Positions 1 through 64,000 of a DNA stretch of 64,000 nucleotides are shown piece by piece. Numbering within the stretch: position 1 is the stretch's first letter; each line of letters begins with the position of its first letter. A program made the translations under genes and the position numbers. The notes beneath the pieces were generated by a model. That model was not told the DNA's origin, searched no databases, and saw only the letters and a list, made by a program, of their open reading frames with translations. The stretch comes from Anaeromyxobacteraceae bacterium. GTDB lineage: Bacteria; Myxococcota; Myxococcia; Myxococcales; Anaeromyxobacteraceae. The DNA lies in NCBI GenBank assembly GCA_049586815.1, contig JBAVCR010000182.1, forward strand, positions 7,056 through 71,055, read 5' to 3'.

Positions 1-758
1 CAGGGTCATCGGGCTCATCATGAGCGGCATTCTGGCCGGCATCCTGCTCGCCCGCACCATCTCGGGGCTCGTGGGCGGCGCGCTGGGCTGGCGGGCCGTG
101 TACGCCCTCGCCGCGGCCGGGATGGTGGTGCTCGCGCTCGCGCTCCGCCGGCTCCTCCCGCACTCGCCGCCGGAGCGCCGGGTGCGCTACGGGGAGCTCC
201 TCGCCTCGCTCGTGCCGCTCGTGCGCACCGAGGCCGAGCTGCGGCAGCCGTCCCTCGTCGGCGCCATGATCTTCGGCGCGTTCAGCGTCTTCTGGACGAC
301 GCTCGCCTTCTTCCTCGAGACCCCGCCCTACCACTGGGGCGCCCCGGAGGCGGGCCTCTTCGGCCTCATCGGGCTCGCCGGTGCGTTCTCGGCCCCGCTC
401 GTGGGTCGGCTCGCCGACCGGCGCGGCGCCCGCTTCGCGACCGGCGTGGCGCTCCTCCTCGCGCTCGCCTCGTTCGGCGTCCTCGGGCTCCTCGGGCGGA
501 CGCTCCCCGGCCTCGTCCTCGGCGTCGTGCTGCTCGACGTGGGGGTGCAGTCGGCCCACGTGGGGAACCTGGCCCGCATCCACGCCCTCGACCCGGCGGC
601 GCGCAGCCGCCGCAACACGGTCTACATGGTGTCGTACTTCGCCGGCGGCGCGCTCGGGACCTGGCTCGGCGTGCGCGCCTGGTCCCGCTTCGGCTGGACC
701 GGCGTGTCGGCGGCGGGCGCGGGTTTCGTGCTCCTCGCGCTCCTCGCCTGGGCGCGCC

Positions 759-4430
<3,672 letters not shown>

Positions 4431-4475
4431 AGCAGGGGGGTCTGACCCGTTCCAGCCGTGCTATAGGGTGCCGCC

Positions 4476-5006
4476 ATGCTGAAGAAGATCCTCGCCGTCT
4501 TCGTCGCCGTGGCCTTCCTGGCCGCGATCTTCGTCGCCTCCCGCCCCTCGACCTACAGGATCGAGCGGAGCGCCGTCGTGAACGCCCCGGTCGAGGACGT
4601 CTACCCGAACGTCGTGGTCTTCCGGAAGTGGTCCCGCTGGTCGCCCTGGGCCAAGCTCGACCCGAACATGGCGGTCGACTACGCGGGTCCGAAGGGGGGA
4701 GTCGGCTCCGTCTACCACTGGAAGGGCAACGACAAGGTGGGCGAGGGGCGCATGACCATGACGGGCGCGCTGAAGGACGACCTCGTCCAGATCAAGCTCG
4801 AGTTCCTGAAGCCCTGGGAGCAGACGAGCGAGACCACCTTCAAGTTCGCGCGCGAGGGCGCAGCCCAGACCCGCGTCACCTGGACGATGACCGGGACCCA
4901 CGACTGGGTGGGCAAGCTCTTCGCCCTCTTCATGGACATGGACAAGATGGTGGGGGGCGACTTCGAGAAGGGGCTCGCGAATCTCAAGCAGGTGACGGAA
5001 GAATAG
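4476..5006 (+). CDS. SRPBCC (START/polyketide-cyclase-like) family protein with N-terminal membrane anchor
   Basis: 176 aa with an N-terminal hydrophobic helix. The pattern YRIERSAVVNAP.EDVY....F.KW..WSPW ... W.M.G is typical of SRPBCC-fold proteins. Confidence 0.55.
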   Translation: MLKKILAVFVAVAFLAAIFVASRPSTYRIERSAVVNAPVEDVYPNVVVFRKWSRWSPWAKLDPNMAVDYAGPKGGVGSVYHWKGNDKVGEGRMTMTGALKDDLVQIKLEFLKPWEQTSETTFKFAREGAAQTRVTWTMTGTHDWVGKLFALFMDMDKMVGGDFEKGLANLKQVTEE

Positions 5007-5009
5007 GGG

Positions 5010-6662
5010 ATGCCCGCTCCCGCCCGCCGCCGACGACTCGCGCTTCGAACGGGGGTGGCGGCCTGGGTGGTGGCCGTCGCCATGGCCGCCCGGGCGGCCG
5101 ACGAGCCCGTCCCTCCCGTCGATCCCGTCGAGGCCGCCGCTCCTGTGGAGACCGACCCGAACGGCCCGAGCTGCAGGCTGGGCGGGGAAGTGCTCCAGGC
5201 CTACGGGATCGGGTCCGCCTGGGCCGACCTCGCCCGCATGGCCCAGGACGTCGGCGCGGCGCCGCTGCGTCCAGACCTCTTCCAGCGCCCGGGGGACCGC
5301 GGCATCCCGCTCTGCGCGGACGGTCCGAGGCTGCCCATGGGGCGGACCGCGGCGCCGGTCCCCGCCGGGCTCCGCCTCGACCTCGTCCCGGCCACGCTCG
5401 GCCTCTACGTGAACACGGGCTACCCGTCGAGCGCCAACGACGGCCTCGTCTGGCAGGGGAAGGGGATCTCCTCCCAGCTCACCGCCGGCGTGCAGTTCCG
5501 CTGGGGGATCCTGTCGGCCGCCCTCGTTCCCTCGGTGGCCTGGCAGCAGAACGCGCCCTTCCCGACGCTGCCGACCGGGCTGCCGGGGAACCTCGCCTAC
5601 GCGAATCCGTACTACGGGCCGGGGCTCGACGTGCCGCAGCAGTTCGGCGGCTCGAACTACTGGACCGCGTCGCTCGGGCAGAGCTACGTGCAGCTCGACT
5701 ACGCGGGATTCGGCATCGGGGTCTCCACGGAGAACCTCTGGTGGGGGCCGGGGCAGCGAAGCTCGCTCCTCATGACCAACACCGCGCCCGGCTTCCCCCA
5801 CGCCTACGTGGGGACCGTGCGACCGGTGGACGTCTGGGTCGGCAACCTCGAGGCGAACTTCTGGCTCGGCCAGGTGAGCCGGTCGAAGTACTTCTACACG
5901 CAGGACGCCGCGTGGTTCGGGGCCTTCACCGGCGACTTCGAGCTGCGCTGGGTGCGCGGCCTCTACGTGGGCGTCGTGGCGGTGAACGTCTCCTCCCAAC
6001 TCACCGGTGGGGGAGAAGACCGCAACTCGAACACGCTCATCGGCGGGTACGGTCGCTGGGTCTTCCCGCCCGCCGGCGTCGAGGTCTACGGGGAGTGGAC
6101 CCGGGAGGACGCCTGGGGGAGCTGGAACGACTTCTACAAGGAGCTCGACCACTCCGCCGGCTACACGCTCGGCCTCCAGAAGGTGTTCCTGGGGAAGGAC
6201 TACTGGGTGCGGCTCCTCCTCGAGATCTCGGACAACAACGTCCCGCGGCCGTCACGGGAGTGGCGGCCGAACCCCACGTCGTACTACGTGCACGGCGGCA
6301 ACACCGGCTACACGAGCGGCGGGCAGATCCTCGGCGCGGCCATGGGGCCCGGCTCCTCGTCGCAGTACCTCGGCGCCGACGTCCTCGCGCCCGCCGGCTG
6401 GTTCGGCGGCTGGCTGGAGCGGACCCGCCGGAACGACGTCTACTACATGTTCGGACCTCCCCAGGGAGCCGACGGCCAGAACGACGTCGAGATCGGGGGC
6501 GGCGCCCGCTACCTCCGCTCCTTCGGGGCGTTCGACCTGGGAGCGAGCGCCGGGCTCTACAAGCGGAGCGCGCACGACGGTCTCCCCGTCGCGTGGAACC
6601 TGAACGCCCAGGTGCAGCTCACCTGGTGGCCGGACAGGGCGATCTTCGCAGGGCCGCCGTAG
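5010..6662 (+). CDS. Wzi-family (capsule assembly) outer-membrane beta-barrel protein, paralog 1
   Basis: 550 aa with a signal-like N-terminus (RRRRLALRTGVAAWVVAVAMAARA). It contains the WWGPG motif followed by S.L...NA.P.P as in Wzi, plus alternating beta-strand-like aromatic/Gly segments to the C-terminus. Confidence 0.55.
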   Translation: MPAPARRRRLALRTGVAAWVVAVAMAARAADEPVPPVDPVEAAAPVETDPNGPSCRLGGEVLQAYGIGSAWADLARMAQDVGAAPLRPDLFQRPGDRGIPLCADGPRLPMGRTAAPVPAGLRLDLVPATLGLYVNTGYPSSANDGLVWQGKGISSQLTAGVQFRWGILSAALVPSVAWQQNAPFPTLPTGLPGNLAYANPYYGPGLDVPQQFGGSNYWTASLGQSYVQLDYAGFGIGVSTENLWWGPGQRSSLLMTNTAPGFPHAYVGTVRPVDVWVGNLEANFWLGQVSRSKYFYTQDAAWFGAFTGDFELRWVRGLYVGVVAVNVSSQLTGGGEDRNSNTLIGGYGRWVFPPAGVEVYGEWTREDAWGSWNDFYKELDHSAGYTLGLQKVFLGKDYWVRLLLEISDNNVPRPSREWRPNPTSYYVHGGNTGYTSGGQILGAAMGPGSSSQYLGADVLAPAGWFGGWLERTRRNDVYYMFGPPQGADGQNDVEIGGGARYLRSFGAFDLGASAGLYKRSAHDGLPVAWNLNAQVQLTWWPDRAIFAGPP

Positions 6663-6692
6663 GGCGCCGCGCCCCGGCTGGCGCCGCCGTGG

Positions 6693-7079
6693 TCAGTGCT
6701 TCAGGCCGCCGGCGTGGGGCTCCTCCTCGAAGCCGTGGGCGACGAGGAAGTGGTAGACGGCGTAGGGCTCGGCCCGGTCGCCGCCGACGACCTCGAAGAG
6801 GAATCGCCGCTCGCCGTCCTCCTCCGAGTCGAGCGTGGACTGCACGAAGACCACGTCGCGGACGTCGAGGACCATCTCGGCGAGGACCTGCTTGCCCCGG
6901 ATGAGCTGGACCGACGGGTGCCGGTCCGGGTCCTCCTCGAGGTGCCAGTGGAGGTCGTCCTGGTCGTAGAACCAGGAGTCGGTGGTGCCCGCCCGCAGGA
7001 TGCAGTTCGGGTGGTGCTTCAGCCACTTCCAGAAGCGTTCGAAGGCGAGCGTGGCGCCCGACTGGACGGTGAGGGACAT
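6693..7079 (-). CDS. hypothetical protein
   Basis: 128-aa ORF with a balanced, non-shadow amino-acid composition (W/F/H/D/E-rich). It lies downstream of and co-oriented with the esterase gene. No family was recognised. Confidence 0.45.
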   Translation of the reverse strand: MSLTVQSGATLAFERFWKWLKHHPNCILRAGTTDSWFYDQDDLHWHLEEDPDRHPSVQLIRGKQVLAEMVLDVRDVVFVQSTLDSEEDGERRFLFEVVGGDRAEPYAVYHFLVAHGFEEEPHAGGLKH

Positions 7080-7106
7080 GAGCGGCGGACTATATAGCCG
7101 CGGAGG

Positions 7107-7328
7107 CTACGCGGCCGCCAGCGGCGGGTAGGCCACGAGCGCCCGGCCGTCCTGCTGCCAGACGAGGGGCCGCGAGATCCAGCCGCAGGGGCGGCAGTAG
7201 CCGCGCAGCGCGCCGGGGCTGGCCCGAACGGTCATGGGCCCCTCGCACACCGCGCAGCCGCCCGCGACGACGAAGTCGCGGAACTCGGCGGTGTCGGGAG
7301 CGGAGGTGGTCTCGGCGGGGGTGCGCAT
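7107..7328 (-). CDS. small putative zinc-ribbon protein
   Basis: 73 aa with two CxxC pairs (CAVCEG ... CRPCGW). It sits between the esterase and the 128-aa ORF on the same strand. Confidence 0.4.
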   Translation of the reverse strand: MRTPAETTSAPDTAEFRDFVVAGGCAVCEGPMTVRASPGALRGYCRPCGWISRPLVWQQDGRALVAYPPLAAA

Positions 7329-7388
7329 GGAGGCAAGCTAACCACCCCGGAGGGGCTGGCAAATGGGGTGGCCGTCGGGCCCTCCCCG

Positions 7389-8384
7389 TCAGCCGCGCGC
7401 GAGCCGCGGCAGGAGGTACGAGAGCGACCGGTCGTAGCGGTAGTTCACGTCGCGGTGGCCGTCGTCGAACTCCTCGTGCACGACGTCCACGCCTCCCTGC
7501 CGGAGCGCCTCGGCGACCATGCGGGCGCCCCAGCGCAGGTTGAACTCGTCCCGGGTGCCGCAGTCGAGGAAGACGCTCCCGAGCCGCCGGAAGGCGGGGA
7601 GGGATGCCGGGACGAAGCGGACCGGGTCGTGTGCGAGCCAGCGCTCCCAGACCGCGGGGCGAAGCCGGGCCGTCTCCGGCTCGAAGGGAAGCTCCAGGCC
7701 CGCCGGGGCGCCGGGGCGCGGCGAGTAGGCGGCGGCCATGGCGAGGACGTTCAGCGGCGCGTGGTCGTCCCCCCGCATCTTCGTCTCCCGGGCGCGGCGC
7801 CGCATCCCGTCGAGCCAGGCGGCCGCGTCGGTGCCGAGGAGGGCCCCGGCCGTGCGGGGGAAGTCGGGCAGGTAGCAGTACTCGAAGCCGGCGTCCCCGG
7901 CGTGGCTCGCCACGTGGCCGAACAGGTCGGGGTGGTGGCGCCCCATCACGAGGGCCCCGTACCCTCCAGACGACTTGCCGACGACCGCGCGGGCCGCGGC
8001 GCGGGGGAGGGTGCCGAAGCGCCCCTCCACGAAGGAGACCACGTCCCGGACCAGGTAGTCGCGGTAGTTCCCGATGGCGGGGCTGTTCAGCCACTGGCTG
8101 CCGCCGAGCGAGGTCCAGCCGTCGACGAAGACTCCCACCGCCGGCGGCAGGGCGCCCGCCGTCACGAGCCGGTCGAGCCGCTCGGGGACGGTGAGCCCGA
8201 AGCCGGGGAAGCCGACCCAGGATTGGGCACTGCCGGTGAAGCCGTGGAGGAAGTAGACGGCCGGGAGCCCCGGACGGAAGCCCGGTGGCAGGTAGACGTA
8301 CACCGGACGGCGGGCCGGGTCGCCGAGCGGGTTCCCCGACAGCGCCTCCGACTCCACGAACTCCTGCTCGATCCTGCCTTCCAT
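7389..8384 (-). CDS. esterase family alpha/beta hydrolase (putative esterase / esterase D-like)
   Basis: 331 aa. It has the motifs VYVYLPPG...VYFLHGFTGS and the nucleophile elbow GKSSGGYGA (GxSxG), with His/Asp-containing C-terminal segments. Confidence 0.75.
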   Translation of the reverse strand: MEGRIEQEFVESEALSGNPLGDPARRPVYVYLPPGFRPGLPAVYFLHGFTGSAQSWVGFPGFGLTVPERLDRLVTAGALPPAVGVFVDGWTSLGGSQWLNSPAIGNYRDYLVRDVVSFVEGRFGTLPRAAARAVVGKSSGGYGALVMGRHHPDLFGHVASHAGDAGFEYCYLPDFPRTAGALLGTDAAAWLDGMRRRARETKMRGDDHAPLNVLAMAAAYSPRPGAPAGLELPFEPETARLRPAVWERWLAHDPVRFVPASLPAFRRLGSVFLDCGTRDEFNLRWGARMVAEALRQGGVDVVHEEFDDGHRDVNYRYDRSLSYLLPRLARG

Positions 8385-8428
8385 GGGGGCTCTCCCTCGA
8401 CGGTCCGTCGGGATAGGATAACGCGCCC

Positions 8429-9031
8429 ATGCCCACCGGACTCGCCGCGAGCTTCGGACACGCCTTCCGCGGCCTCGTCGAGGTCACGGCCCGCGAGCGG
8501 AACATGAAGGTCCACGTGCTCGCCGGGGGCGCGGTGGGGCTCCTCGGCGCGGAGGTGGCGCTGCCGCTCCCGTCGCGGCTCGCGCTCGTCCTGGCGGTGA
8601 TGGTCGTCGTCTCGGCGGAGATGGGGAACAGCGCCCTCGAGGCGCTCGTCGACCTCCACACGAAGGAGCGGCGCGAGGAGGCCCGGCGGGCCAAGGACGC
8701 CGCCGCGGGCGCTGTGCTGGCGCTCGCCATCGGCGCGGTCGTGCTGGCGCTCGCCGTCGCCGGGGCGAGCTGGGACGCCATCGAGACCGCCTTTCACCGC
8801 CGGGGCGCCCACCTCGTCCTCGCCGCCGGCACGGTGGCGCTGCAGGGGTTCCTGCTGTTCGGGCGTCACCGCTCCGGCGTGCTCGACGGGATCGCCATCT
8901 CGACGGGCGCGGTGCTGGTCGCCTACCTGGGCTTCACGGGCCTCTCCGCCGCGCTCTCCGTCACCGGCGCGCTCCTCTTCGCACTTGCCGCCTCGGCGGC
9001 GGTGCACTCCCGCTTCCGGGGGCCGGCGTGA
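8429..9031 (+). CDS. diacylglycerol/undecaprenol kinase family membrane protein (DgkA-like)
   Basis: The N-terminus SFGHAFRGL....ERNMKVH........ and the SAEMGNSALEALVDL...E.....AKD.AAGAVL motif are characteristic of prokaryotic DAGK. An extra C-terminal hydrophobic extension is present. The stop overlaps the next start (GTGA). Confidence 0.7.
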   Translation: MPTGLAASFGHAFRGLVEVTARERNMKVHVLAGGAVGLLGAEVALPLPSRLALVLAVMVVVSAEMGNSALEALVDLHTKERREEARRAKDAAAGAVLALAIGAVVLALAVAGASWDAIETAFHRRGAHLVLAAGTVALQGFLLFGRHRSGVLDGIAISTGAVLVAYLGFTGLSAALSVTGALLFALAASAAVHSRFRGPA

Positions 9032-10536
9032 GCGAGAGATGGCTCCCGCTCGTCGCCGCCGCGCTGCTCGCCGGCCCGGGCGCGGCGATGGCTGCCGAGG
9101 ACCGCCCCCTGCCGAAGTTCGGCGTCTCCGCGCTCCTCCCCACGGATCACTGGGCGGTGCGGGCCGCGGTCCGGCTCGACGGCGTGGGGCTCGTCACCGG
9201 CTGGCTGCCCGCCAGCCAGGCGGCGCCCATGTACATGGTCTGGGCGGCGCTCGAGGAGGGCGCCCGCCGTGCCGAGACCGAGCGGCCGGCCATGGCCGCG
9301 CTGGCGAAGGGCTGGAAGGAGAAGTTCCAGCAGGAGTGGCGGGGCATCGACGAGAAGGGGCTCTGGAGGTTCGTCGGCGGACAGGCGTCGGCCGGCTACC
9401 AGTGGAACGGGCTCACGCCGGCTCCGCCCGAGACGCCGCCGGCGTTCTGGTCGCTCACCCCGCCGCACGAGTCCGCACCCTTCGTCGCCGCCGAGGCGGC
9501 CGGGGCGATCTCGGACTACCTGGCCCTCCAGGCTGTCGTCGCGGCCACGACGGACGAGGTGACCTGGGCGGGGGCGCTCGTCACCGGCGTCGGGCCGGTG
9601 TCGCTCTCCGTGGGGCGGGTGCCCGGGCAGACGGGATTCGCCGCTCCCGGCGGCGGCGTGGTGATCGGGGGAGGGAACCTCCGCGACCAGGTCGAGTTCC
9701 AGATCTTCCGGCCCGTCGACATCTACATCGGGCTCCTCAGCTTCGACCTCTCCCTCGGCCTGCTCCGGCCACCGCATCACGACTACGGCACGCTGCTCTG
9801 GCAGTGGTCGTTGCAGTACCAGCCCGTTCCCCGCCTCACCTTCTCCATCCAGAGCGGGGTGATGATGGGGAGCGAGACCTGGGAGCAGGCGACGGGGAGC
9901 CCCTTCACCTGGAAGGACTTCGCGAAGGCCATCACCTACCGGGGCAACGGAACGGAGAACAACGTCTACTCGGTCGCGGGCCGCTACCGCCTGCCGACGG
10001 AGGACTGGGTGCCCGTCACGCTCTACCTGGACTGGGGCGGCGACGACAACGGCGGCGCCTGGTACTCGGCGCCGGGCATCGACGCCGGGTTCCTCGTCCC
10101 GAGCCTGCCCTTCGCCCCGGAGGTGTCGGTCGGCTTCGAGTGGAGCTTCTTCGGGACCGTGTGCCAGCCGGGCGCTCCGGAGGGCGGCCTCTGCCGCCCG
10201 CCCGACATGGGGCTCAACTGGTACACCCATGGGTACTACAGCTGGACCCGCGGGGACCTGCCGCTCGGGCACCGCATGGGCGGCAACGGGCGGGAGTACC
10301 TCCTCTACGCTGCGGCCGATCTGCTCGACGCGAGGCTGCTCCTGCGCGGAGACGTCTTCCTGCGGGATCGCTTCTCCGGGAACCTCTACGCGCCGTACAC
10401 CGGCAAGACGGGCGGCTTCGACGCCCAGGCAACCTGGCGCATCGGCATCGGCGAGGTGGGAGTGAGCGGCAGCCTGGAGACGGGCGGCGGCTGGACCACG
10501 GGCGGCGCGGGCGCGCACGCCAGGGTGTTCTTCTAG
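9028..10536 (+). CDS. Wzi-family outer-membrane protein, paralog 2
   Basis: 502 aa with a signal peptide (LPLVAAALLAGPGAAMA). The N-terminal helical segment HWAVRAAVRLDGVGLV.GW.P resembles the Wzi N-domain. The C-terminal YTHGYYSW..GDLPLGHRMGGNG matches the Wzi Y.H..Y..G..PLG..MGG.G signature. Confidence 0.5.
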   Translation: MSERWLPLVAAALLAGPGAAMAAEDRPLPKFGVSALLPTDHWAVRAAVRLDGVGLVTGWLPASQAAPMYMVWAALEEGARRAETERPAMAALAKGWKEKFQQEWRGIDEKGLWRFVGGQASAGYQWNGLTPAPPETPPAFWSLTPPHESAPFVAAEAAGAISDYLALQAVVAATTDEVTWAGALVTGVGPVSLSVGRVPGQTGFAAPGGGVVIGGGNLRDQVEFQIFRPVDIYIGLLSFDLSLGLLRPPHHDYGTLLWQWSLQYQPVPRLTFSIQSGVMMGSETWEQATGSPFTWKDFAKAITYRGNGTENNVYSVAGRYRLPTEDWVPVTLYLDWGGDDNGGAWYSAPGIDAGFLVPSLPFAPEVSVGFEWSFFGTVCQPGAPEGGLCRPPDMGLNWYTHGYYSWTRGDLPLGHRMGGNGREYLLYAAADLLDARLLLRGDVFLRDRFSGNLYAPYTGKTGGFDAQATWRIGIGEVGVSGSLETGGGWTTGGAGAHARVFF

Positions 10537-10601
10537 CCGGTGCTCTTCCGGGCGCCGCTTGCGGCGTCCACGTTCACCGGGCCCCGTTCACTGCGCCCGG
10601 C

Positions 10602-11705
10602 TCATCCGTCGGCGCAGCTCGTGAAGGCATCCATCCAGTCGTCACCGAAGACGAGCCGGGCAGCCAGGTCGTTATGGACCCGGCAAAGCAGTCTGCAGTT
10701 CTCGACCGTGGAGGGCCCGCCCCGCGCCCTGGGGATGACGTGATCGACCTGTACACGCAAGGTGGATCCGCAGACTCCCCCCATGGAAAGCGGCCATTGG
10801 CACTGGCCACCGTCCCGGGCCCAGACTGCCCTGCGCACGGCGGCGGGAAGGTGGTCGGGACTCGACGGGCGCGGCTTCACCTGGGGGCGTTCGGTCTCGC
10901 CGCGCCGCCGCGCCTGGCGATCCAGGAGGAGGTCGAGCCCCAGCTCGAGGACGTCGGACGACGAGGCCCCGCGCCGCACGTGGGATTCGCCCGCGCGCGC
11001 GCCATCGAGCTTCGCCAGGAACCTCTTCGACACGGTGAGGTGCAGACGACACAGCTCCGCGGTGAGCGGTTCCATCGACGAGCCGGGCGACGTCGGCCCC
11101 GCTGGCGCGACCCGCGGCTTCGGGGCGGGGGCTACGGGCGGCCTTGCCACTGGCTGCGTCGGCATGGCCCCAGTCGGAGTGCTCCCCGCGTCGGGCGCCA
11201 CCTCGGCTCCGCCGAGGCCCACGAGGGGCCCTCCTTCGGGGTGGGTCATTCCCGTTTCGCCTGGATGAAACGACGCGGCGACTCCGAGGGGGGCACGTAC
11301 CTCGCGCTGCGGGATGACCGACATCGGCCGGATCTCGACCGCCACGGCGCGCGCCTCCTTCTTCGACACCCGGAAGAAGCGCGGCAGCACCTCGGCCCGG
11401 TTCTTCTCCGTCATGACCCGGGCGAGCTCGATCACGCTCGTGATGCAAAGGCGCCCGTCCCTGAGCGGCTCCACCACTTCCGGGAACCGGAGCGCCAGCT
11501 CCGCCGCGACCTTCCTGTAATAGGCCGCCGCGTTCGACAGCCCGAGCTCGTGATGAAGGAACTTGAACAGGCTCGCGTGGCCGAGTTGCACCCACAGCCG
11601 CTCGCGATGGAACTCCACCAGCGCGACCAGGAAGTCGGCGACGGCACCCTGATCGGATCGCAGGAGGGCCGCCAGCCGAAGGGACGATTCCCGCGCGTCG
11701 GTCAT
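10602..11705 (-). CDS. free-standing HNH endonuclease (DUF222-like N-terminal domain)
   Basis: The C-terminal HNH motif reads CQWP...GVCGS...LQVDHVIPRARGGPSTVENCRLLCRVHN. The start was chosen at the ATG at 11705 (MTDARESS...), because the track ORF extends to 11822 through an Arg/Pro-rich leader. Confidence 0.75.
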   Translation of the reverse strand: MTDARESSLRLAALLRSDQGAVADFLVALVEFHRERLWVQLGHASLFKFLHHELGLSNAAAYYRKVAAELALRFPEVVEPLRDGRLCITSVIELARVMTEKNRAEVLPRFFRVSKKEARAVAVEIRPMSVIPQREVRAPLGVAASFHPGETGMTHPEGGPLVGLGGAEVAPDAGSTPTGAMPTQPVARPPVAPAPKPRVAPAGPTSPGSSMEPLTAELCRLHLTVSKRFLAKLDGARAGESHVRRGASSSDVLELGLDLLLDRQARRRGETERPQVKPRPSSPDHLPAAVRRAVWARDGGQCQWPLSMGGVCGSTLRVQVDHVIPRARGGPSTVENCRLLCRVHNDLAARLVFGDDWMDAFTSCADG

Positions 11706-11874
11706 GCCGAGGCGATGATGCGAGCGTCGCACCATCGACGGCCTGGCGGCCGCACGGCTCCCCCCTTGCCGAGGTCGGCCGCGCCGCGGAGCAAGGGGCC
11801 GCGTGCCGGCCGGCCCGACCACGAGGCAGTGCGCCCCGGACCTCGCCTCCCCAAGCCGGGCGCCGCGCCGCCCC

Positions 11875-14906
<3,032 letters not shown>

Positions 14907-14920
14907 CTAGTCACTCCGCC

Positions 14921-15808
14921 ATGCCTTCCGCGCGCAAGGGGATCATCCTGGCCGGGGGTTCGGGGACGCGTCTCTACCCGGCCACCCTCTCGGTCTCGAA
15001 GCAGCTCCTCCCCGTCTACGACAAGCCGATGATCTACTACCCGATGACGGCCCTCATGCTGGCCGGCATCCGGGAGATCCTGGTCATCTCGACGCCCCAG
15101 GACACCCCGCGCTTCGAACAGCTGCTCGGCGACGGCAGCGCCTGGGGGATGCGCATCGCCTACACGGTGCAGCCGAGCCCGGACGGCCTCGCCCAGGCCT
15201 TCATCCTGGGCGCCGACTTCGTCCGGGGCGGCCCGTCGGCCCTCGTGCTCGGCGACAACATCTTCTACGGCCACGACTTCCACACCCTGCTCCGCTCCGC
15301 CGACGCGCGGCAGGAGGGGGCCACCGTCTTCGCCTACGCGGTGAACGACCCGGAGCGCTACGGCGTCGTCGAGTTCGACGCCCGGAAGCGCGCGGTGAGC
15401 CTGGAGGAGAAGCCGGCGAGGCCGAAGTCGCGCTACGCGGTGACCGGGCTCTACTTCTACGACGAGACCGTCGTCGAGGAGGCGCGCGCGGTCCGGCCGT
15501 CGGCCCGCGGCGAGCTCGAGATCACGGATCTCAACCGCCGCTACCTCGACGCGGGCAAGCTCGAGGTGGAGATCATGGGGCGCGGCTACGCCTGGCTCGA
15601 CACCGGCACCCACGACTCGCTCCTCGAGGCCGGCCAGTTCATCGCCACCATCGAGAAGCGGCAGGGGCTCAAGGTCGCCTGCCCGGAGGAAGTCGCCTGG
15701 CGCCAGGGCTGGATCACCGACGCCCAGCTGGGCGACCGGGCCAAGGCGCTCGGCAAGTCGACCTACGGCGAGTATCTGCGGAACCTCCTCGAGCAGAAGG
15801 TCTTCTAG
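14921..15808 (+). CDS. rfbA: glucose-1-phosphate thymidylyltransferase
   Basis: The ATG at 14921 gives [38 protein letters not shown], the canonical RmlA N-terminus. The product is 295 aa. The track ORF start at 14741 was rejected as an upstream extension. Confidence 0.95.
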
Positions 15809-15815
15809 GGCGCGC

Positions 15816-16382
15816 GTGAAGATCACACCGACCCGCATCCCCGACGTCCTCGTCGTCGAGCCGCAGGTGTTCGGCGACGCGCGGGGCTTCTTCTTCGAGA
15901 GCTTCCACCAGAGGAAGTTCGAGCAGGCCCTCGGCCGCCCCGTGCACTTCGTGCAGGACAACCACAGCCGGTCGGCGCGCGGCGTCCTGCGCGGCCTCCA
16001 CTACCAGCTGCCGAACCCCCAGGGAAAGCTGGTGCGGGTCGTGGAGGGGGAGATCCTCGACGTGGCGGTGGACGTCCGCCGCGATTCGCCCACCTTCGGG
16101 AAGTGGGAGAGCGACGTCCTCTCCGCCGAGAACAAGCGCCAGCTCTGGGTGCCGGAGGGCTTCGCCCACGGCTTCCTCGTCCTCTCGGACGTGGCCCAGG
16201 TCCTCTACAAGACCACGGGCTACTACTCCCCCCAGGACGAGCAGTGCATCCGCTGGGACGACCCGGCCATCGGCATCCCCTGGCCGCTCCAGGGCGCAGC
16301 ACCCATCCTCTCGGCCAAGGACGCGGCGGGGAAGCCGCTCGCCTTGGCCCGCGTGTTCGAGAAGGGAGATCTCGCTCCATGA
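15816..16382 (+). CDS. rfbC: dTDP-4-dehydrorhamnose 3,5-epimerase
   Basis: 188 aa with IPDVLVVEPQVFGDARGFFFESF...RGLHYQ...KLVRVV.G.I.DVAVD.R..SPTFG.W, the RmlC signature. Confidence 0.95.
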   Translation: MKITPTRIPDVLVVEPQVFGDARGFFFESFHQRKFEQALGRPVHFVQDNHSRSARGVLRGLHYQLPNPQGKLVRVVEGEILDVAVDVRRDSPTFGKWESDVLSAENKRQLWVPEGFAHGFLVLSDVAQVLYKTTGYYSPQDEQCIRWDDPAIGIPWPLQGAAPILSAKDAAGKPLALARVFEKGDLAP

Positions 16383-17392
16383 ACGTGCTCCTCACCGGAG
16401 GCAGCGGCTTCATCGGCTCCAACCTGGTGCGCCTGCTGCTCGCCGAGCGGCCGGGCTGGCGCATCGTGAACCTCGATAGGCTCACCTACGCCGGGAACGC
16501 CGAGAACCTGGCCGACCTGGCCGGCAACCCGCGCTACCGCTTCGTCCGCGGCGACATCTGCAACGGCGAGCTCATCGCCGACCTCTTCCGGAACGAGAAG
16601 TTCGACGCGGTGATGCACCTCGCCGCCGAGAGCCACGTCGATCGCTCCATCCTCGCGCCGTCGATCTTCATCGAGACGAACGTCCGGGGCACGCAGGTGC
16701 TGCTCGAGGCGGCGCGCGAGTTCGGCGTGAAGCGCTTCCTGCACGTCTCCACCGACGAGGTCTACGGCTCGCTCGGTCCCACCGGCCTCTTCACCGAGAC
16801 CACCCCGCTCGACCCGTCCTCGCCCTACTCGGCGTCGAAGGCGTCGTCGGACCTGCTCGCGCTCGCCTACGCCCACACCTTCAAGCTCCCGGTGGTGGTG
16901 ACCCGCTGCTCGAACAACTACGGGCCCTACCAGTTCCCCGAGAAGCTCATCCCGCTCATGATCGCGAACGCGGTCCGCGACCTGCCGCTCCCGGTCTACG
17001 GCGACGGCATGAACGTGCGCGACTGGATCCACGTCGAGGACCACGGGCGCGGGCTCCTCGCGGCGCTGGAGAAGGGGGAGCCAGGGCAGGTCTACAACTT
17101 CGGCGCCTCGTCGGAGCGGCACAACATCCAGATCGTGAAGCAGGTCCTCTCGCTCGTCGGCAAGCCCGAGTCGCTCATCCAGTACGTGAAGGACCGCCCC
17201 GGCCACGACCGGCGCTACGCCATCGACTCGTCGAAGGCCCAGGCGAAGCTGGGCTGGGCGCCGCGCCACAGGTTCGAGGAGGCGCTCTCGGCCACGGTGA
17301 AGTGGTACGTGGAGAACCGCCCCTGGTGGGAGCGCATCCTCACCGGCGAATACCTCAGGTACTACGAGAAGCAGTACGGGGTGTCGCGGTGA
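16379..17392 (+). CDS. rfbB: dTDP-glucose 4,6-dehydratase
   Basis: The ATG at 16379 overlaps the rfbC stop (ATGA). The product has MNVLLTGGSGFIGSN, LTYAGN, HLAAESHVDRS and YSASKASSD. It is 337 aa. Confidence 0.95.
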   Translation: MNVLLTGGSGFIGSNLVRLLLAERPGWRIVNLDRLTYAGNAENLADLAGNPRYRFVRGDICNGELIADLFRNEKFDAVMHLAAESHVDRSILAPSIFIETNVRGTQVLLEAAREFGVKRFLHVSTDEVYGSLGPTGLFTETTPLDPSSPYSASKASSDLLALAYAHTFKLPVVVTRCSNNYGPYQFPEKLIPLMIANAVRDLPLPVYGDGMNVRDWIHVEDHGRGLLAALEKGEPGQVYNFGASSERHNIQIVKQVLSLVGKPESLIQYVKDRPGHDRRYAIDSSKAQAKLGWAPRHRFEEALSATVKWYVENRPWWERILTGEYLRYYEKQYGVSR

Positions 17393-18294
17393 AGGTCGCC
17401 GTCACCGGCGCGAACGGCATGCTGGGCGGTGAGGCGGTGGCCCAGCTGGCCGGCCACCACCAGGTGCTGGCGCTCGGGCTCGGCCCCGGGCGCCCCCCGA
17501 CCGACGGCGCCTACCAGTGGGTCGAGGCCGACCTCGGCGACGGCGTGTCGGTGGAGGCGGCGCTCCGAGCATTCGCACCCCAGGCCGTCCTCCACGCCGG
17601 CGCGGTCACCGACGTCGACGGTTGCGAGAAGGAGCCGGTCACGGCGTGGAGGGTCAACGTCGGGGGAACGGAACAGGTAGCCCGTTCTTGCCGCGCGCTG
17701 GGCGCGCGGCTGGTCTACGTCTCCACCGACTACGTCTTCGACGGCGCGGCCGGCCCCTACGGCGAGGACGACGTCCCGAACCCGCGGGGGGTCTACTCCC
17801 AGTCGAAGATGGCCGGCGAGTGGGCGGCCCTCTCCATCGCCCCGGACTCCGCGGTGGCCCGGGTCGCGGTGGTCTACAGCGGCCGGCCCACCGCCCGCCC
17901 CACCTTCGCCACCCAGGTGGTGGACAAGCTCCGGCGCGGCGAGGTCGTGAAGGCCTTCGACGACCAGTTCACCTCGACCACGCTCGCGGCGAGCGGCGCG
18001 GCCATGTGCCTGGAGCTCCTCCTCGAGCACGCCTACCGGGGCGTGCTCCACGTGAGCGACGAGACGGTCATGGACCGGGTCGACTTCGCGAACCGGGTGG
18101 CCCGGACCTTCGGCCTCGAGGGCCGGATCGAGGGGGTGAAGACGGCCAGCGTGAAGCTGCCGGCGCCCCGGCCACTCAAGGGCGGCCTGAAGGTCTCCCG
18201 GGCGAAGGAGTTGCTCCGGAACAAGCCCCTCGGGATCGAGGAGGCGCTCGCCCGTTTCCGGCAGGAGTTCGCAGCGCGACTCCCGAACGGGTGA
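17389..18294 (+). CDS. rfbD: dTDP-4-dehydrorhamnose reductase
   Basis: The GTG at 17389 overlaps the rfbB stop (GTGA). The product has VAVTGANGMLG and STDYVFDG..GPY.E.D..NP...Y..SK..GE. It is 301 aa. Confidence 0.9.
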   Translation: MKVAVTGANGMLGGEAVAQLAGHHQVLALGLGPGRPPTDGAYQWVEADLGDGVSVEAALRAFAPQAVLHAGAVTDVDGCEKEPVTAWRVNVGGTEQVARSCRALGARLVYVSTDYVFDGAAGPYGEDDVPNPRGVYSQSKMAGEWAALSIAPDSAVARVAVVYSGRPTARPTFATQVVDKLRRGEVVKAFDDQFTSTTLAASGAAMCLELLLEHAYRGVLHVSDETVMDRVDFANRVARTFGLEGRIEGVKTASVKLPAPRPLKGGLKVSRAKELLRNKPLGIEEALARFRQEFAARLPNG

Positions 18295-18312
18295 CGTGCT
18301 AGAACGGGCAGG

Positions 18313-20112
18313 ATGCAGCGCTCCGCGACGCCATTCCGCCGGGCCCTGGCCCTCTTCCTCGCCTGCCAGCCCGTGCTCTGGATGAGCAACGTGGCCTACG
18401 CGCAGTCGCTCGGGCAGGGGTACGAGATGCAGCGCCCCGACCCCCGCAGCCAGGACGGGCAGGCGGCCGGTGCGGCGTCGCAGCAGGCCTCCCCACAGCA
18501 GCTCCAGCTCCTCCAGCAGCAGATGGGGGGACAGGGGGCCTTCGGCTCCACCCAGCCGCCCACCTCCGGCCAGCCCGGGGGATCGGGGCTGCTCGGGACG
18601 CCGAGCTTCGGCGTCCCCGGGGCCGCCTCGGAAGGAGAGGGGCTCCGGGTCGACCAGCCGCGCATCCCCCAGGCCTCCACGACGTCACCCCCGGTCGACG
18701 AGCCCATCGACCCGGCGCGCTACGTCCTCGGGCCGAACGACATCCTCGAGCTGCACTTCTGGGGGGTCGAGAACTTCCGCGTCCGCGTGACGGTCGACCT
18801 CGAGGGGAGGGGGTTCGTACCCAAGATCGGATACCTCCCGCTCGGAGGGAAGACGCTCGCAGAGGCCCAGAACATGCTCCGCGATTCGGTGGCCCGGTAC
18901 TTCCCGAAGCTCGGCTTCGGGGTGAACCTGGTCGAGCCGCGCACCTTCCTCGTGCAGGTCGTCGACGACGTGGCCCGGCCCGGCTCCTACCCGGCACGCG
19001 CGATCGAGCGCGTCGCCACGCTGATCCAGCGCGCCGGGGGCTTCGGCCCGAACGCCTCCCGCCGCCGCATCGAGGTGCGCCGCCGCGACGGCACGGTGAT
19101 CACCGCCGACCTGCTCCTCTACGCCATCACGGGCGACGTGAAGCACAACCCGTACGTCCTCGACGGCGACGCCATCCGCGTCCCCTTCCAGTCCCTCGTG
19201 GCGAGCATCGGCGGCGCGGTGAACCGTCCCGGGCGCTACGAGCTCGTGGGCACGAACGACCTCGCCGAGCTGGTCGAGCTGGCGGGAGGTCTCACCCCGG
19301 GCGCCACCACCGGCCTGCCGGTGCAGGTTGTCCGGCGCGCCCCCGAGGAGAAGCTGGTTCGCCTCTCCTTCGACTTCTCCACCGAGGGCAAGCTGCCCCT
19401 CGTGCCCATCGTCCGCGAGGACAGCGTCTGGATCCCCGCCTTCCTCGAGCTGCAGCAGTCGGTGACCATCACCGGCGCGCTCGCCGGGGTCGCGCCCACT
19501 GCCGGCGTGGCGGGGACTACGACGGCGCTCGCCACCGGCGGAGCCAACGCGAACAGCGCCACGAGCGCAATGAACGACGACGGCGGGGCCACGCGGCGCC
19601 TGCCCTTCGCCCAGGGCGATACGGTCCGGAGCATGCTCGAGCGGGTGGGCGGCGTGGGCCCCCTCGCGGACCTCAAGGGCTCCTACATCCTCCGGAACAA
19701 CCAGGCCATCCCGGTCGACCTGTACGCGCTCGTCATGATGCGCGACCTCAGGGCCGACAAGCCGGTGGAGCTCGGCGACACCATCGTCATCCCGTTCAAG
19801 CGGCCGAACGTGCTGGTCGAGGGAGCGGTCTTCAAGCCGGGACCGTACCCCTACAATCCGAACTTCAACGTCGAGCAGTACCTGGCCCTCGCCGGCGGTC
19901 CCAACCGCTTCGCCCAGAGCACCGACAACGTCTACATGGTGACGCCGGAGGGGCAGACCAGGGAGTTCGCCCCGGACCTGAAGGTCGAGCCGGGCGCGTC
20001 GCTCGTGGTGCCGGAGCGGAACTTCTCCCGGAGCGAGGTGGTGGCCATCATCCTCGCCGGGGCGGGCCTCCTGCTCAGCGGCGTCACCATCTGGCTGACC
20101 CTTCGCAAATGA
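18313..20112 (+). CDS. polysaccharide export (OPX/Wza-like) protein with repeated SLBB domains
   Basis: 599 aa with a signal peptide, a Q/G/P-rich linker and a Poly_export-like segment (YVLGPNDILELHFWG ... VDLEGRGFVPKIGYLPLGGKTLAEAQNML). Repeated soluble-ligand-binding beta-grasp-like segments follow. A C-terminal hydrophobic helix (VVAIILAGAGLLLSGVTIWL) is present. Confidence 0.7.
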   Translation: MQRSATPFRRALALFLACQPVLWMSNVAYAQSLGQGYEMQRPDPRSQDGQAAGAASQQASPQQLQLLQQQMGGQGAFGSTQPPTSGQPGGSGLLGTPSFGVPGAASEGEGLRVDQPRIPQASTTSPPVDEPIDPARYVLGPNDILELHFWGVENFRVRVTVDLEGRGFVPKIGYLPLGGKTLAEAQNMLRDSVARYFPKLGFGVNLVEPRTFLVQVVDDVARPGSYPARAIERVATLIQRAGGFGPNASRRRIEVRRRDGTVITADLLLYAITGDVKHNPYVLDGDAIRVPFQSLVASIGGAVNRPGRYELVGTNDLAELVELAGGLTPGATTGLPVQVVRRAPEEKLVRLSFDFSTEGKLPLVPIVREDSVWIPAFLELQQSVTITGALAGVAPTAGVAGTTTALATGGANANSATSAMNDDGGATRRLPFAQGDTVRSMLERVGGVGPLADLKGSYILRNNQAIPVDLYALVMMRDLRADKPVELGDTIVIPFKRPNVLVEGAVFKPGPYPYNPNFNVEQYLALAGGPNRFAQSTDNVYMVTPEGQTREFAPDLKVEPGASLVVPERNFSRSEVVAIILAGAGLLLSGVTIWLTLRK

Positions 20113-21299
20113 GCTCTCCCTCGCGACCCGGATCGTCCATCGATCTCTCCTTCCTGACTGCTCCGGCGGCGCGAAAGCGCCTCGCGGCATTTCTTGTTCT
20201 TGGAGCCGTGGGCGGGGTGCTCTACTGGGTATTCGCTCCGAAGTGGTACCGGTCGACCGTGACCGTGGTTCCAGCCGCATCACAAAAATCTCCCGGGATC
20301 GCAGGGATGCTGGGGGGAGACCTAGGAGGACTGGCGGCTGGGCTCGGCGCTTCGATGGGCAGTGGGATCGATGTCCCGCGAATCGCTGTAGTGCTTCAGA
20401 GCGTCGCCGTTGCCGACGCGGTCATCGCGAAGTTCGATCTCGCATCCCGCTACGGCCAGAAGCACCAGGAACTCGTTCGAGACGAGCTCTGGGGGCACTG
20501 TGAAGTCAAGACACTCCCCAAGCCGGGACTCGTCCAGCTGAGCTGTGAGGACAGGGATCCCCGCTTCGTGCAGCAGTTGCTGACCTATTTCACGGAGGTC
20601 GGTAACGAGGTCTTTCGCAAGGTCAACGTCTCCTCCGCTTCAGAAGAGGTCCGGTATCTCGAGAGGCGGGTCGTGGAGTTGCGCCAGCAGTCCGACTTGG
20701 CGGCGAGCCGGATGCGCGACTTCCAAGAGAAGCACAAAATCGTCGATCTGGACTCGCAGGCGAAGGCGGTCGTCTCCGCGCTCGCCGGGCTGCAAGGCCA
20801 GCGCATCACCAAGCAGATGGAACTCGGGTACGCGCGAACCTTCTCGGCCAGGAACGAGGCCACCGCGCGACAGCTGGAATCGCAGCTGGAGATCGTCGAG
20901 GAGAGGCTTCGCGACCTCGAGTCGTCGGACATGCCCAGCCCGGGACCAGGCGAGGGGCGGGCAGGTCGGGGTTCCGGGCCCGGGGTGTTTCCTTCGGCAC
21001 TCGCGGTCCCCAAGCTCCGTGCCGAGTTCGAGGCGCTCTACAGGGACCGAAAGGTCGCGGACGCCACCCTGCTCTATACGCTCGACCGGCTGGAGGGTGC
21101 TCGTGCGAGCGAGGCTCGCGACGTCTCCAGCTTCCAGGTGCTCGATCCGTCGACGATCCCGACCCGCCGGGCCCGGCCAAGGGGTCTCGCAAGCGTGGCG
21201 ACCGGGGCGCTGCTCTCCCTGTCTGTGGGCGTGATCCTGGAATGGGTCCGGGCACGGGGGAAGGTGCGCCGGGACGAGGGCACCATTGTGAGTCCGTGA
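20109..21299 (+). CDS. polysaccharide co-polymerase / chain-length determinant (Wzz/GumC-like), no kinase domain
   Basis: 396 aa. The ATG overlaps the upstream stop (ATGA). There is an N-terminal TM helix, a long coiled-coil periplasmic region (RYLERRVVELRQQSD...QLESQLEIVEERLRDLE) and a C-terminal TM helix preceded by QVLDPSTIP. No Walker motifs are present. Confidence 0.65.
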   Translation: MSSPSRPGSSIDLSFLTAPAARKRLAAFLVLGAVGGVLYWVFAPKWYRSTVTVVPAASQKSPGIAGMLGGDLGGLAAGLGASMGSGIDVPRIAVVLQSVAVADAVIAKFDLASRYGQKHQELVRDELWGHCEVKTLPKPGLVQLSCEDRDPRFVQQLLTYFTEVGNEVFRKVNVSSASEEVRYLERRVVELRQQSDLAASRMRDFQEKHKIVDLDSQAKAVVSALAGLQGQRITKQMELGYARTFSARNEATARQLESQLEIVEERLRDLESSDMPSPGPGEGRAGRGSGPGVFPSALAVPKLRAEFEALYRDRKVADATLLYTLDRLEGARASEARDVSSFQVLDPSTIPTRRARPRGLASVATGALLSLSVGVILEWVRARGKVRRDEGTIVSP

Positions 21300-21306
21300 C
21301 GATCGG

Positions 21307-22815
21307 ATGACCAGACCAAAGGCTTCCGTTGCGGCGGGGCTCATCGCCAGGAACACCCTCTGGAATCTCGCCGGTCAGGTCGCGCCCCTGGCCGCGGCCG
21401 TCATCTGCATTCCCCTCCTCATCCGAGGCCTCGCGCCCGAAGGCTTCGGCCTGCTCAGCCTTGCCTGGATGGTCGTGGGGTACTTCAGCCTTTTCGACCT
21501 TGGGCTCGGGCGGGCGCTGACCCAGCTGGTCGCCGATCGTCTCGGAAGCGGTTCCGTCGAGGGAATTCCGGAACTCGTCGCGACGGCCATGGCCCTGATG
21601 CTCGGTCTGGGCGTACTCGGAACGGCGGCGGCACTTGCCGCCACCCCCTGGGCGGTGGACATCGCGCTGAACGTGCCGGCCGGCATGCAGGCGGAGGCGC
21701 GCGGCGCCTTTCGGCTGATGGCCTTCGCCGTTCCGGCGGTGACGATCACGGCGGCGCTTCGAGGGCTTCTCGAGGCCAACCAGCGCTTCGGCGTCGTCAA
21801 CGCGCTGAAGGCTCCTCTCGGCGTCTTCAACTTCGCCGGGCCCGCGGTGACACTGCTGTTCTCGCGGCGCCTGGACGTCGTCGTCGCGGTTCTCGCGGTC
21901 AGCCGGTATGCGTCGGCGTTCGCCCATCTCGTCGCCTGCCGGTCGGCGCTTCCCCTCCAGTTCTCCCTCCGGACGCCGGACTGGACGCTCGCGCCGGGCC
22001 TGTTGAAGTTTGGCGGATGGATGACGGTTTCGAACATCGTCAGCCCCCTGATGGTCTATTTCGATCGGTTCGTCATCGGTTCGCTGGTCTCGATGAGCGC
22101 CGTGGCGTTCTACGTGACCCCGTACGAGATCGTGACGAAGCTGTGGGCCATCCCTGCGGCTCTCGTGGCCGTCCTCTTCCCGGCATTCACCATGATTCGC
22201 GCATCGGATCCGCTCCACGCAGCCCGCTGGCTTGCCCGTGCGATGCGCTACCTGTTCGTGGTCATGTTCCCGCTGACGTTCGGCATCCTCGTGCTGGCCC
22301 CGTGGGGGCTCCGGATCTGGGTGGGTTCCCCGTTCGAGGCCAACAGCACGCGGGTCCTGCAGTGGCTGGCGGCCGGCGTGTTCGTCAACAGCATGGGGTA
22401 CGTGCCCTTCGCCTTCGTCCAGGGCGCGGGCCGGCCCGACCTCACGGCGAAGCTGCATTTCGCCGAGTTGCCGGTCTACGCGGCTGTGCTCTGGTGGGCT
22501 GTCGAGAGGTTCGGAATCGAAGGCGCCGCAATCGCGTGGTTCGCGCGCGTCGCCGTCGACACGGCGCTGCTCATGTGGATCAGCGTCCGTCTCGGCGTCG
22601 ATCGCCGCGTGCTCCGGTCGCCATCCGTGGCGGTCGGGATCGCCCTCGCCTGGATGCTGGCGGGGGGCTTGCTGGCGAGTGGATGGGCATCCCTCGCATT
22701 CCTGGGGGCGACGTACCTGCTCGCTCTGCCGATCTTCTGGAACTTCCTGCTCGATGGGCAGGAGCGCTCCAAGGTGAGACGGACGTTCGCCGGTCTCCTT
22801 GGGCGGGCGGCGTGA
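21307..22815 (+). CDS. wzx: Wzx-type oligosaccharide flippase (polysaccharide biosynthesis protein, MOP superfamily), copy 1
   Basis: 502 aa and polytopic. The N-terminus ARNTLWNLAGQV..L..A.I.IPLLIR.L..E.FG...L.W is typical of Wzx/RfbX. Confidence 0.8.
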   Translation: MTRPKASVAAGLIARNTLWNLAGQVAPLAAAVICIPLLIRGLAPEGFGLLSLAWMVVGYFSLFDLGLGRALTQLVADRLGSGSVEGIPELVATAMALMLGLGVLGTAAALAATPWAVDIALNVPAGMQAEARGAFRLMAFAVPAVTITAALRGLLEANQRFGVVNALKAPLGVFNFAGPAVTLLFSRRLDVVVAVLAVSRYASAFAHLVACRSALPLQFSLRTPDWTLAPGLLKFGGWMTVSNIVSPLMVYFDRFVIGSLVSMSAVAFYVTPYEIVTKLWAIPAALVAVLFPAFTMIRASDPLHAARWLARAMRYLFVVMFPLTFGILVLAPWGLRIWVGSPFEANSTRVLQWLAAGVFVNSMGYVPFAFVQGAGRPDLTAKLHFAELPVYAAVLWWAVERFGIEGAAIAWFARVAVDTALLMWISVRLGVDRRVLRSPSVAVGIALAWMLAGGLLASGWASLAFLGATYLLALPIFWNFLLDGQERSKVRRTFAGLLGRAA

Positions 22816-22899
22816 CGACGCGGTGCCGTGGATTCACGCGTGCGCAGTGGACGCATGCGCGGGACCGGGGCCAGGAGGTGATGTCGAGCGAGGCTCCCG

Positions 22900-24123
22900 T
22901 CAGGAGCGGGGAGGCGATCCCAGGCAGGCCCCCAGCATCGGACGGTAGATGGTCTCCCTGTCGAGCGTGCGAGATGCGAATGCCAGGACCCGTTCGCCCC
23001 AGCTGGGCTCGGATCGCCACCTCGCCTCGCACGCTCGCAAGGCCGAAGCCAGGCTGGATGCGTCGCCCGCCTGGTAGCGATAGCCGAGCCCGGCGCGCTC
23101 GATGACCTCGGCGGATTCGCCGTCGAGGCTATTCACCACCGGAACGCCGCTCAGAAGATAGTCGTTGAGCTTGTACGAGTAGGCGACGTTGCCTCCCGCC
23201 CGGAAGGCGTTCAACCCGACGCGCGCGTTCTTCAGGTGGGCGACGAGGCTCGCATGCGGGATCCTCCCGGACACCCAGCTGCGTGCCGGGATGGACCGAA
23301 GCCGCTCGCGCAGCTCCTGCTCCCGCTCCCCCGCCCCGAGGAGCATCAGCCCAGCGCCAGGATTCTCCCTGGAATACTCCAGGAATCCCTCGACGACGCA
23401 ATCGAGGTCGTAGTTCTGTCCCAACGTCCCCACGTATGCCGCAACGAACGGGCATTCCCGGAGCGGCTCCGGCAAGCAGGGTGCGGGTGCGATCCCCCGG
23501 TAGTACGCCAGGTCGCCTCCGAGCAGGATGGGCACCGCTGGCGGGAGCCCAGCCGGGATGCGAACCTCGTTCGCCCGATCCGCGTAGCGGATCGATTCCG
23601 CAAATACGAGATCTGCTCGACGATACGCGAAATCGGCGATCCGCTTCCATGCCGAAAAGAACGCGGACTGGATCCCTTTCACCTTCCTCACTCCGAGGAG
23701 AGATTCGGGCCACGTGTCGTGAACGTCCACGATCGAGAGCGCCCCCACCAGCCGGGAGAACAGGACACCCGCTGCTGCCGCTCCGTTGTGCGGTACCGCA
23801 AGGAGAATCGCATCCGGAGCACCCCTCAGCATCGCCTCCCGAGCGAGGGCGATCGGAAGCGTGGAATCGAAGATTGCGTGAGACGCAAGCCTCCCGTAGC
23901 TGAGGTTGGAGGAGTAGCCGGGCTCATAGACGCGCACGCAACGCCAGGGTGGGTCCGTCGGAGCACGAACGGACTTGGAATGATGGTCGAACCGGCTCAC
24001 GAACTGGGTGACAGACGCGCCGCGACGGGCGAGTTCCGAGCAGACGTAGGCGTACCGATCGGTCGTCACCGGTGGAGGTACGGCCGCGAACGGCGAGACC
24101 ACCCAGACCAGACGGCGGATCAC
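22900..24123 (-). CDS. glycosyltransferase family 4 (GT-B)
   Basis: The GTG at 24123 overlaps the upstream GT2 stop (GTGA). The product is 407 aa with N-terminal VWVVSPF...DRYAY and a C-terminal GT1/4 core (GLMLLGAGE...VGLNAFR.GGNVAYSYKLNDYLLSGVPVVNS). The track ORF start at 24600 was rejected. Confidence 0.8.
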   Translation of the reverse strand: MIRRLVWVVSPFAAVPPPVTTDRYAYVCSELARRGASVTQFVSRFDHHSKSVRAPTDPPWRCVRVYEPGYSSNLSYGRLASHAIFDSTLPIALAREAMLRGAPDAILLAVPHNGAAAAGVLFSRLVGALSIVDVHDTWPESLLGVRKVKGIQSAFFSAWKRIADFAYRRADLVFAESIRYADRANEVRIPAGLPPAVPILLGGDLAYYRGIAPAPCLPEPLRECPFVAAYVGTLGQNYDLDCVVEGFLEYSRENPGAGLMLLGAGEREQELRERLRSIPARSWVSGRIPHASLVAHLKNARVGLNAFRAGGNVAYSYKLNDYLLSGVPVVNSLDGESAEVIERAGLGYRYQAGDASSLASALRACEARWRSEPSWGERVLAFASRTLDRETIYRPMLGACLGSPPRS

Positions 24124-24875
24124 CGGCTTCCCTCGACGGGTGGTCCAGGCGTTCCTCCGCGGGAGCACGAGCGGACCATGCGCGCCAGGAGCGCACTTCC
24201 CAGGGCCACGCGATCCCAGATCTTGGCGCGGAAGGCCCTCGGGCGATGGCTCAGGTTCCGGCCGTGGACGCGGTACCCGTAGGTCGGGTTCGGATCGACG
24301 ACGATTGTCCCCTGCCACCCGGCGAGGATCCCGAGCCAGCTGTCGTGCATGGGAATTCCCCTGGGGAAGGGTAACGCAATCCGCAGGAGCTCCCGGCGGA
24401 ATGCCATCGTGCATCCCATGAAGGAGTTCTTGGCCAGGTTCCCCCAGAATCCGGTCCGGAAGCGGAGCGCACCCAGGTTCGACTGGGCGATGGTTTGCCC
24501 CTGCGCGTCGATGCGCGTGCCATCGGAGACGAGACACATGGGGGGCGGCCTGATGTCCGAGAAGGCACGGCGAACCCGCTCGAGGCGATCGGGAAACCAT
24601 ACGTCGTCCTGGTCGCAGAGGACGATCACCTCCCGTGTGGCCAGTCGGATCGCGTTCTCGAAGTTGGCGACGGGTCCCCGGGCCTCGGTGAAGACGACGA
24701 CCCGTACGCGCGCGTCTCCGATCGCCTGAAGGAAGGCCAGCGTGCCATCGGACGAGCCGTTGTCGCTGATGACGAACTCGTCCTCCGGGCCCAACTGTGG
24801 GAGCACCGAGGCCACCTGCTCCTGCACGAAGGGCTCGCCATCGAACGTGGCGAGGCAGACGGAGATGGAGATCAT
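24120..24875 (-). CDS. glycosyltransferase family 2
   Basis: The ATG at 24875 overlaps the upstream stop (ATGA). The product is 251 aa with ISVCLATFDGEPFV.EQ..S...Q......FVISDNGSSDGT and LCDQDDVW (DxD). Confidence 0.85.
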   Translation of the reverse strand: MISISVCLATFDGEPFVQEQVASVLPQLGPEDEFVISDNGSSDGTLAFLQAIGDARVRVVVFTEARGPVANFENAIRLATREVIVLCDQDDVWFPDRLERVRRAFSDIRPPPMCLVSDGTRIDAQGQTIAQSNLGALRFRTGFWGNLAKNSFMGCTMAFRRELLRIALPFPRGIPMHDSWLGILAGWQGTIVVDPNPTYGYRVHGRNLSHRPRAFRAKIWDRVALGSALLARMVRSCSRGGTPGPPVEGSR

Positions 24876-25777
24876 GGCGGCCCTGCTCCGAGCGGATTCG
24901 GAGGCCCTGGGCCCATCCGGCCCGCCAGGCCGTCGCGCACGCCGCGGACCATCATCCCGATCTTGGCGCCCTTGCCCCTCTCGAGCATCAGGATCTTCGC
25001 CATCTCCCAGACCGTCGAGAGAATCTCGCGGGAGAGCCAGGCGGGAGCGTCGCCGAAGTACCCCCGGACCATGGCCACCCGGTTCCGGCACTTGTAGTAG
25101 CGGCGGATGGGGGAATGGTTCGTGGTGGTGATGGAGAGGCTCGCCAGCTGGACCGTACGTGGTGAGCCGATCCGGTGCTCCAGGGTCACGCCTCCGTCGC
25201 GGAGGATCCAGTGGCCGGCCCGTCGAAGGCGCAGGCACATCTCGAAATCGACGTAGTCGATGAAGAAGTCCTCGCGATACCCGCCTATCCCGACCATCGC
25301 CCCCACGCTCGCCAGGGAGCCGGACGTGATGGCCCGCTCCACCCTGACCATCCCGGAGCCGAGCCCGTCCCCGGCGAGGGCGGGGACCACCAAGGCCGGT
25401 CGCTCCGCCGCTGGATGGCGGAGGGCCGCGTGGAGCAGTCGGGCCACGTACCCCTTCTGGATCCCGCTGTCCTGATCGAAGGCGACGACCCAGGCCGCCC
25501 CGATCGCGGCCGCCCTCTCGGTGGCGCGGTTGAGTGCGGCGCCGATCCCTTGGTTCTCGCCGTTGCCCATCCATGTGACGTTCGCCCGGGAACGGAGGCT
25601 CGATGCCGGCGCCCACGGGGTGCCACCCGGCGTGTTGTCGAAGACGACGAGTTCCCTGACCTGCGGAGCCAGCCGTAGGAGCGATTCCTCCGTGCTCTCG
25701 TCAGGGTTGTGGAGAACCACGACGCCCAGGACCCCGGAGGGGTCGTCGATCCGAAGATCTGAACGGGGACTATCCAT
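24872..25777 (-). CDS. glycosyltransferase family 2, rhamnosyltransferase-like
   Basis: 301 aa with VVVLHNPD, VVFDNTP, GENQGIGAALN, AFDQDS, SGSL and FFIDYVD.E.CLR, the pattern seen in WbbL/RgpB-type rhamnosyltransferases. Confidence 0.75.
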   Translation of the reverse strand: MDSPRSDLRIDDPSGVLGVVVLHNPDESTEESLLRLAPQVRELVVFDNTPGGTPWAPASSLRSRANVTWMGNGENQGIGAALNRATERAAAIGAAWVVAFDQDSGIQKGYVARLLHAALRHPAAERPALVVPALAGDGLGSGMVRVERAITSGSLASVGAMVGIGGYREDFFIDYVDFEMCLRLRRAGHWILRDGGVTLEHRIGSPRTVQLASLSITTTNHSPIRRYYKCRNRVAMVRGYFGDAPAWLSREILSTVWEMAKILMLERGKGAKIGMMVRGVRDGLAGRMGPGPPNPLGAGPP

Positions 25778-27173
25778 TCGGCGATCCCGGGTGAAGGCTT
25801 AGTGGGACAGGGGGTACCTGCGCCGCCAGCAAGGCGAACCCCAGGAAGACCATGGCGCTGGCGCTCGACGTGAGGGTTGGGTTGAAGAACCCCTGTCCGA
25901 GGAAGACGGCGAAGACGACAGCGGCAGACCATCCTGTCGGCCCCGGGCCGCGCCGAAGGAGTCCCCTCATCAGCCATGCAGGAAAGAGCAGGATCACCGC
26001 ACTGCCCAGGAGGCCGAATTGCATCAGGAGCGCCGTCCACTGGTTCTCGTAGGAGTACGGGGCATCGTCGCTCCGGATGAGGGAGGCGACGTAGCTGCCC
26101 ATCCCCTTGCCCACCAGCGGACGCCGGAGGAACTCCGCAATGAGGAGCTCGCGCTGCTCGTCGCGAACGTCGTCGCCGCCGGTGCTGGCATCGCTCTGGA
26201 AGCGCGCCGTCACGGTGCTCTGGCCCATCTCCGTTCCCGCCACGACCCAGGCCATCGCCACCAGGACGGTGGCGAGCGCCCCGACGGCGATCGCGGGGTG
26301 ACGAAGCAACGTCCGCCACCAGGCGACGAGCCCTACGACGGCGAGGGCAAACCACAGGTACCGGGAAAGGGACGCCACGACACCCAGGGCGATGACGGGT
26401 GCGAGGAACCGGTTCCAGCGCGTCCAGGGGCCCGGGGACGGAGCCGCCAGACCCAGGTAGAGGATGAACGGCATTCCCAGGTCCTGGCCCATGTGGAATC
26501 GCGGAAGGCTGCCCTCGAACTCGAGCCCCATCACCTGTTGTCCGAACACGGCCTGGGCCCCGTCGCTGATCTCCGCAAAGGAGCGTTGCCCCGAGAGAAT
26601 CAGGGCCAGGGCCGCAAGCTTCGCGATGCTGTAGGCGCTGGCTCCAAGGAACATGGCCTGTGCGAAGCGAGGAAATCCGTCGCCCCAGCGAGCGAAAAGG
26701 AAGATCCCGCCCGCCACGAGCACGGCGGTCGTCAGGAGTTCGCGGAACTGGCCAAGGACGAGGGGGACCTCGTTCCCCCTGGAGAGTGCGAAGGTGGCCT
26801 CCAGCGCGAGGAAGAACACGGCGACCACGAGGACCACCGCAACCCGGCGCCCCGGTTCCGTCCAGGGCCGACCTCGCAGTTCCAGGGCGAGGGCGACGGT
26901 GATTAGGAGGAGCAGGATCGCCTTGACGTTGATGCCCAGCACCGACCCGGTCGGAAGCGCCGCGGAAACGCCCGCGAGCAAGAGGAACAGCGCCTCCGTC
27001 CCGGGTAGCCCCGGGGAGGGGGCGACGTCGTCTGCTCCCGGAATGTTCAGCTTGTCGGATGCCAAGTCGCCCGGTTCCTCGTTCGCGCTCGCGATCCCCG
27101 CAACGTGCCCCAAGGTCGCACCATCTTCAAGGGGACAAGTCGCTTCCCAGCGTCGCGGGACGCGTGCCATCAT
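25770..27173 (-). CDS. O-antigen ligase/polymerase family (Wzy-like) membrane protein, copy 1
   Basis: Polytopic membrane protein with a central SLSRYLWFALAVVGLVAWW segment and a large loop typical of Wzy_C proteins. The first ~60 codons are non-membrane and would leave only 32 nt to the divergent gene, so the true start is probably downstream of 27173. Confidence 0.6.
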   Translation of the reverse strand: MMARVPRRWEATCPLEDGATLGHVAGIASANEEPGDLASDKLNIPGADDVAPSPGLPGTEALFLLLAGVSAALPTGSVLGINVKAILLLLITVALALELRGRPWTEPGRRVAVVLVVAVFFLALEATFALSRGNEVPLVLGQFRELLTTAVLVAGGIFLFARWGDGFPRFAQAMFLGASAYSIAKLAALALILSGQRSFAEISDGAQAVFGQQVMGLEFEGSLPRFHMGQDLGMPFILYLGLAAPSPGPWTRWNRFLAPVIALGVVASLSRYLWFALAVVGLVAWWRTLLRHPAIAVGALATVLVAMAWVVAGTEMGQSTVTARFQSDASTGGDDVRDEQRELLIAEFLRRPLVGKGMGSYVASLIRSDDAPYSYENQWTALLMQFGLLGSAVILLFPAWLMRGLLRRGPGPTGWSAAVVFAVFLGQGFFNPTLTSSASAMVFLGFALLAAQVPPVPLSLHPGSPNG

Positions 27174-27205
27174 GCCGCGAAATTTCCCCGGTTGTGGAGG
27201 AGTGG

Positions 27206-28747
27206 ATGCGGATCAACGTCGTCTCGTACCTGGAGGAAGCTTCGAGCGCCGTCCGCGATGCCCGCGTCGCGATCATCGACGGCGATCGCACCTACACCTT
27301 CGCCGAGGTGAAGGCGAACGCGAAGCGTTGCGCAACCCTCATCCTCCGCCGCCACGACGCCACGGGAACCCCCATCGCCGTGTTCCTCCCGAAGTCGGCC
27401 CAGACCGTCTTCGCCGACCTCGGGATCGTCTACAGCGGAAACGCCTATACCAACCTCGACGTGAAGTCGCCCGTGCCGCGCCTGCAGGCGATCCTTCGCA
27501 ACATAGAGCCCGCCCTCGTGGTCACGTCCCGCGGGCTGATCGACCGGGTGGAAGCCCTCGGGTTCTCGCGAGACCGGATCCTCCTCGTCGAGGAGGCCGA
27601 GGACGCCTCGGTCGCCCACGACGAGCCGGTCCTGCTCCAGCGTCTCGACCGCGTCATCGACACCGACCCGCTATGCATCATCAACACCTCTGGCTCCACC
27701 GGGATCCCGAAGGGCGTGGCGCTCACCCACCGCGGGACGATCGACTTCATGGACTGGGTCTTCGATCGGTTCGACTGGGGCGGCGAGGTGCGCATCGGAA
27801 GCCTGTCCCCGTTCTACTTCGACATCTACACCCTGGAGCTGTTCCTCTGCCTGGCGCGGGGTGCGACGCTGGTCATCATCCCCGACCAGCTGGCCATCTT
27901 CCCCGCGAAGCTGATGGCGTTTCTCCAGGCCCAGGCGATCACCTTCGTCTTCTGGGTTCCGACCATCATGGTCAACATCTCGCATCAGGATCTGCTCGCG
28001 CAGTTCCCGCTGCCCTCGCTGAGCCGCGTCTTCTTCGCCGGCGAGGTGTTTCCCACGAAGCACCTCAACCGCTGGAGGAGGGCGTTGCCGGGCGCCCAGT
28101 TCGTCAATCTGTACGGGCCGATCGAGATCCACGTCGACTGCACCTACTTCGTGGTCGACCGCGACTTCGACGACTCCGAGCCCATCCCGATCGGGTTCCC
28201 GTGCCGGAACACCGATGTCCTCATCCTGAACGAGAAGAACCAGCGCTGCGGGATCGGGGAACCCGGCGAGCTGTGCATCCGCGGGAGCTCGCTCGGCCTG
28301 GGCTACTGGAACGATCGCGAGAAGACGGCCAGGGCCTTCGCCCAGAATCCACTCCAGACCCACTACCCCGAGCTCATCTACCGGACCGGGGATCTCGTTC
28401 GCACCAACGAACGCGGCGAGATCATGTTCATCGGTCGCAACGACTTCCAGATCAAGCACCAAGGCTACCGGATCGAATTGCCCGAGATCGAGCATCAGGT
28501 GCTCGCCATCGACGGGATCGTGAACGCCTGCGTCCTCTACAACAAGGACGCGAAGGAGATCACGCTCTTCTACCAGGCGATCGGCGAAGGCCCGACCACC
28601 GCCCGGATCCGGGAGGAGCTACTCAAGGTTCTCCCCAAGTACATGCTTCCCACGGCATTCCACCGCCTGGACGAGATGCCCCGGAATCCCAACGGGAAGA
28701 TCGACCGGAACGGCCTCGCAGGCCGCATCCACGGGAAGGGCGGATGA
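27206..28747 (+). CDS. stand-alone amino-acid adenylation enzyme (DltA-like carrier-protein ligase)
   Basis: The ATG at 27206 gives a 513-aa product. The A-domain cores are INTSGSTGIPKGV (A3), FYFDIYTLELF (A4, with Asp at the alpha-amino-binding position), YGPIE (A5), YRTGDLV (A7), GRNDFQIKHQGYRIELPEIE (A8) and NPNGKIDRN (A10). No C or T domain is fused. Confidence 0.85.
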   Translation: MRINVVSYLEEASSAVRDARVAIIDGDRTYTFAEVKANAKRCATLILRRHDATGTPIAVFLPKSAQTVFADLGIVYSGNAYTNLDVKSPVPRLQAILRNIEPALVVTSRGLIDRVEALGFSRDRILLVEEAEDASVAHDEPVLLQRLDRVIDTDPLCIINTSGSTGIPKGVALTHRGTIDFMDWVFDRFDWGGEVRIGSLSPFYFDIYTLELFLCLARGATLVIIPDQLAIFPAKLMAFLQAQAITFVFWVPTIMVNISHQDLLAQFPLPSLSRVFFAGEVFPTKHLNRWRRALPGAQFVNLYGPIEIHVDCTYFVVDRDFDDSEPIPIGFPCRNTDVLILNEKNQRCGIGEPGELCIRGSSLGLGYWNDREKTARAFAQNPLQTHYPELIYRTGDLVRTNERGEIMFIGRNDFQIKHQGYRIELPEIEHQVLAIDGIVNACVLYNKDAKEITLFYQAIGEGPTTARIREELLKVLPKYMLPTAFHRLDEMPRNPNGKIDRNGLAGRIHGKGG

Positions 28748-29565
28748 GCCGGCCCGTGACCGCAGGCTCCGTCCTGGAGGCCTTCGCCCGGGTGAAGTCG
28801 GGCGGCGGCGGCTTCCTCACCAACTTCTACGCGACTCCGGACATCGTCGATCGCTGGGCCACACGCGGATCGCTCCGCCTGCTGGAGCTGGAGGGCGCGG
28901 TCTTGCTGCTCCGCAGGGACCAGGACTTCGACCACCTCAGCTACGCTGCAACCGACCTGCCCCGGCTGACCGAGGCGCTCCGGGCCCCCGCCCTGGCTGG
29001 CGACACCCTGACGGCGGACCTGATCGGCAGGGAAAGTGATCTCGGTCGGGTGGTCGGGGCCTTCGAGACGGCGGAATTCCACCGTCATACCTCGCTCGTC
29101 CGGCTGACCCGGATGGCGGATCCGGCGTTTCCCGACGACTACTCGGATTCCCAAGTGGTGTCCGGTCGCCGCGAGGACGGCCCCGCCGTTCAGGCCTTCC
29201 TGGCGCGGCTCCTCGATCGCTTCGCGGAACAGCTTCCCGAGGTCGACGAGATCGAGGCTGCCGCCGAGCGGGGGAACCTGCTGCTCGAGCGGCGCGGCGC
29301 CGACCTCGGAGGGGTCCTCCTCTTCGAGGCCACCGGGCAGACCGCAGTGCTGCGTTACTGGTTCGTCAACGACAGGTTCCGGGATCAGGGCATCGGCGCG
29401 CGCCTCATCAAGACCTTCTTTCGCACCTGCCGGTCGAGCCGCCGCATCGTGCTATGGGTGATCGCCGACAACCACGACTCGATCGCCAAGTACGGGCACT
29501 ATCGGTTCCGGCCCGAAGGTTTGGTCGATCACGTGATGATCCGGAAGGGAGAACGCCTCGCGTGA
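28744..29565 (+). CDS. GNAT-family acyltransferase-like protein
   Basis: The ATG at 28744 overlaps the upstream stop (ATGA). The product is 273 aa. The C-terminal half carries a GNAT motif-A-like segment (YWFVNDRFRDQGIGARLI ... IVLWV...N..SI..Y...GF). Only the last 273 codons of the 970-aa track ORF were accepted. Confidence 0.55.
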   Translation: MSRPVTAGSVLEAFARVKSGGGGFLTNFYATPDIVDRWATRGSLRLLELEGAVLLLRRDQDFDHLSYAATDLPRLTEALRAPALAGDTLTADLIGRESDLGRVVGAFETAEFHRHTSLVRLTRMADPAFPDDYSDSQVVSGRREDGPAVQAFLARLLDRFAEQLPEVDEIEAAAERGNLLLERRGADLGGVLLFEATGQTAVLRYWFVNDRFRDQGIGARLIKTFFRTCRSSRRIVLWVIADNHDSIAKYGHYRFRPEGLVDHVMIRKGERLA

Positions 29566-29792
29566 ATCGCATCGAAGAAGTTTTGAAGGGCATCCGGCCC
29601 GAGTTCGATTTCACGAAGTCGCAGGACTTCATCTCCGACGGCATGCTCGATTCCTTCGACGTCGTCACCCTCGTCTCCGAACTGGACCGGACGTACGGCA
29701 TCTCCATCGAGGGCACCGACATCCTTCCCGAGAACGTCCAGAGCATCGATGCCATCCGGAGGCTCCTCCGGAAGTACGGGGTCGCTCCGTGA
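29562..29792 (+). CDS. acyl/aminoacyl carrier protein 1 (DltC-like)
   Basis: The GTG at 29562 overlaps the upstream stop (GTGA). The product is 76 aa. The phosphopantetheine-site motif is DGMLDSFDVVTLVSELD. Confidence 0.75.
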   Translation: MNRIEEVLKGIRPEFDFTKSQDFISDGMLDSFDVVTLVSELDRTYGISIEGTDILPENVQSIDAIRRLLRKYGVAP

Positions 29793-30883
29793 ACCTGGCA
29801 TTCCGGGGCAGGAAGATCGCCGGGCTGCTCACGGTTCTTCCCGCGAACGAGCGGACCTTCGTGGAGGAGATGTCGAACTTCAACTTCCCGGTGGCCCGCT
29901 CGATGAAGCTGAAGGAGGTGATGGGGTACGACAGGCACCGCCTCGTCGACGGCCCGGTTTGTGCCAGCGACCTGGCCGTGCACGGCCTCGAGCACCTCTT
30001 CGCCTCCGGGCGCCTCGGGCGTGACGACTTCGACGCGCTGGTCGTCGTCACCCAGTCCCCCGACTTCCTCATGCCGCCGACGAGTAGCGTGATCCAGGGC
30101 CGCCTCGGCCTCAAACACGACCTGTTCTGCCTGGACATCAACCAGGGATGCGCAGGTTTCCTCATCGGCCTGATGCAGGGGTTCCTGCTCCTCGACCAGC
30201 CCACGATCTCCCGCGTCGTTCTCGTCAACGTCGACGTGCTGAGCCGAAAGGTCTCCACCAAGGACCGGAACAGCTACCCCCTCATCGGTGATGCAGCGTC
30301 GATCGCCGTCCTGGAACGAAGCGAAGACCCCGGAATCATCCACGCCAACCTCAAGATGGACGGTACCCGCGCGCAGGCACTCACCATCCCCGCGGGTGGC
30401 TTCCGGCTTCCCTCCAGCCCGGAGACCGCCGTCATGGAGGAGGACGCCGAGGGGAATCTCCGGGCGAAGGACCACCTGCGGATGGACGGGTCGGCCGTGT
30501 TCAATTTCGTCCAGGTCGAGGTCCCGCCGATGATCGACGCGCTGCTCGCCACGGCCGGGGTCACGCACGCGGAAGTCGACGCCTACCTCTTCCACCAGCC
30601 CAACCGGTTCATGCTCCAGAAGCTGGCGGACAAGATGAAGGTTCCTCACGAAAAGATGCCGAGCAACATCGTGGAACATTTCGGAAATTCCAGCGGAGTC
30701 ACCATCCCGCTCGCCATCGTCTTCAACTTGCGGGAGAAACTCCTCTCCGATAGCATCCGCGCCTGCTTGGCTGGGTTCGGGGTGGGGCTGACCTGGAGCT
30801 CGATGCTCCTGCGCCTTGGCCCCATGAATTTCTGCGACATGATCGATTTCGAGGGGGGAAGTGTCCGTGCAGGAGTTTCTTGA
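29789..30883 (+). CDS. KASIII (FabH-like) ketosynthase/acyltransferase
   Basis: The GTG at 29789 overlaps the upstream stop (GTGA). The product is 364 aa. The Cys-His-Asn triad contexts are intact: DINQGCAGF, LFHQPNRFM and FGNSSGVTIPLA. Confidence 0.85.
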   Translation: MNLAFRGRKIAGLLTVLPANERTFVEEMSNFNFPVARSMKLKEVMGYDRHRLVDGPVCASDLAVHGLEHLFASGRLGRDDFDALVVVTQSPDFLMPPTSSVIQGRLGLKHDLFCLDINQGCAGFLIGLMQGFLLLDQPTISRVVLVNVDVLSRKVSTKDRNSYPLIGDAASIAVLERSEDPGIIHANLKMDGTRAQALTIPAGGFRLPSSPETAVMEEDAEGNLRAKDHLRMDGSAVFNFVQVEVPPMIDALLATAGVTHAEVDAYLFHQPNRFMLQKLADKMKVPHEKMPSNIVEHFGNSSGVTIPLAIVFNLREKLLSDSIRACLAGFGVGLTWSSMLLRLGPMNFCDMIDFEGGSVRAGVS

Positions 30884-31088
30884 AGGACTTGCCGAGATTC
30901 TCGACGTGGACGAGGTGAAGGCGTCCGATACCCTGGACGGCTTCCCCGAGTGGGACTCGCTGGCGGTCCTCTCGGTCGTGGCGAGCGTCGACTCGAAGTA
31001 CGGTGTGAACCTGACCTCGGCCGAGGTTCGGGGCGCCGCGACTCCGGAGGCCCTCTTCGCGGTCATCGCCCGGAAGCGTGCCGGCTAG
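30861..31088 (+). CDS. acyl carrier protein 2
   Basis: 75 aa with the motif FPEWDSLAVLSVV (Ser attachment site). It overlaps the 3' end of the KASIII gene. Confidence 0.7.
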   Translation: MSVQEFLEGLAEILDVDEVKASDTLDGFPEWDSLAVLSVVASVDSKYGVNLTSAEVRGAATPEALFAVIARKRAG

Positions 31089-31842
31089 CCCGATGGACCT
31101 TGCCGGGCGGCATTACCTCGTCACCGGCGCAGGTTCGGGGATCGGCAGGGCCGTCGCCACGCTGCTGGCGGAAAGGGGTGCGACGACGAGCCTCGTCGAC
31201 GTGGCCCCGGCCGGCCTGGAGGAGACGGCCTCCCGACTCCCTGGGGGGCGCCACGGGGCTCACGTCTTCGACCTCCGGGCGACCGAAGGCATCGAGGGCC
31301 TGGTGGCGTCGGTGGTCTCGGCCGGGGGCCTCCTCCACGGAGTCGTCCACGCGGCGGGCATCCAGCAGGTCGCCCCCGTGCGCGTGCTCCATCCGGCGAG
31401 CTGGCGGGAGATCTTCGCGGTGAACACGGAGGCCGGCCTGGCGCTCGCCAAGACCCTGTCGAGTCGCAAGGTCTATGCTGGGAGCCACGGGGCCGTGGTC
31501 TTCATCTCCTCCGTGATCGGACTGACCGGCAGCCCGGGTGCCGTGGCGTACTCGATGAGCAAGTCGGCCCTCCACGGCATGACCCGGTCGCTCGCCCTCG
31601 ACCTGGCGCCCCGGAAGATCCGCGTGAACTGCGTCGCGCCTGGGTTCGTTCGCACGCCGCTGCTCGAACGCACCGAGAGGCTCTGGACGGAGGACCAGCG
31701 GAGGCAGGTGGAGGCGAGACACCCGCTGGGATTCGGGGAGCCTGAGGACGTAGCGAACGCCGTCGCCTTTCTCGTCGCCGACACCGGAAGGTGGATCACG
31801 GGAACGGTCCTCGTCGTGGACGGGGGGTACCTGGCCCAATGA
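31078..31842 (+). CDS. SDR-family oxidoreductase 1 (FabG-like ketoreductase)
   Basis: It has TGAGSGIGRAVA (TGxxxGxG), the catalytic YSMSKSAL (YxxxK) and the C-terminal GTVLVVDGGY. The alternative ATG at 31093 is possible. Confidence 0.85.
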   Translation: MPASPMDLAGRHYLVTGAGSGIGRAVATLLAERGATTSLVDVAPAGLEETASRLPGGRHGAHVFDLRATEGIEGLVASVVSAGGLLHGVVHAAGIQQVAPVRVLHPASWREIFAVNTEAGLALAKTLSSRKVYAGSHGAVVFISSVIGLTGSPGAVAYSMSKSALHGMTRSLALDLAPRKIRVNCVAPGFVRTPLLERTERLWTEDQRRQVEARHPLGFGEPEDVANAVAFLVADTGRWITGTVLVVDGGYLAQ

Positions 31843-32591
31843 CCGAACGGCCCATGCTGACGCTCCTCACCGGAGCCTCCTCGGGAATCGGGCGGCAGAT
31901 GGCCATCCGGCTCTCCGCGACGCGCAGGCTCCTCCTGCACGGCCGGGATGCGGCACGGCTCGCCTCCACGCTGGCGGCCTGCCACGACCCGTCCTCGCAT
32001 CGGATCTGGCGCCACGATCTCTCCGATTCCGCCGGCGTCGGGGGCGAACTCTCCCGCGTCATGGAGGAGCAGCAGGTCGCCGTCGACGGATTCGTCCACT
32101 GCGCCGCGCTCCTCCAGATCCTGCCGCTGCGAAACCATCCGCTCGAGGACGTCCGGAAGACCTTCGAGGTGAACTTCTTTTCGGCCATGGAGATCTCGAG
32201 GGCGCTGACCCGGAAGAAGGTGAACGAGCGGCACCTCCGCTCGATCGTGTTCATCTCCAGCATCGCCAGCCAGTTCGGCGCGCGCGGGTTCTCGGCCTAC
32301 TGCGCCTCCAAGGGGGCGCTCGACGCGCTCATGAAGGCGCTGGCCGTCGAGCTCGCCCCGGGGGTTCGCGTCAACTCCGTCCTGCCAGGGGGAATCCGGA
32401 CCGAGATGACCGCGAAGATCTTCGAGACCCCCGAGACGGCAGCGAGGCTGGAGAAGGATTACCCCCTGGGCATCGGGGAGCCCGAGGACGTCATCCAAAT
32501 GGTGGACTTCCTCCTGTCGGATAGGGCCCGGTGGATCACCGGGCAGCAGATGGTCGTGGACGGTGGCCGCACGGCGAACATCACCGCCTGA
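31839..32591 (+). CDS. SDR-family oxidoreductase 2
   Basis: The ATG at 31839 overlaps the upstream stop (ATGA). The product is 250 aa with TGASSGIGRQMA, YCASKGAL and GQQMVVDGG. Confidence 0.8.
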   Translation: MTERPMLTLLTGASSGIGRQMAIRLSATRRLLLHGRDAARLASTLAACHDPSSHRIWRHDLSDSAGVGGELSRVMEEQQVAVDGFVHCAALLQILPLRNHPLEDVRKTFEVNFFSAMEISRALTRKKVNERHLRSIVFISSIASQFGARGFSAYCASKGALDALMKALAVELAPGVRVNSVLPGGIRTEMTAKIFETPETAARLEKDYPLGIGEPEDVIQMVDFLLSDRARWITGQQMVVDGGRTANITA

Positions 32592-33237
32592 TCGCGGCGC
32601 GCTGGGGCTCGTCGTCGAGGTCGTGCAGAGCACCCTCTTCGGCCAGAACTCCTACCTCGTGGTGGCTCCGAAGGAGGCAGCGGCCGTGGTCGTGGACCCC
32701 GGATTCGGTTGCGCCGAGGAGATTGGCGCACGGCTGGAGACCCGGGCAGCGAGCCTCGATCTCATCCTGCTCACCCACGAGCACTTCGATCACCTCGGTA
32801 ACCTGAACGAGCTGAAGGCCGCCCACGGTGGAAAGGTGGTGGCCACGCGGGAATGCTCGGGGCGGCTCGGGGATCCCAAGGCGAATCTCTCGGCGTTCCA
32901 CGGCGGCCTGAGCTACTCGGCGGGCCCTGCGGACTTGATCGTCGAGGACGTGGGCCCGGTCCTCGACTGGCGCGGGCACGCGATCCGGTTCCATCCCAGC
33001 CCCGGTCACTCCCCGGGAAGCCACTGCATCGAGATCGAGGGGCGTCTCTTCACGGGTGATACGCTCATCCCGGGGACGAAAACGGTGGTAAAGCTTCCTG
33101 GAGGCAGCAAGGAAAAGCTCGCTGCCACCATGCATTACATCTTCTCGACCTTCCCTGGCGCCACGCTCGTGCACCCCGGCCACGGTCCAGTCATCCCCCT
33201 CTCCGCAACCTGCCAGGAACTGCACCTGCCCCCGTGA
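32563..33237 (+). CDS. MBL-fold metallo-hydrolase
   Basis: It has the LLTHEHFDH (HxHxDH) zinc motif, followed by PGHSPGS and HPGHG. The exact start between 32563 and ~32620 is uncertain. Confidence 0.7.
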   Translation: MAARRTSPPDRGALGLVVEVVQSTLFGQNSYLVVAPKEAAAVVVDPGFGCAEEIGARLETRAASLDLILLTHEHFDHLGNLNELKAAHGGKVVATRECSGRLGDPKANLSAFHGGLSYSAGPADLIVEDVGPVLDWRGHAIRFHPSPGHSPGSHCIEIEGRLFTGDTLIPGTKTVVKLPGGSKEKLAATMHYIFSTFPGATLVHPGHGPVIPLSATCQELHLPP

Positions 33238-33827
33238 TGAAGAGGCTCTTCGATCTCGTGCTCGCCGGCCTGCTCCTCGTGCCGCTCCTCCCGATCCTCG
33301 CGATCGAGGCGCTGGCCATCCGGATCGACTCCAAGGGCAGCCCGCTGTTCGTCCAGGAACGGGTGGGGCTGCGTGGCCGGTCCTTCCGCATGTTCAAGTT
33401 CCGGACGATGGTCCCCCCGGAGCACAGCCTCGACGCCACCGGAAAGCTGAGGCCTGACGCGGAACGAATCACCAGGCTCGGCGCCTTCCTCCGCAAGACC
33501 AGCCTCGACGAGCTCCCCCAGCTCTTCAACATCATCCGGGGCGACATGAGCTTCGTCGGGCCGCGGCCGACGTTGCGGTACCAGGTCGATCGGTACGACG
33601 GGTTCCAGCGTCGGCGCCTGGAAGTCAAGCCTGGCATCACCGGGCTCGCCCAGATCCGGGGCAGGAACAGACTGTCCTGGGAGGAGAAGATCCGGCACGA
33701 CGTCGAGTACGTCGACACGCGCTCGTTCCTGGGAGACCTCGGAATCCTGGCCGCCACGGTGCGCGTCGTGCTCCGTCGTGAGGACGTCGAGTTCGTGAAG
33801 AACGACCGCATCAGCAAGGTCGACTGA
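33234..33827 (+). CDS. small monotopic phosphoglycosyl transferase (PglC/WbaP-C-terminal-type sugar transferase)
   Basis: 197 aa with KRLFDL.LAG..L....P......A.I...S.GSPLF.QERVG..G..F.M.KFRTM ... DELPQLFN...G.MS.VGPRP. The start overlaps the upstream stop. Confidence 0.9.
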   Translation: MMKRLFDLVLAGLLLVPLLPILAIEALAIRIDSKGSPLFVQERVGLRGRSFRMFKFRTMVPPEHSLDATGKLRPDAERITRLGAFLRKTSLDELPQLFNIIRGDMSFVGPRPTLRYQVDRYDGFQRRRLEVKPGITGLAQIRGRNRLSWEEKIRHDVEYVDTRSFLGDLGILAATVRVVLRREDVEFVKNDRISKVD

Positions 33828-33841
33828 ACCAGGTGGGCGCC

Positions 33842-34471
33842 ATGAGCCGGAGACTCTTCATCGTCGGTGCAGGTTCCTTCGGGCGCGAGTTGGAGGGCCA
33901 CCTGGCGGCCGTCCCGTCCGGTCGTCGCGACTGGGAAGTCGAGGGATTCCTCGACGACGACCCGGCTGCTCTCGAAGGCTTTCCGTCCGACCACCGTGTG
34001 CTGGGGCCGGTCGATGGATTCGGCTTTCGCGACGGGGACCTCGCCGTCCTCGCAATCGCCAAGCCCTCCACGAAGAGGAAGGTCTTCGAGAGCCTAGCGG
34101 GACGGGTCGAGGTCATGACCTTCGTCTCGCCCGACGCCATCGTCGGCAAATTCACGAGACTGGGGACAGGGTGCGTGATCGGGCCACGGGTGATCCTGGG
34201 GCCGAACGTCACGCTCGGGGACGCCGTGTTCGTGAACTCCGGGTCGATGGTGGGTCACGACGCTTCCATCGGTTCCTTCAGCTCCCTCATGGCAGCGAAC
34301 AACGTCGCCGGCGGGTGTCGCATCGGGGAGGGGGTCTTCGCTGCGTCCACGGTCACCATCATCCCGGGTCGCAAGATCTGCGACGGCGCCTACCTCGGGG
34401 CGGGAAGCGTCGTCATCCAGGACGTGAAGGAGCCCCGGACCGTGTTCGGAAACCCGGCTCGCTACGTCTGA
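33842..34471 (+). CDS. NeuD/PglD-family sugar N-acyltransferase (left-handed beta-helix)
   Basis: It has an N-terminal Rossmann-like LFIVGAGSFGRE segment and C-terminal hexapeptide repeats (IG.G.VIGP.V.LGPNV.LGD.VFVNSGS.VGHD..IG). The ATG at 33842 is preferred (AGGTGGG upstream); the track start is the GTG at 33833. Confidence 0.8.
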   Translation: MSRRLFIVGAGSFGRELEGHLAAVPSGRRDWEVEGFLDDDPAALEGFPSDHRVLGPVDGFGFRDGDLAVLAIAKPSTKRKVFESLAGRVEVMTFVSPDAIVGKFTRLGTGCVIGPRVILGPNVTLGDAVFVNSGSMVGHDASIGSFSSLMAANNVAGGCRIGEGVFAASTVTIIPGRKICDGAYLGAGSVVIQDVKEPRTVFGNPARYV

Positions 34472-34480
34472 GGGAGCGCA

Positions 34481-35614
34481 ATGACGAAGTCCCGCATCTA
34501 CCTCTCAGTCCCCCACATCGGGCCGAACGAGGAGTCATACGTCCACGAGGCGTTCGCCACGAACTGGATGACCACCGTCGGGGCCAACCTCGACGCATTC
34601 GAGAAGGCCTTCTCGGAGCGGATCGGACAGCCCTGCGTGGCGCTGGCGAGCGGCACGGCCGCCATCCACCTGGGACTCATGCTTCTCGGCGTGGGGCCGG
34701 GCGACGAGGTCATGGTCTCCGACCTGACCTTCGTGGCCAGCGTGAACCCCATCCGCTACCTGGGCGCGGAGCCGGTGCTCGTCGACTCCGACCGCTCCTC
34801 GTGGAACATGGACCCAGCGCTCCTCGCCTCGGCCCTCGAGGACCGGGCGCGCCGCGGGAAGCTGCCGCGAGCGGTCGTGGTGGTGGACCTCTACGGGCAG
34901 TCGGCCGACATGGACCCCATCGTGGCGGCCTGCCGGAAGCACGGGGTTCCCGTGCTGGAGGACGCCGCCGAGGCGGTCGGCACGCTCTACCGGGGGCGGC
35001 CGGCCGGCACGAGCGGCGACGTCAACGTCTTTTCCTTCAACGGCAACAAGATCATCACCACCACATCGGGGGGCATGCTCGCCTCGCCCCGGCGCGACTG
35101 GGTGGAGAAGGCCCGCTTCTGGTCGCAGCAGTCGCGCGACCCGCGCGTCGAGTACCACCACACCGAGATCGGCTTCAACTACCGGATGTCGAACGTGCTC
35201 GCGGGCATCGGCCGCGGGCAGCTCGAGGTGGTGGACCTGCGGGTCCGGCAACGACGGGGGGTGTTCGAGCGCTACCGGGAGGCCTTCGCCGACCTCCCGG
35301 GGCTCGAGCCGATGCCGGAGGCCCCCTTCGGCCTGCACACCCGCTGGCTCTCCTGCTTCCTCGTCGACGAGGCCGCCCTGGGCGTCTCGCGGGACGGGAT
35401 CCTGGCGGCGCTCGCCGCGGAAAGCGTGGAGGGGCGCCCGGTCTGGAAGCCAATGCACCTCCAACCGCTCTACGCGGGGTGCGACCGGTACGGGGGCGAG
35501 GTGGGCGCTGACCTGTACCAAAGGGGGCTCTGCCTGCCGAGCTCGAGCTCCCTCACGAGCGAGGAGCAGGCGCGGGTGGTCTCCCTCGTCCGGAAGGCCG
35601 CCGGGCGGGTGTAA
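34481..35614 (+). CDS. DegT/DnrJ/EryC1/StrS-family sugar aminotransferase (PglE-like)
   Basis: 377 aa with YLSVPHIGPNEE.YV.EAF..NW....G, SGTAA.HL, VFSFNGNKIITT (PLP Lys context) and NYRMSN..A.IG..QL. Confidence 0.9.
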   Translation: MTKSRIYLSVPHIGPNEESYVHEAFATNWMTTVGANLDAFEKAFSERIGQPCVALASGTAAIHLGLMLLGVGPGDEVMVSDLTFVASVNPIRYLGAEPVLVDSDRSSWNMDPALLASALEDRARRGKLPRAVVVVDLYGQSADMDPIVAACRKHGVPVLEDAAEAVGTLYRGRPAGTSGDVNVFSFNGNKIITTTSGGMLASPRRDWVEKARFWSQQSRDPRVEYHHTEIGFNYRMSNVLAGIGRGQLEVVDLRVRQRRGVFERYREAFADLPGLEPMPEAPFGLHTRWLSCFLVDEAALGVSRDGILAALAAESVEGRPVWKPMHLQPLYAGCDRYGGEVGADLYQRGLCLPSSSSLTSEEQARVVSLVRKAAGRV

Positions 35615-35729
35615 GGCCCTGTGGGCCCACCATCCGGAATTCGACCTCGAGTGCGTCACAAAACCGGGTCATCGCCGTCCTAGATGGTGGCCGGCCGGCC
35701 GAGGTCCAGAGGCGACCGATTTTGCGCCA

Positions 35730-37739
35730 ATGCACCGGCTCTTGGGTAGACTGCGAGCGCTGACAGCCTTCGGGGGACACACGGGCATGCGGAGGGTACA
35801 GGGAAGGTCGGCGGCGCGCTTCTCGGCGCTCATGGCGCTCGACATGCTGGCGACGGCGTTCGCCTACATGCTGGCGTCGGTGGTGCGTTTCGAGGGCATG
35901 CCGCCACCCGAGTGGCTCCCCGACATCAAGGCCGCCTTCCCGGTTCTCGTCGGCTCGCGGGTGCTCGTCCTCTGGGTGATGAAGATGCACCGCTGGTCGT
36001 TCTTCCTCTCCGGCCTGGAGGAGGCGGTTCGGCTCGCCGTGGCCACTCTGGGCGGCACGGTGGTCTTCGTCGTCGCCTGGTACGGCATCCACGGGCACGG
36101 GCTCCCGGTCTCCATCGTCCTCCTCGAGCTCCTCCTCACCACCGGCATCCTCGCAGCCATCCGGTACTCGCCCCGCTTCACGGCGAGCTTCCTCGGCGAG
36201 CGGATGGACGACGGACGGACGAAGGCCATCATCGTGGGCGCGGGAAGCGCCGGTGACCTGCTGCTCCGCGACGTGCGCCGCTCCCCGGAGAAGAAGATCC
36301 GGGTGGTGGGGTTCGTGGACGACGCGCGCCACAAGCAGGGGTCCACGCTCGGCGGCAAGCCCATCATGGGCACCATCGACGACCTGCCCGACCTCATCCG
36401 CAAGCACGAGGTCTCGCTCGTCATGCTGGCCATCATGAACCTGCCCGCCGAGCGTCTCCGCCACATGCTGGCGCTCTGCTCGGGCTCCAAGGCCAAGTTC
36501 AAGATCATCCCGGCGTCGTTCACCCAGATGGACGACAAGATCAGCGCCGCCATCCTCCACGACCTCTCCCCGGAGGACCTGCTCCCGCGCGTGCAGGTCG
36601 ACTTCGACCAGGGGGAGATCCGCGGCAAGATCCGCGGCCGCCGGGTGCTCATCACCGGCGGCGCGGGCTCCATCGGCAGCGAGATCGCCCGGCAGGTGGC
36701 CGAGCACGAGTGCGCCAAGCTCGTGCTCGTGGACGTGAACGAGAACGACCTCTACCTGAACGCCCGGCGGCTGCAGGCCGAGTACCCGGAGCTCATCGTG
36801 CGGGCCGAGGTGGCCGACGTCCGCGAGCCCGACCGGCTGCTCCGGCTCGGCAGGCGCTACCGTCCGGAGATCGTCTTCCACGCCGCCGCCCACAAGCACG
36901 TGCCGCTCATGGAGGACGCCCCCGAGGAGGCGGTGAAGAACAACGTCTTCGGCACCCTCAACGTGGCCCGGATGGCCGACGCGGCGGGGGCGGAGCGGTT
37001 CGTCCTCATCTCCACCGACAAGGCCGTGCGCCCCAGCTCGGTCATGGGAGCCACGAAGCGCATCGCCGAGATGGTGGTGCGCGACCTCGGCCACCGCAGC
37101 AAGACCCGCATGACGGCGGTGCGCTTCGGCAACGTGCTCGGCTCGGCGGGGAGCGTCATCCCCATCTTCAAGCAGCAGATCGAGCGGGGCGGGCCGGTCA
37201 CCGTCACGCACCCCGAGTGCACGCGCTACTTCATGACCATTCCCGAGGCGGTGGGGCTCGTGCTGGTGTCGGGCCTCAACGACTACGGCGAGCTCTGCAT
37301 CCTGGAGATGGGCGAGCCGGTGCGCATCGCCGATCTCGCCCACCACCTCATCACCATGGCCGGCTTCGTCCCCAACCTCGAGATCCCCATCGTCTACACG
37401 GGGCTCCGTCCCGGCGAGAAGCTCCACGAGGAGCTCATGACCGAGGAGGAGGAGAAGACGAGCCGGGCCCGGAACCGCATCCTCACCGCCGAGAGCCCGC
37501 CGCCGCCCGCCGACCTGAGGGAGCGGCTCCACGAGCTCCGGAAGCTGGCGGAGACGGGCGAGCCGCAGGCCCTGCTCCGGGCCATGCGAGAGCTCGTGCC
37601 GAGCTACCGCACGCCGGAGCCGGAGCCGATGCCCGCTGACTTGAAGGGCGGCCAGCTCGCGCCGGCGCGGAAGGAAGACGCGTTCGACCAGGACGCCACC
37701 CAGCCGCAGTCGTTCCCGGTTCCGCCGGGACGGGCGTAG
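35730..37739 (+). CDS. membrane-anchored NDP-sugar 4,6-dehydratase (CapD/PglF-like polysaccharide biosynthesis protein)
   Basis: It has four N-terminal TM helices, then IIVGAGSAG, VLITGGAGSIGSE, HAAAHKHVPLME, STDKAV.P.SVMGATKR and the FGNV.GS.GSV.P.F..QI..GGP.T.T signature. Confidence 0.9.
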   Translation: MHRLLGRLRALTAFGGHTGMRRVQGRSAARFSALMALDMLATAFAYMLASVVRFEGMPPPEWLPDIKAAFPVLVGSRVLVLWVMKMHRWSFFLSGLEEAVRLAVATLGGTVVFVVAWYGIHGHGLPVSIVLLELLLTTGILAAIRYSPRFTASFLGERMDDGRTKAIIVGAGSAGDLLLRDVRRSPEKKIRVVGFVDDARHKQGSTLGGKPIMGTIDDLPDLIRKHEVSLVMLAIMNLPAERLRHMLALCSGSKAKFKIIPASFTQMDDKISAAILHDLSPEDLLPRVQVDFDQGEIRGKIRGRRVLITGGAGSIGSEIARQVAEHECAKLVLVDVNENDLYLNARRLQAEYPELIVRAEVADVREPDRLLRLGRRYRPEIVFHAAAHKHVPLMEDAPEEAVKNNVFGTLNVARMADAAGAERFVLISTDKAVRPSSVMGATKRIAEMVVRDLGHRSKTRMTAVRFGNVLGSAGSVIPIFKQQIERGGPVTVTHPECTRYFMTIPEAVGLVLVSGLNDYGELCILEMGEPVRIADLAHHLITMAGFVPNLEIPIVYTGLRPGEKLHEELMTEEEEKTSRARNRILTAESPPPPADLRERLHELRKLAETGEPQALLRAMRELVPSYRTPEPEPMPADLKGGQLAPARKEDAFDQDATQPQSFPVPPGRA

Positions 37740-37811
37740 GCACAACCCCCCGATATCCCGCGCGGAATCCTTTACTCGCCCCGACAGGGAGGCGTACAAA
37801 ACAGGGTTGGC

Positions 37812-38276
37812 ATGATCGACCGGGTCCTCGTCGTCTGCGTGGGCAACATCTGCAGGAGCCCGATGGCCGAGGGGCTCTTCCGGGAGAGGCTCGGACGGCG
37901 CCCGCGGTTCCAGGTGTCGTCGGCGGGCATCTCCGCCCTCCACGGCGACCCGGCCGACTCCCTCGCCCAGCAGCTCCTCCGCGAGCGCGGCATCGACATC
38001 GGCGCGCACCGGGCCCGGCAGCTCACGCCCGCCCTCGTCTCCCAGGTCGAGCTCGTGCTCGTCATGGAGCAGGGGCACGAGCGGGCCGTGCTCGCCATGG
38101 TCCCCCAGGCCCGGGGCAAGGTGCACCGGCTGGGCAAGTTCGGGAACTTCGACGTGCCCGACCCGTACCGCCAGGGTCGCCCCGCCTTCGAGCAGTCGCT
38201 GCGCCTCATCGAGCGCGGGCTCGACGACTACGAGAAGGCCTTCTGGCCGCCCTTCCTCCGCAAGGTGAACGCGTGA
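37812..38276 (+). CDS. wzb: low-molecular-weight protein-tyrosine phosphatase
   Basis: 154 aa with the P-loop VLVVCVGNICRSPMAE (CX5R-S) and the DVPDPY Asp loop. Confidence 0.9.
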   Translation: MIDRVLVVCVGNICRSPMAEGLFRERLGRRPRFQVSSAGISALHGDPADSLAQQLLRERGIDIGAHRARQLTPALVSQVELVLVMEQGHERAVLAMVPQARGKVHRLGKFGNFDVPDPYRQGRPAFEQSLRLIERGLDDYEKAFWPPFLRKVNA

Positions 38277-39385
38277 ATCGTCGGATCGCCCTCGCCCTCC
38301 TCGCCTCCGTCGGAACCGCCTGCGGCCTCGCGCCCGGCATCCAGATGTCCGACGCCGAGGTCACCGACCGGGCCCACGAGCAGGGGGACACGAACTTCCA
38401 GATCACGGTGGTGAGCCCGTTCCTGCTCGCCCGCCTGGCCGACGACGACGCCGCGGCCGCCCGGGCGCGCAAGCCCGACCCGAACGCGGCCGAGTTCTCC
38501 ACCTACCAGTACAAGATCGCCCCGCTCGACGTGCTCTCGGTCGTGGTGTGGGACCACCCCGAGCTCACGTCTCCCACCGGCCAGTTCCGCGGGCCGGAGG
38601 ACAACGGCCTCCCCGTCTACGCCGACGGGACCATGTTCTACCCGTTCGTCGGCTACCTGAACGTCTCGGGCAAGACGGTCATCGAGGTGCAGCAGGAGCT
38701 CACCCGCCGTCTCAAGCACGCCATCAAGGATCCGCAGGTGGCGGTGCGCGTGGCGGCGTTCCGGGGGAAGCGGGTGGAGGTGACGGGCGAGGTGAAGGCG
38801 CCGCAGACCATCCCCATCTCCGACATCCCGCTGCGGGTCTCCGACGCGGTCGCGAAGTCGGGCGGCTTCGTCCCCGAATCGAACCCGGCCAGCGTGACCT
38901 TGCTGCGGAGTGGCAAACCCATCTCCCTCGACCTCATGAGCTACTTCGAGGACGGGGACGTGAAGCAGAACTGGCTCCTCCAGGACGGCGACGTGGTCCA
39001 CGTGGGGCACATCTCACGGAGCCAGGTCTACGTCTTCGGCGAGGTGAAGAAGCAGGGGACGCGCCCCATGTACCGCGGGCGGCTCAACCTGGCGCAGGCG
39101 CTGGGCGACAGCGAGGGGTTCGACTTCACCACCATGAAGCCGGTGGTCTACGTCTTCCGCGAGAAGGAGCCGGGGCGCCCGCAGATCTTCCGGCTCGACG
39201 TCTCCTCGGCCGACTCGCTCATCCTGGCGAGCCAGTTCGGGCTCCTGCCCCGGGACGTGGTCTTCGTGGCCCCGAACGAGCTGGCGCGGTTCAACCGCGT
39301 GGTGAGCCAGATCGCTCCCTTCGTGAACATCATCTGGCAGACCTGGAACATCGTCACCACGACGAAGGTGCTGCTCGGCATCTAG
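38273..39385 (+). CDS. wza: outer-membrane polysaccharide export lipoprotein
   Basis: 370 aa. The start overlaps the wzb stop. It has a lipoprotein-like signal (LLASVGTAC) and the Poly_export motif YKIAPLDVLSVVVWDHPELT ... VYADGTMFYPFVGYLNVSGKTV.EVQQEL. SLBB segments and a C-terminal helix are present. Confidence 0.9.
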   Translation: MNRRIALALLASVGTACGLAPGIQMSDAEVTDRAHEQGDTNFQITVVSPFLLARLADDDAAAARARKPDPNAAEFSTYQYKIAPLDVLSVVVWDHPELTSPTGQFRGPEDNGLPVYADGTMFYPFVGYLNVSGKTVIEVQQELTRRLKHAIKDPQVAVRVAAFRGKRVEVTGEVKAPQTIPISDIPLRVSDAVAKSGGFVPESNPASVTLLRSGKPISLDLMSYFEDGDVKQNWLLQDGDVVHVGHISRSQVYVFGEVKKQGTRPMYRGRLNLAQALGDSEGFDFTTMKPVVYVFREKEPGRPQIFRLDVSSADSLILASQFGLLPRDVVFVAPNELARFNRVVSQIAPFVNIIWQTWNIVTTTKVLLGI

Positions 39386-39403
39386 CCGGCGAGAGGAAGG
39401 GCA

Positions 39404-41716
39404 ATGGCCGGAGAGAACCGGGAGTTCGCGGTGTTGAATGGGGGGGCGACGACACCTGCCCAGCCGCCGGCGCCGCCTCCCGCGCCGCCGCGCGAGGACG
39501 AGGTCTCGCTCGCCTACTACCTGAACGTGCTCTGGGAGGGGCGCTGGCTCATCGCCGGCGCGCTCGCGCTCTCCGGGCTGGCCCTCGTCGCCTACCTCGC
39601 CATCGCCACACCCATCTACGAGACCGACATCCTCATCCAGATCGAGCAGCGGAGGCAGGGCGCCTCCGCGGCCCTCACCGACCTGCCGACCGCCCTCGCC
39701 GGTCCGCAGGGCCAGGCCGACACCGAGATCGAGGTCCTCCAGTCGCGGAAGCTCCTCGGCTCGGTGGTCGACGGCCTCCACCTCGACGTCTCGGCCTCGC
39801 CCGTGTACTTCCCGGTCGTGGGCCGCGCCTGGGCGAGACACAACGCCGGGACGGTTCCTGCGGCCGCACCCCTAGGCCTCTCCCGCTACGCCTGGGGCGG
39901 CGACCGGATCGTGGTGGGCCGGTTCGACGTGCCGCACGAGCTCGACGACTTCTCGCTCTCCCTGACGCTCGTCGCCGGCCCGGGCGGCCGCTTCGACGTG
40001 CGGAGCGCCGAGGGGGCGCCCGTGGCCGCGGGGATGGTGGGACAGCCGGTGAGCTGGAACATGCCGATCGCCGGCGGCGAGGGGAAGGCGAGCCTCTTCG
40101 TGGAGGAGCTCCGCGCCCGGCCGGGGACGGAGTTCACGCTGCGGAAGGTCTCCCGGGCCACCGCCATCCGGCGCCTGCGCCAGGACCTCAAGCTCGCCGA
40201 GAAGGGGCGGCGCACGAGCGTCATCCAGGTGACGATGAATGGGCCGAACCCGTCGGCGCTCGTCGTCACGCTCGACACGCTCGCCCAGGCCTACCTCCGC
40301 CACAACGTGGAGCGCCGATCCGACGAGGCCCAGCGCACGCTGCAGTTCCTCGACACCCAGATCCCCGCGCTCCGCGACGACCTCCAGAAGGCCGAGGCGG
40401 CGCTCGAGCAGTACAAGTCGCAAGCGGGCGGCAAGGGGGTCGACCTCACCGCCGCCACCAAGGCCACCCTCGACCGCACCGTCGAGATGGAGAAGCGGCT
40501 CTCCGAGATGGAGCTGCAGCGGAAGGAGCTCCTCTTCCGGTTCACGAGCAGCCACCCTGCCGTGAAGACGGTCGACGAGAAGGTGGCCCAGCTTCGCCAG
40601 GAGCGGGAGGCGCTGAACGAGCAGATCCGGCAGCTGCCCGAGGCCGAGTCGGCGTCGCTCCGGCTGGTGCGCGACGTGAAGGTGGCGAACGAGCTCTACG
40701 TCACGCTCCTCAACAAGGCGCAGGAGCTCAAGGTGATGAAGAGCGGGCTCGTGGGGAACGCGCACGTCCTCGACCTGGCCGTCCGCCCGGAGACGCCCAC
40801 CTCTCCCCGGAAGGGGCAGTCGGCCGCCATCGCGCTCGCGGGCGGGCTGCTCCTCGGCATCGTCCTCGCCTTCGCCCGGAAGGCGCTCCACCAGGGGCTC
40901 GTGGACCCGGCCGAGGCCGAGCGGGCCACCGGCCTCGCCGTCCGCGCCAGCGTCCCCCACAGCGACCGGCAGGGAGCGCTCGAGCGGGAGCGGAAGCTCG
41001 GCAAGCACTCCGCCACGGCCGTGCTCGCCGCGGTCGACCCCACCGACATGGCGGCGGAGAGCCTGCGGGCGCTGCGCACGTCCCTCCAGTTCGCGCTCAT
41101 GGAGTCGCCGAACAACGTCATCGCCATCGGCGGGCCACGGCCCGGGGTGGGCAAGTCCTTCATCACCATCAACCTGGCGCGGGTCTTCTCCGACGCCGGG
41201 AAGCGGGTGCTGCTCCTCGACGCCGACCTCCGCAAGGGGTCGCTCCACGGGTACCTGGGCATCCACCGCACCCCGGGGCTCGCCGAGGTCATCTCCGGGG
41301 AGGTGTCGGTGGCCGACGCCCTCCACCGGACGGAGCTGCCCGGGATCGACTTCGTCGCCCGTGGGTCCTCACCCTCGAACCCGTCCGAGCTGCTCGGCAG
41401 CGACCGGTTCCGCCTGCTCGTCGCGGACCTCTCCCGCAGCTACGACATCGTCCTCATCGACCTGCCGCCCATCCTGGCGGTGACCGACGCCGCGCTCGTG
41501 GGGCGGGTGGCGGGCGTGAACCTGCTCGTGCTGCGCTCGTCCTGGCACCCGGTCCGGGAGATCCAGGCGGCGGTGCGGGCCTACGCCGAGAACGGCGTGC
41601 GCCTCTCCGGGCTCGTCTTCAACGACGTGCCCCCGGGCAAGGGCGGTCCGGGCGGGTATTCCTACCAGTACCAGTATCACTATCAGTACAGCTACAAGCC
41701 GCGCGACGAGAAGTGA
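39404..41716 (+). CDS. wzc: polysaccharide co-polymerase / tyrosine autokinase (PCP-2a)
   Basis: 770 aa with two TM helices flanking a coiled-coil periplasmic domain. It has Walker A GGPRPGVGKSF, Walker A' LLLDADLRKG and Walker B IVLIDLPP, plus a C-terminal Tyr cluster. Confidence 0.9.
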   Translation: MAGENREFAVLNGGATTPAQPPAPPPAPPREDEVSLAYYLNVLWEGRWLIAGALALSGLALVAYLAIATPIYETDILIQIEQRRQGASAALTDLPTALAGPQGQADTEIEVLQSRKLLGSVVDGLHLDVSASPVYFPVVGRAWARHNAGTVPAAAPLGLSRYAWGGDRIVVGRFDVPHELDDFSLSLTLVAGPGGRFDVRSAEGAPVAAGMVGQPVSWNMPIAGGEGKASLFVEELRARPGTEFTLRKVSRATAIRRLRQDLKLAEKGRRTSVIQVTMNGPNPSALVVTLDTLAQAYLRHNVERRSDEAQRTLQFLDTQIPALRDDLQKAEAALEQYKSQAGGKGVDLTAATKATLDRTVEMEKRLSEMELQRKELLFRFTSSHPAVKTVDEKVAQLRQEREALNEQIRQLPEAESASLRLVRDVKVANELYVTLLNKAQELKVMKSGLVGNAHVLDLAVRPETPTSPRKGQSAAIALAGGLLLGIVLAFARKALHQGLVDPAEAERATGLAVRASVPHSDRQGALERERKLGKHSATAVLAAVDPTDMAAESLRALRTSLQFALMESPNNVIAIGGPRPGVGKSFITINLARVFSDAGKRVLLLDADLRKGSLHGYLGIHRTPGLAEVISGEVSVADALHRTELPGIDFVARGSSPSNPSELLGSDRFRLLVADLSRSYDIVLIDLPPILAVTDAALVGRVAGVNLLVLRSSWHPVREIQAAVRAYAENGVRLSGLVFNDVPPGKGGPGGYSYQYQYHYQYSYKPRDEK
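41657..41695 (+). other. Wzc C-terminal tyrosine cluster (7 Tyr in 13 codons: YSYQYQYHYQYSY)
   Basis: Read directly from TAT TCC TAC CAG TAC CAG TAT CAC TAT CAG TAC AGC TAC. This is the autophosphorylation tail typical of BY-kinases. Confidence 0.8.
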
Positions 41717-41735
41717 CGCCCGCCGCGGCCGTCAC
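41713..41735. terminator. possible bidirectional hairpin between convergent wzc and the 191-aa ORF
   Basis: In GTGACGCCCGCCGCGGCCGTCAC the outer 6 bp are perfectly complementary, with additional inner G:C pairs. The hairpin includes both stop codons. There is no U-tract. Confidence 0.3.
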
Positions 41736-42307
41736 TCCCTCATCCCCAGCACCACCTGCGCCGTGAACTTCTTCCCCGGCTCCACGCCGGACGCGGGGAA
41801 GACCTGCCCGGAGAGGGCCCACAGCGCGCAGGAGACGAGGCCGGGGCGCACGTTTCCGGGCGACTGGATCGTGCCTTGCCCGAGCTTCACCTGCCCGGGG
41901 AGGGTCTCGACCGGGAAGAGGAGCAGTGCCTGCCCGGTCATCTCCTCCCCCTTCCGCCGCATCTCGTCGCCGAGGCGAAGCTGCAGCGCCCCGCACCGGC
42001 TCGAGACGCGGGCCTCGAAGGAGGGAGCGTCGCGCGCGAGGTCCACCGGCGGCGGAGGGGCCTCGGGCGCGGGGACGGCCTTCGGGGGAGGGTGAAGAAA
42101 AGCGTCGAGCTCCGCCGACGTTGCCGCGGGAGGCGGGGCCACCACCGCGGGCCGCTGCTGCTGCGGAGGGGGAGGCGCCACGGGAGGGGGCTCCACGGCG
42201 GCGGGCCGTTCGGGCCGCTCGTCGCCGCCCAGGAACTGGAGGAAGACGAGGCTTCCCGCGAGGAGCAGCGCGATCCCGACGAGCGCGATGACGACGAAGC
42301 GAGACAC
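41732..42307 (-). CDS. membrane-anchored proline-rich hypothetical protein
   Basis: 191 aa with an N-terminal TM helix (FVVIALVGIALLLAGSLVFL). A Pro/Ala-rich linker follows (PPPVAPPPPQQQRPAVVAPPP), then a ~100-aa globular C-terminal domain with two Cys. It is divergent from the MCO gene. Confidence 0.5.
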   Translation of the reverse strand: MSRFVVIALVGIALLLAGSLVFLQFLGGDERPERPAAVEPPPVAPPPPQQQRPAVVAPPPAATSAELDAFLHPPPKAVPAPEAPPPPVDLARDAPSFEARVSSRCGALQLRLGDEMRRKGEEMTGQALLLFPVETLPGQVKLGQGTIQSPGNVRPGLVSCALWALSGQVFPASGVEPGKKFTAQVVLGMRE

Positions 42308-42753
42308 GGCGTCATCCTGCCACGGGAGGGAGGGGCCGTCGAATGGTCAATCCATTGCCAATTGCGTCGCGAACGCCGATGCGAAGTATTGCGGACGATT
42401 TGCGTGTCTTTCTCCTTGACCCACGGTGAATTGCGGCGCCGCCGCGCCTCTCTCCGGGTCCGCATCCTCGGGGCGGCGGGGCCTCCCCGGTCCAGGCGCC
42501 GCACCGGGAAGCTCCGTGTTTTCGACGTGATCCGATGTGGGAGAGATGCCGACACGGTACCCAAACCGTGTCCGTGGCGCGCGGTACGTCGTAATTGACG
42601 ATGCGCAAAAATAGGCCCTAAAAGTCCACTTTCGCGTAGCCATCTTGGGTGACACCTGAATGTGATTCGTCTCACTCATTGCCACTGCGACATTTTGTCC
42701 CTACGTTACGCCGTACTGGCTCGAGCGGCCTTCCGCCGCGGGGGAGTTCCAGG

Positions 42754-45700
42754 ATGCGAGGGAATATGATTCACAGGTATCTGCGCTTCACCGTGGCCAC
42801 CGCCGCGATGGCGCTCTTCGTGGCGCCTCAGTTCCCGCTCGCGCGTGAAGCGCAGGCGACGACGCAGGATCAATCCCAGGTCGACCCGCTGCAGGCGAAG
42901 GCCGCGCGCGTCAAGGCGATGAACTCGCAGATGCGCGTCACCCAGGCGCAGCGCGAGGAGGCCGCCCGCAACCTGAAGGCCCTGCGCGAGCGCGTCGAGG
43001 CGGCCAAGGCCGCCATGCGCGCCAAGGGCGTCGCGGTGCCGGAGACGGGCATCCGCTCCGTCAAGGCTGTGAAGGGCAACGGCAATTCGCTGCGCGCAGG
43101 CGCCGCTCCCTCGTCGGCGGCGCAGCTGCCGCCGGGCGTGACCCAGATCCTGCCCACCGACACGCCGGACTACTTCACGACGGCCAACTGGGCCTTCACG
43201 AAGCCGCTCCGCAAGTTCGTCGACGCGTTGCCGGGTCTCGGGGCCGCGAACGCGAACGCCATCGGCAATTACGTGCCGGTCGGCTACCCCGACTCGCTCA
43301 CCTATCCGGGGTCCGACTACTACGAGCTCTCGGTGAAGGAATACACGCACCAGTTCCACAGTGACCTCACGCCCACCAAGGTCCGTGGATACGTGCAGAC
43401 GAACGACGGGACGGCCCACGCCAAGGAGGCCCAGAACTGGCTCGGCCCGGTCATCATCGCCCAGAAGGACCGCCCGGTCCGCATCAAGTTCAAGAACGAG
43501 AAGACGGCCGGTGGCCGGCTCCCGATTCCGGTCGACGAGTCGATCATGGGCTCGGGCCCCGGCGCCAAGTGGCCGGACGGCACCACCTGCGACCCCTCGC
43601 CCACCGGCGTGAACACGCCTGGCCAGCCCTGCGCGCTCTACCCGCAGACCCGCTCGGCCATCCACCTCCACGGCGGCCGCACCCCGTGGATCAGCGACGG
43701 CACGCCGCACCAGTGGATCCTGCCGCTCGGCGACGTGAACGACCCGGCGAATCCCTACAAGAAGGGCGTCTCCCTCTACAACGTGCCGGACATGCCGGAG
43801 CCGGGCCTCGACGAGACCACCTACTACTACTCGAACCAGCAGACGGCGCGGCTCATGTTCTACCACGACCACGCCTGGGGCATCACCCGCCTGAACGTGC
43901 TCATGGGTGAGGCGGCCGGCTACCTGCTCGTCGACCCGACCGAGCAGGCCCTCGTCGCAGACGGCACCCTGCCCAACGCGGGCGGCCTCTACACCTACGG
44001 CATCCCGCTCGTCATCCAGGACCGCACCTTCGTCGACGCGGCCAAGATCCGTCTCACCGACCCGAACTGGAACTTCGGCACCGGCGCTGCGGACGCCCAG
44101 GGAATCGTCGCGCCCGTCGACGGCGACTTCTGGATCCCGCACGTCTACGTGCCGGCCCAGAACCCCTACGACCCGACCGGCGTGAACCCCTTCGGCCGCT
44201 GGGTCTACGGCCCCTGGTTCTTCCCGCCCACCGCGAACCTCATCTTCCCGCCGGTCCCGAACCCCTACCACGACCCGAACTGCTCGGACCCCGACCCGGC
44301 CGTCTACGCGTTCTGCACCACGCCCGGCCAGCCGCCCGTCATCCCGGGCGTGCCGCACCCGTCGGTCGGCGCCGAGACCTTCTTCGACACCATCATGGTG
44401 AACGGCAACGCGTTCCCGTACGTGGACGTGGCCCCCGCCACCTACCGCTTCCGCATCCTGAACGCGGCGAACGACCGGTTCCAGAACCTGAACCTGTACG
44501 TGGCCGACTCGACCCAGGTGGCCCACGACGGCCGGCAGAACACGGAAGTGAAGATGGTTCCTGCCGCCTCCGGCTTCTGGGACCCGGTCCTCTTCCCCGA
44601 CTGGCCGGTCGACGGCCGCGTCGAGGGCGTGCCCGATCCCACCACGCTCGGCCCGCCCATCGTCATGATCGGCACCGAGGGCGGCTTCCTCTCGAAGCCG
44701 GCGGTGCTCACCGGCCAGCCCATCACCTGGGTGGCTGACCCGACGGCCTTCAACGTCGGCAACATCGACCTCTTCAACCTGTTCCTCGGTCCCGCGCAGC
44801 GCGCCGACGTCCTCATCGACTTCTGCGACTACGCCGGCAAGACCCTCATCCTCTACAACGACGCGCCGGCCGCCGTGCCCGCGTTCGACGCCCGGTTCGG
44901 CTACACGACCGGCCAGCCCGACCTGTCCGACAGCGGCGGGTACGGCGAGGTTCCCGCCTGGTCGACGACCGGCCTGAAGGAAGGCCCGCAGGTCGGCTAC
45001 GGCCCGAACATCCGGACCGTCCTCCAGATCCGCGTCGCCGCCGGCGCCTGCACGGGCAACCGGCTCGACGCCGCCGGCATCGCGGCTCTCACCGCCCGCT
45101 GGCTGCCCGCCCAGGGCCGCCAGGGCGTGTTCGAGTCCGGCCAGGACAACATCATCGTCGGCCAGGCCGACTACAACGGCGTCTACACCGGCATCACCTT
45201 CCCGTCGGTGTGGCCGGCGTGGGGCCTCTCGCGCATCGAGGACAACGCGCTCCAGTTCAAGACGGTGGCGGGCACGATCGTCACCTTCCCGATGGAGCCG
45301 AAGGCGATGCACGACGAGATGGGCGCCTCGTTCGATCCCGAGTACGGCCGCATGTCCACGAACCTCGGCATGCGCACGCCCATCCCGCTCACCAACAACG
45401 CCAACATGACGCCGTTCTTCTACTCGGATCCTCCGACCGAGATCATGACGAACGTGGCGCTCAACGCCTCCCCGATCTCGCCCGTCCTCGGTGACGGCAC
45501 GCAGATCTGGAAGATCTCGCACAACGGCGTCGACATGCACCCCATCCACTTCCACATCTTCGACGTCCAGCTCATCAACCGCGTGGGCTGGGACGGCCAG
45601 ATCCGGCTCCCGGCTCCCACCGAGCTCGGCTGGCAGGACACGGTGCGCATCGCGCCGCTCGAGGACACCATCGTGGCGATGCGCCCCTGGGCCCCGCCGC

Positions 45701-47523
45701 TGCCGTTCGGCGTCCCGAACAGCCTCCGCCCGCTCAACCCGTCGATCCCCATCGGCTCGGGCTACGGCTTCACCAACATCGACCCGGTGACGCAGAACCC
45801 GCTCGTCCCGCCCACCACGAACCGCATCGAGAACTACGCGTGGGAGTACGTGTGGCACTGCCACATCCTCAGCCACGAAGAGAACGACATGATGCGGCCC
45901 ATCGTGCTCAACGTGTCGTCGACCATCCCGCCGGCCATCCCGGCTGGTCCGGTCGTCGGGGCCTTCAACGGCGGCTACCCGCTCAGCTGGGTCGACCCGA
46001 CCGTCGTCGACTACGCGACCCAGGCCAACTTCGGCAACCTCTCGAACGAGATCGGGTTCCGCATCGAGCGCTCGCCGGGCAACAGCACCTTCGCCACGGT
46101 CGGGTACGCCCGCGCCAACGCGACCACGTTCACGGACGCCTCGGCGGTCGCCGGCTCGAACTACCGGTACCGCGTGGTGGCCTACAACCAGGCCGGTGAG
46201 TCGGTCTCGCCGTCCACCCAGATCAACGCGCCGACGACGACGCAGCCCACGGGCCTCACCACCCCGGCCGTGAACAACGTCCAGACCGGCATCACCACCT
46301 CCACCTGGACGAAGTCGCTCAACACCACGACCGGGCCGCGCTTCACGACGACCGCGTCGGGTGGCACGCCGACCACGTACGAGTACCAGTACCTCATCGC
46401 CGTCGGCACGAACGTGAGCTTCGTCACCAGCCCGGGCAGCTTCACCGTCGCCCAGGCCTGGAGCAGCCTCAACACGTGGACGATGCCGCTCACGCAGCAG
46501 GGGGCCGTCAGCCCCGGCCGCGGGTACACCATCGTCTCCCAGGCGCGCAACTCGACCCTGGGCACGCCGCGCACGTCGTCGGGCCGCAACTACACCGTGA
46601 TCATCCCGTCGCCCACCACGGGCCTCACGCTCACCCCGTCGCCGGCCAGCCCGGCGCTCGTGGGCACGGGCGTGGTGTTCAACGCGGTCGCCACGGGTGG
46701 CACCACCAACCGGCAGTACCAGTTCTCGACGTCGACGGACGGCGGCACCACCTGGACCGTCCGCCGCGCCTGGGCCACTGGCACCTCGTGGACGATGCCT
46801 GCCGCGACGCCCGTCGGCACCTACACCGTGAAGGTGGACGTGCGGACGAACTCCACGGGCATCGACCGCACCGCGCAGGTCACGTACGTCATCCGCAATC
46901 CCGCGGCGACGGGCGTGACGCTCGCAGCGCAGTTCCCGAGCCCGCATGCCGCGCCGGTGAGCTTCCTCGCCACGGGCCAGGGTCCGGCTCCGCTGACGAC
47001 GGCGACCGGTGGTGGGTACTTCTACCGGTTCCTGCTCAGCACGGCGGGTGGACCGTTCAACCAGGTCCAGGCCTGGGGCACGGGGCGTACGTACACGCTG
47101 CCGGCCAATACTGTGGCCGGCGCCTACACGGTCCGCGTCGAGGTCAGCACGGTCGCGACGGGTCCGGCGGACGTTGCTCCGGTTGACCTGGCGTACACAG
47201 TGACTGTGGCGACGCCGGCAACTGGCGCGACTCTCACGCCGACGCCTGCAAGCCCCGGTACGGTTGGGGTCCCTGTGGTGTGGGCTGCTGTCGGTTCTGG
47301 GTCCACGACTAACGGCGCACCGACGCCGGCTGGCGCCTACCAGTACCGGTTCTGGTTGTTCGACGGCGTGAACTACACGATGGTGCAAGACTACGGTGTC
47401 GGGTCAACCTGGACTTGGACGCCGCCAGCAACGGGCAACTACTGGGTTTCTGTTTGGGTGAGGAGTTCGCCGTCGAGGACGGTCGACCTTGGAACTCCCG
47501 ACCAGCTTTATCAGGTCCAGTAG
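42754..47523 (+). CDS. giant secreted multicopper oxidase fused to FN3 and four tandem Ig-like (Y_Y_Y-like) repeats
   Basis: The ATG at 42754 is preceded by GGGGAG. The product has a signal peptide and a short coiled coil. All four MCO copper motifs are present: IHLHGG (~43655), FYHDHAWG (~43858), HPIHFHIFD (~45538) and WHCHILSHEENDMM (~45853). The FN3 domain contains YRYRVVAYNQAGES. Four ~100-aa repeats follow. Confidence 0.85.
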   Translation: MRGNMIHRYLRFTVATAAMALFVAPQFPLAREAQATTQDQSQVDPLQAKAARVKAMNSQMRVTQAQREEAARNLKALRERVEAAKAAMRAKGVAVPETGIRSVKAVKGNGNSLRAGAAPSSAAQLPPGVTQILPTDTPDYFTTANWAFTKPLRKFVDALPGLGAANANAIGNYVPVGYPDSLTYPGSDYYELSVKEYTHQFHSDLTPTKVRGYVQTNDGTAHAKEAQNWLGPVIIAQKDRPVRIKFKNEKTAGGRLPIPVDESIMGSGPGAKWPDGTTCDPSPTGVNTPGQPCALYPQTRSAIHLHGGRTPWISDGTPHQWILPLGDVNDPANPYKKGVSLYNVPDMPEPGLDETTYYYSNQQTARLMFYHDHAWGITRLNVLMGEAAGYLLVDPTEQALVADGTLPNAGGLYTYGIPLVIQDRTFVDAAKIRLTDPNWNFGTGAADAQGIVAPVDGDFWIPHVYVPAQNPYDPTGVNPFGRWVYGPWFFPPTANLIFPPVPNPYHDPNCSDPDPAVYAFCTTPGQPPVIPGVPHPSVGAETFFDTIMVNGNAFPYVDVAPATYRFRILNAANDRFQNLNLYVADSTQVAHDGRQNTEVKMVPAASGFWDPVLFPDWPVDGRVEGVPDPTTLGPPIVMIGTEGGFLSKPAVLTGQPITWVADPTAFNVGNIDLFNLFLGPAQRADVLIDFCDYAGKTLILYNDAPAAVPAFDARFGYTTGQPDLSDSGGYGEVPAWSTTGLKEGPQVGYGPNIRTVLQIRVAAGACTGNRLDAAGIAALTARWLPAQGRQGVFESGQDNIIVGQADYNGVYTGITFPSVWPAWGLSRIEDNALQFKTVAGTIVTFPMEPKAMHDEMGASFDPEYGRMSTNLGMRTPIPLTNNANMTPFFYSDPPTEIMTNVALNASPISPVLGDGTQIWKISHNGVDMHPIHFHIFDVQLINRVGWDGQIRLPAPTELGWQDTVRIAPLEDTIVAMRPWAPPLPFGVPNSLRPLNPSIPIGSGYGFTNIDPVTQNPLVPPTTNRIENYAWEYVWHCHILSHEENDMMRPIVLNVSSTIPPAIPAGPVVGAFNGGYPLSWVDPTVVDYATQANFGNLSNEIGFRIERSPGNSTFATVGYARANATTFTDASAVAGSNYRYRVVAYNQAGESVSPSTQINAPTTTQPTGLTTPAVNNVQTGITTSTWTKSLNTTTGPRFTTTASGGTPTTYEYQYLIAVGTNVSFVTSPGSFTVAQAWSSLNTWTMPLTQQGAVSPGRGYTIVSQARNSTLGTPRTSSGRNYTVIIPSPTTGLTLTPSPASPALVGTGVVFNAVATGGTTNRQYQFSTSTDGGTTWTVRRAWATGTSWTMPAATPVGTYTVKVDVRTNSTGIDRTAQVTYVIRNPAATGVTLAAQFPSPHAAPVSFLATGQGPAPLTTATGGGYFYRFLLSTAGGPFNQVQAWGTGRTYTLPANTVAGAYTVRVEVSTVATGPADVAPVDLAYTVTVATPATGATLTPTPASPGTVGVPVVWAAVGSGSTTNGAPTPAGAYQYRFWLFDGVNYTMVQDYGVGSTWTWTPPATGNYWVSVWVRSSPSRTVDLGTPDQLYQVQ
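46246..47520 (+). repeat. four tandem ~100-codon protein-domain repeats in the C-terminus of the MCO (approximate borders 46246/46615/46903/47206/47520)
   Basis: Each unit has the pattern TP.P.SP...G..V.F.A.A.GG....YQYrF......g..W...q.W....tWTw.P......G.Y.V.V.Vr. Examples are YEYQYLIA, RQYQFSTS, YFYRFLLS and YQYRFWLF. The pattern resembles the Y_Y_Y / triple-tyrosine Ig-fold. Confidence 0.6.
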
Positions 47524-47546
47524 GCACCACCTATCGCGATGAGCGA

Positions 47547-47580
47547 CGGCCGCCGGTCCTCGGACCGGCGGCCGATTTCA
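47547..47580 (+). terminator. rho-independent-type terminator after the MCO gene
   Basis: A perfect 13-bp stem CGGCCGCCGGTCC/GGACCGGCGGCCG with a 2-nt centre lies 24 nt after the stop. It is followed by ATTTCAATT. Confidence 0.6.
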
Positions 47581-47781
47581 ATTCCAGGTGTGCCGACGTG
47601 TGGCTGCGGCTAGGCGAGGGGTAAGCACCAGGTAGGGTCGTTGTACTGGAGCGAGCCTAAGGCTTGCCCGTTGAGCTAGAGTGTTGACGGAAGGACCCGG
47701 CAAAGTGCCAAAGAGCGGTGTCCAGGTGAAGCAGCCCGATCCGGTCTGGCGCAGTTCGAGTTCGCGACGCTTGGGTCAGCC

Positions 47782-48546
47782 ATGAGGCTTGGGTTCGGTT
47801 CATCGCGGTTGCACCTGATGCCTTTCGAGAGCGACCGGAGGCGCCTGATCTGGGACGCCCTCGACCTGGGCATTGCCCACTTCGATACGTCGCCCTTCTA
47901 CGGGTACGGCCTGGCCGAAAAGGCCCTGGGCGCGGCGCTGCAGGGACGCCGAGACGTTTCCATCACGACCAAGGTCGGCCTGTACGCGCCTGCGGGAGCG
48001 TCGGATCACTTCGTGAGCATCGCGATGCGAAAGGCAGTGGGTCGCTTGATTGCGCGAACTTCACGACCGGTCGCGGATTACAAACCTCAGATGGCGGAAC
48101 GGAGCCTGGAGAAGTCCCTGAGGGCGCTTCGGGTCGAGCGCGTCGATTTTCTCCTCCTGCACGAGCCGAGGGTGACCCGCGCGGAATCCGATGATCTCAT
48201 CGCGTGGGTCCTTCGAGCTACGGAGCGCGGCATGGTCCGCGCATGGGGAGTGGCGGCCGAGGCTGAGTTGTGCTCCCGGCTGATTGAAGATGATCCAAGA
48301 TGGGGATCGACTGTGCAGACGGGCGCTGGAAAGGGTTGGGAAGCCGCCGAACGCCTCCGGCGAACGGGAGTTGCGATCCACTTCCTATACGGGGCACTGC
48401 GTGAAAACCTTGAACCGACGACCGGCTCGCCCGGGGCGGTGATCGCCGAGGCGATGGCGCGATTTCCCGAGTGCACCGTCCTGGCCTCCACGCGGCAGGG
48501 GGACCGTCTTAGGCAGCTGGCGCTCGCGGCACGAAAGGAAACCTAG
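47782..48546 (+). CDS. aldo/keto reductase
   Basis: 254 aa with LG.GSSRL...........A.D.GI.HFDTSP.YGYG.AE..LG.AL.GRR....I.TKVG and LLLHEP. Confidence 0.8.
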   Translation: MRLGFGSSRLHLMPFESDRRRLIWDALDLGIAHFDTSPFYGYGLAEKALGAALQGRRDVSITTKVGLYAPAGASDHFVSIAMRKAVGRLIARTSRPVADYKPQMAERSLEKSLRALRVERVDFLLLHEPRVTRAESDDLIAWVLRATERGMVRAWGVAAEAELCSRLIEDDPRWGSTVQTGAGKGWEAAERLRRTGVAIHFLYGALRENLEPTTGSPGAVIAEAMARFPECTVLASTRQGDRLRQLALAARKET

Positions 48547-48568
48547 CCTGCTCGTCGATCTCCAGACG

Positions 48569-50113
48569 TTGGATGACCCATACAACTGGGAGGCCGACGT
48601 CTGCGTGATCGGCGCCGGCACTATCGGGTGCTACGTCGCGTCGCGGTTGCAGGAATGGGGCTTTCGGGTGGTCGTGCTCGAATCCGGCTCGCGAAAGACG
48701 GTGGACGGGGCGACCTTCGAGCCGCTCCCGCGAATGGTCCTCGACGGCTACGAGGGGGCGACGAAGGGAAGGTCCTTTGGCCTTGGGGGAACATCGGCGT
48801 CATGGGGTGGCGTGCTCGTCCCGTTCACGGCCCAGGATGCGTCGGCACCGAGCGCACGGAACGGCGCCACGTGGGACCACATCGTCGGTCGCGTGAAGGC
48901 CCACGGAGAGACCGTGCGAAGAGTCCTGGGCATCAATTACCCCGAAGACTTCGAGAAGTTCCCGGATGTGATCTTCGGCGAATCGCGCACGAGGGTGGAA
49001 GCGGAAGGGTTCAGCCTGATCGCTTCGGAGATGCTTCCCTTCGGGGGGCGGAACACGTCGCGCCTGCTGGCCGCCGGGGGAGCACGGGAGTCGAGGGTTC
49101 TGCTCAACGCCACGGCGGTGGAGTGGGACCTCCGACCGTCTCCCGGGGAAGGCTTCGTCTGCAGCGTCCGCGCGGTCACGAGGGACGGCAAGTCGATGGT
49201 TGTGACGGCGGGAAAGTTCATCATCGCCGCCGGCGCGATCGAGTCCGCGCGAATCCTCCTGGAGATCGACCGGGAAACCGACGGAAGGGCCCTGCTCGGG
49301 AGGGAAGGCGTCGGGCGCGAGCTCTCCGACCATCTCTCCCTTCCCATCGGGACCTTCGAGGGACGGGCAGCCCAAGTGGCGATCCGGATGTTCGGTCAGA
49401 GATTTCGCGGACCCGTTCTTCGCGCGCCGAGGTTCATCGACCGGGACGTCATCGCGGCGGGTCGCCGGCACTTCGTGCACGTCACCTTCGCAAGCGACGA
49501 TCCGGGCTTCCTCCTCGCGAAGGAGGTGCTCGCCGCCATGCAGGCCAGGCGCCTGCCATCCCTGACGGTGACCCAGTGCGTCGAGGGAGCCAGGGGGCTC
49601 CTCGGGCTCGCCTGGAAGAAGGTCGGCGAGCGGCGCCTCTACATCCGGCCAGGGACGCCGGCAGGGCTTCGCCTGGACTTCGAGCAGAGCCCCGACCCTG
49701 CGAACCGGATCCGCCTGCGAGACGAGCGGGATTCCACCGGGAGGTGGGGCCTGGACGTCGAGTGGCGCGTCACTCCCTCGGACGAGACCGCCGCGGCCGA
49801 GATCCAGCGAAGTGTGTTGGGCAAGTGGGGTGAGCTCCGGGACGTCCTGCCGCCCGCGACCTCCATCGATAGAGGGCACATCCGCGAACGACTCTACGAC
49901 GTCTATCACCCCGTTGGGGTCTGCAGGATGGGAGAGGATCCGGGGGCCGTTCTCGGTCTTGACCTCCACGTCCGGGGCCTCACCAACCTCTACGTGGTGG
50001 GGACCGCGGCCTTCCCATCGGCAGGGACCGCGAATCCGACCTTTCCCGCCCTGTGCCTGGCGGAGGAGCTGATCTCGACCATGAGGACCGGGGCGAGCCC
50101 CTCCGGACGCTGA
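48569..50113 (+). CDS. GMC-family FAD-dependent oxidoreductase
   Basis: 514 aa. The TTG start at 48569 places the FAD motif DVCVIGAGTIGCYVASRL...G..V.VLESG at residue 10. The C-terminal part reads YHPVG.CRMG ... NLYVVG.A.FPS.G.ANPT. Confidence 0.8.
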   Translation: MDDPYNWEADVCVIGAGTIGCYVASRLQEWGFRVVVLESGSRKTVDGATFEPLPRMVLDGYEGATKGRSFGLGGTSASWGGVLVPFTAQDASAPSARNGATWDHIVGRVKAHGETVRRVLGINYPEDFEKFPDVIFGESRTRVEAEGFSLIASEMLPFGGRNTSRLLAAGGARESRVLLNATAVEWDLRPSPGEGFVCSVRAVTRDGKSMVVTAGKFIIAAGAIESARILLEIDRETDGRALLGREGVGRELSDHLSLPIGTFEGRAAQVAIRMFGQRFRGPVLRAPRFIDRDVIAAGRRHFVHVTFASDDPGFLLAKEVLAAMQARRLPSLTVTQCVEGARGLLGLAWKKVGERRLYIRPGTPAGLRLDFEQSPDPANRIRLRDERDSTGRWGLDVEWRVTPSDETAAAEIQRSVLGKWGELRDVLPPATSIDRGHIRERLYDVYHPVGVCRMGEDPGAVLGLDLHVRGLTNLYVVGTAAFPSAGTANPTFPALCLAEELISTMRTGASPSGR

Positions 50114-50142
50114 TGCCTCACGGGGGCTCGAGAACAGGAACC

Positions 50143-51018
50143 ATGACAGCTTCCCAACACAGCCGTCCCTCGCTCGGCGTCATCATTCTCACCCGGGAAG
50201 AGGAGGAAAACCTTCCAATCGCGCTCGAGAGCCTTCGGCCGCTGCGGCCAATGGTCTTTATCGTCGATTCCGGGAGTTCCGATCGCACCGTGGAGCTCGC
50301 CAGGGAATGGGGATGCGAATGCGCGGCGCGCCCTTGGACGAACTACGCCGACCAGTTCAAGTGGGCGATGGAGCACTGTCCATTCAGCGCGGACTGGTTC
50401 ATGCGAATGGATGCGGACGAGCGCCTGACCGCGGAACTCGCCCGGGAGCTGCCCGAGGCGATCGCGGCCGCCGGGGAGGGGACGGACGGATTTCGGATGC
50501 GGCGACGGGTCTACTTCTGGGGCAAGTGGATCCGACACGGCGGATACTACCCGACGTGGCTCACCCGTGTCTGGCGTGCCGGGCACGCTTCCATCGAATC
50601 ACGCTGGATGGACGAGCACATGGTCGTGCATGGCGGCGGCGTGGCGGCCTTGCAGGGCGACATCATCGACGAGAATCACAAGGGCCTGACGTTCTGGACC
50701 GACAAGCACAATCGATATGCCGACCGGGAAGTGCGGGATCTCCTGGCGATGGCGAGCGCGGAGGCGCCGGCCGCGCAACTCGAAGGTCAGGCGGGTCGCC
50801 GGCGCTGGGTGAAGCAAAACCTCTATGCCCGTTCGCCCCTCTTGCTTCGCGCCGTGGCGTACTGGTTCCTGCGGTACATTGTGCTGCTAGGATTCCTCGA
50901 CGGTCGTCCCGGCTTCGTCTTCCATTTCCTCCAGGGGTTCTGGTACCGCTTCCTCGTGGATGCCAAGTTGCTGGAGGCTCGGCGGAACCAGCAGGGAAGC
51001 GGCTCCGGCGAAGGATGA
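50143..51018 (+). CDS. glycosyltransferase family 2 (WaaE/KdtX-like)
   Basis: It has LGVIILTREEEENLP.AL.SL......FIVDSGSSDRTVE.A ... DW....DADERL. An alternative ATG at 50113 overlaps the upstream stop. Confidence 0.8.
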   Translation: MTASQHSRPSLGVIILTREEEENLPIALESLRPLRPMVFIVDSGSSDRTVELAREWGCECAARPWTNYADQFKWAMEHCPFSADWFMRMDADERLTAELARELPEAIAAAGEGTDGFRMRRRVYFWGKWIRHGGYYPTWLTRVWRAGHASIESRWMDEHMVVHGGGVAALQGDIIDENHKGLTFWTDKHNRYADREVRDLLAMASAEAPAAQLEGQAGRRRWVKQNLYARSPLLLRAVAYWFLRYIVLLGFLDGRPGFVFHFLQGFWYRFLVDAKLLEARRNQQGSGSGEG

Positions 51019-51602
51019 GAGACACTCGAGATTGCGCCATGCAGCGAGCCAAGATCGATCTCGCGTCGTTCGACAACTCCTGGTACTACCCGGGACGATC
51101 GCTCCCGGTCCGCGTGGCCTGGCTGGTCGCGAACGCCGTCATCCTTTCGTCCTGGGTTCCATGGCCGTCGGCCCTAAAGAGGGGATTGCTCAGGCTATTT
51201 GGCGCCAGGGTGGGACGGGGGGTCGTCCTGAAGCCCAAGGTCAACATCAAGTACCCGTGGAACCTCGAGCTGGGTGACCACGCATGGATTGGTGAAGGTG
51301 TCTGGATCGATTCCCTGTCCAGGGTCACCATCGGGCGGAATGCGTGCCTCTCCCAGGGAGTCATGGTGGAGACGGGCAACCACGACTGGTCGAAGGCGAC
51401 CTTTGACCTCGTCCTGAAGGACGTGTCGGTTGAGGAGGGGGCGTGGGCGGCCGTTGGCTCCCTTCTGTTGCCAGGCAGCAAGCTCGCCAGCCATGCGGTC
51501 CTCGGCGCCGGAAGCGTGCTCGCGGGAGGCACGGATCCTTACGCCGTCTACGTCGGCGTGCCGGCCAGGAAGGCGAGGGAGCGCGATGTTCGGGAAGCCT
51601 GA
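51015..51602 (+). CDS. hexapeptide-repeat O-acetyltransferase (WcaF-like)
   Basis: The ATG at 51015 overlaps the upstream stop (ATGA); an alternative ATG lies at 51039. The product has FDNSWY.PGRS, LR.FGA.VG.GVV.KP.V.I.YPW.L..GD..WIGE.VWI and a C-terminal VGVPA. Only the last ~195 codons of the 431-aa track ORF were accepted. Confidence 0.8.
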   Translation: MRDTRDCAMQRAKIDLASFDNSWYYPGRSLPVRVAWLVANAVILSSWVPWPSALKRGLLRLFGARVGRGVVLKPKVNIKYPWNLELGDHAWIGEGVWIDSLSRVTIGRNACLSQGVMVETGNHDWSKATFDLVLKDVSVEEGAWAAVGSLLLPGSKLASHAVLGAGSVLAGGTDPYAVYVGVPARKARERDVREA

Positions 51603-51653
51603 CGCGCGACGCGGCGCAGGAGCCCTGGTATCGGCAGGCGGGCGTGGACGCTA

Positions 51654-52688
51654 ATGGGACGGCCGGAGATGAAGCCCAGCGCCGGGTCGAGGCCCGAGAT
51701 GTTCGTGGTTTCCCGGCTGGCGCATTGCCGGGACCCGGCCAACGGCGCGAGAAAGCGCCTCGACGCCTGGCGAACCCTGCTGCCCGGTTTGCAGGTGGTT
51801 CCGTCGGATGCGCCGCCGCCCGGGGGATGGCCCGGGGGGGACGCCCGGTTCTGCGTCGATCTGACGGGCGCCAAGGCGCCGGAAATCGTCCGGGCGTGGC
51901 GGAACTTCCGGAGCAGGCGTCCGGCGGTGTTCGTGCAAGATTCACAGGCTCGATTCTTCTGGACGGAGTTGCGCTTCCACTTCGGTCGCCGGGACTTCAT
52001 CCGGGCCCTGAAGGCGTCCCTGTCGCTGGCGAGGGGAGCCTCGCGGGAGTACCTGTGTCGACTGCTGTTTCGCGAGGTCGGCTACATCTCCGAGGAAGAC
52101 GCCGGATTCCTCTGGCCCCCGGGTCTGCCCGTGGTCGCGATCCCCGCGATGATCGTCGACGCGCCGCCCGCCGAAGCGAGTCCCGTGCACTGCATGCGGA
52201 CGCTGGGAGTGATCGCCAACTTCGCCTACTCGCCCAACGCCGACGGAACCCGGGCCCTCCTCGCCAGCAGGGTCCTCGGCGATTGCATGAGGCGAAACGG
52301 CCTGAAATGCCGCCTTCTTGGTCATGGCGCGACGGAGTTCCTCGCTTCCCTGCCGGCAGAAGCCGCAGAACTCGTCGATCAGCGAGGATCCGGGCCATTT
52401 GCCGACGTCCAGGAGGTGATAAAGGAGGTCGACGCCGTGGTCTCCCCGGCGATGTACGGTTCCGGGGTGAAGAACAAGATCCTCGAGGCTGCCGCCGCGG
52501 GAAAGCTCTGCTTCGTCTGGAACGGGTTTCGTTCCGAGTACGCCTATGATCCAGAGCTAACGCTGTACTTCGGAGGCGCCACCGACCTGGCGCGGTTGCT
52601 CGACCGCGTGCGCGCGGTCGTCGATGAGTGGCCCGACCAGGACGCCCGCACGCTCCAGCCGAGAATGCAGTTGCTCAGGATCCTATGA
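51654..52688 (+). CDS. glycosyltransferase-like protein (GT-B C-terminal domain only recognisable)
   Basis: The C-terminal segment VVSPAMYGSGVKNKILEAAAAGKLCF resembles the GT1/4 nucleotide-sugar binding motif. The N-terminal half is unrecognised and the start is uncertain (for example the ATG at 51699). Confidence 0.45.
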   Translation: MGRPEMKPSAGSRPEMFVVSRLAHCRDPANGARKRLDAWRTLLPGLQVVPSDAPPPGGWPGGDARFCVDLTGAKAPEIVRAWRNFRSRRPAVFVQDSQARFFWTELRFHFGRRDFIRALKASLSLARGASREYLCRLLFREVGYISEEDAGFLWPPGLPVVAIPAMIVDAPPAEASPVHCMRTLGVIANFAYSPNADGTRALLASRVLGDCMRRNGLKCRLLGHGATEFLASLPAEAAELVDQRGSGPFADVQEVIKEVDAVVSPAMYGSGVKNKILEAAAAGKLCFVWNGFRSEYAYDPELTLYFGGATDLARLLDRVRAVVDEWPDQDARTLQPRMQLLRIL

Positions 52689-53815
52689 CGGACCACGTCT
52701 TCATCGTCGAGAATGCGAAGACGATCTCGCATACCTTCATCCGGGCGGACATCCGCCACGCCGAGGCGAGCGGCCCGGTCACCGTCATCGACATCAGTGA
52801 GGTCTACGCGGCGCTCCTGGGAGGAGATCGAAGCCTGGCCGATGCTGTGCTCGGCGTGTTGGAACTCGTCGTGACAAGTCCGGTTACCCTGATGCGCTGC
52901 CTCGTTGGGGGCAGGGCTCGTTCAAACGCCAAGGCCCTGCTGGTCTACGGAGCGCTGAGGCGCGAATGGGCTAAGCGCGAGCGCTGCTCGTTCACGGTCC
53001 ACTTTGCGGCAAAGGCCGCCCTGGTGGGCACCCTGCTGGCGCGGCCCGGGAGATCGTACCTTCGACTCGTGGTCCACGCGTCCGACCTGTATGGCCTGCC
53101 ACGCAGCATGCACTTCGTCCTAACAGAGGCGACGGCGATCGAGACTGTCACCTGGTTTGCTAAGGGATTCGTTTTCGGGAGGCTCGGAGACGCTGCCATC
53201 GGGAAAGTGACTATGCAGCGAAATCGGGTCGTGCCCGGCCACGCGAGCGACGCCAGACGACTTGAATCATCCTCGGTGGGGCGGAGGCAGTTGTTGACCG
53301 TGGCGCGCCTAGCGACCCAGAAGGACCTCCCGTTTGCCATTCGTGTCTTCGCCGAACTGGTTCATGGCCTGGGACAGGACTGGTGCTACCGGATCGCGGG
53401 CGAAGGGCCGGAGCGCGCGCAACTGGAGGCGATCGCGCGGGACCTCGGGGTGGAGGACCGCGTGGACTTCCTCGGTGCCGTTCCAAACGACGAAGTGCGG
53501 GAACTCTGCGAAGTGTCCGCGGCGTTCCTGCTCCCATGTGCCGAGTCCACGGTCGACGACGCAGACGGCCTGCCCGTCGTGTTCCAGGAGGCACTCCTCG
53601 CGGGCTGCCCGGTCTTCTGCAGGTCGGCCTTCGGCGTCGCCGAATTGGTCGTCGACGGGTTCAACGGCCGCTCCTTCCCCGTGGATGCCACACCGGTAGA
53701 GTGGGCACGGGCGATCACCTCGGACCTCGCCACGCTCAATCCCGTTTCCATTCGAGCCCTGGCGCGGTGTCAGAACGAGCGCTCCGTGGCCGATCGCAGT
53801 ATCGGGGGCGGGTAG
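52685..53815 (+). CDS. glycosyltransferase family 4 (WcaL-like)
   Basis: The ATG at 52685 overlaps the upstream stop (ATGA). The product is 376 aa with LLTVARL...KDL..A......L.......Y.I.GEGPER..LE..A..LGV.DRV.FLG and LPC......D.DGLPVV.QEAL..G.PV. Confidence 0.8.
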   Translation: MTDHVFIVENAKTISHTFIRADIRHAEASGPVTVIDISEVYAALLGGDRSLADAVLGVLELVVTSPVTLMRCLVGGRARSNAKALLVYGALRREWAKRERCSFTVHFAAKAALVGTLLARPGRSYLRLVVHASDLYGLPRSMHFVLTEATAIETVTWFAKGFVFGRLGDAAIGKVTMQRNRVVPGHASDARRLESSSVGRRQLLTVARLATQKDLPFAIRVFAELVHGLGQDWCYRIAGEGPERAQLEAIARDLGVEDRVDFLGAVPNDEVRELCEVSAAFLLPCAESTVDDADGLPVVFQEALLAGCPVFCRSAFGVAELVVDGFNGRSFPVDATPVEWARAITSDLATLNPVSIRALARCQNERSVADRSIGGG

Positions 53816-53828
53816 GGGCGCTGAGAAA

Positions 53829-54977
53829 ATGGGAGGCAAGCATCCAGGGGTGGACTCCGTCATCGCGGTCGATAGATCGGCCAACGACGCCAAGGCCCTT
53901 CTCCCTATCGTCTACGTCATCCTCATCGGATGGTATGTCGCGAGCGCACTGGTCCCGCTCTTGCCACTCCATTTCGATCTTGGTCCGGAGTTAAGGGACT
54001 GGTTGGGATTCGAACTCGGCGGAGAATCGGCCGCCGATTTCGTTACGACCGAGGATGCGTGGGCGATTGCCATATTGCTGCTACCCCGGTTAGCCATGCT
54101 GCTGGGACTGGCCCATTTTCTCGCCTCCGGGCGTTTCGGAGCAACGGGCCAGTCCGGACTTTTTTGGCTGCCGGTCGTGGTCCTGGGACTCGCATTCAAC
54201 GTGGAGTACCTTAGCCTTTCCGTACTTCTTCTCATGTCGTACCACATCGCCCGGCGGCCCGTGGGCATCCGCAGATGGCTGGTAGAGTCATGTGCCTGGT
54301 TCGGGTTCCTGTTCCTGATCGGTCTGCACCGGGGCCAGTTGCTGCTTCTCATGTTCCCCCTGGCCATCCGCATCCGGGCCTTTCCTCTCTGGGGCAAGGC
54401 CGTCGCCGTGTCGATTGGAGTAGCTGCGGTCCTACAACTGTCGTTCCTGAAATTCGAGACCGACGACGTCGCTGTCTTGGGAAACGTGATCGCCCGCATC
54501 AGCTTCTACAATCAGTACTTCCTCTACAAGATCTACGACACGGCGCTTGCTTTCAACACGGGCAAGCCAGTAACGCTCGATGCAATTGGGTCACTCCCGT
54601 TCATCCGGCAGTTGACGGGCTCCGTTAACGAAGTCGAGTTGTTCCGCAAGGCGACCGGGGGGCAGGGGGGGCTTGCCATCAGCCCCGAAATTCGAGCCTT
54701 CTCGTACTGGAAGGACCTCTACCTGGCTATCGCTGATCTGATGACCTTGTACGGCAGTGTTTTCACTGCATTCTGGGTGGGCTCCAGGATTATGCCTTCA
54801 TTGAAGACTGGTGCCGTGCTGGCCTTTCCCCTTTTGATCCAAATTGACAGTCTAAATAACCTCACGCTCTGGCTACAGATAGCGCTAGTGATCGGGGTGA
54901 TGGAGTTCCTGTACCGAGAATACGGCCGAGGGGCCGTCGATCGCGCAACAGCAAGCACGGAGGCAATGGTGAGATGA
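53829..54977 (+). CDS. polytopic membrane protein, candidate Wzy-type polymerase (copy 2)
   Basis: 382 aa with ~10 hydrophobic segments and no recognisable enzymatic motif. It has the lowest-GC sequence in the window and lies among GT genes, as is typical for wzy. Confidence 0.45.
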   Translation: MGGKHPGVDSVIAVDRSANDAKALLPIVYVILIGWYVASALVPLLPLHFDLGPELRDWLGFELGGESAADFVTTEDAWAIAILLLPRLAMLLGLAHFLASGRFGATGQSGLFWLPVVVLGLAFNVEYLSLSVLLLMSYHIARRPVGIRRWLVESCAWFGFLFLIGLHRGQLLLLMFPLAIRIRAFPLWGKAVAVSIGVAAVLQLSFLKFETDDVAVLGNVIARISFYNQYFLYKIYDTALAFNTGKPVTLDAIGSLPFIRQLTGSVNEVELFRKATGGQGGLAISPEIRAFSYWKDLYLAIADLMTLYGSVFTAFWVGSRIMPSLKTGAVLAFPLLIQIDSLNNLTLWLQIALVIGVMEFLYREYGRGAVDRATASTEAMVR

Positions 54978-54999
54978 TTCTTGGAAATGGGAAAGGACC

Positions 55000-55788
55000 G
55001 TGGGTGATTCCTGTTGCGTGCTTGAACTCGTCACTCCGAACGAACGCGCCCGGCATGGGTTTTCGATGAAGTGGCAAGAAGCCTACATGAGGCGGTTTTA
55101 CGACCCAGGATCCGGGTTCGTGGATGGCACGACGGAATTCTGGAACCTTTGCCGTAAAGTGATCTCCCCTGGGAGCAAGATCCTCGAGATCGGGTCAGGG
55201 CCGTCCAACGCCACGTCTCAGACGCTAGCGGCGATCGGCGAACTTCATGGGATAGATCTGGATCCCGATGTCAGGGAGAATAGTGCCCTAACTGCAGCGC
55301 ATGTGATTGGTTCGACGGATCCGTTTCCGGCCAATGACGAGGAGTACGATGCATGCGTTTCCGACTTCGTGCTGGAGCACGTTGAGCATCCCGACCGCCA
55401 CCTCCGAGAAATCAACAGAGTCCTAAGACCGGGCGGGACCTATGTGTTCCGGACCCCGAATCGTTGGCATTATGTTTCAGTGATCGGGTCGATGACCCCC
55501 TTCTGGTTCCATCGCCTCGTGTCCCACCGGGCCCGGGGACTCACGGGAGGCGAGCACGAGCCCTATCCCACATTCTACAGAATGAATTCCGCGACGCACG
55601 CGAGGGCTCTGGCGTCGGAGCATGGGCTGGTCCCCGAGCAGATCCGCATGATCGAGAAGGAGCCTTCCTATGCCATGCAGTCGAGGATCCTATTCCTAAC
55701 CTTCATGGCTTACGAACGGGTGGTCAACTCCAGCGACAGGCTTGGCTTCCTCCGAGCCAATATCCTCGGCGTACTACGCAAGCCGTGA
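55000..55788 (+). CDS. class I SAM-dependent methyltransferase
   Basis: SAM motif I is ILEIGSGPSN, with an acidic post-I residue (GIDLD) and RVLRPGGTYVF. The start is either the GTG at 55000 or the ATG at 55066. Confidence 0.75.
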   Translation: MGDSCCVLELVTPNERARHGFSMKWQEAYMRRFYDPGSGFVDGTTEFWNLCRKVISPGSKILEIGSGPSNATSQTLAAIGELHGIDLDPDVRENSALTAAHVIGSTDPFPANDEEYDACVSDFVLEHVEHPDRHLREINRVLRPGGTYVFRTPNRWHYVSVIGSMTPFWFHRLVSHRARGLTGGEHEPYPTFYRMNSATHARALASEHGLVPEQIRMIEKEPSYAMQSRILFLTFMAYERVVNSSDRLGFLRANILGVLRKP

Positions 55789-55900
55789 GCAACGATCCGA
55801 TGCCCTGCCGGCGACGGGAACGCGGAAGTCAAGTCGGACCCAACCGCATTGCGATCATGGATTCGCCGCGTGGGCGTCCAGCGGCGCCGCGGGAGCCGGA

Positions 55901-57106
55901 ATGAAAATCCTGCAAGTCTGCCCAGCCTACTACCCGGCGATCGCGATCGGAGGCCCGGTCTTTTCTGCCATGGCGTTCGCGGGCGCAGCGATCGAGTGCG
56001 GCCATCAGGTCGACGTCGTGGCCACGCCCCTCGGCTTGACGCCCAAGCAGAAGGAAACAATAAACTATGCGCACTTAGAGGACGGGCCCCATCACGTTCG
56101 CATTGTCTACAAGCGATTCTTTGGGCACACGCACTACACCTTCGCTCCATCAATCGTGCCGTGGCTGATGAGCCACGTAGGCGGCTACGATCTAGTCGTC
56201 ATGCACGGGATCTGGGGGTTCCCGATCATGGCCGGGGCACTCGCGGCACGCTGGGCGGGCGTTCCCTACCTCATCTTTCCGCACGGCACGCTCTACAGAG
56301 AGACCATCGAGCTCAAATCCAAGGCGCTCAAGAAGGTGGCGCTCACGACATGGGTCCTGGACGCCCTTCGCCGCGCATCTGGGGTCATCTTCACCTCGAA
56401 CGACGAGGCCGACAAGGTTTCCGAATATCTCAATGTGTCCTTCAAGCAATGGATCGTGCCGAACATCATTCCGTCGACCGACTTTGCGGAATTGCCGCCC
56501 CGCGGCGCCTTCCGGCGCCTTCACGGAATACCTGATGATGTCGCCCTAATTCTCCACTACGGACGAGTGGCGAAAAAGAAGGGCATCGAGTTCGTGGTCG
56601 AAGCCCTAGCGTCCCTCGGCCGGGAAATACCGGATGCTGTATTGGCCGTCGTAGGCGGTGACGAGTTTGGTTACAGGGCAGGCCTAGAGAGGTTCGTTGA
56701 ATCGGCGGGGATGTCCAATCGTGTTGTTTTCAGCGGACTAGTCGATAGGGCCGCCGGGCTCCAGGCGATGGCGGACTCCGACATATTTGTATTGCCGAGT
56801 TTGTCCGAGAACTTCGGGATGGCCGTGGTTGAAGCGATGCTGTGTCATTTGCCGGTTGTTATTTCCGACCACGTTGGGATCGCCACGGAAGTGGCCGGCG
56901 CTGGCGCGGGGGTCGTCGTGCGGCTGGCCAGGATGGAGCAGGATCTGCCAAGAGTCCTGTCCACGCTGCTACGGGATCCAGCAGAACGGCGACGCTTAGG
57001 CATTGCGGGACATGCATTCGCCACCTCGACGTACGACATCGCTGCCGTGAAGCCGCGCATTGCTGAAATGCTGGAGTCCGTGATGTCGACGGGTGGCCTC
57101 TCGTGA
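55901..57106 (+). CDS. glycosyltransferase family 4
   Basis: The ATG at 55901 gives MKILQVCPAYYP..GGP. The product is 401 aa with the C-terminal core GR...KKG.......A.........L..VGGD, VLPS.SENFGMAVVEAM....PV..SD. The track start at 55742 was rejected. Confidence 0.85.
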   Translation: MKILQVCPAYYPAIAIGGPVFSAMAFAGAAIECGHQVDVVATPLGLTPKQKETINYAHLEDGPHHVRIVYKRFFGHTHYTFAPSIVPWLMSHVGGYDLVVMHGIWGFPIMAGALAARWAGVPYLIFPHGTLYRETIELKSKALKKVALTTWVLDALRRASGVIFTSNDEADKVSEYLNVSFKQWIVPNIIPSTDFAELPPRGAFRRLHGIPDDVALILHYGRVAKKKGIEFVVEALASLGREIPDAVLAVVGGDEFGYRAGLERFVESAGMSNRVVFSGLVDRAAGLQAMADSDIFVLPSLSENFGMAVVEAMLCHLPVVISDHVGIATEVAGAGAGVVVRLARMEQDLPRVLSTLLRDPAERRRLGIAGHAFATSTYDIAAVKPRIAEMLESVMSTGGLS

Positions 57107-57212
57107 AGTTGTCAGAATGGAGTCGAAGTATCAGACGGGGGGGTGCCGTTAGATCCGTCGTCCCAAGAGCGAGACGGTCCGCCACGATTCAAGGGATCGG
57201 TGCGCAGAAAAG

Positions 57213-57965
57213 GTGGCAATGCGAAGGCCGGTGAAGCGAGACGATTCAACGAGGGGCGTTCCGCGCTTTGCCTTCGGAAGCTCCGTGATTCCCGATGGAG
57301 CGTCCGTCTTGGATTTTGGATGCCACAAGGGGGCGTTCGGAAAGGTGCTGGCGCCGCGCCGAACGGTTCGATACGTGGGAATCGATAAGAGCCAGGACGC
57401 CGTGAGAGGCGCCGAAGCGGGCCTCGACGTCCGAAACTACTCGTTCCCCTTGCCTTTTGCTGATGAGGAATTCGATGTCGTGACGATGTTTGAAGTGCTC
57501 GAGCACATCAAGGATCAGCATCGAGTGCTCCGAGAGGTGCATCGCGTGCTGCGGCCAGGGGGAAGCCTGGTGGTGTCCGTGCCGCGGCAGCACGTGTTCT
57601 CCTTCATGGATCTTGGGAATCTGAAGTTTCGATTGCCCCGCGTTCACAAATGGTACTACTCGCGGACCCGGTCGCCGCAAGCGTACTCCGTCAGGTACGA
57701 GCGAAGCCCCGACGGGCTGGTCGGCGATGTCGAGGTCGAGAAGAGATGGCATCAGCACTTCTCCAAACGTGAAATGGATGAGTTGCTGGCTGGAGCCGGA
57801 TTTCGCCTTGCAGAGGTGGATGGGGTCGGCCTGTTCGCGCAGCCGCTAGGAATCATCGGGTACGTGTTGGGGGGACGGGTCGAGTGGATCCGGCGCCTTC
57901 AGGAATGGGACAGCTACGCCTTTGAGAGCAGTTCGTTGATTTGCGTCGCCAAGAAGGTCGCCTAA
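57213..57965 (+). CDS. class I SAM-dependent methyltransferase
   Basis: It has VLDFGCHKG (motif I), GIDKS, FDVVTMFEVLEHI and VLRPGGSLVVSVP. The start is either the GTG at 57213 or the ATG at 57219. Confidence 0.8.
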   Translation: MAMRRPVKRDDSTRGVPRFAFGSSVIPDGASVLDFGCHKGAFGKVLAPRRTVRYVGIDKSQDAVRGAEAGLDVRNYSFPLPFADEEFDVVTMFEVLEHIKDQHRVLREVHRVLRPGGSLVVSVPRQHVFSFMDLGNLKFRLPRVHKWYYSRTRSPQAYSVRYERSPDGLVGDVEVEKRWHQHFSKREMDELLAGAGFRLAEVDGVGLFAQPLGIIGYVLGGRVEWIRRLQEWDSYAFESSSLICVAKKVA

Positions 57966-58195
57966 AAAGTCTATGAGGCAGGAAGGAGTGCCGCTTGGGG
58001 CGGGCCCCAGACAGCGAGCGGAGTTCGGAGGGAATGGCCGTGGACGCGGATGGTGGTCCTCTCGGACGAATGTGCCTCCAAAGTCCTTCTCCACGGAACG
58101 AAGGCAGGTATGGGCGGGCGCCGGTCGCGGCGAAGTAATGCCGCATCTAAGGTCAACCTGCTGACCGTACGCGAGGGGACCTGGAGGGAGCGTTG

Positions 58196-59323
58196 ATGAG
58201 TGTCGATCCCAGGCCTCGCGTAGCCATTGGATGCCACGGAGATTGGTATGCAAGACGCATAGCTGCGATCTTGCAAGGCGAAGGAATGCTCCAGTTCTTC
58301 GCAACCGTGCACCCTCCCGGGGAGTGTGCAGGAGCGCTTGGGGGTCATATCCGGTATTTCCCCTCGTTCAGGGTGGGATTATTGCCACTACGTTGGGCTC
58401 GTCGATTCAACGCATTCGAGAGCAAGTACCTGTTTCGAGAGTATCAGCGATTTGACCGTTCTTTCGCGAGGATGCTGAACGCCGATACAACGCACGTCTT
58501 TGCGTATGCCTCGATGTGCCGACGCACCTTGGCGAGGGCAAAAAGGTTGGGGGTGTCCAGCGCTCTCGTGTTGTGCAATTCGCATGTCCTCATCCATAAG
58601 AGGGCGTACGAAGCATCCTCGGCGGGAAGAATGACGATTAGCCAGAACTTCGTGGACGCGCAATTGGAGGAGTACGAGTTGGCGGACCGCATTCTGGTCG
58701 AGTCGGAATACGTGCGAAATGGGCTCGTGGTGATGGGGGTGCCCGAATCGAAGATCGTCTGTTCTCTCCCTGGGCCAGAGCGAAACCTGGAACTCGGAGT
58801 GAGCGTGGAGAAGGACGACCGGGCGATCTTCGGAACCGTTATGTGTGGACCTCGCAAGGGAACCGAGCTTCTGTTGAAGTGGTGGGGCACCCTGGCATTG
58901 CCAGGGGCCGAACTGTGGCTCATTGGGGGGGGATGCGAACAACGGGAGGGGGAGGATGCCCCAGGTGTCCGGAGGTGGAGCACGTTGCCCTCCCGAGCCT
59001 ATCGGGAACTTCTGAGGCGCCTGGACGTCGTACTATTTCCAACCTTTGAGGATGGCGGCCCGCGAAGCCTCTTCGAGGCGATGGGGGTTGCGGCGTGCCC
59101 GATCACTTCGCAGTACTGCGCCGGGCCGGAACACATTGTCGAAGGCGCGACGGGCTTCGTAATACCACTCGAGCACGAGAGCGAGTGGATGGCGCGGATG
59201 AAATGGTGCGCGTCCAATCTGGGGGCAGTGAGGTCAATGGGACGCAAGGCGTCGATTTACGTGAGCACGAACCTTGCCCCCGATCATTTTGAGCGGACCA
59301 TTCGCGCCCTCGTGCTGGGCTAG
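58196..59323 (+). CDS. glycosyltransferase (GT-B, family 1/4-like)
   Basis: The ATG at 58196 follows GGAGGGAG. The C-terminal EX7E-type segment is LFPTFEDGGPRSLFEAMGVAACPITS. The N-terminal domain is divergent. Confidence 0.6.
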   Translation: MSVDPRPRVAIGCHGDWYARRIAAILQGEGMLQFFATVHPPGECAGALGGHIRYFPSFRVGLLPLRWARRFNAFESKYLFREYQRFDRSFARMLNADTTHVFAYASMCRRTLARAKRLGVSSALVLCNSHVLIHKRAYEASSAGRMTISQNFVDAQLEEYELADRILVESEYVRNGLVVMGVPESKIVCSLPGPERNLELGVSVEKDDRAIFGTVMCGPRKGTELLLKWWGTLALPGAELWLIGGGCEQREGEDAPGVRRWSTLPSRAYRELLRRLDVVLFPTFEDGGPRSLFEAMGVAACPITSQYCAGPEHIVEGATGFVIPLEHESEWMARMKWCASNLGAVRSMGRKASIYVSTNLAPDHFERTIRALVLG

Positions 59324-59329
59324 GCCGGG

Positions 59330-59569
59330 ATGACCAGCCTCTTGAGCGAGGAGAAGACGCAGCAGGTGGTGACGCTGGGGAAGCCGGGGTGGCCCCTGCG
59401 CCGCATCGAGGAAGAGACTGCGGCCCGCATGCCATCGCAATCGATGGTTGGGCGCCCGAGCGCATCTGGGGCGGAGAAACGCCCGAAAACTAACGAGCAC
59501 GAGCAATCGCGCGCAGCCACGTGCCATCGGACGCTTCAACCCAGGGAGCTCGAACGTGTCTTGGGGTGA
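59330..59569 (+). pseudogene. possible remnant of an IS-transposase N-terminal helix-turn-helix
   Basis: The 79-aa ORF MTSLLSEEKTQQVVTLGKPGWPLRRIEEETAA... recalls the HTH leader of some IS transposases (pattern L.EEK.QQV..LG..GW.LRRIEE.T). It then degenerates and overlaps the 3' end of the convergent methyltransferase gene. It was recognised from memory only. Confidence 0.2.
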
Positions 59570-60446
59570 GCCGATAACGCATCGAGTGGAAGCCGATGCG
59601 AGCCGAGCGGACGACCTTGAATATCGCTTGCGGCAGGAGGCGCCGGACCGTGGCGGTTGCTTCAGCAACGGCTTGTGGCTGAGTAGGGAGAGCGCGGCCG
59701 AATGAGCCCAGGCGGAGAACTTCGAGGCCAGCCCGGCCCAATAGCGTGCTGAGGCTGGCGCCGGAGAAGAACTGCAAATGGGGGACATCCGAACCGCCTT
59801 GGTCCCGCGGAAGCACCATTCGCGAAGCAGGATCGTGGGGGACCTCCAAGGACAGAAGTCCGCCGGGGACCAGCAACTTCATCGCATCCTCGACGAACGC
59901 GGTCGGGCAACTGCTGTGCTCCAGGACATGTGAGGCGTGAACCCATTCCACGCGTCCCAATGCGGCCTGGACCGTGTGGACTGAACCACTGTGCCCCCAG
60001 TTGACGCGGATAACCCGAGCACCGTGCCGCCGTAGACGAGAGCCGAGTGACTCATCGAGTTCAATTGCGCTGAGGTGGTGAAAGCCTCGTTCTTCCACCG
60101 CTCGAAGAAAGTGCCCATAACCTGCGCCAACATCTAAGACTCGAACATCTCTAGAGATCGGGACAGTGCTGAGTACCAAACTCACTTGAGCGCGGGCGTG
60201 ATCCATTTGCCGCTGATCGTAGGCAAAATAACCCATCGGATCCTGCGGGCCATTCCCGGTCCAGTAGCAACTGCCATAGTAGGCTTCAAGGGCAGAAGAG
60301 GCTGGCGAAGGGGCGGCAAATGAATGAGTGCATGAAGTGCAATGACAGATAGCAAGGCCCCGAAACGGCGACTCACCCTCCCCGGCGCTGTAGTCCCGAA
60401 GTCGTTCCACGCTGCCGGATGTGCAAACGGGGCAACTTGCAATCAT
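59490..60446 (-). CDS. class I SAM-dependent methyltransferase with N-terminal Cys4 zinc-ribbon
   Basis: 318 aa with CPVC...14...CHCTSC at the N-terminus. SAM motif I is VLDVGAGYGHF, followed by AIELD and LLVPGGLLSLEVP. Confidence 0.75.
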   Translation of the reverse strand: MIASCPVCTSGSVERLRDYSAGEGESPFRGLAICHCTSCTHSFAAPSPASSALEAYYGSCYWTGNGPQDPMGYFAYDQRQMDHARAQVSLVLSTVPISRDVRVLDVGAGYGHFLRAVEERGFHHLSAIELDESLGSRLRRHGARVIRVNWGHSGSVHTVQAALGRVEWVHASHVLEHSSCPTAFVEDAMKLLVPGGLLSLEVPHDPASRMVLPRDQGGSDVPHLQFFSGASLSTLLGRAGLEVLRLGSFGRALPTQPQAVAEATATVRRLLPQAIFKVVRSARIGFHSMRYRLTPRHVRAPWVEASDGTWLRAIARAR

Positions 60447-60470
60447 CGGTGGATACCAAGGTCCATATCT

Positions 60471-62006
60471 TCACGCACGCTGCAAAGCGCCCTTCAAGTA
60501 ACTACGATCCTCGCGCGTAAGTCCGAACATTGCGGAGGAGCAGGCCAGGAAAATCGCGACGAGGGCGGCCTTGGCGGCGACCTCCCACCACCTTGTCGCA
60601 TGGAAATGGGAAGCAGCAAAGAGGGAGATCCAGGCGGGCAAGGCCATGCGAAACAGAGGCGCGCAGACCGAATCCCAGGCAAGGCGCAGCCTGGGCGTGG
60701 AAAAGACACCAGCGATGTCCGCGAACATTACCGGTCCCGAGGTCGCGAGCCATGCCAGGGCCGACGCGACCGCGATGCCGGGGAGGCCTAGCCAGTAGAG
60801 CATGCCGAGACCCAGCGCGATCTTCAGGGAGGCCTCCAGCAGACTGACAAGTGAAATGCGCCGGAGATGCCCGGTGGCCGTCAACAGCGTCGTCGGAAAG
60901 GCCCCGTAGCCGACCAGGGCAGTTGCGCACACGCTCCACCAATTCAATGCGCTGGATCCCAAGCGGTCGGCTCCGACCCAGACCACGACGAACTCAGCAT
61001 TGACGGTGCCCGCGACCAGGCCGGCGCACACGATGCCGAGGACAACCAATCTGCTCGCCCTTTCGTACGTCGCCATGAGTTGAACGGATAGGCCCTGGGT
61101 CCAGAGTTGAGTGAGCCCTGGCAGGGTCATCGGAATGACTCGGGTCGCGAGCGTAATCGCGGATTGTATGGCGCGTAGAGTTATGACGTACACGGTAACG
61201 GCGGCCGGGCCAAGAGTCATTCCAATGAGGATCCCATCCGAGCCGCGCGTGGCAGCGTTCGCGAGCTTCTGCATGAACGTGAGGCGAGTCACGCGCCAGA
61301 GTTCCGAGAGGACCGCGTTGTCCGCTGAAGGCGCGGTGCGGCGGTTCCTGTCGGTGATGCTCCTGGTTGCCAGCTCCGAACCGAAGTAGAAGACGCTTGC
61401 GGAGGCGACTTGAGAACACGCCAGTCCGACGAGGCCAAACCCCGCCGCTACGAGTGCAACAGAGACCACGCCGTCCGCGATCGCACGCACCAACAGTAAT
61501 CTATTGAACGTTCCAAGGCGTTGCTGGGCTTGCAGGACATCGGGGGCGAGGCTCATGGGCATGAGCATTGCGGAGCCACCAGCCATGATGGCGAAAGCAC
61601 CAGCTATCTCCACCTGAGAAACCCCATCCCAGGCAAGTGGGGCGTAGAGTAAAACCAGCGCGACCACCGCTCCTACCAACCAAATCGCCCAGCTGATTCG
61701 CCGGTAAACCCAGGAAATTGTCGTCCGTGTCAAATCGTGCAGTCGGGCGTCGCCTTCCTGGGCGATGACCAAGGAGCGAACGGATCCTGTCGAGAAACCG
61801 AAGTCGAGCAGGCCGAGATATCCTTGAATCTGGAGCAACACCGCCCAGACACCGTATTGGGTAGCCCCAAGTCTTGTAAGCAGGAATGGCGTAGTTGCGA
61901 ATGCGATGGCGAGGTTTACAATGGTCGATGCATAAGAGGAGGAAACGCCACCGAGGAGAGCTCGGAAGCGACTGCGTGATGGCGTGCGTGCGATGTCGCG
62001 TGTCAC
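60471..62006 (-). CDS. wzx: Wzx-type flippase / polysaccharide biosynthesis membrane protein, copy 2
   Basis: Polytopic, with YASTIVNLAIAFATTPFLLTRLG...YGVWAVLLQ at the N-terminus. The start was assigned to the GTG at 62006. The track ORF runs to 62117 through a Pro/Ser-rich leader. Confidence 0.7.
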   Translation of the reverse strand: MTRDIARTPSRSRFRALLGGVSSSYASTIVNLAIAFATTPFLLTRLGATQYGVWAVLLQIQGYLGLLDFGFSTGSVRSLVIAQEGDARLHDLTRTTISWVYRRISWAIWLVGAVVALVLLYAPLAWDGVSQVEIAGAFAIMAGGSAMLMPMSLAPDVLQAQQRLGTFNRLLLVRAIADGVVSVALVAAGFGLVGLACSQVASASVFYFGSELATRSITDRNRRTAPSADNAVLSELWRVTRLTFMQKLANAATRGSDGILIGMTLGPAAVTVYVITLRAIQSAITLATRVIPMTLPGLTQLWTQGLSVQLMATYERASRLVVLGIVCAGLVAGTVNAEFVVVWVGADRLGSSALNWWSVCATALVGYGAFPTTLLTATGHLRRISLVSLLEASLKIALGLGMLYWLGLPGIAVASALAWLATSGPVMFADIAGVFSTPRLRLAWDSVCAPLFRMALPAWISLFAASHFHATRWWEVAAKAALVAIFLACSSAMFGLTREDRSYLKGALQRA

Positions 62007-62736
62007 TGACGGAACCGTGGCGCTCCTGAGTACGCTGAAGGGTGGCGCAGGGTGGCTGGGGGCGAATGGTCGAGACCAGCTAGATGGGAAGGCATGCCAC
62101 TGCGCCCCGAAATGCACCCGCGATGGACGAGCCCAACCTCAAGTTGCAAATCCTCAGGATCGAAAACGGAATCCTGCGCGAAGACCGGCGGCCCAATGCG
62201 GCATGAACGTTGGATGGGGGTATCCACCTTGCAGCCGGGGAAGCGGGCAATAAAAATGGTTGGCAGATCTTGGAGCAAGAAGGAAACCGGCAAACACTCC
62301 CTCTGTGATGTTACCTAGAACCCAAGACGATAACACTCTTGCGCTTGTGTGTCGGGAGCCGCCCAGTTCCTGAAGAAGATCAGCCCGCAGGGGGAGGAGG
62401 GAGTCAAAGCGCTCGCGAGTCCTCATTGGGGCGCAGACGGCCGGGCGTCCCTGCAAAGACTCCGGGCGATTGCATTGTCCCAGGAAACGCGATGCGCACG
62501 CGTCGGTATCGGAAACGGCTGATAGTCGATAAGCCAAGAAGCGCACCGGAGAACCCAAATGGTTCCGGAACGCCTGAGCACCAAACGGGTGAAGCTAGAG
62601 CGCCTTGCCCCACCTCTACCGCGACACCGCTTTCCCTGGGCTGGCAAGAGCGCGTACATCTACACGTCTAATGGATGGCAGGCGGTTCCATCGCTGGGGA
62701 ACTTCTCCGGTCATCACGCATCCCGCCAAGTGACAG

Positions 62737-63936
62737 GTGCCGAGAGTCCTCATACTCAACCAGTTCTTCCCCCCCGACCTCGCCCCCACCGGGCAGATGG
62801 CGGCCGACCTCGCCGAAGACCTGATCGGGATGGGTCACGAGGTCTCCGTCCTCGCGAGCCGCGGAAGCTACCTGGGAGGGAAGAAGCGGGAATCCCGCTC
62901 GACGTGGCGCGGCATCGACGTCCACCGGGTCTCCGCCACCTCGCTCGGGAAGCGCACCCTGGCTCACCGCGCCCTCGACTACGGGAGCTTCTACGCTGCC
63001 GCCGGCTGGGCGCTCCGGAGGATGCCGCCGCCCGACGTCATCGTGGCGATGACCACGCCGCCCCTCATCGCAGCGACGGGGCTCGGGGCGAGGCAGAAGG
63101 GGACCCGGCTCGTCTACTGGGTCCAGGACCTCTACCCGGAGATCGCCGTCGCCTTCGGCGCCATCGGGGAGAACGCGCTCCACACCCGGACCATGGCGGC
63201 CGTGTCTCGCCGGGTGATGGCCGCGGCGGCGGGTGTCGTTGCTCTGGGCGAGGCCATGGCCGAGAAGGTCGTGGCCGCGGGCGCCAGGCGGGACAAGGTG
63301 ACCGTCATCCCCAACTGGGCGGACGGCGAGGTCATCCGCCCCGTGGCGCACGACGGGAACCCGATTCGCGAAGAGCTTCGCCAGGGAGCGCGCTTCGTCG
63401 TCGTCTACTCGGGAAACATCGGCAGGGCCCACGACGTGAGCACGCTCGTCGGCGCCGCGCGGGCGCTCGCTGGCCGCGAGGACGTCTCCTTCGTCTTCCA
63501 GGGAGATGGGAACAAGCGGGCCGAACTCGAGCTGGGTACCCGCGGCCTTCCCAACGTGCGGTTCGTTCCCTACCAGCCGCGGGAGCGGCTCGCCGAGTCG
63601 CTCTCCGCCGCCGACGTGCACCTCATCACCCTCTCGCCCAACGTGCTCGGGCTCCTCGAGCCCTCCAAGCTGTACGGGATCATGGCTGCCGGACGCCCCG
63701 CGCTCTACGTGGGCCCCGACCGGGCCGAGGTGGCGAGGACCATCGCCGCGGAGCGGATGGGATCGTGCGTCGGCAACGGAGACGTCGCGGGCCTCGTGAA
63801 GGCCATCGTCGACCGGGCCGCGAGCGACGAGCTCGTGCGGGAGGAGGGCATCCGGGCCCGTGCCGCCTTCGACAGGGAGTACGCACGGCCACATCGCACC
63901 ACCCGGTTCGCGCGCCTGCTCGAGTCGCTGCCATGA
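62737..63936 (+). CDS. glycosyltransferase family 4 (WcaI-like)
   Basis: The GTG start gives a 399-aa product with VLILNQFFPPD.APTGQ...DLAEDL...GH.V.VL, YWVQDLYPE and VVYSGN.G.AHD, then a C-terminal P.ERL..SL.AADVHLI.L....GL..PSK.YG..A.GRP. G+C returns to about 72%. Confidence 0.85.
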   Translation: MPRVLILNQFFPPDLAPTGQMAADLAEDLIGMGHEVSVLASRGSYLGGKKRESRSTWRGIDVHRVSATSLGKRTLAHRALDYGSFYAAAGWALRRMPPPDVIVAMTTPPLIAATGLGARQKGTRLVYWVQDLYPEIAVAFGAIGENALHTRTMAAVSRRVMAAAAGVVALGEAMAEKVVAAGARRDKVTVIPNWADGEVIRPVAHDGNPIREELRQGARFVVVYSGNIGRAHDVSTLVGAARALAGREDVSFVFQGDGNKRAELELGTRGLPNVRFVPYQPRERLAESLSAADVHLITLSPNVLGLLEPSKLYGIMAAGRPALYVGPDRAEVARTIAAERMGSCVGNGDVAGLVKAIVDRAASDELVREEGIRARAAFDREYARPHRTTRFARLLESLP

Positions 63937-64000
63937 CGGCCCGCCATCGATGCCCCATCCGGGCGGCCCCGGTCGAGGCCATCGACTCCCGGTAACTGGG

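Follow-up and report, generated by a model that had tools for sequence, protein, structure and literature searches.

Introduction

Dedicated sets of KASIII, ACP, KR and NeuD-like proteins make N-hydroxyacyl amino sugars, and the closest precedents for the locus described here are the vioS/vioR/acp/vioB genes of the viosamine island of P. syringae (PMC3927599) and wfpC-G of F. psychrophilum (PMC6519341). Qui4N bearing an N-[(S)-3-hydroxybutanoyl]-D-alanyl group is recorded for E. coli O123 and S. enterica O58 in a title cited by PMC7685785; the N-(3-hydroxybutanoyl)-aminoacyl group is an already known sugar decoration. A preliminary description of the present DNA had named dlt and rfbKLMNO as the nearest precedents, while noting that the gene set matched neither. 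The viosamine island and wfpC-G are closer.

For the intermediate of pactamycin biosynthesis an adenylating enzyme loads an ACP, after which a KASIII-like condensation takes place. The F domain of LgrA formylates Val-S-PCP, and KASIII enzymes of the CerJ and ChlB6 type transfer acyl groups themselves. The pactamycin beta-ketoacyl intermediate, derived from 3-aminobenzoate and polyketide, is borne on the discrete ACP PtmI (PMC9092360).

An intact operon joined to amino-sugar genes

The window, the whole stretch of 64,000 nucleotides analysed here, comes from an Anaeromyxobacteraceae MAG and contains a Wzx/Wzy exopolysaccharide locus. The eight genes of the cassette lie in this setting with pglC/D/E/F-like genes directly downstream, so the linkage to 4-amino-sugar genes that had been claimed for it holds.

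27206..28747, + strand: stand-alone amino-acid adenylation enzyme (A), 513 aa; PF00501 1.3e-63, TIGR01733
28744..29565, + strand: tandem-GNAT acyltransferase, 273 aa; PF00583 at residues 166-250
29562..29792, + strand: carrier protein 1 (CP1), aminoacyl/peptidyl-carrier-like, 76 aa; PF00550, Ser in GMLDSFD
29789..30883, + strand: KASIII (FabH-like ketosynthase), 364 aa; PF08545, PF08541, Cys-His-Asn triad
30861..31088, + strand: carrier protein 2 (CP2), ACP-like, 75 aa; Ser in EWDSLA
31093..31842, + strand: SDR1, FabG-like short-chain reductase, 249 aa; PF13561 6.5e-53
31839..32591, + strand: SDR2, short-chain reductase, 250 aa; PF13561 2.9e-45
32563..33237, + strand: MBL-fold hydrolase, 224 aa; PF00753 4e-23, motif HEHFDH
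33234..33827, + strand: PglC-like small polyprenyl-phosphate sugar-phosphate transferase, 197 aa; PF02397 1.4e-62
33842..34471, + strand: NeuD/PglD/VioB-family hexapeptide N-acyltransferase, 209 aa; TIGR03570 160.8, equal to the cut-off
34481..35614, + strand: PglE-like DegT-family sugar aminotransferase, 377 aa; PF01041 in the L023 ortholog
35730..37739, + strand: PglF-like membrane-anchored UDP-GlcNAc 4,6-dehydratase, 669 aa; PF02719 in the L023 counterpart

All eight cassette ORFs are intact, at the coordinates first assigned to them. HMM annotation of each ORF upholds the gene identities, CP2 alone among the eight having no Pfam match, and every motif quoted earlier is present (FYFDIYT, LDSFD, WDSLA, HxHxDH and the Cys/His/Asn triad in NQGC, HQPN and GNSS). 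Both SDRs match PF13561 and PF00106. In the syntenic locus L023 the PglE ortholog, 78% identical, carries PF01041 (DegT_DnrJ_EryC1) and the gene at the PglF position carries PF02719 (Polysacc_synt_2); the PglF-like translation of the window has hydrophobic segments at its N terminus.

The genes are chained as the preliminary description had claimed, through 4-nt ATGA/GTGA overlaps at five joints (A/GNAT, GNAT/CP1, CP1/KASIII, SDR1/SDR2 and MBL/PglC) and, at the chosen starts, overlaps of 23 nt for KASIII/CP2 and 29 nt for SDR2/MBL. The last of the 4-nt joints is shared by the MBL stop and the PglC start, again as claimed, and the + strand yielded no terminator-like sites from 27.2 to 38.4 kb. 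The eight genes thus make up a genuine and complete operon, which in the window shows translational coupling to pglC. The low G+C that had been taken to support acquisition as a module is real but slight (66.3% for the cassette against 67.8% for the window), with third-position values of 0.81-0.91 against 0.95-0.98 from pglE to wzc, and is weak evidence of acquisition.

A conserved core in many phyla

The cassette is not peculiar to one genome. A search of other genomes for the co-occurring set, which the preliminary description had proposed, gave about 110 related independent loci from at least seven phyla with a conserved core of A, an N-capping enzyme (tandem GNAT or formyltransferase), CP1, KASIII and CP2. 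Outside the core the loci differ in their reductases, in a second ketosynthase and in which of three types of terminal N-acyltransferase they have, and the gene order recurs far beyond chance. Architectures were counted in the 55 loci with enough sequence. CP1 was found in every one, a capping enzyme in 54 (GNAT in 45, formyltransferase in nine) and CP2 was detected in 49, while KASIII directly follows CP1 in 53; neighbourhoods seeded with KASIII had A-GNAT-CP1 upstream in three out of three.

Proposed activation and capping of an amino acid

The A enzyme passes the TIGR01733 (amino-acid adenylation) cut-off, with 341.6 bits against 317.4, and has the module-2 A domain of LgrA as its best PDB match, while the DltA models give 274-278 bits, far under their cut-offs. 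Asp235 and Lys517 are retained, which bears out the earlier claim of an amino-acid-type A domain. The specificity code, whose prediction had also been suggested, is DILFFALVDK and is near-invariant as DILF[FLWYI]ALVDK, being identical or different at one position in 120 of 120 homologs. Compared by hand with published codes, it is Ala/Gly-like, and we take the nearest to be the EntF Ser code, with its two hydroxyl-binding positions now Phe and Ala. The substrate is most likely a small neutral alpha-amino acid, Ala or Gly. The serine of CP1 is invariant in 17 orthologs, and its best PDB matches include the PCP 2MY5 and the aminoacyl carrier 4H2S.

The AF2 model of the GNAT has a pLDDT of 95, and Foldseek with this model returned the tandem GNATs VipF, MAB_4324, MshD and WecD. 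WecD is a sugar N-acetyltransferase, and its presence among the fold matches counts against a capping role.

In some of the formyltransferase loci the formyltransferase gene lies upstream of A with nothing between A and CP1, and most keep KASIII, CP2 and the SDRs. Since GNAT and formyltransferase alternate in one role, the GNAT probably caps the aminoacyl amine and is not the final sugar transferase, a function that the preliminary description had allowed it and that is now disfavoured. As the KASIII, CP2 and SDR genes persist in the formyltransferase variants, the cap would be a small acyl group and extension would take place on the carboxyl side. N-acetylation of the aminoacyl amine is the role proposed for the GNAT.

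The main rival explanation, which we consider unlikely, has two arms: KASIII, CP2 and the SDRs would build (3-hydroxy)butanoyl-carrier 2, with acetyl-CoA and malonyl-carrier 2 as precursors, A and CP1 would supply an aminoacyl group, the GNAT would link the two as an amide and the PglD-like enzyme would transfer the N-(3-hydroxybutanoyl)-aminoacyl product to the sugar. GNAT-fold enzymes with acyl-ACP donors exist and the GNAT could therefore join the arms, all the required activities are encoded by the gene set, by family the A domain resembles DltA, and variants with two transferases exist. The product chemistry occurs in nature, according to the title cited by PMC7685785, and the KASIII/ACP/KR/NeuD-like part has a tested 3-hydroxybutanoyl precedent (PMC3927599). 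However, the nine formyltransferase loci, most of them with KASIII, CP2 and SDRs, have no enzyme to join the arms, and variants consisting of A-cap-CP1-transferase alone (L050, L096) retain the same GNAT without the KASIII arm. In addition, the GNAT keeps its CoA-type QGIGA motif, and this KASIII subfamily, which comes right behind CP1 in 53 of the 55 loci, was not seen without A-cap-CP1.

Proposed chain extension and reduction

The condensing triad of the KASIII, reported earlier as intact, is invariant across 16 orthologs (NQGC, HQPN, GNxS), and in the PDB it is closest to two FabH-like proteins from Burkholderia, 4EFI and 3GWA; its nearest solved structures are true FabH-type condensing enzymes and not KASIII-like acyltransferases. 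The proposed second carrier also stands, its WDSL serine being invariant in 16 orthologs, and the best PDB matches of CP2 are the type II PKS ACPs of oxytetracycline, frenolicin and actinorhodin. The two carriers are of different type, CP1 nearest to PCPs and aminoacyl carriers and CP2 to type II PKS ACPs.

SDR2, present in 46 of 55 loci and the sole SDR of the AAC(3)-type variants, is a candidate for the core ketoreductase, while SDR1 (27/55, nearly always with a NeuD/PglD-type transferase) is accessory and the MBL hydrolase (9/55) is outside the core. The window type has two SDRs for one ketosynthase, which counts against the model favoured below.

Ordered by gene content, the loci run from the variants of A-cap-CP1-transferase alone through those with KASIII and CP2 added but without a reductase (five loci), those with SDR2 and those with both SDRs, as in the window, to the largest, in which a second ketosynthase and two SDRs are added (10 loci). 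Judged from gene content, this gradation would correspond to 0, 1 or 2 rounds of chain extension.

Alongside the KASIII arm, variants of the RimL and AAC(3) types carry another small protein that resembles an acyltransferase: the small GNAT S146 occurs in RimL-type loci only with KASIII and CP2, and U249 is found together with the AAC(3)-like gene. This could reflect two separate transfers, and with the smallest variants, which indicate that A-cap-CP1 and a RimL-type transferase can work alone, it is what would be expected of two independent decorations, CP1 delivering N-acetyl-aminoacyl to one acceptor and KASIII/CP2 placing a (hydroxy)acyl group on a different amine or hydroxyl. Alternatively, the KASIII may itself be an acyltransferase like CerJ, ChlB6 or PtmR, the last a known example (PMC9092360). 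We regard both as quite improbable, because the window sugar has one free amine and there is one candidate terminal transferase, CP1 and KASIII are direct neighbours in 53 of 55 loci and share 4 nt in the window, and the triad is invariant with condensing FabHs as the nearest structures. Of the two options given for the KASIII in the preliminary description, comparative genomics favours the first, condensation with malonyl-carrier 2 followed by reduction and N-transfer by the NeuD/PglD-like enzyme.

The proposed terminal transferase

The PglD-like protein, proposed here as the terminal transferase of the acyl chain, has VioB (7TXP) as its best PDB match, followed by PglB and PglD. Since the window sugar pathway gives one free amine, this enzyme and the GNAT would not both act on the sugar. 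Orthologs of the window type (48-75% identity) adjoin the cassette in L023, L037, L041, L102, L108 and L109. The window protein belongs to a clade distinct from the NeuD-like transferase of most cassettes, to which it is only 30-38% identical, and it might alternatively be an ordinary acetyl-CoA-dependent PglD. The MBL hydrolase, with weak matches to SolJ and glyoxalase II, is found in six of seven loci with the window-type transferase and in none of the 16 whose NeuD is of the other type; it is an accessory that co-varies with the former, and is possibly a thioesterase.

It would seem very improbable that the cassette has nothing to do with the glycan, making a free small metabolite or lipid head group and owing its position to insertion, with the PglD-like enzyme merely acetylating the sugar to ordinary diNAcBac. 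The separate clade, the slightly atypical third-position G+C and a hydrolase that could free an acid would fit such a reading. However, 52 of 55 loci have an N-acyltransferase inside the cassette, a DegT-type aminotransferase gene is at most 8 kb away in 32 of 55, and the neighbouring sugar pathways differ (PglF/E, RmlA/B with DegT, FdtA). The coupling to pglC also argues against it, as do the window-type PglD orthologs that adjoin the cassette in at least six further loci.

Discussion

We favour, with moderate confidence, a hybrid of stand-alone (type II) NRPS-like and fatty-acid/polyketide-like enzymes by which an amino sugar would be given an unusual N-acyl group. What the data show are the gene identities, the catalytic motifs, how the operon is built and how the architectures compare among loci; the chemistry of every step, the choice of amino acid and the nature of the final product we infer. 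The A enzyme would load its amino acid onto holo-carrier 1, where the tandem GNAT would N-acetylate it, a formyltransferase N-formylating it in other genomes. The KASIII would then condense the N-capped aminoacyl group from CP1 with malonyl-carrier 2, presumably loaded by housekeeping FabD, to give gamma-acetamido-beta-ketoacyl-carrier 2, with SDR2 reducing the beta-keto group and SDR1 perhaps providing a second redox step. The MBL hydrolase may serve in accessory thioester handling (editing or off-loading) tied to the window transferase type. PglF and PglE would supply UDP-4-amino-4,6-dideoxy-GlcNAc, the PglD-like hexapeptide transferase would place the chain on its 4-amino group and PglC would pass the decorated sugar to undecaprenyl phosphate, where it would begin the Wzx/Wzy exopolysaccharide repeat. 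No glycan with a gamma-acylamino-beta-hydroxyacyl group was found in the searchable literature. The cassette is widespread among many bacterial phyla and modular in make-up, and seems not to have been studied so far.

An eight-gene cassette within an exopolysaccharide locus

The cassette comprises eight open reading frames, all intact and on the + strand, at 27206-33237 of the window. Adjacent genes share 4-nt ATGA/GTGA overlaps at the A/GNAT, GNAT/CP1, CP1/KASIII, SDR1/SDR2 and MBL/PglC junctions, and no terminator-like sites were found on the + strand between 27.2 and 38.4 kb of the window.

Genes of the cassette, in order, and the sugar genes directly downstream
A (stand-alone adenylation enzyme), 513 aa: AMP-binding enzyme; TIGR01733, 341.6 against a cut-off of 317.4
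GNAT, 273 aa: tandem-GNAT protein
CP1 (carrier protein 1), 76 aa: PP-binding carrier, motif GMLDSFD; PF00550, 23.2 bits, above 20.8
KASIII, 364 aa: two ACP_syn_III domains; PF08545 53.5 and PF08541 78.9, each above cut-off
CP2 (carrier protein 2), 75 aa: EWDSLA, the Ser of WDSL invariant in 16 orthologues; no Pfam match
SDR1 and SDR2: short-chain reductases
MBL: MBL-fold hydrolase, motif HEHFDH (HxHxDH type); PF00753, 82.8 bits
Downstream: small PglC-like phosphoglycosyl transferase; NeuD/PglD/VioB-family hexapeptide acyltransferase; DegT (PglE-like) aminotransferase; PglF-like dehydratase

The presence of an eight-gene cassette in a glycan locus, as reported in the preliminary description, is confirmed, and the families assigned there match those found by HMM annotation; no NCBIfam model is specific for any of the cassette proteins. 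The surrounding region is a Wzx/Wzy-type exopolysaccharide locus, with two Wza-like exporters, Wzx, a Wzy-like polymerase, glycosyltransferases, Wzb and Wzc. Low local G+C had been taken as a sign that the cassette was acquired as a module. This argument is weak, and we rejected G+C as evidence of acquisition because the gap of 1.5 points (66.3% for the cassette against 67.8% for the window) is too small; the third-position G+C is somewhat below that of the neighbouring genes. The identity between proteins from different phyla (56-80% for A, up to 90% for KASIII) makes the better argument.

Several other features were seen in the window.

Features of the window outside the cassette
5010-6662 and 9028-10536: paralogous Wzi-like (Caps_assemb_Wzi) pair upstream of the locus
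10602-11822, - strand: 406-aa protein with an HNH endonuclease domain, beside the 989-aa ORF
11875-14844, - strand: 989-aa ORF with two separate GDP-mannose 4,6-dehydratase matches
18313-20112 and 38273-39385: the Wza-like exporters
42649-47523: 1624-aa ORF directly after the wzc region; third-position G+C 0.93; a single Pfam match, a weak multicopper-oxidase stretch
54000-63000: three GT4-family glycosyltransferases, two class-I methyltransferases and ORFs without a Pfam match; G+C 58-60% against ~68-70% elsewhere

Duplication appears to affect both the export and the anchoring components, and the stretch at 54000-63000 looks like a second, later-acquired part of the polysaccharide locus. The 989-aa ORF could represent a fused gene, or else the mechanical ORF call may have run two genes together.

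The adenylation enzyme and the two carriers

By its TIGR01733 score A belongs with the NRPS-type amino-acid adenylation enzymes, and the A3 (TSGSTGxPKG) and A5 (NxYGPxE) motifs are present in its translation. Asp235 of A4 and Lys517 of A10 are retained in all 120 homologues. The Stachelhaus code, DILFFALVDK in PheA numbering, is identical or differs at one position in the same 120, which argues for one substrate for the whole family. We take the nearest code to be that of the serine-activating EntF, DVWHFSLVDK, relative to which the code of A has Phe and Ala in place of the hydroxyl-binding His278 and Ser301; it also has features in common with the codes for Ala and Gly. Among solved structures, the second A domain of LgrA, which we take to be the Gly-activating one, matches A best. 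Ala or Gly, both small and neutral, may be the substrate, although the certainty is low.

The top family matches of A include DltA models, and DltA was considered as its identity and rejected, the scores being 273.8 bits against a cut-off of 559.85 for TIGR01734 and 277.5 against 476 for NF003417. Genes for an MBOAT/DltB protein or for DltD are absent from the window operon.

CP1 and CP2 both have the features of phosphopantetheine carriers, with about 75 residues and a conserved Ser in a (D/E)S(L/F) motif. The assignment is weaker for CP2 because it has no Pfam match and relies on the invariant WDSL and weak PDB matches. The best solved relatives of CP1 include peptidyl and aminoacyl carrier proteins, again with weak E-values, and those of CP2 are type II PKS ACPs (E 0.003, weak). 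Although the E-values are weak, these matches are consistent with a split into an aminoacyl and a polyketide type of carrier.

Distribution and modular architecture

A is 100% identical to a protein recorded from an Anaeromyxobacteraceae MAG. It has hundreds of stand-alone homologues with 63-80% identity, and KASIII homologues are 71-90% identical. In a scan of one genome per species we found 15 syntenic loci, in Burkholderiaceae, Sphingomonas, Silanimonas, Rhodanobacter, Verrucomicrobiia, Geothrix and other Acidobacteriota, and a Candidatus Obscuribacterales MAG. More loci were added by a metagenome scan (80 retained of at least 551 matches), contigs of A homologues (four), KASIII-seeded searches (three) and Paenibacillus cellulosilyticus, whose A is 51% identical to that of the window. 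A broad representative search with A was overwhelmed by giant multi-module NRPSs, which through their summed scores took all of the best 150 places. Components were scored in the 55 loci for which the sequence continues for at least 6 kb past A on its downstream side.

Components of the 55 scored loci
CP1: 55/55
Capping enzyme adjoining A: 54/55 (tandem GNAT 45, formyltransferase 9)
KASIII straight after CP1: 53/55
CP2: 49/55 (short gene, detection limited)
Any SDR: 46/55 (SDR2 46, SDR1 27)
Second KASIII paralogue: 10/55
Terminal N-acyltransferase: 52/55
DegT aminotransferase within 8 kb: 32/55
MBL: 9/55
Terminal transferase of NeuD/PglD hexapeptide type: 27 loci
Terminal transferase of AAC(3)-like type (PF02522): 13 loci, usually with a 249-aa partner (U249)
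Terminal transferase of RimL-type GNAT (PF13302): 14 loci, usually with a small GNAT (S146)

The preliminary description had proposed searching for the whole set beside pgl genes. The combination of A, carriers, KASIII and SDR does recur widely, while the MBL, in 9/55 loci, was rejected as a core member, and the pgl setting is not constant. Three unrelated kinds of terminal N-acyltransferase occur across the scored loci. The sugar pathway also differs: PglF/PglE/PglC in the window, RmlA/RmlB with DegT in one related locus (L109), FdtA with DegT in another (L072), and DegT with GT2, in some cases with a GT87 or PMT_2 membrane glycosyltransferase, in three more (L025, L026 and L107). The cassette is thus a portable unit that is plugged into various amino-sugar routes. 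The A-GNAT-CP1 unit lies upstream in all three KASIII-seeded neighbourhoods, and in these and all other loci examined this KASIII subfamily was not seen apart from it.

The architectures form a graded series.

Architectures of the cassette
(a) no extension, A-cap-CP1-RimL-DegT, no ketosynthase: L050 (formyltransferase) and L096 (GNAT)
(b) one ketosynthase, no reductase, A-GNAT-CP1-KASIII-CP2: five loci
(c) one ketosynthase and SDR2: loci with the AAC(3)-type transferase
(d) one ketosynthase, SDR1 and SDR2: NeuD/PglD type, the window included
(e) two ketosynthases and two SDR2-like reductases: ten loci

Loci of type (a) suggest that A, the cap and CP1 are self-sufficient, their product passing straight to the amino sugar.

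Some individual loci have features of their own. In L025, L026 and L107 the cassette directly follows the GT2 gene, with DegT ahead of GT2 in L025 and L026, and the membrane glycosyltransferase nearby is PMT_2 in L026 and GT87 in L025 and L107. We read this layout as ArnB/ArnC/ArnT-like, which suggests that the acylated amino sugar would pass via a polyprenyl-phosphate sugar to a periplasmic acceptor and not into a repeat unit. In Geothrix paludis (L009) a second set without an A gene lies at 16751-19478 on the - strand, a few kb from the full cassette; it contains a carrier (48% identical to CP2), an SDR2-like gene, a KASIII paralogue (44%) and another SDR, and looks like a hydroxyacyl module of the viosamine-island type beside the amino-acid-primed one. 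The KASIII and SDR2 genes of an Acidobacteriaceae MAG (L014, 12601-14438) are broken across several frames, either through decay of the cassette or, more likely, through long-read frameshift errors in the MAG.

Capping, extension and reduction

The GNAT is a tandem-GNAT protein by its predicted structure (AF2 pLDDT 95, pTM 0.88), which in Foldseek matches VipF, MAB_4324, MshD and WecD (E 1e-11, TM up to 0.69), and its QGIGA loop, of the CoA type, is conserved. In the nine formyltransferase loci a PF00551 protein takes its place, sitting between A and CP1 in some and immediately before A in others. Against the PDB these formyltransferases match sugar N-formyltransferases about as well as the LgrA F domain, which does not discriminate between a sugar and a carrier-bound amino acid as the target. 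An acetyl and a formyl cap are exchangeable only where the target is an amine, so the GNAT or formyltransferase would cap an amine. Since in the window the sugar has one free amine, at C4 after the action of PglF and PglE, and a separate PglD-like transferase is present, the capped amine would most simply be the alpha-amine of the carrier-bound amino acid. Capping before extension would also be chemically sensible, as a free gamma-amino-beta-ketoacyl thioester would be expected to cyclise.

The Cys (NQGC), His (HQPN) and Asn (GNxS) triad of KASIII is invariant in 16 orthologues, placing the protein in the FabH/KASIII family. Its score against the housekeeping FabH model TIGR00747 is 157.6, under the cut-off of 292.1, and it is therefore not the FabH of primary metabolism. 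The closest structures are the FabH-type condensing enzymes 4EFI and 3GWA, followed by bona fide FabHs, and the N-terminal ~70 residues do not align with E. coli FabH. That KASIII so strictly adjoins CP1, in 53/55 loci, is indirect evidence that its primer may be bound to a carrier and not to CoA. Most formyltransferase loci retain KASIII, usually with CP2 and the SDRs as well, which argues that the ketosynthase arm is not simply the source of the N-acyl cap. The arm more likely extends the carboxyl end.

The formyltransferase variants also argue against the main rival arrangement, which we consider less likely than chain extension, in which the GNAT joins a 3-hydroxybutanoyl arm made on CP2 to the aminoacyl-CP1, giving an N-(3-hydroxybutanoyl)-aminoacyl group. 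E. coli O123 and S. enterica O58 already provide examples of such a group, according to a title cited in PMC7685785, but the strict coupling of CP1 and KASIII and the CoA-type loop of the GNAT also speak against this route. A blastn search for an O123-type cluster, using two low-G+C copies of the cassette against all complete E. coli genomes, gave no match at the DNA level, where divergence is high.

It seems rather improbable that the genes serve two independent decorations, or that KASIII acts as an acyltransferase. The extra small acyltransferase-like proteins of some variants would fit with this. Among the PDB sequence matches of KASIII with E up to 1e-5 none is named as a KASIII-like acyltransferase such as CerJ or DpsC. 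One of the small proteins, S146 (~146 aa, weakly GNAT-like), precedes the RimL-type transferase in most loci that have KASIII and CP2 (L065, L072, L081, L083 and others); it is absent from the two loci without extension, L050 and L096.

Of the two reductases, SDR2 is kept in nearly all variants, and SDR1 occurs almost only with transferases of the NeuD/PglD type.

The PglD-like transferase and the MBL

The PglD-like protein scores 160.8 bits against the NeuD/PglB/VioB model TIGR03570, exactly at the cut-off of 160.8; it also matches Hexapep (59.8) and, weakly, PglD_N (20.9, below 23.4). Its best solved match is VioB (7TXP), aligned over residues 2-206. It belongs to a second clade of cassette hexapeptide transferases, being 48-75% identical to those of L023, L037, L041, L102, L108 and L109 and only 30-38% identical to the commoner cassette-linked NeuD type. 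The MBL tracks this clade, with 6 of 7 loci having the gene whereas none of the 16 with the other NeuD type do, and this co-variation suggests a role in off-loading or editing for that transferase. The protein is a Lactamase_B member with the HxHxDH motif and scores far under the subfamily cut-offs (54 against 350 for SolJ, 52 against 201 for GloB). Its weak likeness to glyoxalase II and SolJ fits a putative thioester hydrolase.

Proposed pathway

In the model that best accounts for these observations, an amino acid would be adenylated by A and loaded on CP1, where the tandem GNAT would N-acetylate it. KASIII would condense the N-capped aminoacyl group with malonyl-CP2, SDR2 would reduce the keto group and SDR1 would perform a further step. 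The PglD-like enzyme would then move the chain to UDP-4-amino-4,6-dideoxy-GlcNAc, and PglC would prime the repeat unit with the acylated sugar. The predicted substituent is 4-acetamido-3-hydroxy-butanoyl or -pentanoyl, or a longer relative. For this complete sequence of steps, from loading to priming, we judge the chances to be about even. The broader proposal is probable, namely that from an amino acid the cassette builds a carrier-bound acyl group which is finally N-linked to the amino sugar. Least likely of all is a product with no relation to the glycan, a reading to which we attach very little weight: the cassette recurs with a terminal N-acyltransferase and sugar genes.

The preliminary description had an amino acid loaded on CP1 and either condensed with malonyl-CP2 and reduced by both SDRs or handled by KASIII as an acyltransferase, with delivery by the PglD-like or the GNAT enzyme. 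This is supported in part, and is sharpened here with the GNAT as the candidate capping enzyme, SDR2 as the core reductase, and SDR1 and the MBL as accessory. More tentatively, the cassette may represent a widespread, mobile and dissociated NRPS/type II PKS hybrid that adds N-acetyl- or N-formyl-capped gamma-amino-beta-hydroxy (statine-like) chains to amino sugars, here to a bacillosamine-type sugar that primes the exopolysaccharide. Its output would be tuned by module swaps, with 0-2 ketosynthase rounds, 0-2 reductases and three transferase families.

Relationship to known systems

The cassette is not categorically new, nor is it peculiar to this genome. A class in which a private ACP, a KASIII, a ketoreductase and a NeuD/PglD-like transferase give an N-hydroxyacyl amino sugar is already known. 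The viosamine island of P. syringae pv. tabaci (vioA, vioB, vioS, vioR, acp) makes the N-(3-hydroxybutanoyl)-viosamine of flagellin, and a vioR mutant lacks the modified viosamine (PMC3927599). By gene content and description the island shares with the cassette a KASIII (VioS), a FabG-like reductase (VioR), a small ACP and, beside DegT, a transferase of the NeuD/VioB family. In the island, as is predicted for the cassette, an acyl group passes from a private carrier to the 4-amino group of a 4-amino-4,6-dideoxyhexose. The island, however, has no adenylation enzyme, aminoacyl carrier, cap, second SDR or MBL, all of which the cassette has; its primer is presumably acetyl-CoA, its sugar is dTDP-linked and its target is flagellin and not a Wzx/Wzy polysaccharide.

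In F. psychrophilum, wfpC-wfpG have been assigned to the 4-N-(3,5-dihydroxyhexanoyl)-Qui2NAc4N of the O-polysaccharide on the basis of the glycan structure, with a locus-specific ACP as the predicted acyl donor of a PglD homologue (PMC6519341). The scaffold is the same, UDP-Qui2NAc4N from pglF/pglE, with ketosynthases and a ketoreductase alongside, and the cassette variants with two ketosynthases and two reductases parallel the two extension rounds of wfp. The wfp set differs in its acetate starter, in place of an amino acid, and in lacking an A domain, CP1 and a cap. All five components of the vio/wfp type (KASIII, ACP, FabG-like ketoreductase, NeuD/PglD-like transferase and DegT) are present and syntenic in the window, and it is the A-cap-CP1 unit that goes beyond the cassettes described.

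The preliminary description had named dlt and rfbKLMNO as the nearest precedents; both are more distant than the vio and wfp sets. DltA/DltC resemble the cassette in pairing a stand-alone A enzyme with a small dedicated carrier, but the specificity code is different, the cassette lacks DltB and DltD, and its aminoacyl group would go on to a ketosynthase and end on a nucleotide sugar. Like the cassette, the V. cholerae O1 rfbKLMNO tetronate genes and the Lux-type sets (LuxC/LuxE/ACP/FabG in enterobacterial flagellin glycosylation islands; PMC4875605) supply a carrier-dependent acyl group for amino-sugar N-acylation from within a glycan locus. Their enzymes are different, namely an acyl-protein synthetase (LuxE), an acyl-CoA reductase (LuxC) and a CaiC-type ligase, with no KASIII or amino-acid A domain.

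The logic of the proposed model, with adenylation, thioester carriage, N-capping, Claisen extension with malonyl and ketoreduction, is that of hybrid NRPS-PKS initiation. In the F-A-PCP module of LgrA the F domain formylates Val-S-PCP, in bleomycin Ala and a PKS module give 4-amino-3-hydroxy-2-methylpentanoate, and in pactamycin an adenylating enzyme and a KASIII-like condensation make a beta-ketoacyl intermediate. The last, derived from 3-aminobenzoate and polyketide, is held on a discrete ACP, PtmI (PMC9092360). These systems are mostly multidomain assembly lines for secondary metabolites, whereas the cassette consists of separate small proteins and its product is predicted to go to a nucleotide sugar via a hexapeptide, AAC(3)-like or RimL-like N-acyltransferase. 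In a literature search on adenylation/carrier/ketosynthase cassettes with bacillosamine and on gamma-acylamino-beta-hydroxyacyl sugars we found no description of the cassette or its product, and the literature searched describes no genetic basis for amino-acid-containing N-acyl groups on sugars.

Implications

Non-carbohydrate N-acyl groups on amino sugars define serotypes, recognition by phage and antibodies, and the surface properties of polysaccharides and glycoproteins. The cassette is a candidate for a general route to amino-acid-containing groups of this kind, and soil and freshwater members of the Acidobacteriota, Pseudomonadota, Verrucomicrobiota, Myxococcota, Bacillota and other groups carry it in abundance. 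Cultured carriers exist in Sphingomonas sp. BK580, S. parva, Geothrix paludis, Rhodanobacter sp. 7MK24 and Paenibacillus cellulosilyticus, and the series of architectures yields directly testable predictions whether the chain is extended or assembled from two arms. Were the two arms joined by the GNAT, the cassette would provide the genes so far lacking for N-(3-hydroxybutanoyl)-aminoacyl decorations, which are already known. Should the chain-extension model hold, a new family of glycan substituents is predicted, and the free-standing enzymes (A, cap, CP, KSIII, ACP, KR and N-acyltransferase), encoded in about 5 kb, would be usable for nucleotide-sugar derivatisation.

What the first reader, a model, noticed from the sequence alone, without database searches (positions are those of the whole stretch)
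42754..47523. Exceptionally large secreted multicopper oxidase fused to FN3 and four Y_Y_Y-like Ig repeats, sitting between two glycan modules
Seen directly: all four copper-ligand motifs of a three-domain laccase/CotA-type MCO are present (HLH, HDH, HxxHxH and HCHxxxHxxxxM). They are spread over ~1,100 residues, with roughly 540 residues between the second and third motifs. An FN3 domain and four ~100-aa repeats with a YxYrF...W...W..tWT...G.Y.V.V pattern follow. A cleavable-type signal peptide and a short coiled coil precede the catalytic part. Established knowledge: typical bacterial MCOs are ~450-650 aa. Ig/FN3 tails usually mediate matrix or carbohydrate binding. Inference: this may be an extracellular, matrix-tethered oxidase acting on, or anchored to, the polysaccharide made by the surrounding genes. 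Possible roles are phenolic or metal oxidation or cross-linking, as with the spore-coat protein CotA.
Basis: partly seen in the sequence, partly recalled or inferred. Interest (0 to 1): 0.6.

Follow-up and report, generated by a model that had tools for sequence, protein, structure and literature searches.

The report
Secreted OmpB/MofA-type multicopper oxidase
This is a real, intact gene for a large secreted copper oxidase, but it is normal-sized for a widespread family (Geobacter OmpB / Leptothrix MofA type); the unusual point is that in this Anaeromyxobacter-like lineage it sits, with a small membrane partner gene, inside a polysaccharide-export locus.

Summary
Window 42754-47523(+) is one continuous 1589-aa ORF. 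It has a Sec-type signal peptide and an N-terminal helical module. All 12 canonical multicopper-oxidase ligands are present and invariant in 65 relatives. An FN3 domain and four related Ig-like repeats follow, then a strong terminator.

"Exceptionally large" is wrong. The ~930-aa core has about 6,000 relatives in the protein database and occurs in at least 596 species genomes, archaea included. The 119 nearest relatives are 1033-2482 aa long (median 1499) and carry interchangeable Ig/FN3 tails.

An AlphaFold model (pLDDT 84.5) matches CotA (TM 0.81-0.84). The core is therefore three cupredoxin domains with conserved family-specific insertions, not six domains.

Geobacter relatives (53% identical) lie in FKBP-SCO1-MofC-like clusters. 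That is the published ompB/mofABC arrangement.

The window's clade is monophyletic and sister to them. It has no such accessory genes nearby. In every long contig checked it is paired with a ~190-aa membrane-anchored, proline-rich, two-cysteine protein inside Wzb-Wza-Wzc/PglF-type polysaccharide loci.

Best reading: a surface- or matrix-retained metal or redox oxidase. The substrate is unknown and the link to the polysaccharide is inferred from synteny only. It is a new member of a known kind, of moderate interest.

The parts
42754..47523 (+). Multicopper oxidase gene (1589 aa plus stop)
   Evidence: Continuous ORF. GC3 about 0.95. CotA homology at E 4e-35. About 6,000 relatives found.
42754..42858 (+). 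Sec-type signal peptide (residues 1-35, predicted cleavage after AQA)
   Evidence: Hydrophobicity profile and AXA site. No twin-arginine, no lipobox. Judged by inspection only.
42871..43038 (+). N-terminal helical module (residues about 40-95), holding the family motif MRVTQAQREEAARNLKAL (nt 42931-42984)
   Evidence: AF2 helices at residues 45-60 and 64-90, pLDDT 82-89. The motif is present in 68 of 121 family members. The same HMM hits a separate small secreted ORF just upstream of the oxidase gene in Geobacter-type loci.
43060..43158 (+). Disordered Ala/Ser/Gly linker (residues about 103-135)
   Evidence: pLDDT below 50.
43159..45933 (+). Catalytic core (residues 136-1060): three cupredoxin domains of CotA type with about 370 aa of conserved insertions
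   Evidence: AF2 mean pLDDT 84.5, pTM 0.85. Foldseek to CotA: E 1e-36, TM 0.81-0.84 normalised to CotA. Six collinear HMMER pieces. Insert motif GRWxYGPWF is present in 119 of 121 relatives.
43663..43671 (+). Copper motif 1, HLH (H304, H306)
   Evidence: Aligned to CotA H105/H107.
43864..43872 (+). Copper motif 2, HDH (H371, H373)
45538..45555 (+). Copper motif 3, HPIHFH (H929, H932, H934)
45856..45891 (+). Copper motif 4, HCHILSHEENDM (H1035, C1036, H1037, H1041, M1046: type-1 Cys, His and axial Met plus two trinuclear-site His)
   Evidence: Nearly identical to CotA HCHILEHEDYDM.
45976..46245 (+). FN3 domain (residues about 1075-1164)
   Evidence: Pfam fn3 E 2e-4, sub-threshold. Beta-sandwich in the AF2 tail model, pLDDT 90. 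FN3 arrays are the top Foldseek matches.
46246..46611 (+). Ig-like repeat 1 (residues 1165-1286), Thr-rich
46612..46899 (+). Ig-like repeat 2 (residues 1287-1382)
46900..47211 (+). Ig-like repeat 3 (residues 1383-1486)
47212..47520 (+). Ig-like repeat 4 (residues 1487-1589), with lower GC3 and diverged from the closest relative
   Evidence: GC3 falls from about 0.97 to 0.75. Identity to P0003 falls from 88% overall to 52% over residues 1501-1550.
47547..47574 (+). Intrinsic-terminator-like hairpin (12-bp stem, 11 G-C pairs) 24 nt after the stop codon
42308..42753 (.). Divergent intergenic region. The proximal ~160 bp and the blocks GGGTGACACC and CATTGCC..TGCG are conserved in relatives
   Evidence: No Rfam family. 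No sigma-70 consensus match.
41732..42307 (-). Partner gene: 191-aa protein with an N-terminal TM anchor, a Pro-rich spacer and a ~95-aa C-terminal domain with two invariant Cys
   Evidence: Only 27 clusters in 5.8 billion proteins. Next to the oxidase gene in all 10 long contigs examined, divergently transcribed. No Pfam hit.
37812..41716 (+). Wzb (LMW phosphatase), Wza and Wzc polysaccharide export and regulation genes directly upstream
   Evidence: Pfam. Same order in L081, L082, L086, L064 and L135.

Best explanation
The gene encodes a catalytically competent, Sec-exported multicopper oxidase of the OmpB/MofA type that probably ends up on the cell surface or outside the cell.

Shown: the core is a CotA-like three-cupredoxin-domain enzyme. 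It has a type-1 copper site (His-Cys-His plus axial Met) and an eight-histidine trinuclear cluster.

Follows from established MCO chemistry: it takes single electrons from a donor at the type-1 site and reduces O2 to water at the trinuclear site.

Shown: conserved family-specific insertions decorate the core. An N-terminal helical module is fused here but is a separate small secreted protein in Geobacter-type loci. The C-terminal FN3 plus four Ig-like, Thr-rich beta-sandwich domains form a beads-on-a-string stalk.

Inferred: that stalk most likely retains the enzyme on the cell surface, on mineral particles or in the exopolysaccharide matrix.

Inferred from relatives: the likely donors are reduced metals (Fe(II), Mn(II)) or redox-active organics such as humic hydroquinones, at oxic-anoxic interfaces. 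[quoted passage not shown]

Shown: in this Anaeromyxobacter-like clade the oxidase has no FKBP, SCO1 or MofC-type accessory genes nearby. It is fixed as a two-gene cassette with a membrane-anchored, Pro-rich, two-Cys partner at the edge of the Wzb-Wza-Wzc or PglF block of polysaccharide loci.

Inferred from conserved synteny only: this suggests co-deployment with the exopolysaccharide.
For: - Ligands and fold. All ligands are present and invariant in 65 relatives. CotA homology is E 4e-35 by sequence. By fold, Foldseek gives E 1e-36 and TM 0.81-0.84 on a model with pLDDT 84.5.
- Family size. About 6,000 relatives with at least about 50% identity over the core, 1033-2482 aa long with variable Ig/FN3/PKD tails. 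At least 596 species genomes, including archaea.
- Link to OmpB/MofA. Geobacter relatives (53% identical) sit behind FKBP, SCO1/SenC, a ~580-aa periplasmic-binding-like protein with one CxxCH motif, and a small ORF. That matches the ompB/mofABC clusters described in PMC5566968. The tree places the window's clade as sister to that Geobacter clade.
- Export. Signal peptide. Cysteines at 279/293 and 510/521 are nearly invariant in the clade and placed to form disulfides. The tail folds as five beta-sandwich domains with pLDDT 90.
- Cassette. The partner gene is adjacent and divergent in L081, L082, L083, L086/L002, L064, L135, L136, L208 and L209, down to 61% oxidase identity and 36% partner identity, while the surrounding glycan genes differ.
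- Expression. Contigs from four soil metatranscriptomes pile onto the copper-site blocks, so relatives are transcribed in soils. MofA is among the top-expressed genes of L. ochracea (PMC11412304).
Against: - No direct alignment to G. sulfurreducens GSU1394 or L. discophora MofA could be made. Family assignment rests on Geobacter MAG homologues, their gene clusters and the literature description.
- The window (64 kb) has no FKBP, SCO1, MofC-like or c-type cytochrome gene, so a defining context feature of ompB/mofA clusters is absent here.
- The substrate is unknown even for OmpB and MofA (PMC5566968, PMC11412304).
- The oxidase gene has its own upstream region and terminator. It is not in an operon with glycan genes.
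- All loci showing the synteny belong to one monophyletic lineage, so the conserved order could be inherited rather than selected.
- No anchor motif (lipobox, C-terminal sorting signal) explains surface retention.
Confidence: 0.7

Rival explanations
1. It is a general extracellular laccase or polyphenol oxidase, CotA-like in function. It would oxidise soluble phenolics, lignin-derived compounds or humic substances for detoxification or carbon access, and the glycan-locus position would be incidental.
For: The closest solved structures and sequences are CotA laccases and bilirubin oxidases. The type-1 motif is nearly identical to that of CotA. The organism comes from soil or sediment habitats rich in humics. 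The gene is an independent transcription unit.
Against: Identity to CotA is only about 20%. The family-specific insertions are invariant across phyla. The nearest clade is tied to SCO1 and cytochrome-containing metal-redox clusters. The cassette with the partner is kept inside polysaccharide loci although the flanking genes differ.
Confidence: 0.15
2. It is a matrix-modifying enzyme. The oxidase would oxidatively cross-link or tailor the exopolysaccharide, for example through phenolic or amino-acyl substituents made by the acyl-carrier cassette of the same locus. Alternatively it would itself be glycosylated on its Thr-rich tail by the locus.
For: It is the only non-glycan enzyme within about 48 kb of glycan genes. 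The position next to wzc or pglF is conserved in all relatives checked. The tail is 19.5% Thr.
Against: No evidence exists for an oxidisable substituent on the polymer. Most of the family, thousands of members, is not in glycan loci. There is no operon link. No precedent turned up in the literature searched.
Confidence: 0.1
3. It is a copper-homeostasis cuprous oxidase of CueO type that protects the envelope from Cu(I).
For: It is an MCO, and there is a weak NCBIfam CueO hit (46 bits).
Against: The CueO score is far below the cut-off (46 against 525). There is no Met-rich insert, no Tat signal and no cop or cus genes in the window. A huge Ig-like tail is not expected for a periplasmic detoxifier.
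Confidence: 0.04

Closest known systems
Geobacter sulfurreducens OmpB (GSU1394), with OmpC
   Same: A large secreted outer-surface multicopper protein with four copper motifs and an FN3 domain (PMC5566968). Geobacter MAG homologues that are 53% identical to the window protein lie in SCO1/MofC-type clusters like the ompB cluster. The window's clade is sister to that clade.
   Different: The window has no MofC-like cytochrome or SCO1 gene. It carries a fused N-terminal helical module, which is a separate small ORF in Geobacter-type loci. Its tail differs (four Ig-like repeats). It is paired with a clade-specific membrane partner inside a polysaccharide locus. The only EXXE motif (ERVE at residue 79) lies in the N-terminal helix, not in the catalytic core.
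Leptothrix discophora / L. cholodnii MofA (mofABC)
   Same: A very large extracellular MCO reported as homologous to OmpB (PMC5566968). Its operon partners are an FKBP-type isomerase (MofB) and a cytochrome/binding protein (MofC), the same pair seen next to Geobacter-type relatives of the window protein. It is highly expressed in situ and its Fe-versus-Mn role is unresolved (PMC11412304).
   Different: No mofB or mofC equivalents occur in the window. The taxon (Myxococcota-like) and genomic setting differ. Mn(II) oxidation is not shown for this clade.
Bacillus subtilis CotA laccase (PDB 1GSK and relatives)
   Same: The best sequence and fold match among solved structures. It has the same three-cupredoxin topology, the same ligand set and a near-identical HCHILxHE..DMM motif.
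   Different: About 20% identity. CotA is 513 aa, a spore-coat protein, with no signal peptide or Ig tail. The window protein has about 370 extra residues inserted at five places in the core, plus about 150 N-terminal and about 530 C-terminal residues.
Bacillus MnxG (Mnx complex with the small subunits MnxE and MnxF); recalled from memory, not tested
   Same: A large metal-oxidising MCO whose gene is preceded by small accessory-protein genes. This is a possible analogy for the N-terminal module, which is a small upstream ORF in Geobacter-type loci.
   Different: MnxG is a six-domain MCO. The window protein has one set of three domains. No sequence relation between the module and MnxE/F was tested.

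Membership tests
Multicopper oxidase superfamily (three-domain laccase/CotA type) | Four conserved copper-ligand motifs: HxH, HxH, HxxHxH and HCHxxxHxxxxM (10 His, 1 Cys, axial Met) | tested here: met
   Motifs at residues 304, 371, 929 and 1035. All ligands are invariant in 65 relatives.
Multicopper oxidase superfamily (three-domain laccase/CotA type) | Three cupredoxin domains in CotA topology | tested here: met
   AF2 model pLDDT 84.5. Foldseek to CotA gives E 1e-36 and TM 0.81-0.84 over the whole of CotA.
Multicopper oxidase superfamily (three-domain laccase/CotA type) | Copper binding and O2-dependent oxidase activity | not testable with these tools
   Needs purified protein.
OmpB/MofA-type large extracellular MCOs | Secreted protein of more than 1000 aa with a single MCO ligand set and extra non-catalytic domains, including FN3 | tested here: met
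   Relatives are 1033-2482 aa.
OmpB/MofA-type large extracellular MCOs | Sequence homology to the named founders (GSU1394, MofA) | tested here: inconclusive
The evidence is indirect. The window protein is 53% identical to Geobacter MAG proteins that lie in ompB/mofABC-like clusters, and PMC5566968 describes that cluster.
OmpB/MofA-type large extracellular MCOs | Gene cluster with MofC-like cytochrome/binding protein, SCO1/SenC copper chaperone and/or MofB FKBP isomerase | tested here: not met
   tblastn with the Geobacter-locus proteins finds nothing in the 64-kb window, and no CxxCH-containing ORF was found among the ORFs of 1-27 kb that were checked.
OmpB/MofA-type large extracellular MCOs | Role in metal redox chemistry (Fe(III)-oxide reduction, or Mn/Fe oxidation) | not testable with these tools
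   Needs genetics and biochemistry.
PhsA o-aminophenol oxidase / CueO / FtsP (NCBIfam equivalogs) | Score above the curated equivalog cut-off | tested here: not met
   PhsA 101.9 bits against cut-off 950. CueO 46 against 525. FtsP 21.6 against 581.
Y_Y_Y domain (PF07495) repeats | Significant match to the Pfam model | tested here: not met
   No Y_Y_Y hit for the whole protein or for single repeats at E up to 10. NCBIfam triple-tyrosine protein gives only E 0.007. Foldseek's top 50 are generic FN3/Ig arrays. Relatives carry only 'faint' precomputed hits.
Fibronectin type III domain | Pfam fn3 match and beta-sandwich fold | tested here: inconclusive
   The score is 21.8 bits against a gathering score of 25 (E 2e-4). 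The fold evidence agrees: confident beta-sandwich, with FN3 arrays as best matches.

The most novel reading that the evidence does not exclude
In this Anaeromyxobacter-like lineage the oxidase and its two-Cys, Pro-rich membrane partner would be an integral, selected component of the exopolysaccharide system. The enzyme would be handed to and held in the polymer by its Ig-like tail, giving a redox-active or oxidatively cross-linked matrix. The partner would replace the SCO1/MofB/MofC maturation genes used elsewhere. The fused N-terminal helical module would be a built-in accessory subunit that other lineages encode separately.
Probability: 0.15. Interest if true: 0.7.

Novelty: new member of a known kind. 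Interest (0 to 1): 0.4.

Why it matters
Large OmpB/MofA-type multicopper oxidases are widespread: thousands of sequences from many bacterial and archaeal phyla. Relatives are strongly represented in soil metatranscriptomes. They have been linked genetically to Fe(III)-oxide reduction and to Mn/Fe oxidation. Yet none appeared among the solved-structure matches here, and their substrates remain unsettled in the papers read.

This locus adds three testable handles:
- a confident model showing a CotA core with conserved insertions;
- a fusion/fission event that marks a small secreted helical protein as a likely accessory subunit;
- a lineage in which the enzyme has exchanged its usual copper-chaperone and cytochrome neighbours for a novel membrane partner inside a polysaccharide-export locus.

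If the polysaccharide link is real, it would connect matrix biosynthesis to extracellular redox chemistry in metal-respiring soil bacteria. If it is not, the gene is an ordinary family member.

Tried and rejected
- Frameshift or assembly artefact: rejected. The ORF is continuous, GC3 is uniformly high, and more than 100 homologues are collinear.
- Six-domain (MnxG/ceruloplasmin-like) architecture as the reason for the size: rejected. There is one ligand set, and CotA aligns end to end with insertions.
- Pfam Y_Y_Y for the repeats: no hit, even on single repeats at E up to 10.
- BLAST self-comparison of the tail gave nothing. It was replaced by Smith-Waterman against shuffled controls, which is significant.
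- The search of protein representatives with the 65-aa N-terminal module: only 5 close hits, uninformative. A home-made HMM on the fetched loci was informative instead.
- Riboswitch or known RNA in the 446-bp upstream region: none in Rfam at E up to 1. No sigma-70 consensus match either.
- FKBP, SCO1, MofC or cytochrome genes in the window: none.
- Pfam and NCBIfam for the partner protein: nothing except a low-complexity match to GltJ.
Full report
**1. The observation**

Frame 42649..47523(+) is open over 1624 codons. That box and the ATG are conserved in four relatives. The product is 1589 aa.

GC3 stays at 0.92-1.00 along almost the whole gene. The same collinear architecture recurs in more than 100 homologues. 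A frameshift or assembly artefact is therefore excluded.

The four copper motifs are HLH 304-306, HDH 371-373, HPIHFH 929-934 and HCHILSHEENDM 1035-1046. Every ligand (10 His, Cys1036, Met1046) is invariant in a 65-sequence alignment. The distance between motifs 2 and 3 is 555 residues.

phmmer against PDB sequences gives B. subtilis CotA at E 4e-35, in six collinear pieces that cover all three CotA domains. This is homology, not chance.

**2. Anatomy**

Residues 1-35 look like a Sec signal peptide: a basic n-region, a hydrophobic core, and AQA|T. There is no twin-arginine and no lipobox (by inspection).

An AlphaFold2 model of residues 36-1200 has mean pLDDT 84.5 and pTM 0.85. It shows:
- two N-terminal helices (residues 45-60 and 64-90);
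- a disordered linker (residues about 103-130);
- a large, mostly beta core.

Foldseek against PDB puts CotA laccases first (E about 1e-36, TM 0.81-0.84 normalised to CotA, about 920 alignment columns). Bilirubin oxidases, phenoxazinone synthase, McoA and CueO follow. The core is thus one set of three cupredoxin domains.

From the HMMER coordinates, the extra length relative to CotA comes from insertions:

| Position | Approximate extra residues |
|---|---|
| Within domain 1 | 37 |
| Domain 1-2 linker | 86 |
| Within domain 2 | 71 |
| Between domains 2 and 3 | 125 |
| Within domain 3 | 47 |
| N-terminal addition | about 150 |

The insertions are not junk. They carry family signature motifs: GRWxYGPWF in 119 of 121 relatives and EPKxxHDEMG in 66 of 121.

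Cysteines at 279/293 and 510/521 are nearly invariant in the clade. This fits disulfides in an exported protein.

A second model, of residues 1063-1589, has pLDDT 90. It gives five consecutive beta-sandwich domains: the FN3 domain plus the four repeats. Its best Foldseek matches are multi-FN3/Ig arrays such as gp130, contactins and fibronectin.

The four repeats (1165-1286, 1287-1382, 1383-1486, 1487-1589) are related to each other at 4-15 SD above shuffled controls. Pfam fn3 is just sub-threshold (E 2e-4). Pfam Y_Y_Y does not hit at all. 'Ig/FN3-like' is therefore the safe label, and 'Y_Y_Y-like' remains a weak suggestion (NCBIfam E 0.007). The tail is 19.5% threonine.

A 12-bp G+C-rich hairpin followed by a T-rich run lies 24 nt after the stop codon.

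**3. It is not exceptional in size**

A search with the 931-aa core found 5,998 significant proteins among the 8,000 candidates scored. The best 120 are all at least 51% identical over about 100% of the core. They are 1033-2482 aa long, with a median of 1499 aa, and 45 of the 119 are longer than this protein.

Their tails are a mix of FN3, Y_Y_Y, PKD, Big, cell-wall-binding, FG-GAP and other modules. This is a conserved catalytic core with interchangeable adhesion or stalk domains.

They span Geobacterales, Desulfuromonadales, Actinomycetota, Chloroflexota, Acidobacteriota, Bacillota and Nitrospirota. Archaea are included: Methanoregula, Methanomassiliicoccales, Methanoperedens and Bathyarchaeota.

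**4. Which family**

Two Geobacter MAG proteins, 53% identical to the window protein, are encoded directly downstream of four genes:
- an FKBP-type isomerase;
- an SCO1/SenC protein;
- a ~580-aa periplasmic-binding-like protein with one CxxCH haem motif;
- a small ORF.

tblastn finds these neighbours in 44-52 of the 136 loci fetched up to that point.

This matches the published description of the ompB and mofABC clusters. [quoted passage not shown] MofB is a peptidyl-prolyl isomerase. MofC has a cytochrome c domain plus a periplasmic-binding domain. An SCO1/SenC chaperone lies beside them (PMC5566968).

I could not fetch GSU1394 or MofA themselves. The assignment is therefore strong but indirect.

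The curated NCBIfam equivalogs (PhsA, CueO, FtsP) are all far below their cut-offs.

**5. What is particular to this lineage**

Gene contexts of relatives at 88, 73, 70, 67, 65, 63 and 61% identity show the same local order. A polysaccharide block comes first (Wzb-Wza-Wzc, or PglC/D/E/F ending in the PglF-type dehydratase). A ~190-200-aa gene on the opposite strand follows. Then comes the oxidase, and then further glycan genes that differ from genome to genome.

The small partner has an N-terminal TM anchor, a Pro-rich spacer and a ~95-aa domain with two invariant cysteines. It has no Pfam family. It has only 27 clusters among 5.8 billion proteins. Among the first 86 fetched loci it is found only beside oxidases of this clade.

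A maximum-likelihood tree of the core puts all rows with this context in one clade (16 rows with support 99; 18 rows with support 93). This clade is sister to the Geobacter-type clade.

The window contains no FKBP, SCO1 or MofC-like gene, and no c-type cytochrome was found among the ORFs checked.

From 13.9 to 62 kb the window is essentially all glycan genes:
- rmlACD;
- a second Wza-like gene;
- Wzx and Wzy;
- glycosyltransferases;
- the PglC/D/E/F genes;
- Wzb, Wza and Wzc;
- an aldo-keto reductase and a GMC oxidoreductase;
- methyltransferases.

Even so, the oxidase is an independent transcription unit. It has a 446-bp upstream region whose proximal ~160 bp is conserved, and its own terminator.

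**6. Function**

The chemistry of the core follows from the intact ligand set: one-electron oxidation of a donor at the type-1 copper, and four-electron reduction of O2 at the trinuclear site.

The donor is not known. The nearest functional information concerns extracellular metal redox chemistry, through OmpB and MofA. Both remain biochemically undefined (PMC5566968; PMC11412304).

The tail and the lack of any membrane or sorting anchor suggest non-covalent retention on the surface, on minerals or in the polysaccharide. The conserved cassette position suggests co-deployment with the polysaccharide. This is inference from synteny within one lineage.

Metatranscriptome contigs from four soil runs stack on the conserved copper-site blocks. 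Their summed depth is in the hundreds to thousands, against roughly 0-80 on the neighbouring genes. Relatives of this gene are therefore transcribed in soils. These are summed depths of assembled contigs from many organisms, not a measure of this gene's own expression.

**7. Rivals**

- A generic phenol or humic laccase is possible. It does not explain the invariant inserts or the metal-redox neighbours of the sister clade.
- A polysaccharide-tailoring or cross-linking role, or glycosylation of the Thr-rich tail, is the most novel reading. It has no direct support.
- A CueO-type copper detoxifier is unlikely: there is no Met-rich region, no Tat signal and no cop genes.

**8. Verdict**

The protein is a new member of a known but poorly characterised family. 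The clade-specific partner, the polysaccharide-locus setting and the fused accessory module are the modestly novel aspects.

Noticed in passing
window 42871-43038 (residues about 40-95 of the oxidase); loci L117 5574, L108 5577, L131 5562, L014 9528 and about 30 others: The N-terminal helical module (family motif [KR]R[VI]TQAQREAAAERLKA) is fused to the oxidase in 68 of 121 relatives. In Geobacter/Desulfuromonadales-type loci, an HMM built only from the fused copies hits a separate small secreted ORF (about 90-130 aa) 300-500 bp upstream on the same strand (E 1e-3 to 8e-9). This is a fusion/fission event and points to a dedicated accessory subunit or pro-peptide of unknown role.
   Followed up: partly
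window 41732-42307 (-): A 191-aa protein with a TM anchor, a Pro-rich spacer and a ~95-aa domain with two invariant Cys. The family is tiny (27 clusters in 5.8 billion proteins), has no Pfam domain, and lies next to the oxidase in all 10 long contigs checked, down to 36% identity.
   Followed up: partly
window about 47100-47520 (repeat 4 of the oxidase): GC3 falls from about 0.97 to about 0.75. Identity to the closest relative (88% overall) falls to 52% in the last repeat, and that relative has a fifth repeat. The 3' end of the gene therefore looks like a recombination boundary with the lower-G+C variable glycan module downstream.
   Followed up: partly
window 42590-42753: The ~160 bp upstream of the oxidase start is conserved across relatives whose oxidase cores are 63-88% identical to the window's. 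Invariant blocks include GGGTGACACC, CATTGCC..TGCG and GTCC.CTAC. No Rfam family and no sigma-70 consensus match. It may be a regulator site or a 5'-UTR element.
   Followed up: partly
window 13914-62117: About 48 kb of almost uninterrupted glycan genes: rmlA/C/D, two Wza-like exporters (18313-20112 and 38273-39385), Wzx, a Wzy_C protein, the PglC/D/E/F set, Wzb/Wzc, an AKR plus GMC oxidoreductase pair, several GT4 enzymes and three methyltransferases. G+C drops to about 0.59-0.62 at 54-62 kb.
   Followed up: partly
L179 (Candidatus Methanoperedens sp. BLZ2), L063, L069, L070, L072, L196: Homologues of the same large oxidase core (45-49% identical to the query in each scan) occur in archaeal genomes. 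These include Methanoperedens, Methanoregula, Methanomassiliicoccales and Bathyarchaeota.
   Followed up: no
L085 12833-20689: A Geobacter MAG oxidase with the FKBP-SCO1-MofC cluster upstream also has a block of glycan genes directly downstream on the opposite strand (WecG, GT4 enzymes, Wzy_C, methyltransferases). Proximity of these oxidases to glycan loci may therefore not be limited to the window's clade.
   Followed up: no

Follow-up and report, generated by a model that had tools for sequence, protein, structure and literature searches.

A probable horizontally exchanged centre in a Wzx/Wzy-dependent polysaccharide locus of an uncultured Anaeromyxobacter-like myxobacterium

Within the 64,000-nucleotide stretch of DNA analyzed here (hereafter, the window), which comes from the metagenome-assembled genome (MAG) of an uncultured Anaeromyxobacter-like myxobacterium, a block of glycan genes stands out by its low G+C content and raises the question of whether it was acquired horizontally or is an ancestral part of its locus. 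We conclude that the segment at approximately 47.15-62.74 kb is very probably the variable, repeat-unit-specific centre of a Wzx/Wzy-dependent, Wza/Wzb/Wzc-exported polysaccharide locus and that it has been exchanged horizontally. Conserved export and priming genes around a swapped variable centre are a familiar pattern in O-antigen and capsule loci, and the finding is in that respect real but ordinary.

Composition of the island

The region 47547-62736 contains 62.5% G+C, compared with 72.1% for the whole 3.77-Mb assembly, and is the G+C minimum of the assembly at both scales: none of the 662 other 9-kb windows and none of the 230 other 15-kb windows are as low. In a sliding-window analysis, the G+C fraction is 0.68-0.72 in the flanks, 0.645-0.685 at 47-54 kb, 0.576-0.637 at 54-63 kb and 0.722 at 63-64 kb. 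Island genes have GC3 values of 0.61-0.84, under the genome median of 0.955; the 11 that were ranked among the 2264 called genes with a length of 150 aa or more fall at percentiles 0.13-7.1 (for two further island genes, the GC3 value alone was obtained), and all six ranked genes of the second half lie under percentile 0.5. The sharp drop in composition that the first-pass annotation had deduced from spot counts of 36, 28, 31, 46 and 43 G+C per 60 nucleotides, all five exact on recount, proved under both analyses to be strong and genome-extreme. The unevenness noted inside the island is real as well: G+C is 66.0% at 47547-53828 and 60.1% at 53829-62736, with a drop at 53.8 kb that spans about 400 bp. 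At this step, mean GC3 changes from 0.793 (six genes, range 0.74-0.84) to 0.696 (seven genes, range 0.61-0.72), with complete separation of the two sets (Mann-Whitney p=0.003), and GC1 changes from 0.672 to 0.622 (p=0.018).

Conserved flanks and island boundaries

The resident left flank encodes, on the plus strand, the low-molecular-weight phosphotyrosine phosphatase Wzb (37812-38276; Pfam LMWPc, E=2.4e-35; GC3 0.99), which is syntenic with, and 68% identical at the amino acid level to, its counterpart in the related genome G005; a Wza-type outer-membrane polysaccharide export protein (38273-39385; Pfam Poly_export and SLBB_2; GC3 0.97; 68% identity to G005); and the PCP-2a tyrosine autokinase/co-polymerase Wzc (39404-41716; 64% identity to G005), which matches Pfam Wzz, WZC_N, GNVR and AAA_31 as well as NCBIfam Wzc (E=1e-162; 543 bits, under the equivalog cutoff of 1068). 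These are followed by a small membrane-anchored oxidase-partner gene on the minus strand (41732-42307; one N-terminal transmembrane segment; 51% identity to the G005 counterpart in syntenic position) and a plus-strand gene for a large, secreted multicopper-oxidase-like protein of 1624 aa (42649-47523; partial matches to Pfam Cu-oxidase_2 and NCBIfam PhsA/CueO), both also resident. In G005, all five genes are found in the same order, at about 73% DNA identity.

The left break falls within the oxidase gene. The protein is collinear with that of G005, at 62% identity, over residues 28-1531 (up to about 47.24 kb), the last repeat is 36% identical to the last repeat of G005, and the blastn match to G005 on this side stops at 46923. 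From 47149 onward, in-frame GC3 is 0.64-0.80, down from 0.96-1.00, such that the final ~375 nt of the gene are of island-type composition and the remainder is resident. Accordingly, although the island itself stands, the start assigned to it previously, 47547, does not: the loss of homology and the fall in GC3 define a left junction zone (47149-47546, plus strand) comprising the last Ig-like repeat and stop codon of the oxidase, with the break some 300-400 bp leftward of that start, at ~47.15-47.25 kb. Immediately downstream of the oxidase gene lies an intrinsic-terminator-like hairpin (47547-47574, plus strand) with a 12-bp stem, including 11 GC pairs, followed by ATTTCAATTC.

On the right, the border is a divergent non-coding intergenic region (62007-62736) of island-type composition that contains only short overlapping ORFs, the two tested of which (62154-62558 and 62339-62671) had no Pfam match. 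DNA homology restarts at exactly position 62747 in G005, G009 and G003, all three of the same genus (78-81% DNA identity), so that the composition step and the homology break coincide within bases, at 62737-62747. The first resident gene of this flank (62737-63936, plus strand; GC3 0.91) encodes a GT4 glycosyltransferase of the WcaI family (NCBIfam NF007640, E=3e-53, under the cutoff) that is 79-80% identical to the proteins of G005, G009 and G003 and 56-57% identical to those of other genera, and tracks the phylogeny. Directly downstream, beyond the window end, is a priming transferase of the WecA/MraY family, 76-83% conserved across the genus and likewise tracking the phylogeny. With export genes (Wzb, Wza, Wzc) upstream and a priming gene just past the window, the arrangement agrees with the earlier proposal of a horizontally acquired module in a resident scaffold. 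The genes of the left flank are more diverged from G005 (62-68% identity) than those of the right flank (79-83%), so some of the "resident" scaffold may likewise have been exchanged.

Gene content of the island

The plus-strand operon begins with a short aldo/keto reductase (AKR; 47782-48546; 254 aa; GC3 0.74) that aligns with positions 2-139 of the 291-position Pfam Aldo_ket_red model (E=3e-18) and is 33% identical to a 344-aa AKR of G009, which is separated from the downstream WcaI by a single GMC-like gene. The AKR is a candidate sugar-modifying enzyme. Next is a GMC-family FAD oxidoreductase (48569-50113; Pfam GMC_oxred_C, E=3e-19), for which no orthologue was detected in 40 relatives, the top match (29%) being the G009 protein adjoining WcaI. 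The GT2 glycosyltransferase that follows (50053-51018; Pfam Glycos_transf_2) also has no orthologue among the 40 relatives; its top match there (41%) is in a different family of the same order, and it is 44-45% identical to the GT2 proteins of the outside cassettes L105 and L118 (see below). A WcaF-family O-acetyltransferase (51015-51602; NCBIfam NF007797, 197 bits, cutoff 192) belongs to the variable set; its pairwise identities in four genomes are star-like, at 63-68%, whereas WcaI tracks the phylogeny. Three adjacent genes form a trio: a GT-B-fold glycosyltransferase (51654-52688; weak match to Pfam Glyco_trans_1_4) and a GT4 glycosyltransferase (52628-53815; Pfam Glycos_transf_1, E=2e-24), respectively 33-41% and 36-45% identical to their counterparts in L105, L117 and L118, and the polytopic protein discussed below. 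The operon continues with a SAM-dependent methyltransferase (55000-55788; Pfam Methyltransf_11, E=4e-15), an HpsP-like GT4 glycosyltransferase (55742-57106; Pfam Glycos_transf_1, E=2e-29, and Glyco_trans_4_4; NCBIfam HpsP, E=4e-52, under the cutoff), a second methyltransferase (57213-57965; Pfam Methyltransf_23, E=2e-24) and, as its final gene, a GT-B glycosyltransferase (58193-59323; Pfam Glyco_trans_1_4, E=8e-11). A third methyltransferase (59490-60446, minus strand; Pfam Methyltransf_23, E=3e-17) lies downstream of the wzx gene and is co-transcribed with it; in L105 and L106, too, Wzx is followed by a methyltransferase, to which the island enzyme is 39% identical, making the Wzx-methyltransferase pair syntenic.

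The minus-strand Wzx (60471-62006) is a lipid-linked oligosaccharide flippase of the MOP superfamily. The reading frame is open up to 62117, with the GTG at 62006 as the probable start. The NCBIfam WZX_like match is partial (E=3e-11), homologues belong to PF01943/PF13440 and are named "oligosaccharide flippase", and no orthologue was found in 40 relatives. The best PDB matches of the AlphaFold2 model (pLDDT 88), each at a probability of 1.0, are WzxE (9g9n; target-normalised TM-score 0.81) and MurJ (query-normalised TM-score 0.71-0.76). Sequence identity to these proteins is just 12-16%, and the island protein exceeds WzxE in length by about 100 residues, but the fold is shared and backs the earlier assignment of an opposite-strand Wzx. 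The description of the cassette as "self-contained" was overstated because the island carries no precursor, priming or export genes.

The third trio gene (53829-54977, plus strand) encodes a polytopic membrane protein of 382 aa with ~9-10 membrane-embedded helices and a conserved loop of about 85 residues; R168, K208, F209, N219, R223, P257, R260, E268 and A283 are invariant. The family is unnamed and rare: a set of 1.84 billion proteins contains just 15 representatives. Pfam and NCBIfam searches, fold comparison with the PDB and hhalign comparison with Wzy_C proteins all yielded no match, so that of the earlier "Wzy-like polytopic protein", the polytopic gene stands and the Wzy identity has no counterpart in sequence or fold. 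In all four outside contexts examined, which are glycosyltransferase-rich polysaccharide loci, the gene adjoins the GT4 gene: the latter is directly upstream in L117, L118 and the P0017 contig, and downstream, within the same trio, in L105. Here, the two are 13 bp apart. Each of these contexts contains a Wzx except for the 8.7-kb copy of L117, and the longer JGI copy of L117 has one. Given its topology and conserved gene neighbourhood, this protein is most likely the Wzy repeat-unit polymerase, for which it is the only candidate in the island, and it belongs to none of the described Wzy families. The previous gene list otherwise mostly stood, with the amendments that 53829-54977 is the sole polytopic polymerase candidate, that 55742-57106, ruled out as Wzy, is the GT4 enzyme identified by its Pfam domains, and that the AKR is short, matching the first half of the Pfam model.

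The slot in related genomes and cassettes elsewhere

The comparison with relatives involved species-level representatives, mostly MAGs, and is thus a comparison between species; it showed no case of allelic replacement inside a species. In four of these (G005, G009, G019 and L026), the same slot is of low G+C and its gene content is unlike that of the island. In G005, it is occupied by another low-GC cassette of 21 kb, with its own Wzx (PF13440), GT4s, a GT2, an epimerase and an amidotransferase. The block had been predicted to be variable between conserved flanks, and this is what synteny shows within the genus: the flanks are conserved, and the slot holds different Wzx-containing cassettes. 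The opposite case, the same block in all relatives, was looked for, and Wzx, GMC oxidoreductase and GT2 had no orthologue in any of the 40.

Unrelated contigs from metagenomes, with 42-57% G+C, carry similar cassettes that encode the nearest homologues of the island proteins (24-45% identity). The trio recurs in these outside cassettes, and L105 additionally has the Wzx-methyltransferase pair. The L105 cassette (GC3 0.55-0.67) lies beside host-type DNA (GC3 ~0.81) without a homologue in the present genome. No donor lineage was identified for the island; given that identity to the nearest homologues is only 24-45%, either the transfer is old or the source is unsampled.

Origin of the cassette

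That the block is ancestral, its low G+C resulting from mutation or selection specific to the locus (through weak expression or membrane proteins), would account for the fact that all relatives examined are also low-GC in the slot, which makes low G+C a property of the locus and not of this genome alone. This is nevertheless very unlikely, as the slot contents are non-homologous among genomes of the same genus, island-specific genes are missing from the relatives, the composition step meets the homology break on the right within bases, soluble enzymes are AT-shifted as much as membrane proteins, and in an unrelated organism the same cassette type is again low in G+C where the adjoining DNA is high. 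Even less probable is a classical mobile genomic island inserted site-specifically by an integrase or transposase: the slot is filled in relatives by a different cassette rather than being an empty site, the window contains no tRNA gene, the flanks show no credible direct or inverted repeats, and the Pfam search detected no integrase, transposase or recombinase domain in the island ORFs. A 79-codon ORF (59330-59569), considered as an IS-transposase HTH remnant, was rejected, having no Pfam match at E<=1 and no related genomic copy. We give just as little credence to an assembly or binning artefact, that is, a foreign low-GC fragment joined into the contig. The genome is indeed a fragmented MAG of 667 contigs, in which the island contig, at 90.9 kb, far exceeds the next longest (33 kb), but an artefact would take two chimeric joins that place a glycan cassette exactly where G005 and G009 carry theirs. 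Moreover, both flanks are collinear with G005, the GC3 fall starts within the intact oxidase ORF, and the genes are coherently oriented and organized, with a terminator, a plus-strand operon and a divergent promoter region.

A closer call is whether the exchanged centre was assembled in two layers, with 47.2-53.8 kb (AKR, GMC, GT2, WcaF, GT-B, GT4) and 53.8-62.7 kb (polytopic protein, three methyltransferases, GT4, GT-B, Wzx) entering separately in time or from sources that differ in G+C, as could happen if homologous cassettes later recombined to yield a mosaic. The abrupt G+C step, the full GC3 separation and the GC1 difference speak for it, and segments of unequal G+C in O-antigen clusters are classically taken to reflect different histories (PMC3715488); the circulation of homologous cassettes in hosts of 42-57% G+C makes mosaic recombination feasible. 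However, the step splits the GT4/polytopic pair that is maintained in the outside contexts; the single cassette L105 matches both halves at similar distance (GT2 45%, GT4 39%, Wzx 42%, methyltransferase 39%); orthologues in relatives are missing for both halves; and L117 is the closest of three sequenced outside cassettes for the GT-B and the GT4 and, by score, for the polytopic protein, which gives no sign of different sources. On balance, we consider two layers a serious possibility, slightly less likely than not.

For the exchanged centre as a whole, arrival would have been by replacement of an entire cassette, with recombination within or close to the conserved genes on either side and without an integrase-type element, one putative crossover lying within the oxidase gene at its 3' end and the other where wcaI begins, and the ultimate source would have had a G+C content below that of the host. 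In the proposed assembly pathway, the resident WecA-type transferase downstream of the window would prime undecaprenyl phosphate; a repeat unit of roughly 6-7 sugars would be built by the resident WcaI-family enzyme and five island glycosyltransferases (one GT2, four GT-B/GT4); WcaF would probably add O-acetyl groups to the unit, up to three SAM methyltransferases would methylate it, and the AKR/GMC redox pair may modify it further. The lipid-linked unit would then be flipped by the island's own Wzx and polymerised, most likely, by the 382-aa polytopic protein, with chain length and export presumably under the resident Wzc, Wzb and Wza.

Comparison with known polysaccharide loci

In Klebsiella K-loci, the terminal genes are conserved and the centre with wzx and wzy is variable, with recombination in wzc and gnd (PMC5359410). 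The present locus resembles the Klebsiella pneumoniae K-locus, the Escherichia coli group 1 capsule and the colanic-acid loci, from which the WcaF and WcaI family names derive, in that conserved export genes (wza, wzb, wzc) flank a variable centre of locus-specific glycosyltransferases, modifying enzymes, wzx and wzy, the last being a candidate here. It differs from that group in its host, a 72%-GC myxobacterial MAG; in priming by a WecA/MraY-family PNPT at the far end instead of WbaP/WcaJ; in the separation of wzc from the variable region by the multicopper oxidase (1624 aa) and the small partner gene; in the absence of wzi, galF, gnd and ugd; and in a polymerase candidate outside the described Wzy families, the comparison here being between species, not strains. 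Closer to the host, the EPS, BPS and MASC polysaccharides of Myxococcus xanthus are reportedly made by Wzx/Wzy-dependent pathways with OPX (Wza), PCP (Wzc) and phosphatase (Wzb) components, several per genome. The likeness extends to the phylum, to Wzx/Wzy-dependent assembly with Wza, Wzc and Wzb, and to the presence of two such pathways in the window, whereas the island Wzx, GMC and GT2 have no orthologues even in the same order. The O-antigen clusters of Salmonella and E. coli are, in the Reeves model, low-GC and laterally acquired, with sub-segments that differ in G+C and rml genes near the flank that are nearer to host composition (PMC3715488). The island shares with them the low G+C and the sub-segments of unequal G+C, the offset here being ~10-12 points from a 72% baseline, but it is paired with Wza/Wzb/Wzc export, which favours a capsule or secreted EPS over an O antigen as its product.

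Gene content and composition of the glycan cassette

On the left, the scaffold comprises Wzb, Wza and Wzc genes at 37.8-41.7 kb (37812-41716), which matched Pfam LMWPc, Poly_export plus SLBB, and Wzz, WZC_N, GNVR and AAA_31, respectively; Wzc additionally matched the NCBIfam Wzc model (E=1e-162), such that the OPX protein (Wza), the PCP-2a tyrosine kinase (Wzc) and the LMW phosphatase (Wzb) are all encoded in the locus. A small membrane gene and a gene for a 1624-aa multicopper-oxidase-like protein separate Wzc from the cassette. On the right, a WcaI-family glycosyltransferase (62737-63936) with a host-type GC3 of 0.91 is followed, just past the end of the window, by a WecA/MraY-family priming transferase (64059-65543, or positions 1615-3099 of the extended locus L001) that matches Pfam Glycos_transf_4 with E=9e-41 and, below the cutoff, NCBIfam WecA with E=4e-34. 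The first-pass annotation was thus correct in stating that the low-GC block itself contains no priming or export genes, both functions being encoded immediately outside it.

The block starts with a short AKR of 254 aa (47782; Pfam match to the first half of the model only), a GMC oxidoreductase (48569), a GT2 (50053), a WcaF-family acetyltransferase (51015, scoring above the NCBIfam cutoff), a GT-B (51654) and a GT4 (52628), followed by a polytopic 382-aa protein without an assigned family (53829-54977). Further downstream are a methyltransferase (55000), an HpsP-like GT4 (55742; Pfam and NCBIfam), a second methyltransferase (57213) and a GT-B (58193), then, on the minus strand, a third methyltransferase (59490) and a polytopic Wzx candidate with a partial WZX_like match (60471-62006), which approximately 730 bp of non-coding DNA separate from the WcaI-family gene. 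Unless otherwise indicated, the enzyme assignments within the block are based on Pfam matches. The 55742 product is not a membrane polymerase. The order of the enzymes, the size of the repeat unit, the targets of methylation and the role of the AKR and GMC proteins are matters of prediction. A non-orthologous AKR (344 aa, 33% identity) and GMC (27-29%) pair is encoded directly upstream of WcaI, at 2.7 kb, in the same-genus genome G009 (locus L018), and this recurrence of the couple in the slot hints at a functional pairing. A promoter scan was uninformative (2 matches vs 2.7 expected).

The composition of the block is extreme for this 3.77-Mb assembly (667 contigs, 72.1% G+C). All five 60-base spot counts of the first-pass annotation proved exact on recount, and sliding-window G+C and GC3 analyses confirmed the compositional drop that it had claimed. 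In 1-kb windows, G+C is 0.68-0.72 in the flanks (0.722 at 63-64 kb), 0.645-0.685 at 47-54 kb and 0.576-0.637 at 54-63 kb; overall, it amounts to 62.5% for the whole block, 66.0% for 47547-53828 and 60.1% for 53829-62736. None of the 662 nine-kb windows and none of the 230 fifteen-kb windows elsewhere in the assembly is equally low. With genes called on the basis of frame-specific G+C, GC3 is 0.91-0.99 in the flank genes vs 0.61-0.84 in the island genes. When 11 of the latter were ranked for GC3 against the 2264 genes encoding 150 aa or more, they fell between percentiles 0.13 and 7.1, and all six ranked genes of the second half were below percentile 0.5. Further small clusters of low-GC3 genes (0.65-0.80) are present on contigs C122, C50 and C335 of the same assembly, in which the contig analyzed here, C182, is by far the longest (90.9 kb, the next being 33 kb).

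Comparison with relatives and delineation of the breakpoints

A search of 40 relatives, all of them species representatives and many of them metagenome-assembled genomes (MAGs), with the WcaI sequence detected orthologs with 77-80% identity in four genomes of the same genus and with 56-60% identity in three other genera; orthologs of the WecA-type gene in the relatives' MAGs are 76-83% identical. In one of the same-genus genomes, G005, the gene order is Wzb, Wza, Wzc, small gene and oxidase, then a 21-kb low-GC region, then WcaF, WcaI, WecA and the same downstream genes. The left-flank genes of G005 show 51-68% amino acid identity and about 73% DNA identity to those analyzed here, and WcaI and WecA are 79-83% identical. 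With the exception of WcaF and generic GT4 matches, the 21-kb region showed no homolog of an island gene at E<1e-10; among the products of this center are a Wzx of its own (PF13440), a 478-aa protein without a Pfam family, several GT4s, a GT2, an epimerase and an amidotransferase-like protein. Whole-genome searches of the 40 relatives likewise revealed no ortholog of the Wzx (best match 22-27%), and the same set contained no ortholog of the GMC oxidoreductase (a single 29% match, next to WcaI in G009) or of the GT2 (best match 41%, in another taxonomic family of the same order). At the level of species and genera compared here, the expectation for a Wzx/Wzy-dependent locus of the K-locus/group-1-capsule type, conserved flanks around a variable central gene content, is therefore borne out.

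Other members of the genus retain WecA and the downstream genes and differ upstream. The slots of the relatives are likewise low in G+C: in locus L026, the slot is a region of 58-61% G+C with a non-orthologous glycosyltransferase. In another relative, a WcaI remnant of only 37 residues (76% identity) lies immediately upstream of WecA (L031:9762-9872), with host-type G+C further upstream, and this fragment has the appearance of a scar left when a cassette was lost or replaced.

These comparisons delimit the cassette closely. On the right, DNA homology with three same-genus genomes (G005, G009 and G003) starts at 62747, ten bases into wcaI. On the left, collinear protein homology of the oxidase to its G005 counterpart stops at residue 1531 of 1624, the in-frame GC3 drops from 0.96-1.00 upstream to 0.64-0.80 from 47149 on, and the last Ig-like repeat (47149-47523) is only 36% identical to the last repeat of the G005 protein, vs 62% overall. 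Taken together, the end of homology, the GC3 drop and the diverged last repeat place the left junction within the oxidase gene, between about 47.15 and 47.25 kb. At 2156 aa, the G005 oxidase homolog is longer than the 1624-aa protein of this locus, and the C-terminal repeats thus differ in number. WcaF, which adjoins WcaI in three relatives (G005, G019 and G018), was considered as a displaced resident gene; this reading was rejected because the identities of WcaF are star-like (63-68% for each pair among four genomes), in contrast to those of WcaI, which follow the phylogeny, and WcaF is assigned to the exchanged set.

The Wzx candidate

The 60471-62006(-) product has no Pfam match by hmmscan, scores 43 bits against WZX_like (cutoff 300) and does not reach the curated family scores of PF01943, PF13440 or NF041503; its 456-aa form has a precomputed PF13440 match in the protein database, and its distant homologs carry PF01943/PF13440 and are named oligosaccharide flippase. 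For an AlphaFold2 prediction based on 12 sequences (pLDDT 88), the best PDB matches are the lipid III flippase WzxE (target-normalized TM-score 0.81) and MurJ, both with probability 1.0; there are 55 PDB matches at E<=0.001, and all of the 50 listed are WzxE, MurJ or MATE proteins. We accept this protein, which has the 12-14 TM fold of the MOP superfamily, as a MOP flippase despite its sub-curated family scores.

Related cassettes in metagenomes and the donor

No close relative of the cassette was found among 185,579 species-representative genomes. The closest Wzx, with 42% identity, is encoded on a metagenome contig (L105, positions 1-19070, run ERR12084920) that also carries homologs of the following methyltransferase (39%), the GT2 (45%), the GT-B/GT4 pair (35-39%), the polytopic protein (31-37%, partial) and two further glycosyltransferases (24-30%). 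The cassette of this contig, with GC3 of 0.55-0.67, lies beside 4 kb of DNA with GC3 of about 0.81, the genes of which have no homolog in the present genome; hence, this type of cassette is a low-GC island in an unrelated organism of high G+C as well. The host-type genes of this contig include one with a DnaJ domain and one for Wzy_C, and its cassette additionally contains a carbamoyltransferase that is absent here. The trio of GT-B (51654-52688), GT4 (52628-53815) and polytopic protein is repeated on contigs L117 (51.5% G+C) and L118 (42% G+C) and on a JGI contig. A search for the donor with the GT4 of the trio (a single protein and a 4-sequence alignment) produced only chance-level GT4 matches of 31-34% in Emticicia, Pontiella and a Nitriliruptorales MAG. 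The donor is probably an unsampled organism with a lower G+C content than the host.

The change of G+C inside the block, at about 53.8 kb, was originally taken to suggest at least two acquisition layers. The step is clear in statistical terms, and recombination at a later time, between homologous cassettes that differ in G+C, would be compatible with the data. The step coincides with the 13 bp that separate the GT4 from the polytopic gene, and these two genes are neighbors in all other cassettes seen. L105 contains distant relatives of genes from both halves, with similar identities, and for each gene of the trio the closest of the sequenced outside cassettes is L117. The undivided pair and the common relatives argue against two unrelated sources, and we give two acquisition layers slightly less than an even chance.

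A polytopic protein as the polymerase candidate

Besides Wzx, the 53829-54977 product is the only polytopic protein of the block. It has no Pfam match at E<=5 and no NCBIfam match at E<=0.1; a genome-contig search detected no close relatives, and a homologous-protein search returned just the protein itself. The family has only 15 representatives among 1.84 billion proteins, and 14 distant relatives were recovered by an exhaustive HMMER scan alone. Alignment with hhalign to two Wzy_C proteins showed no profile similarity (probability 0.1), and a Foldseek search of the PDB seeded with the AF2 model (pLDDT 80.7, pTM 0.81) yielded no match at E<=0.001, with best TM-scores of about 0.1-0.2. Sequence, profile and fold comparisons gave no match to Wzy_C (PF04932), to another named Wzy family or to a solved membrane glycan polymerase or ligase. 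The protein contains about 9-10 membrane-embedded helices and a conserved loop of about 85 residues; the invariant R223, R260 and E268 are part of this loop, and R168 and K208 mark its edges.

In all four outside contexts examined, the polytopic gene adjoins the GT4 gene amid further GT-B-type genes. Wzx is in the same cluster in all of these except the short L117, the longer JGI copy of which does have Wzx. Three of the four contexts showed no second polymerase candidate, and the Wzy_C gene of L105 is located in the host-type flank. This genomic context supports a polymerase role for the 53829-54977 product as a candidate Wzy. We tentatively suggest, as a less than even prospect, that this protein and its approximately 15 relatives represent an unrecognized, structurally distinct class of membrane enzymes that act on Und-PP-linked glycans. 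Most likely, the protein would polymerize repeat units, would be related to the Wzy_C/WaaL types neither in sequence nor in fold and would form an obligate module with the adjoining GT-B and GT4. Such a rare, uncharacterized polytopic family with a conserved GT-B/GT4 partnership is a candidate new type of polymerase that lends itself to study.

Mode of acquisition

No tRNA gene was detected in the window, no credible repeats flank the block, and no recombinase, integrase or IS was found among the island ORFs. A 79-codon ORF at the strand switch (59330-59569) was considered as an IS-HTH remnant, but this reading found no support: the ORF has no Pfam match at E<=1, does not continue in other frames, and nothing related to it was detected elsewhere in the genome. 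The block thus does not show the recombinase gene, attachment site or tRNA, and flanking direct repeats of an integrase-type genomic island. The slots of the relatives contain alternative cassettes, and no empty site was found. In the K-loci of Klebsiella, replacement occurs via homologous recombination in the conserved flanks (PMC5359410), and a similar replacement via the conserved flanking genes would fit the locus analyzed here.

The repeat-unit cassette is genuine, has well-defined limits, was exchanged horizontally and is embedded in a scaffold of conserved export and priming genes. The architecture is textbook and the lineage is new, with the orphan polymerase candidate as the one mildly novel element. 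The organization of capsule and O-antigen loci, with a conserved scaffold and a swappable low-GC center, is thus extended to uncultured soil Anaeromyxobacter-like myxobacteria, implying that cassette exchange diversifies surface glycans in an environmental lineage of 72% G+C, too. The locus definition, with breakpoints known to within tens of bases, can be used for typing these MAGs; apart from this definition and the polytopic family, the result is an expected one.

The first cassette

A separate first cassette does exist at 14.7-37.7 kb and encompasses rmlABD, Wza-like, Wzz-like, Wzx, Wzy_C and glycosyltransferase genes, an acyl-carrier cassette and PglC/D/E/F-like genes. This cassette (taken as 11.9-37.7 kb in the comparison with G005) may be lineage-specific too: in G005, its place upstream of Wzb is occupied, at the contig end, by an inverted HNH gene (G005:C5:1-1900, 53% identity). 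The GDP-mannose 4,6-dehydratase frame at 11875-14844(-) is about twice the normal length, with the GDP_Man_Dehyd match in two pieces and a weak LAGLIDADG_3 match between them, suggesting an intein-interrupted gmd. A GDP-fucose-synthase-like epimerase (13914-14858) overlaps gmd in another frame, and an HNH-endonuclease gene (10602-11822, minus strand) adjoins this gmd region (11875-14858, minus strand).
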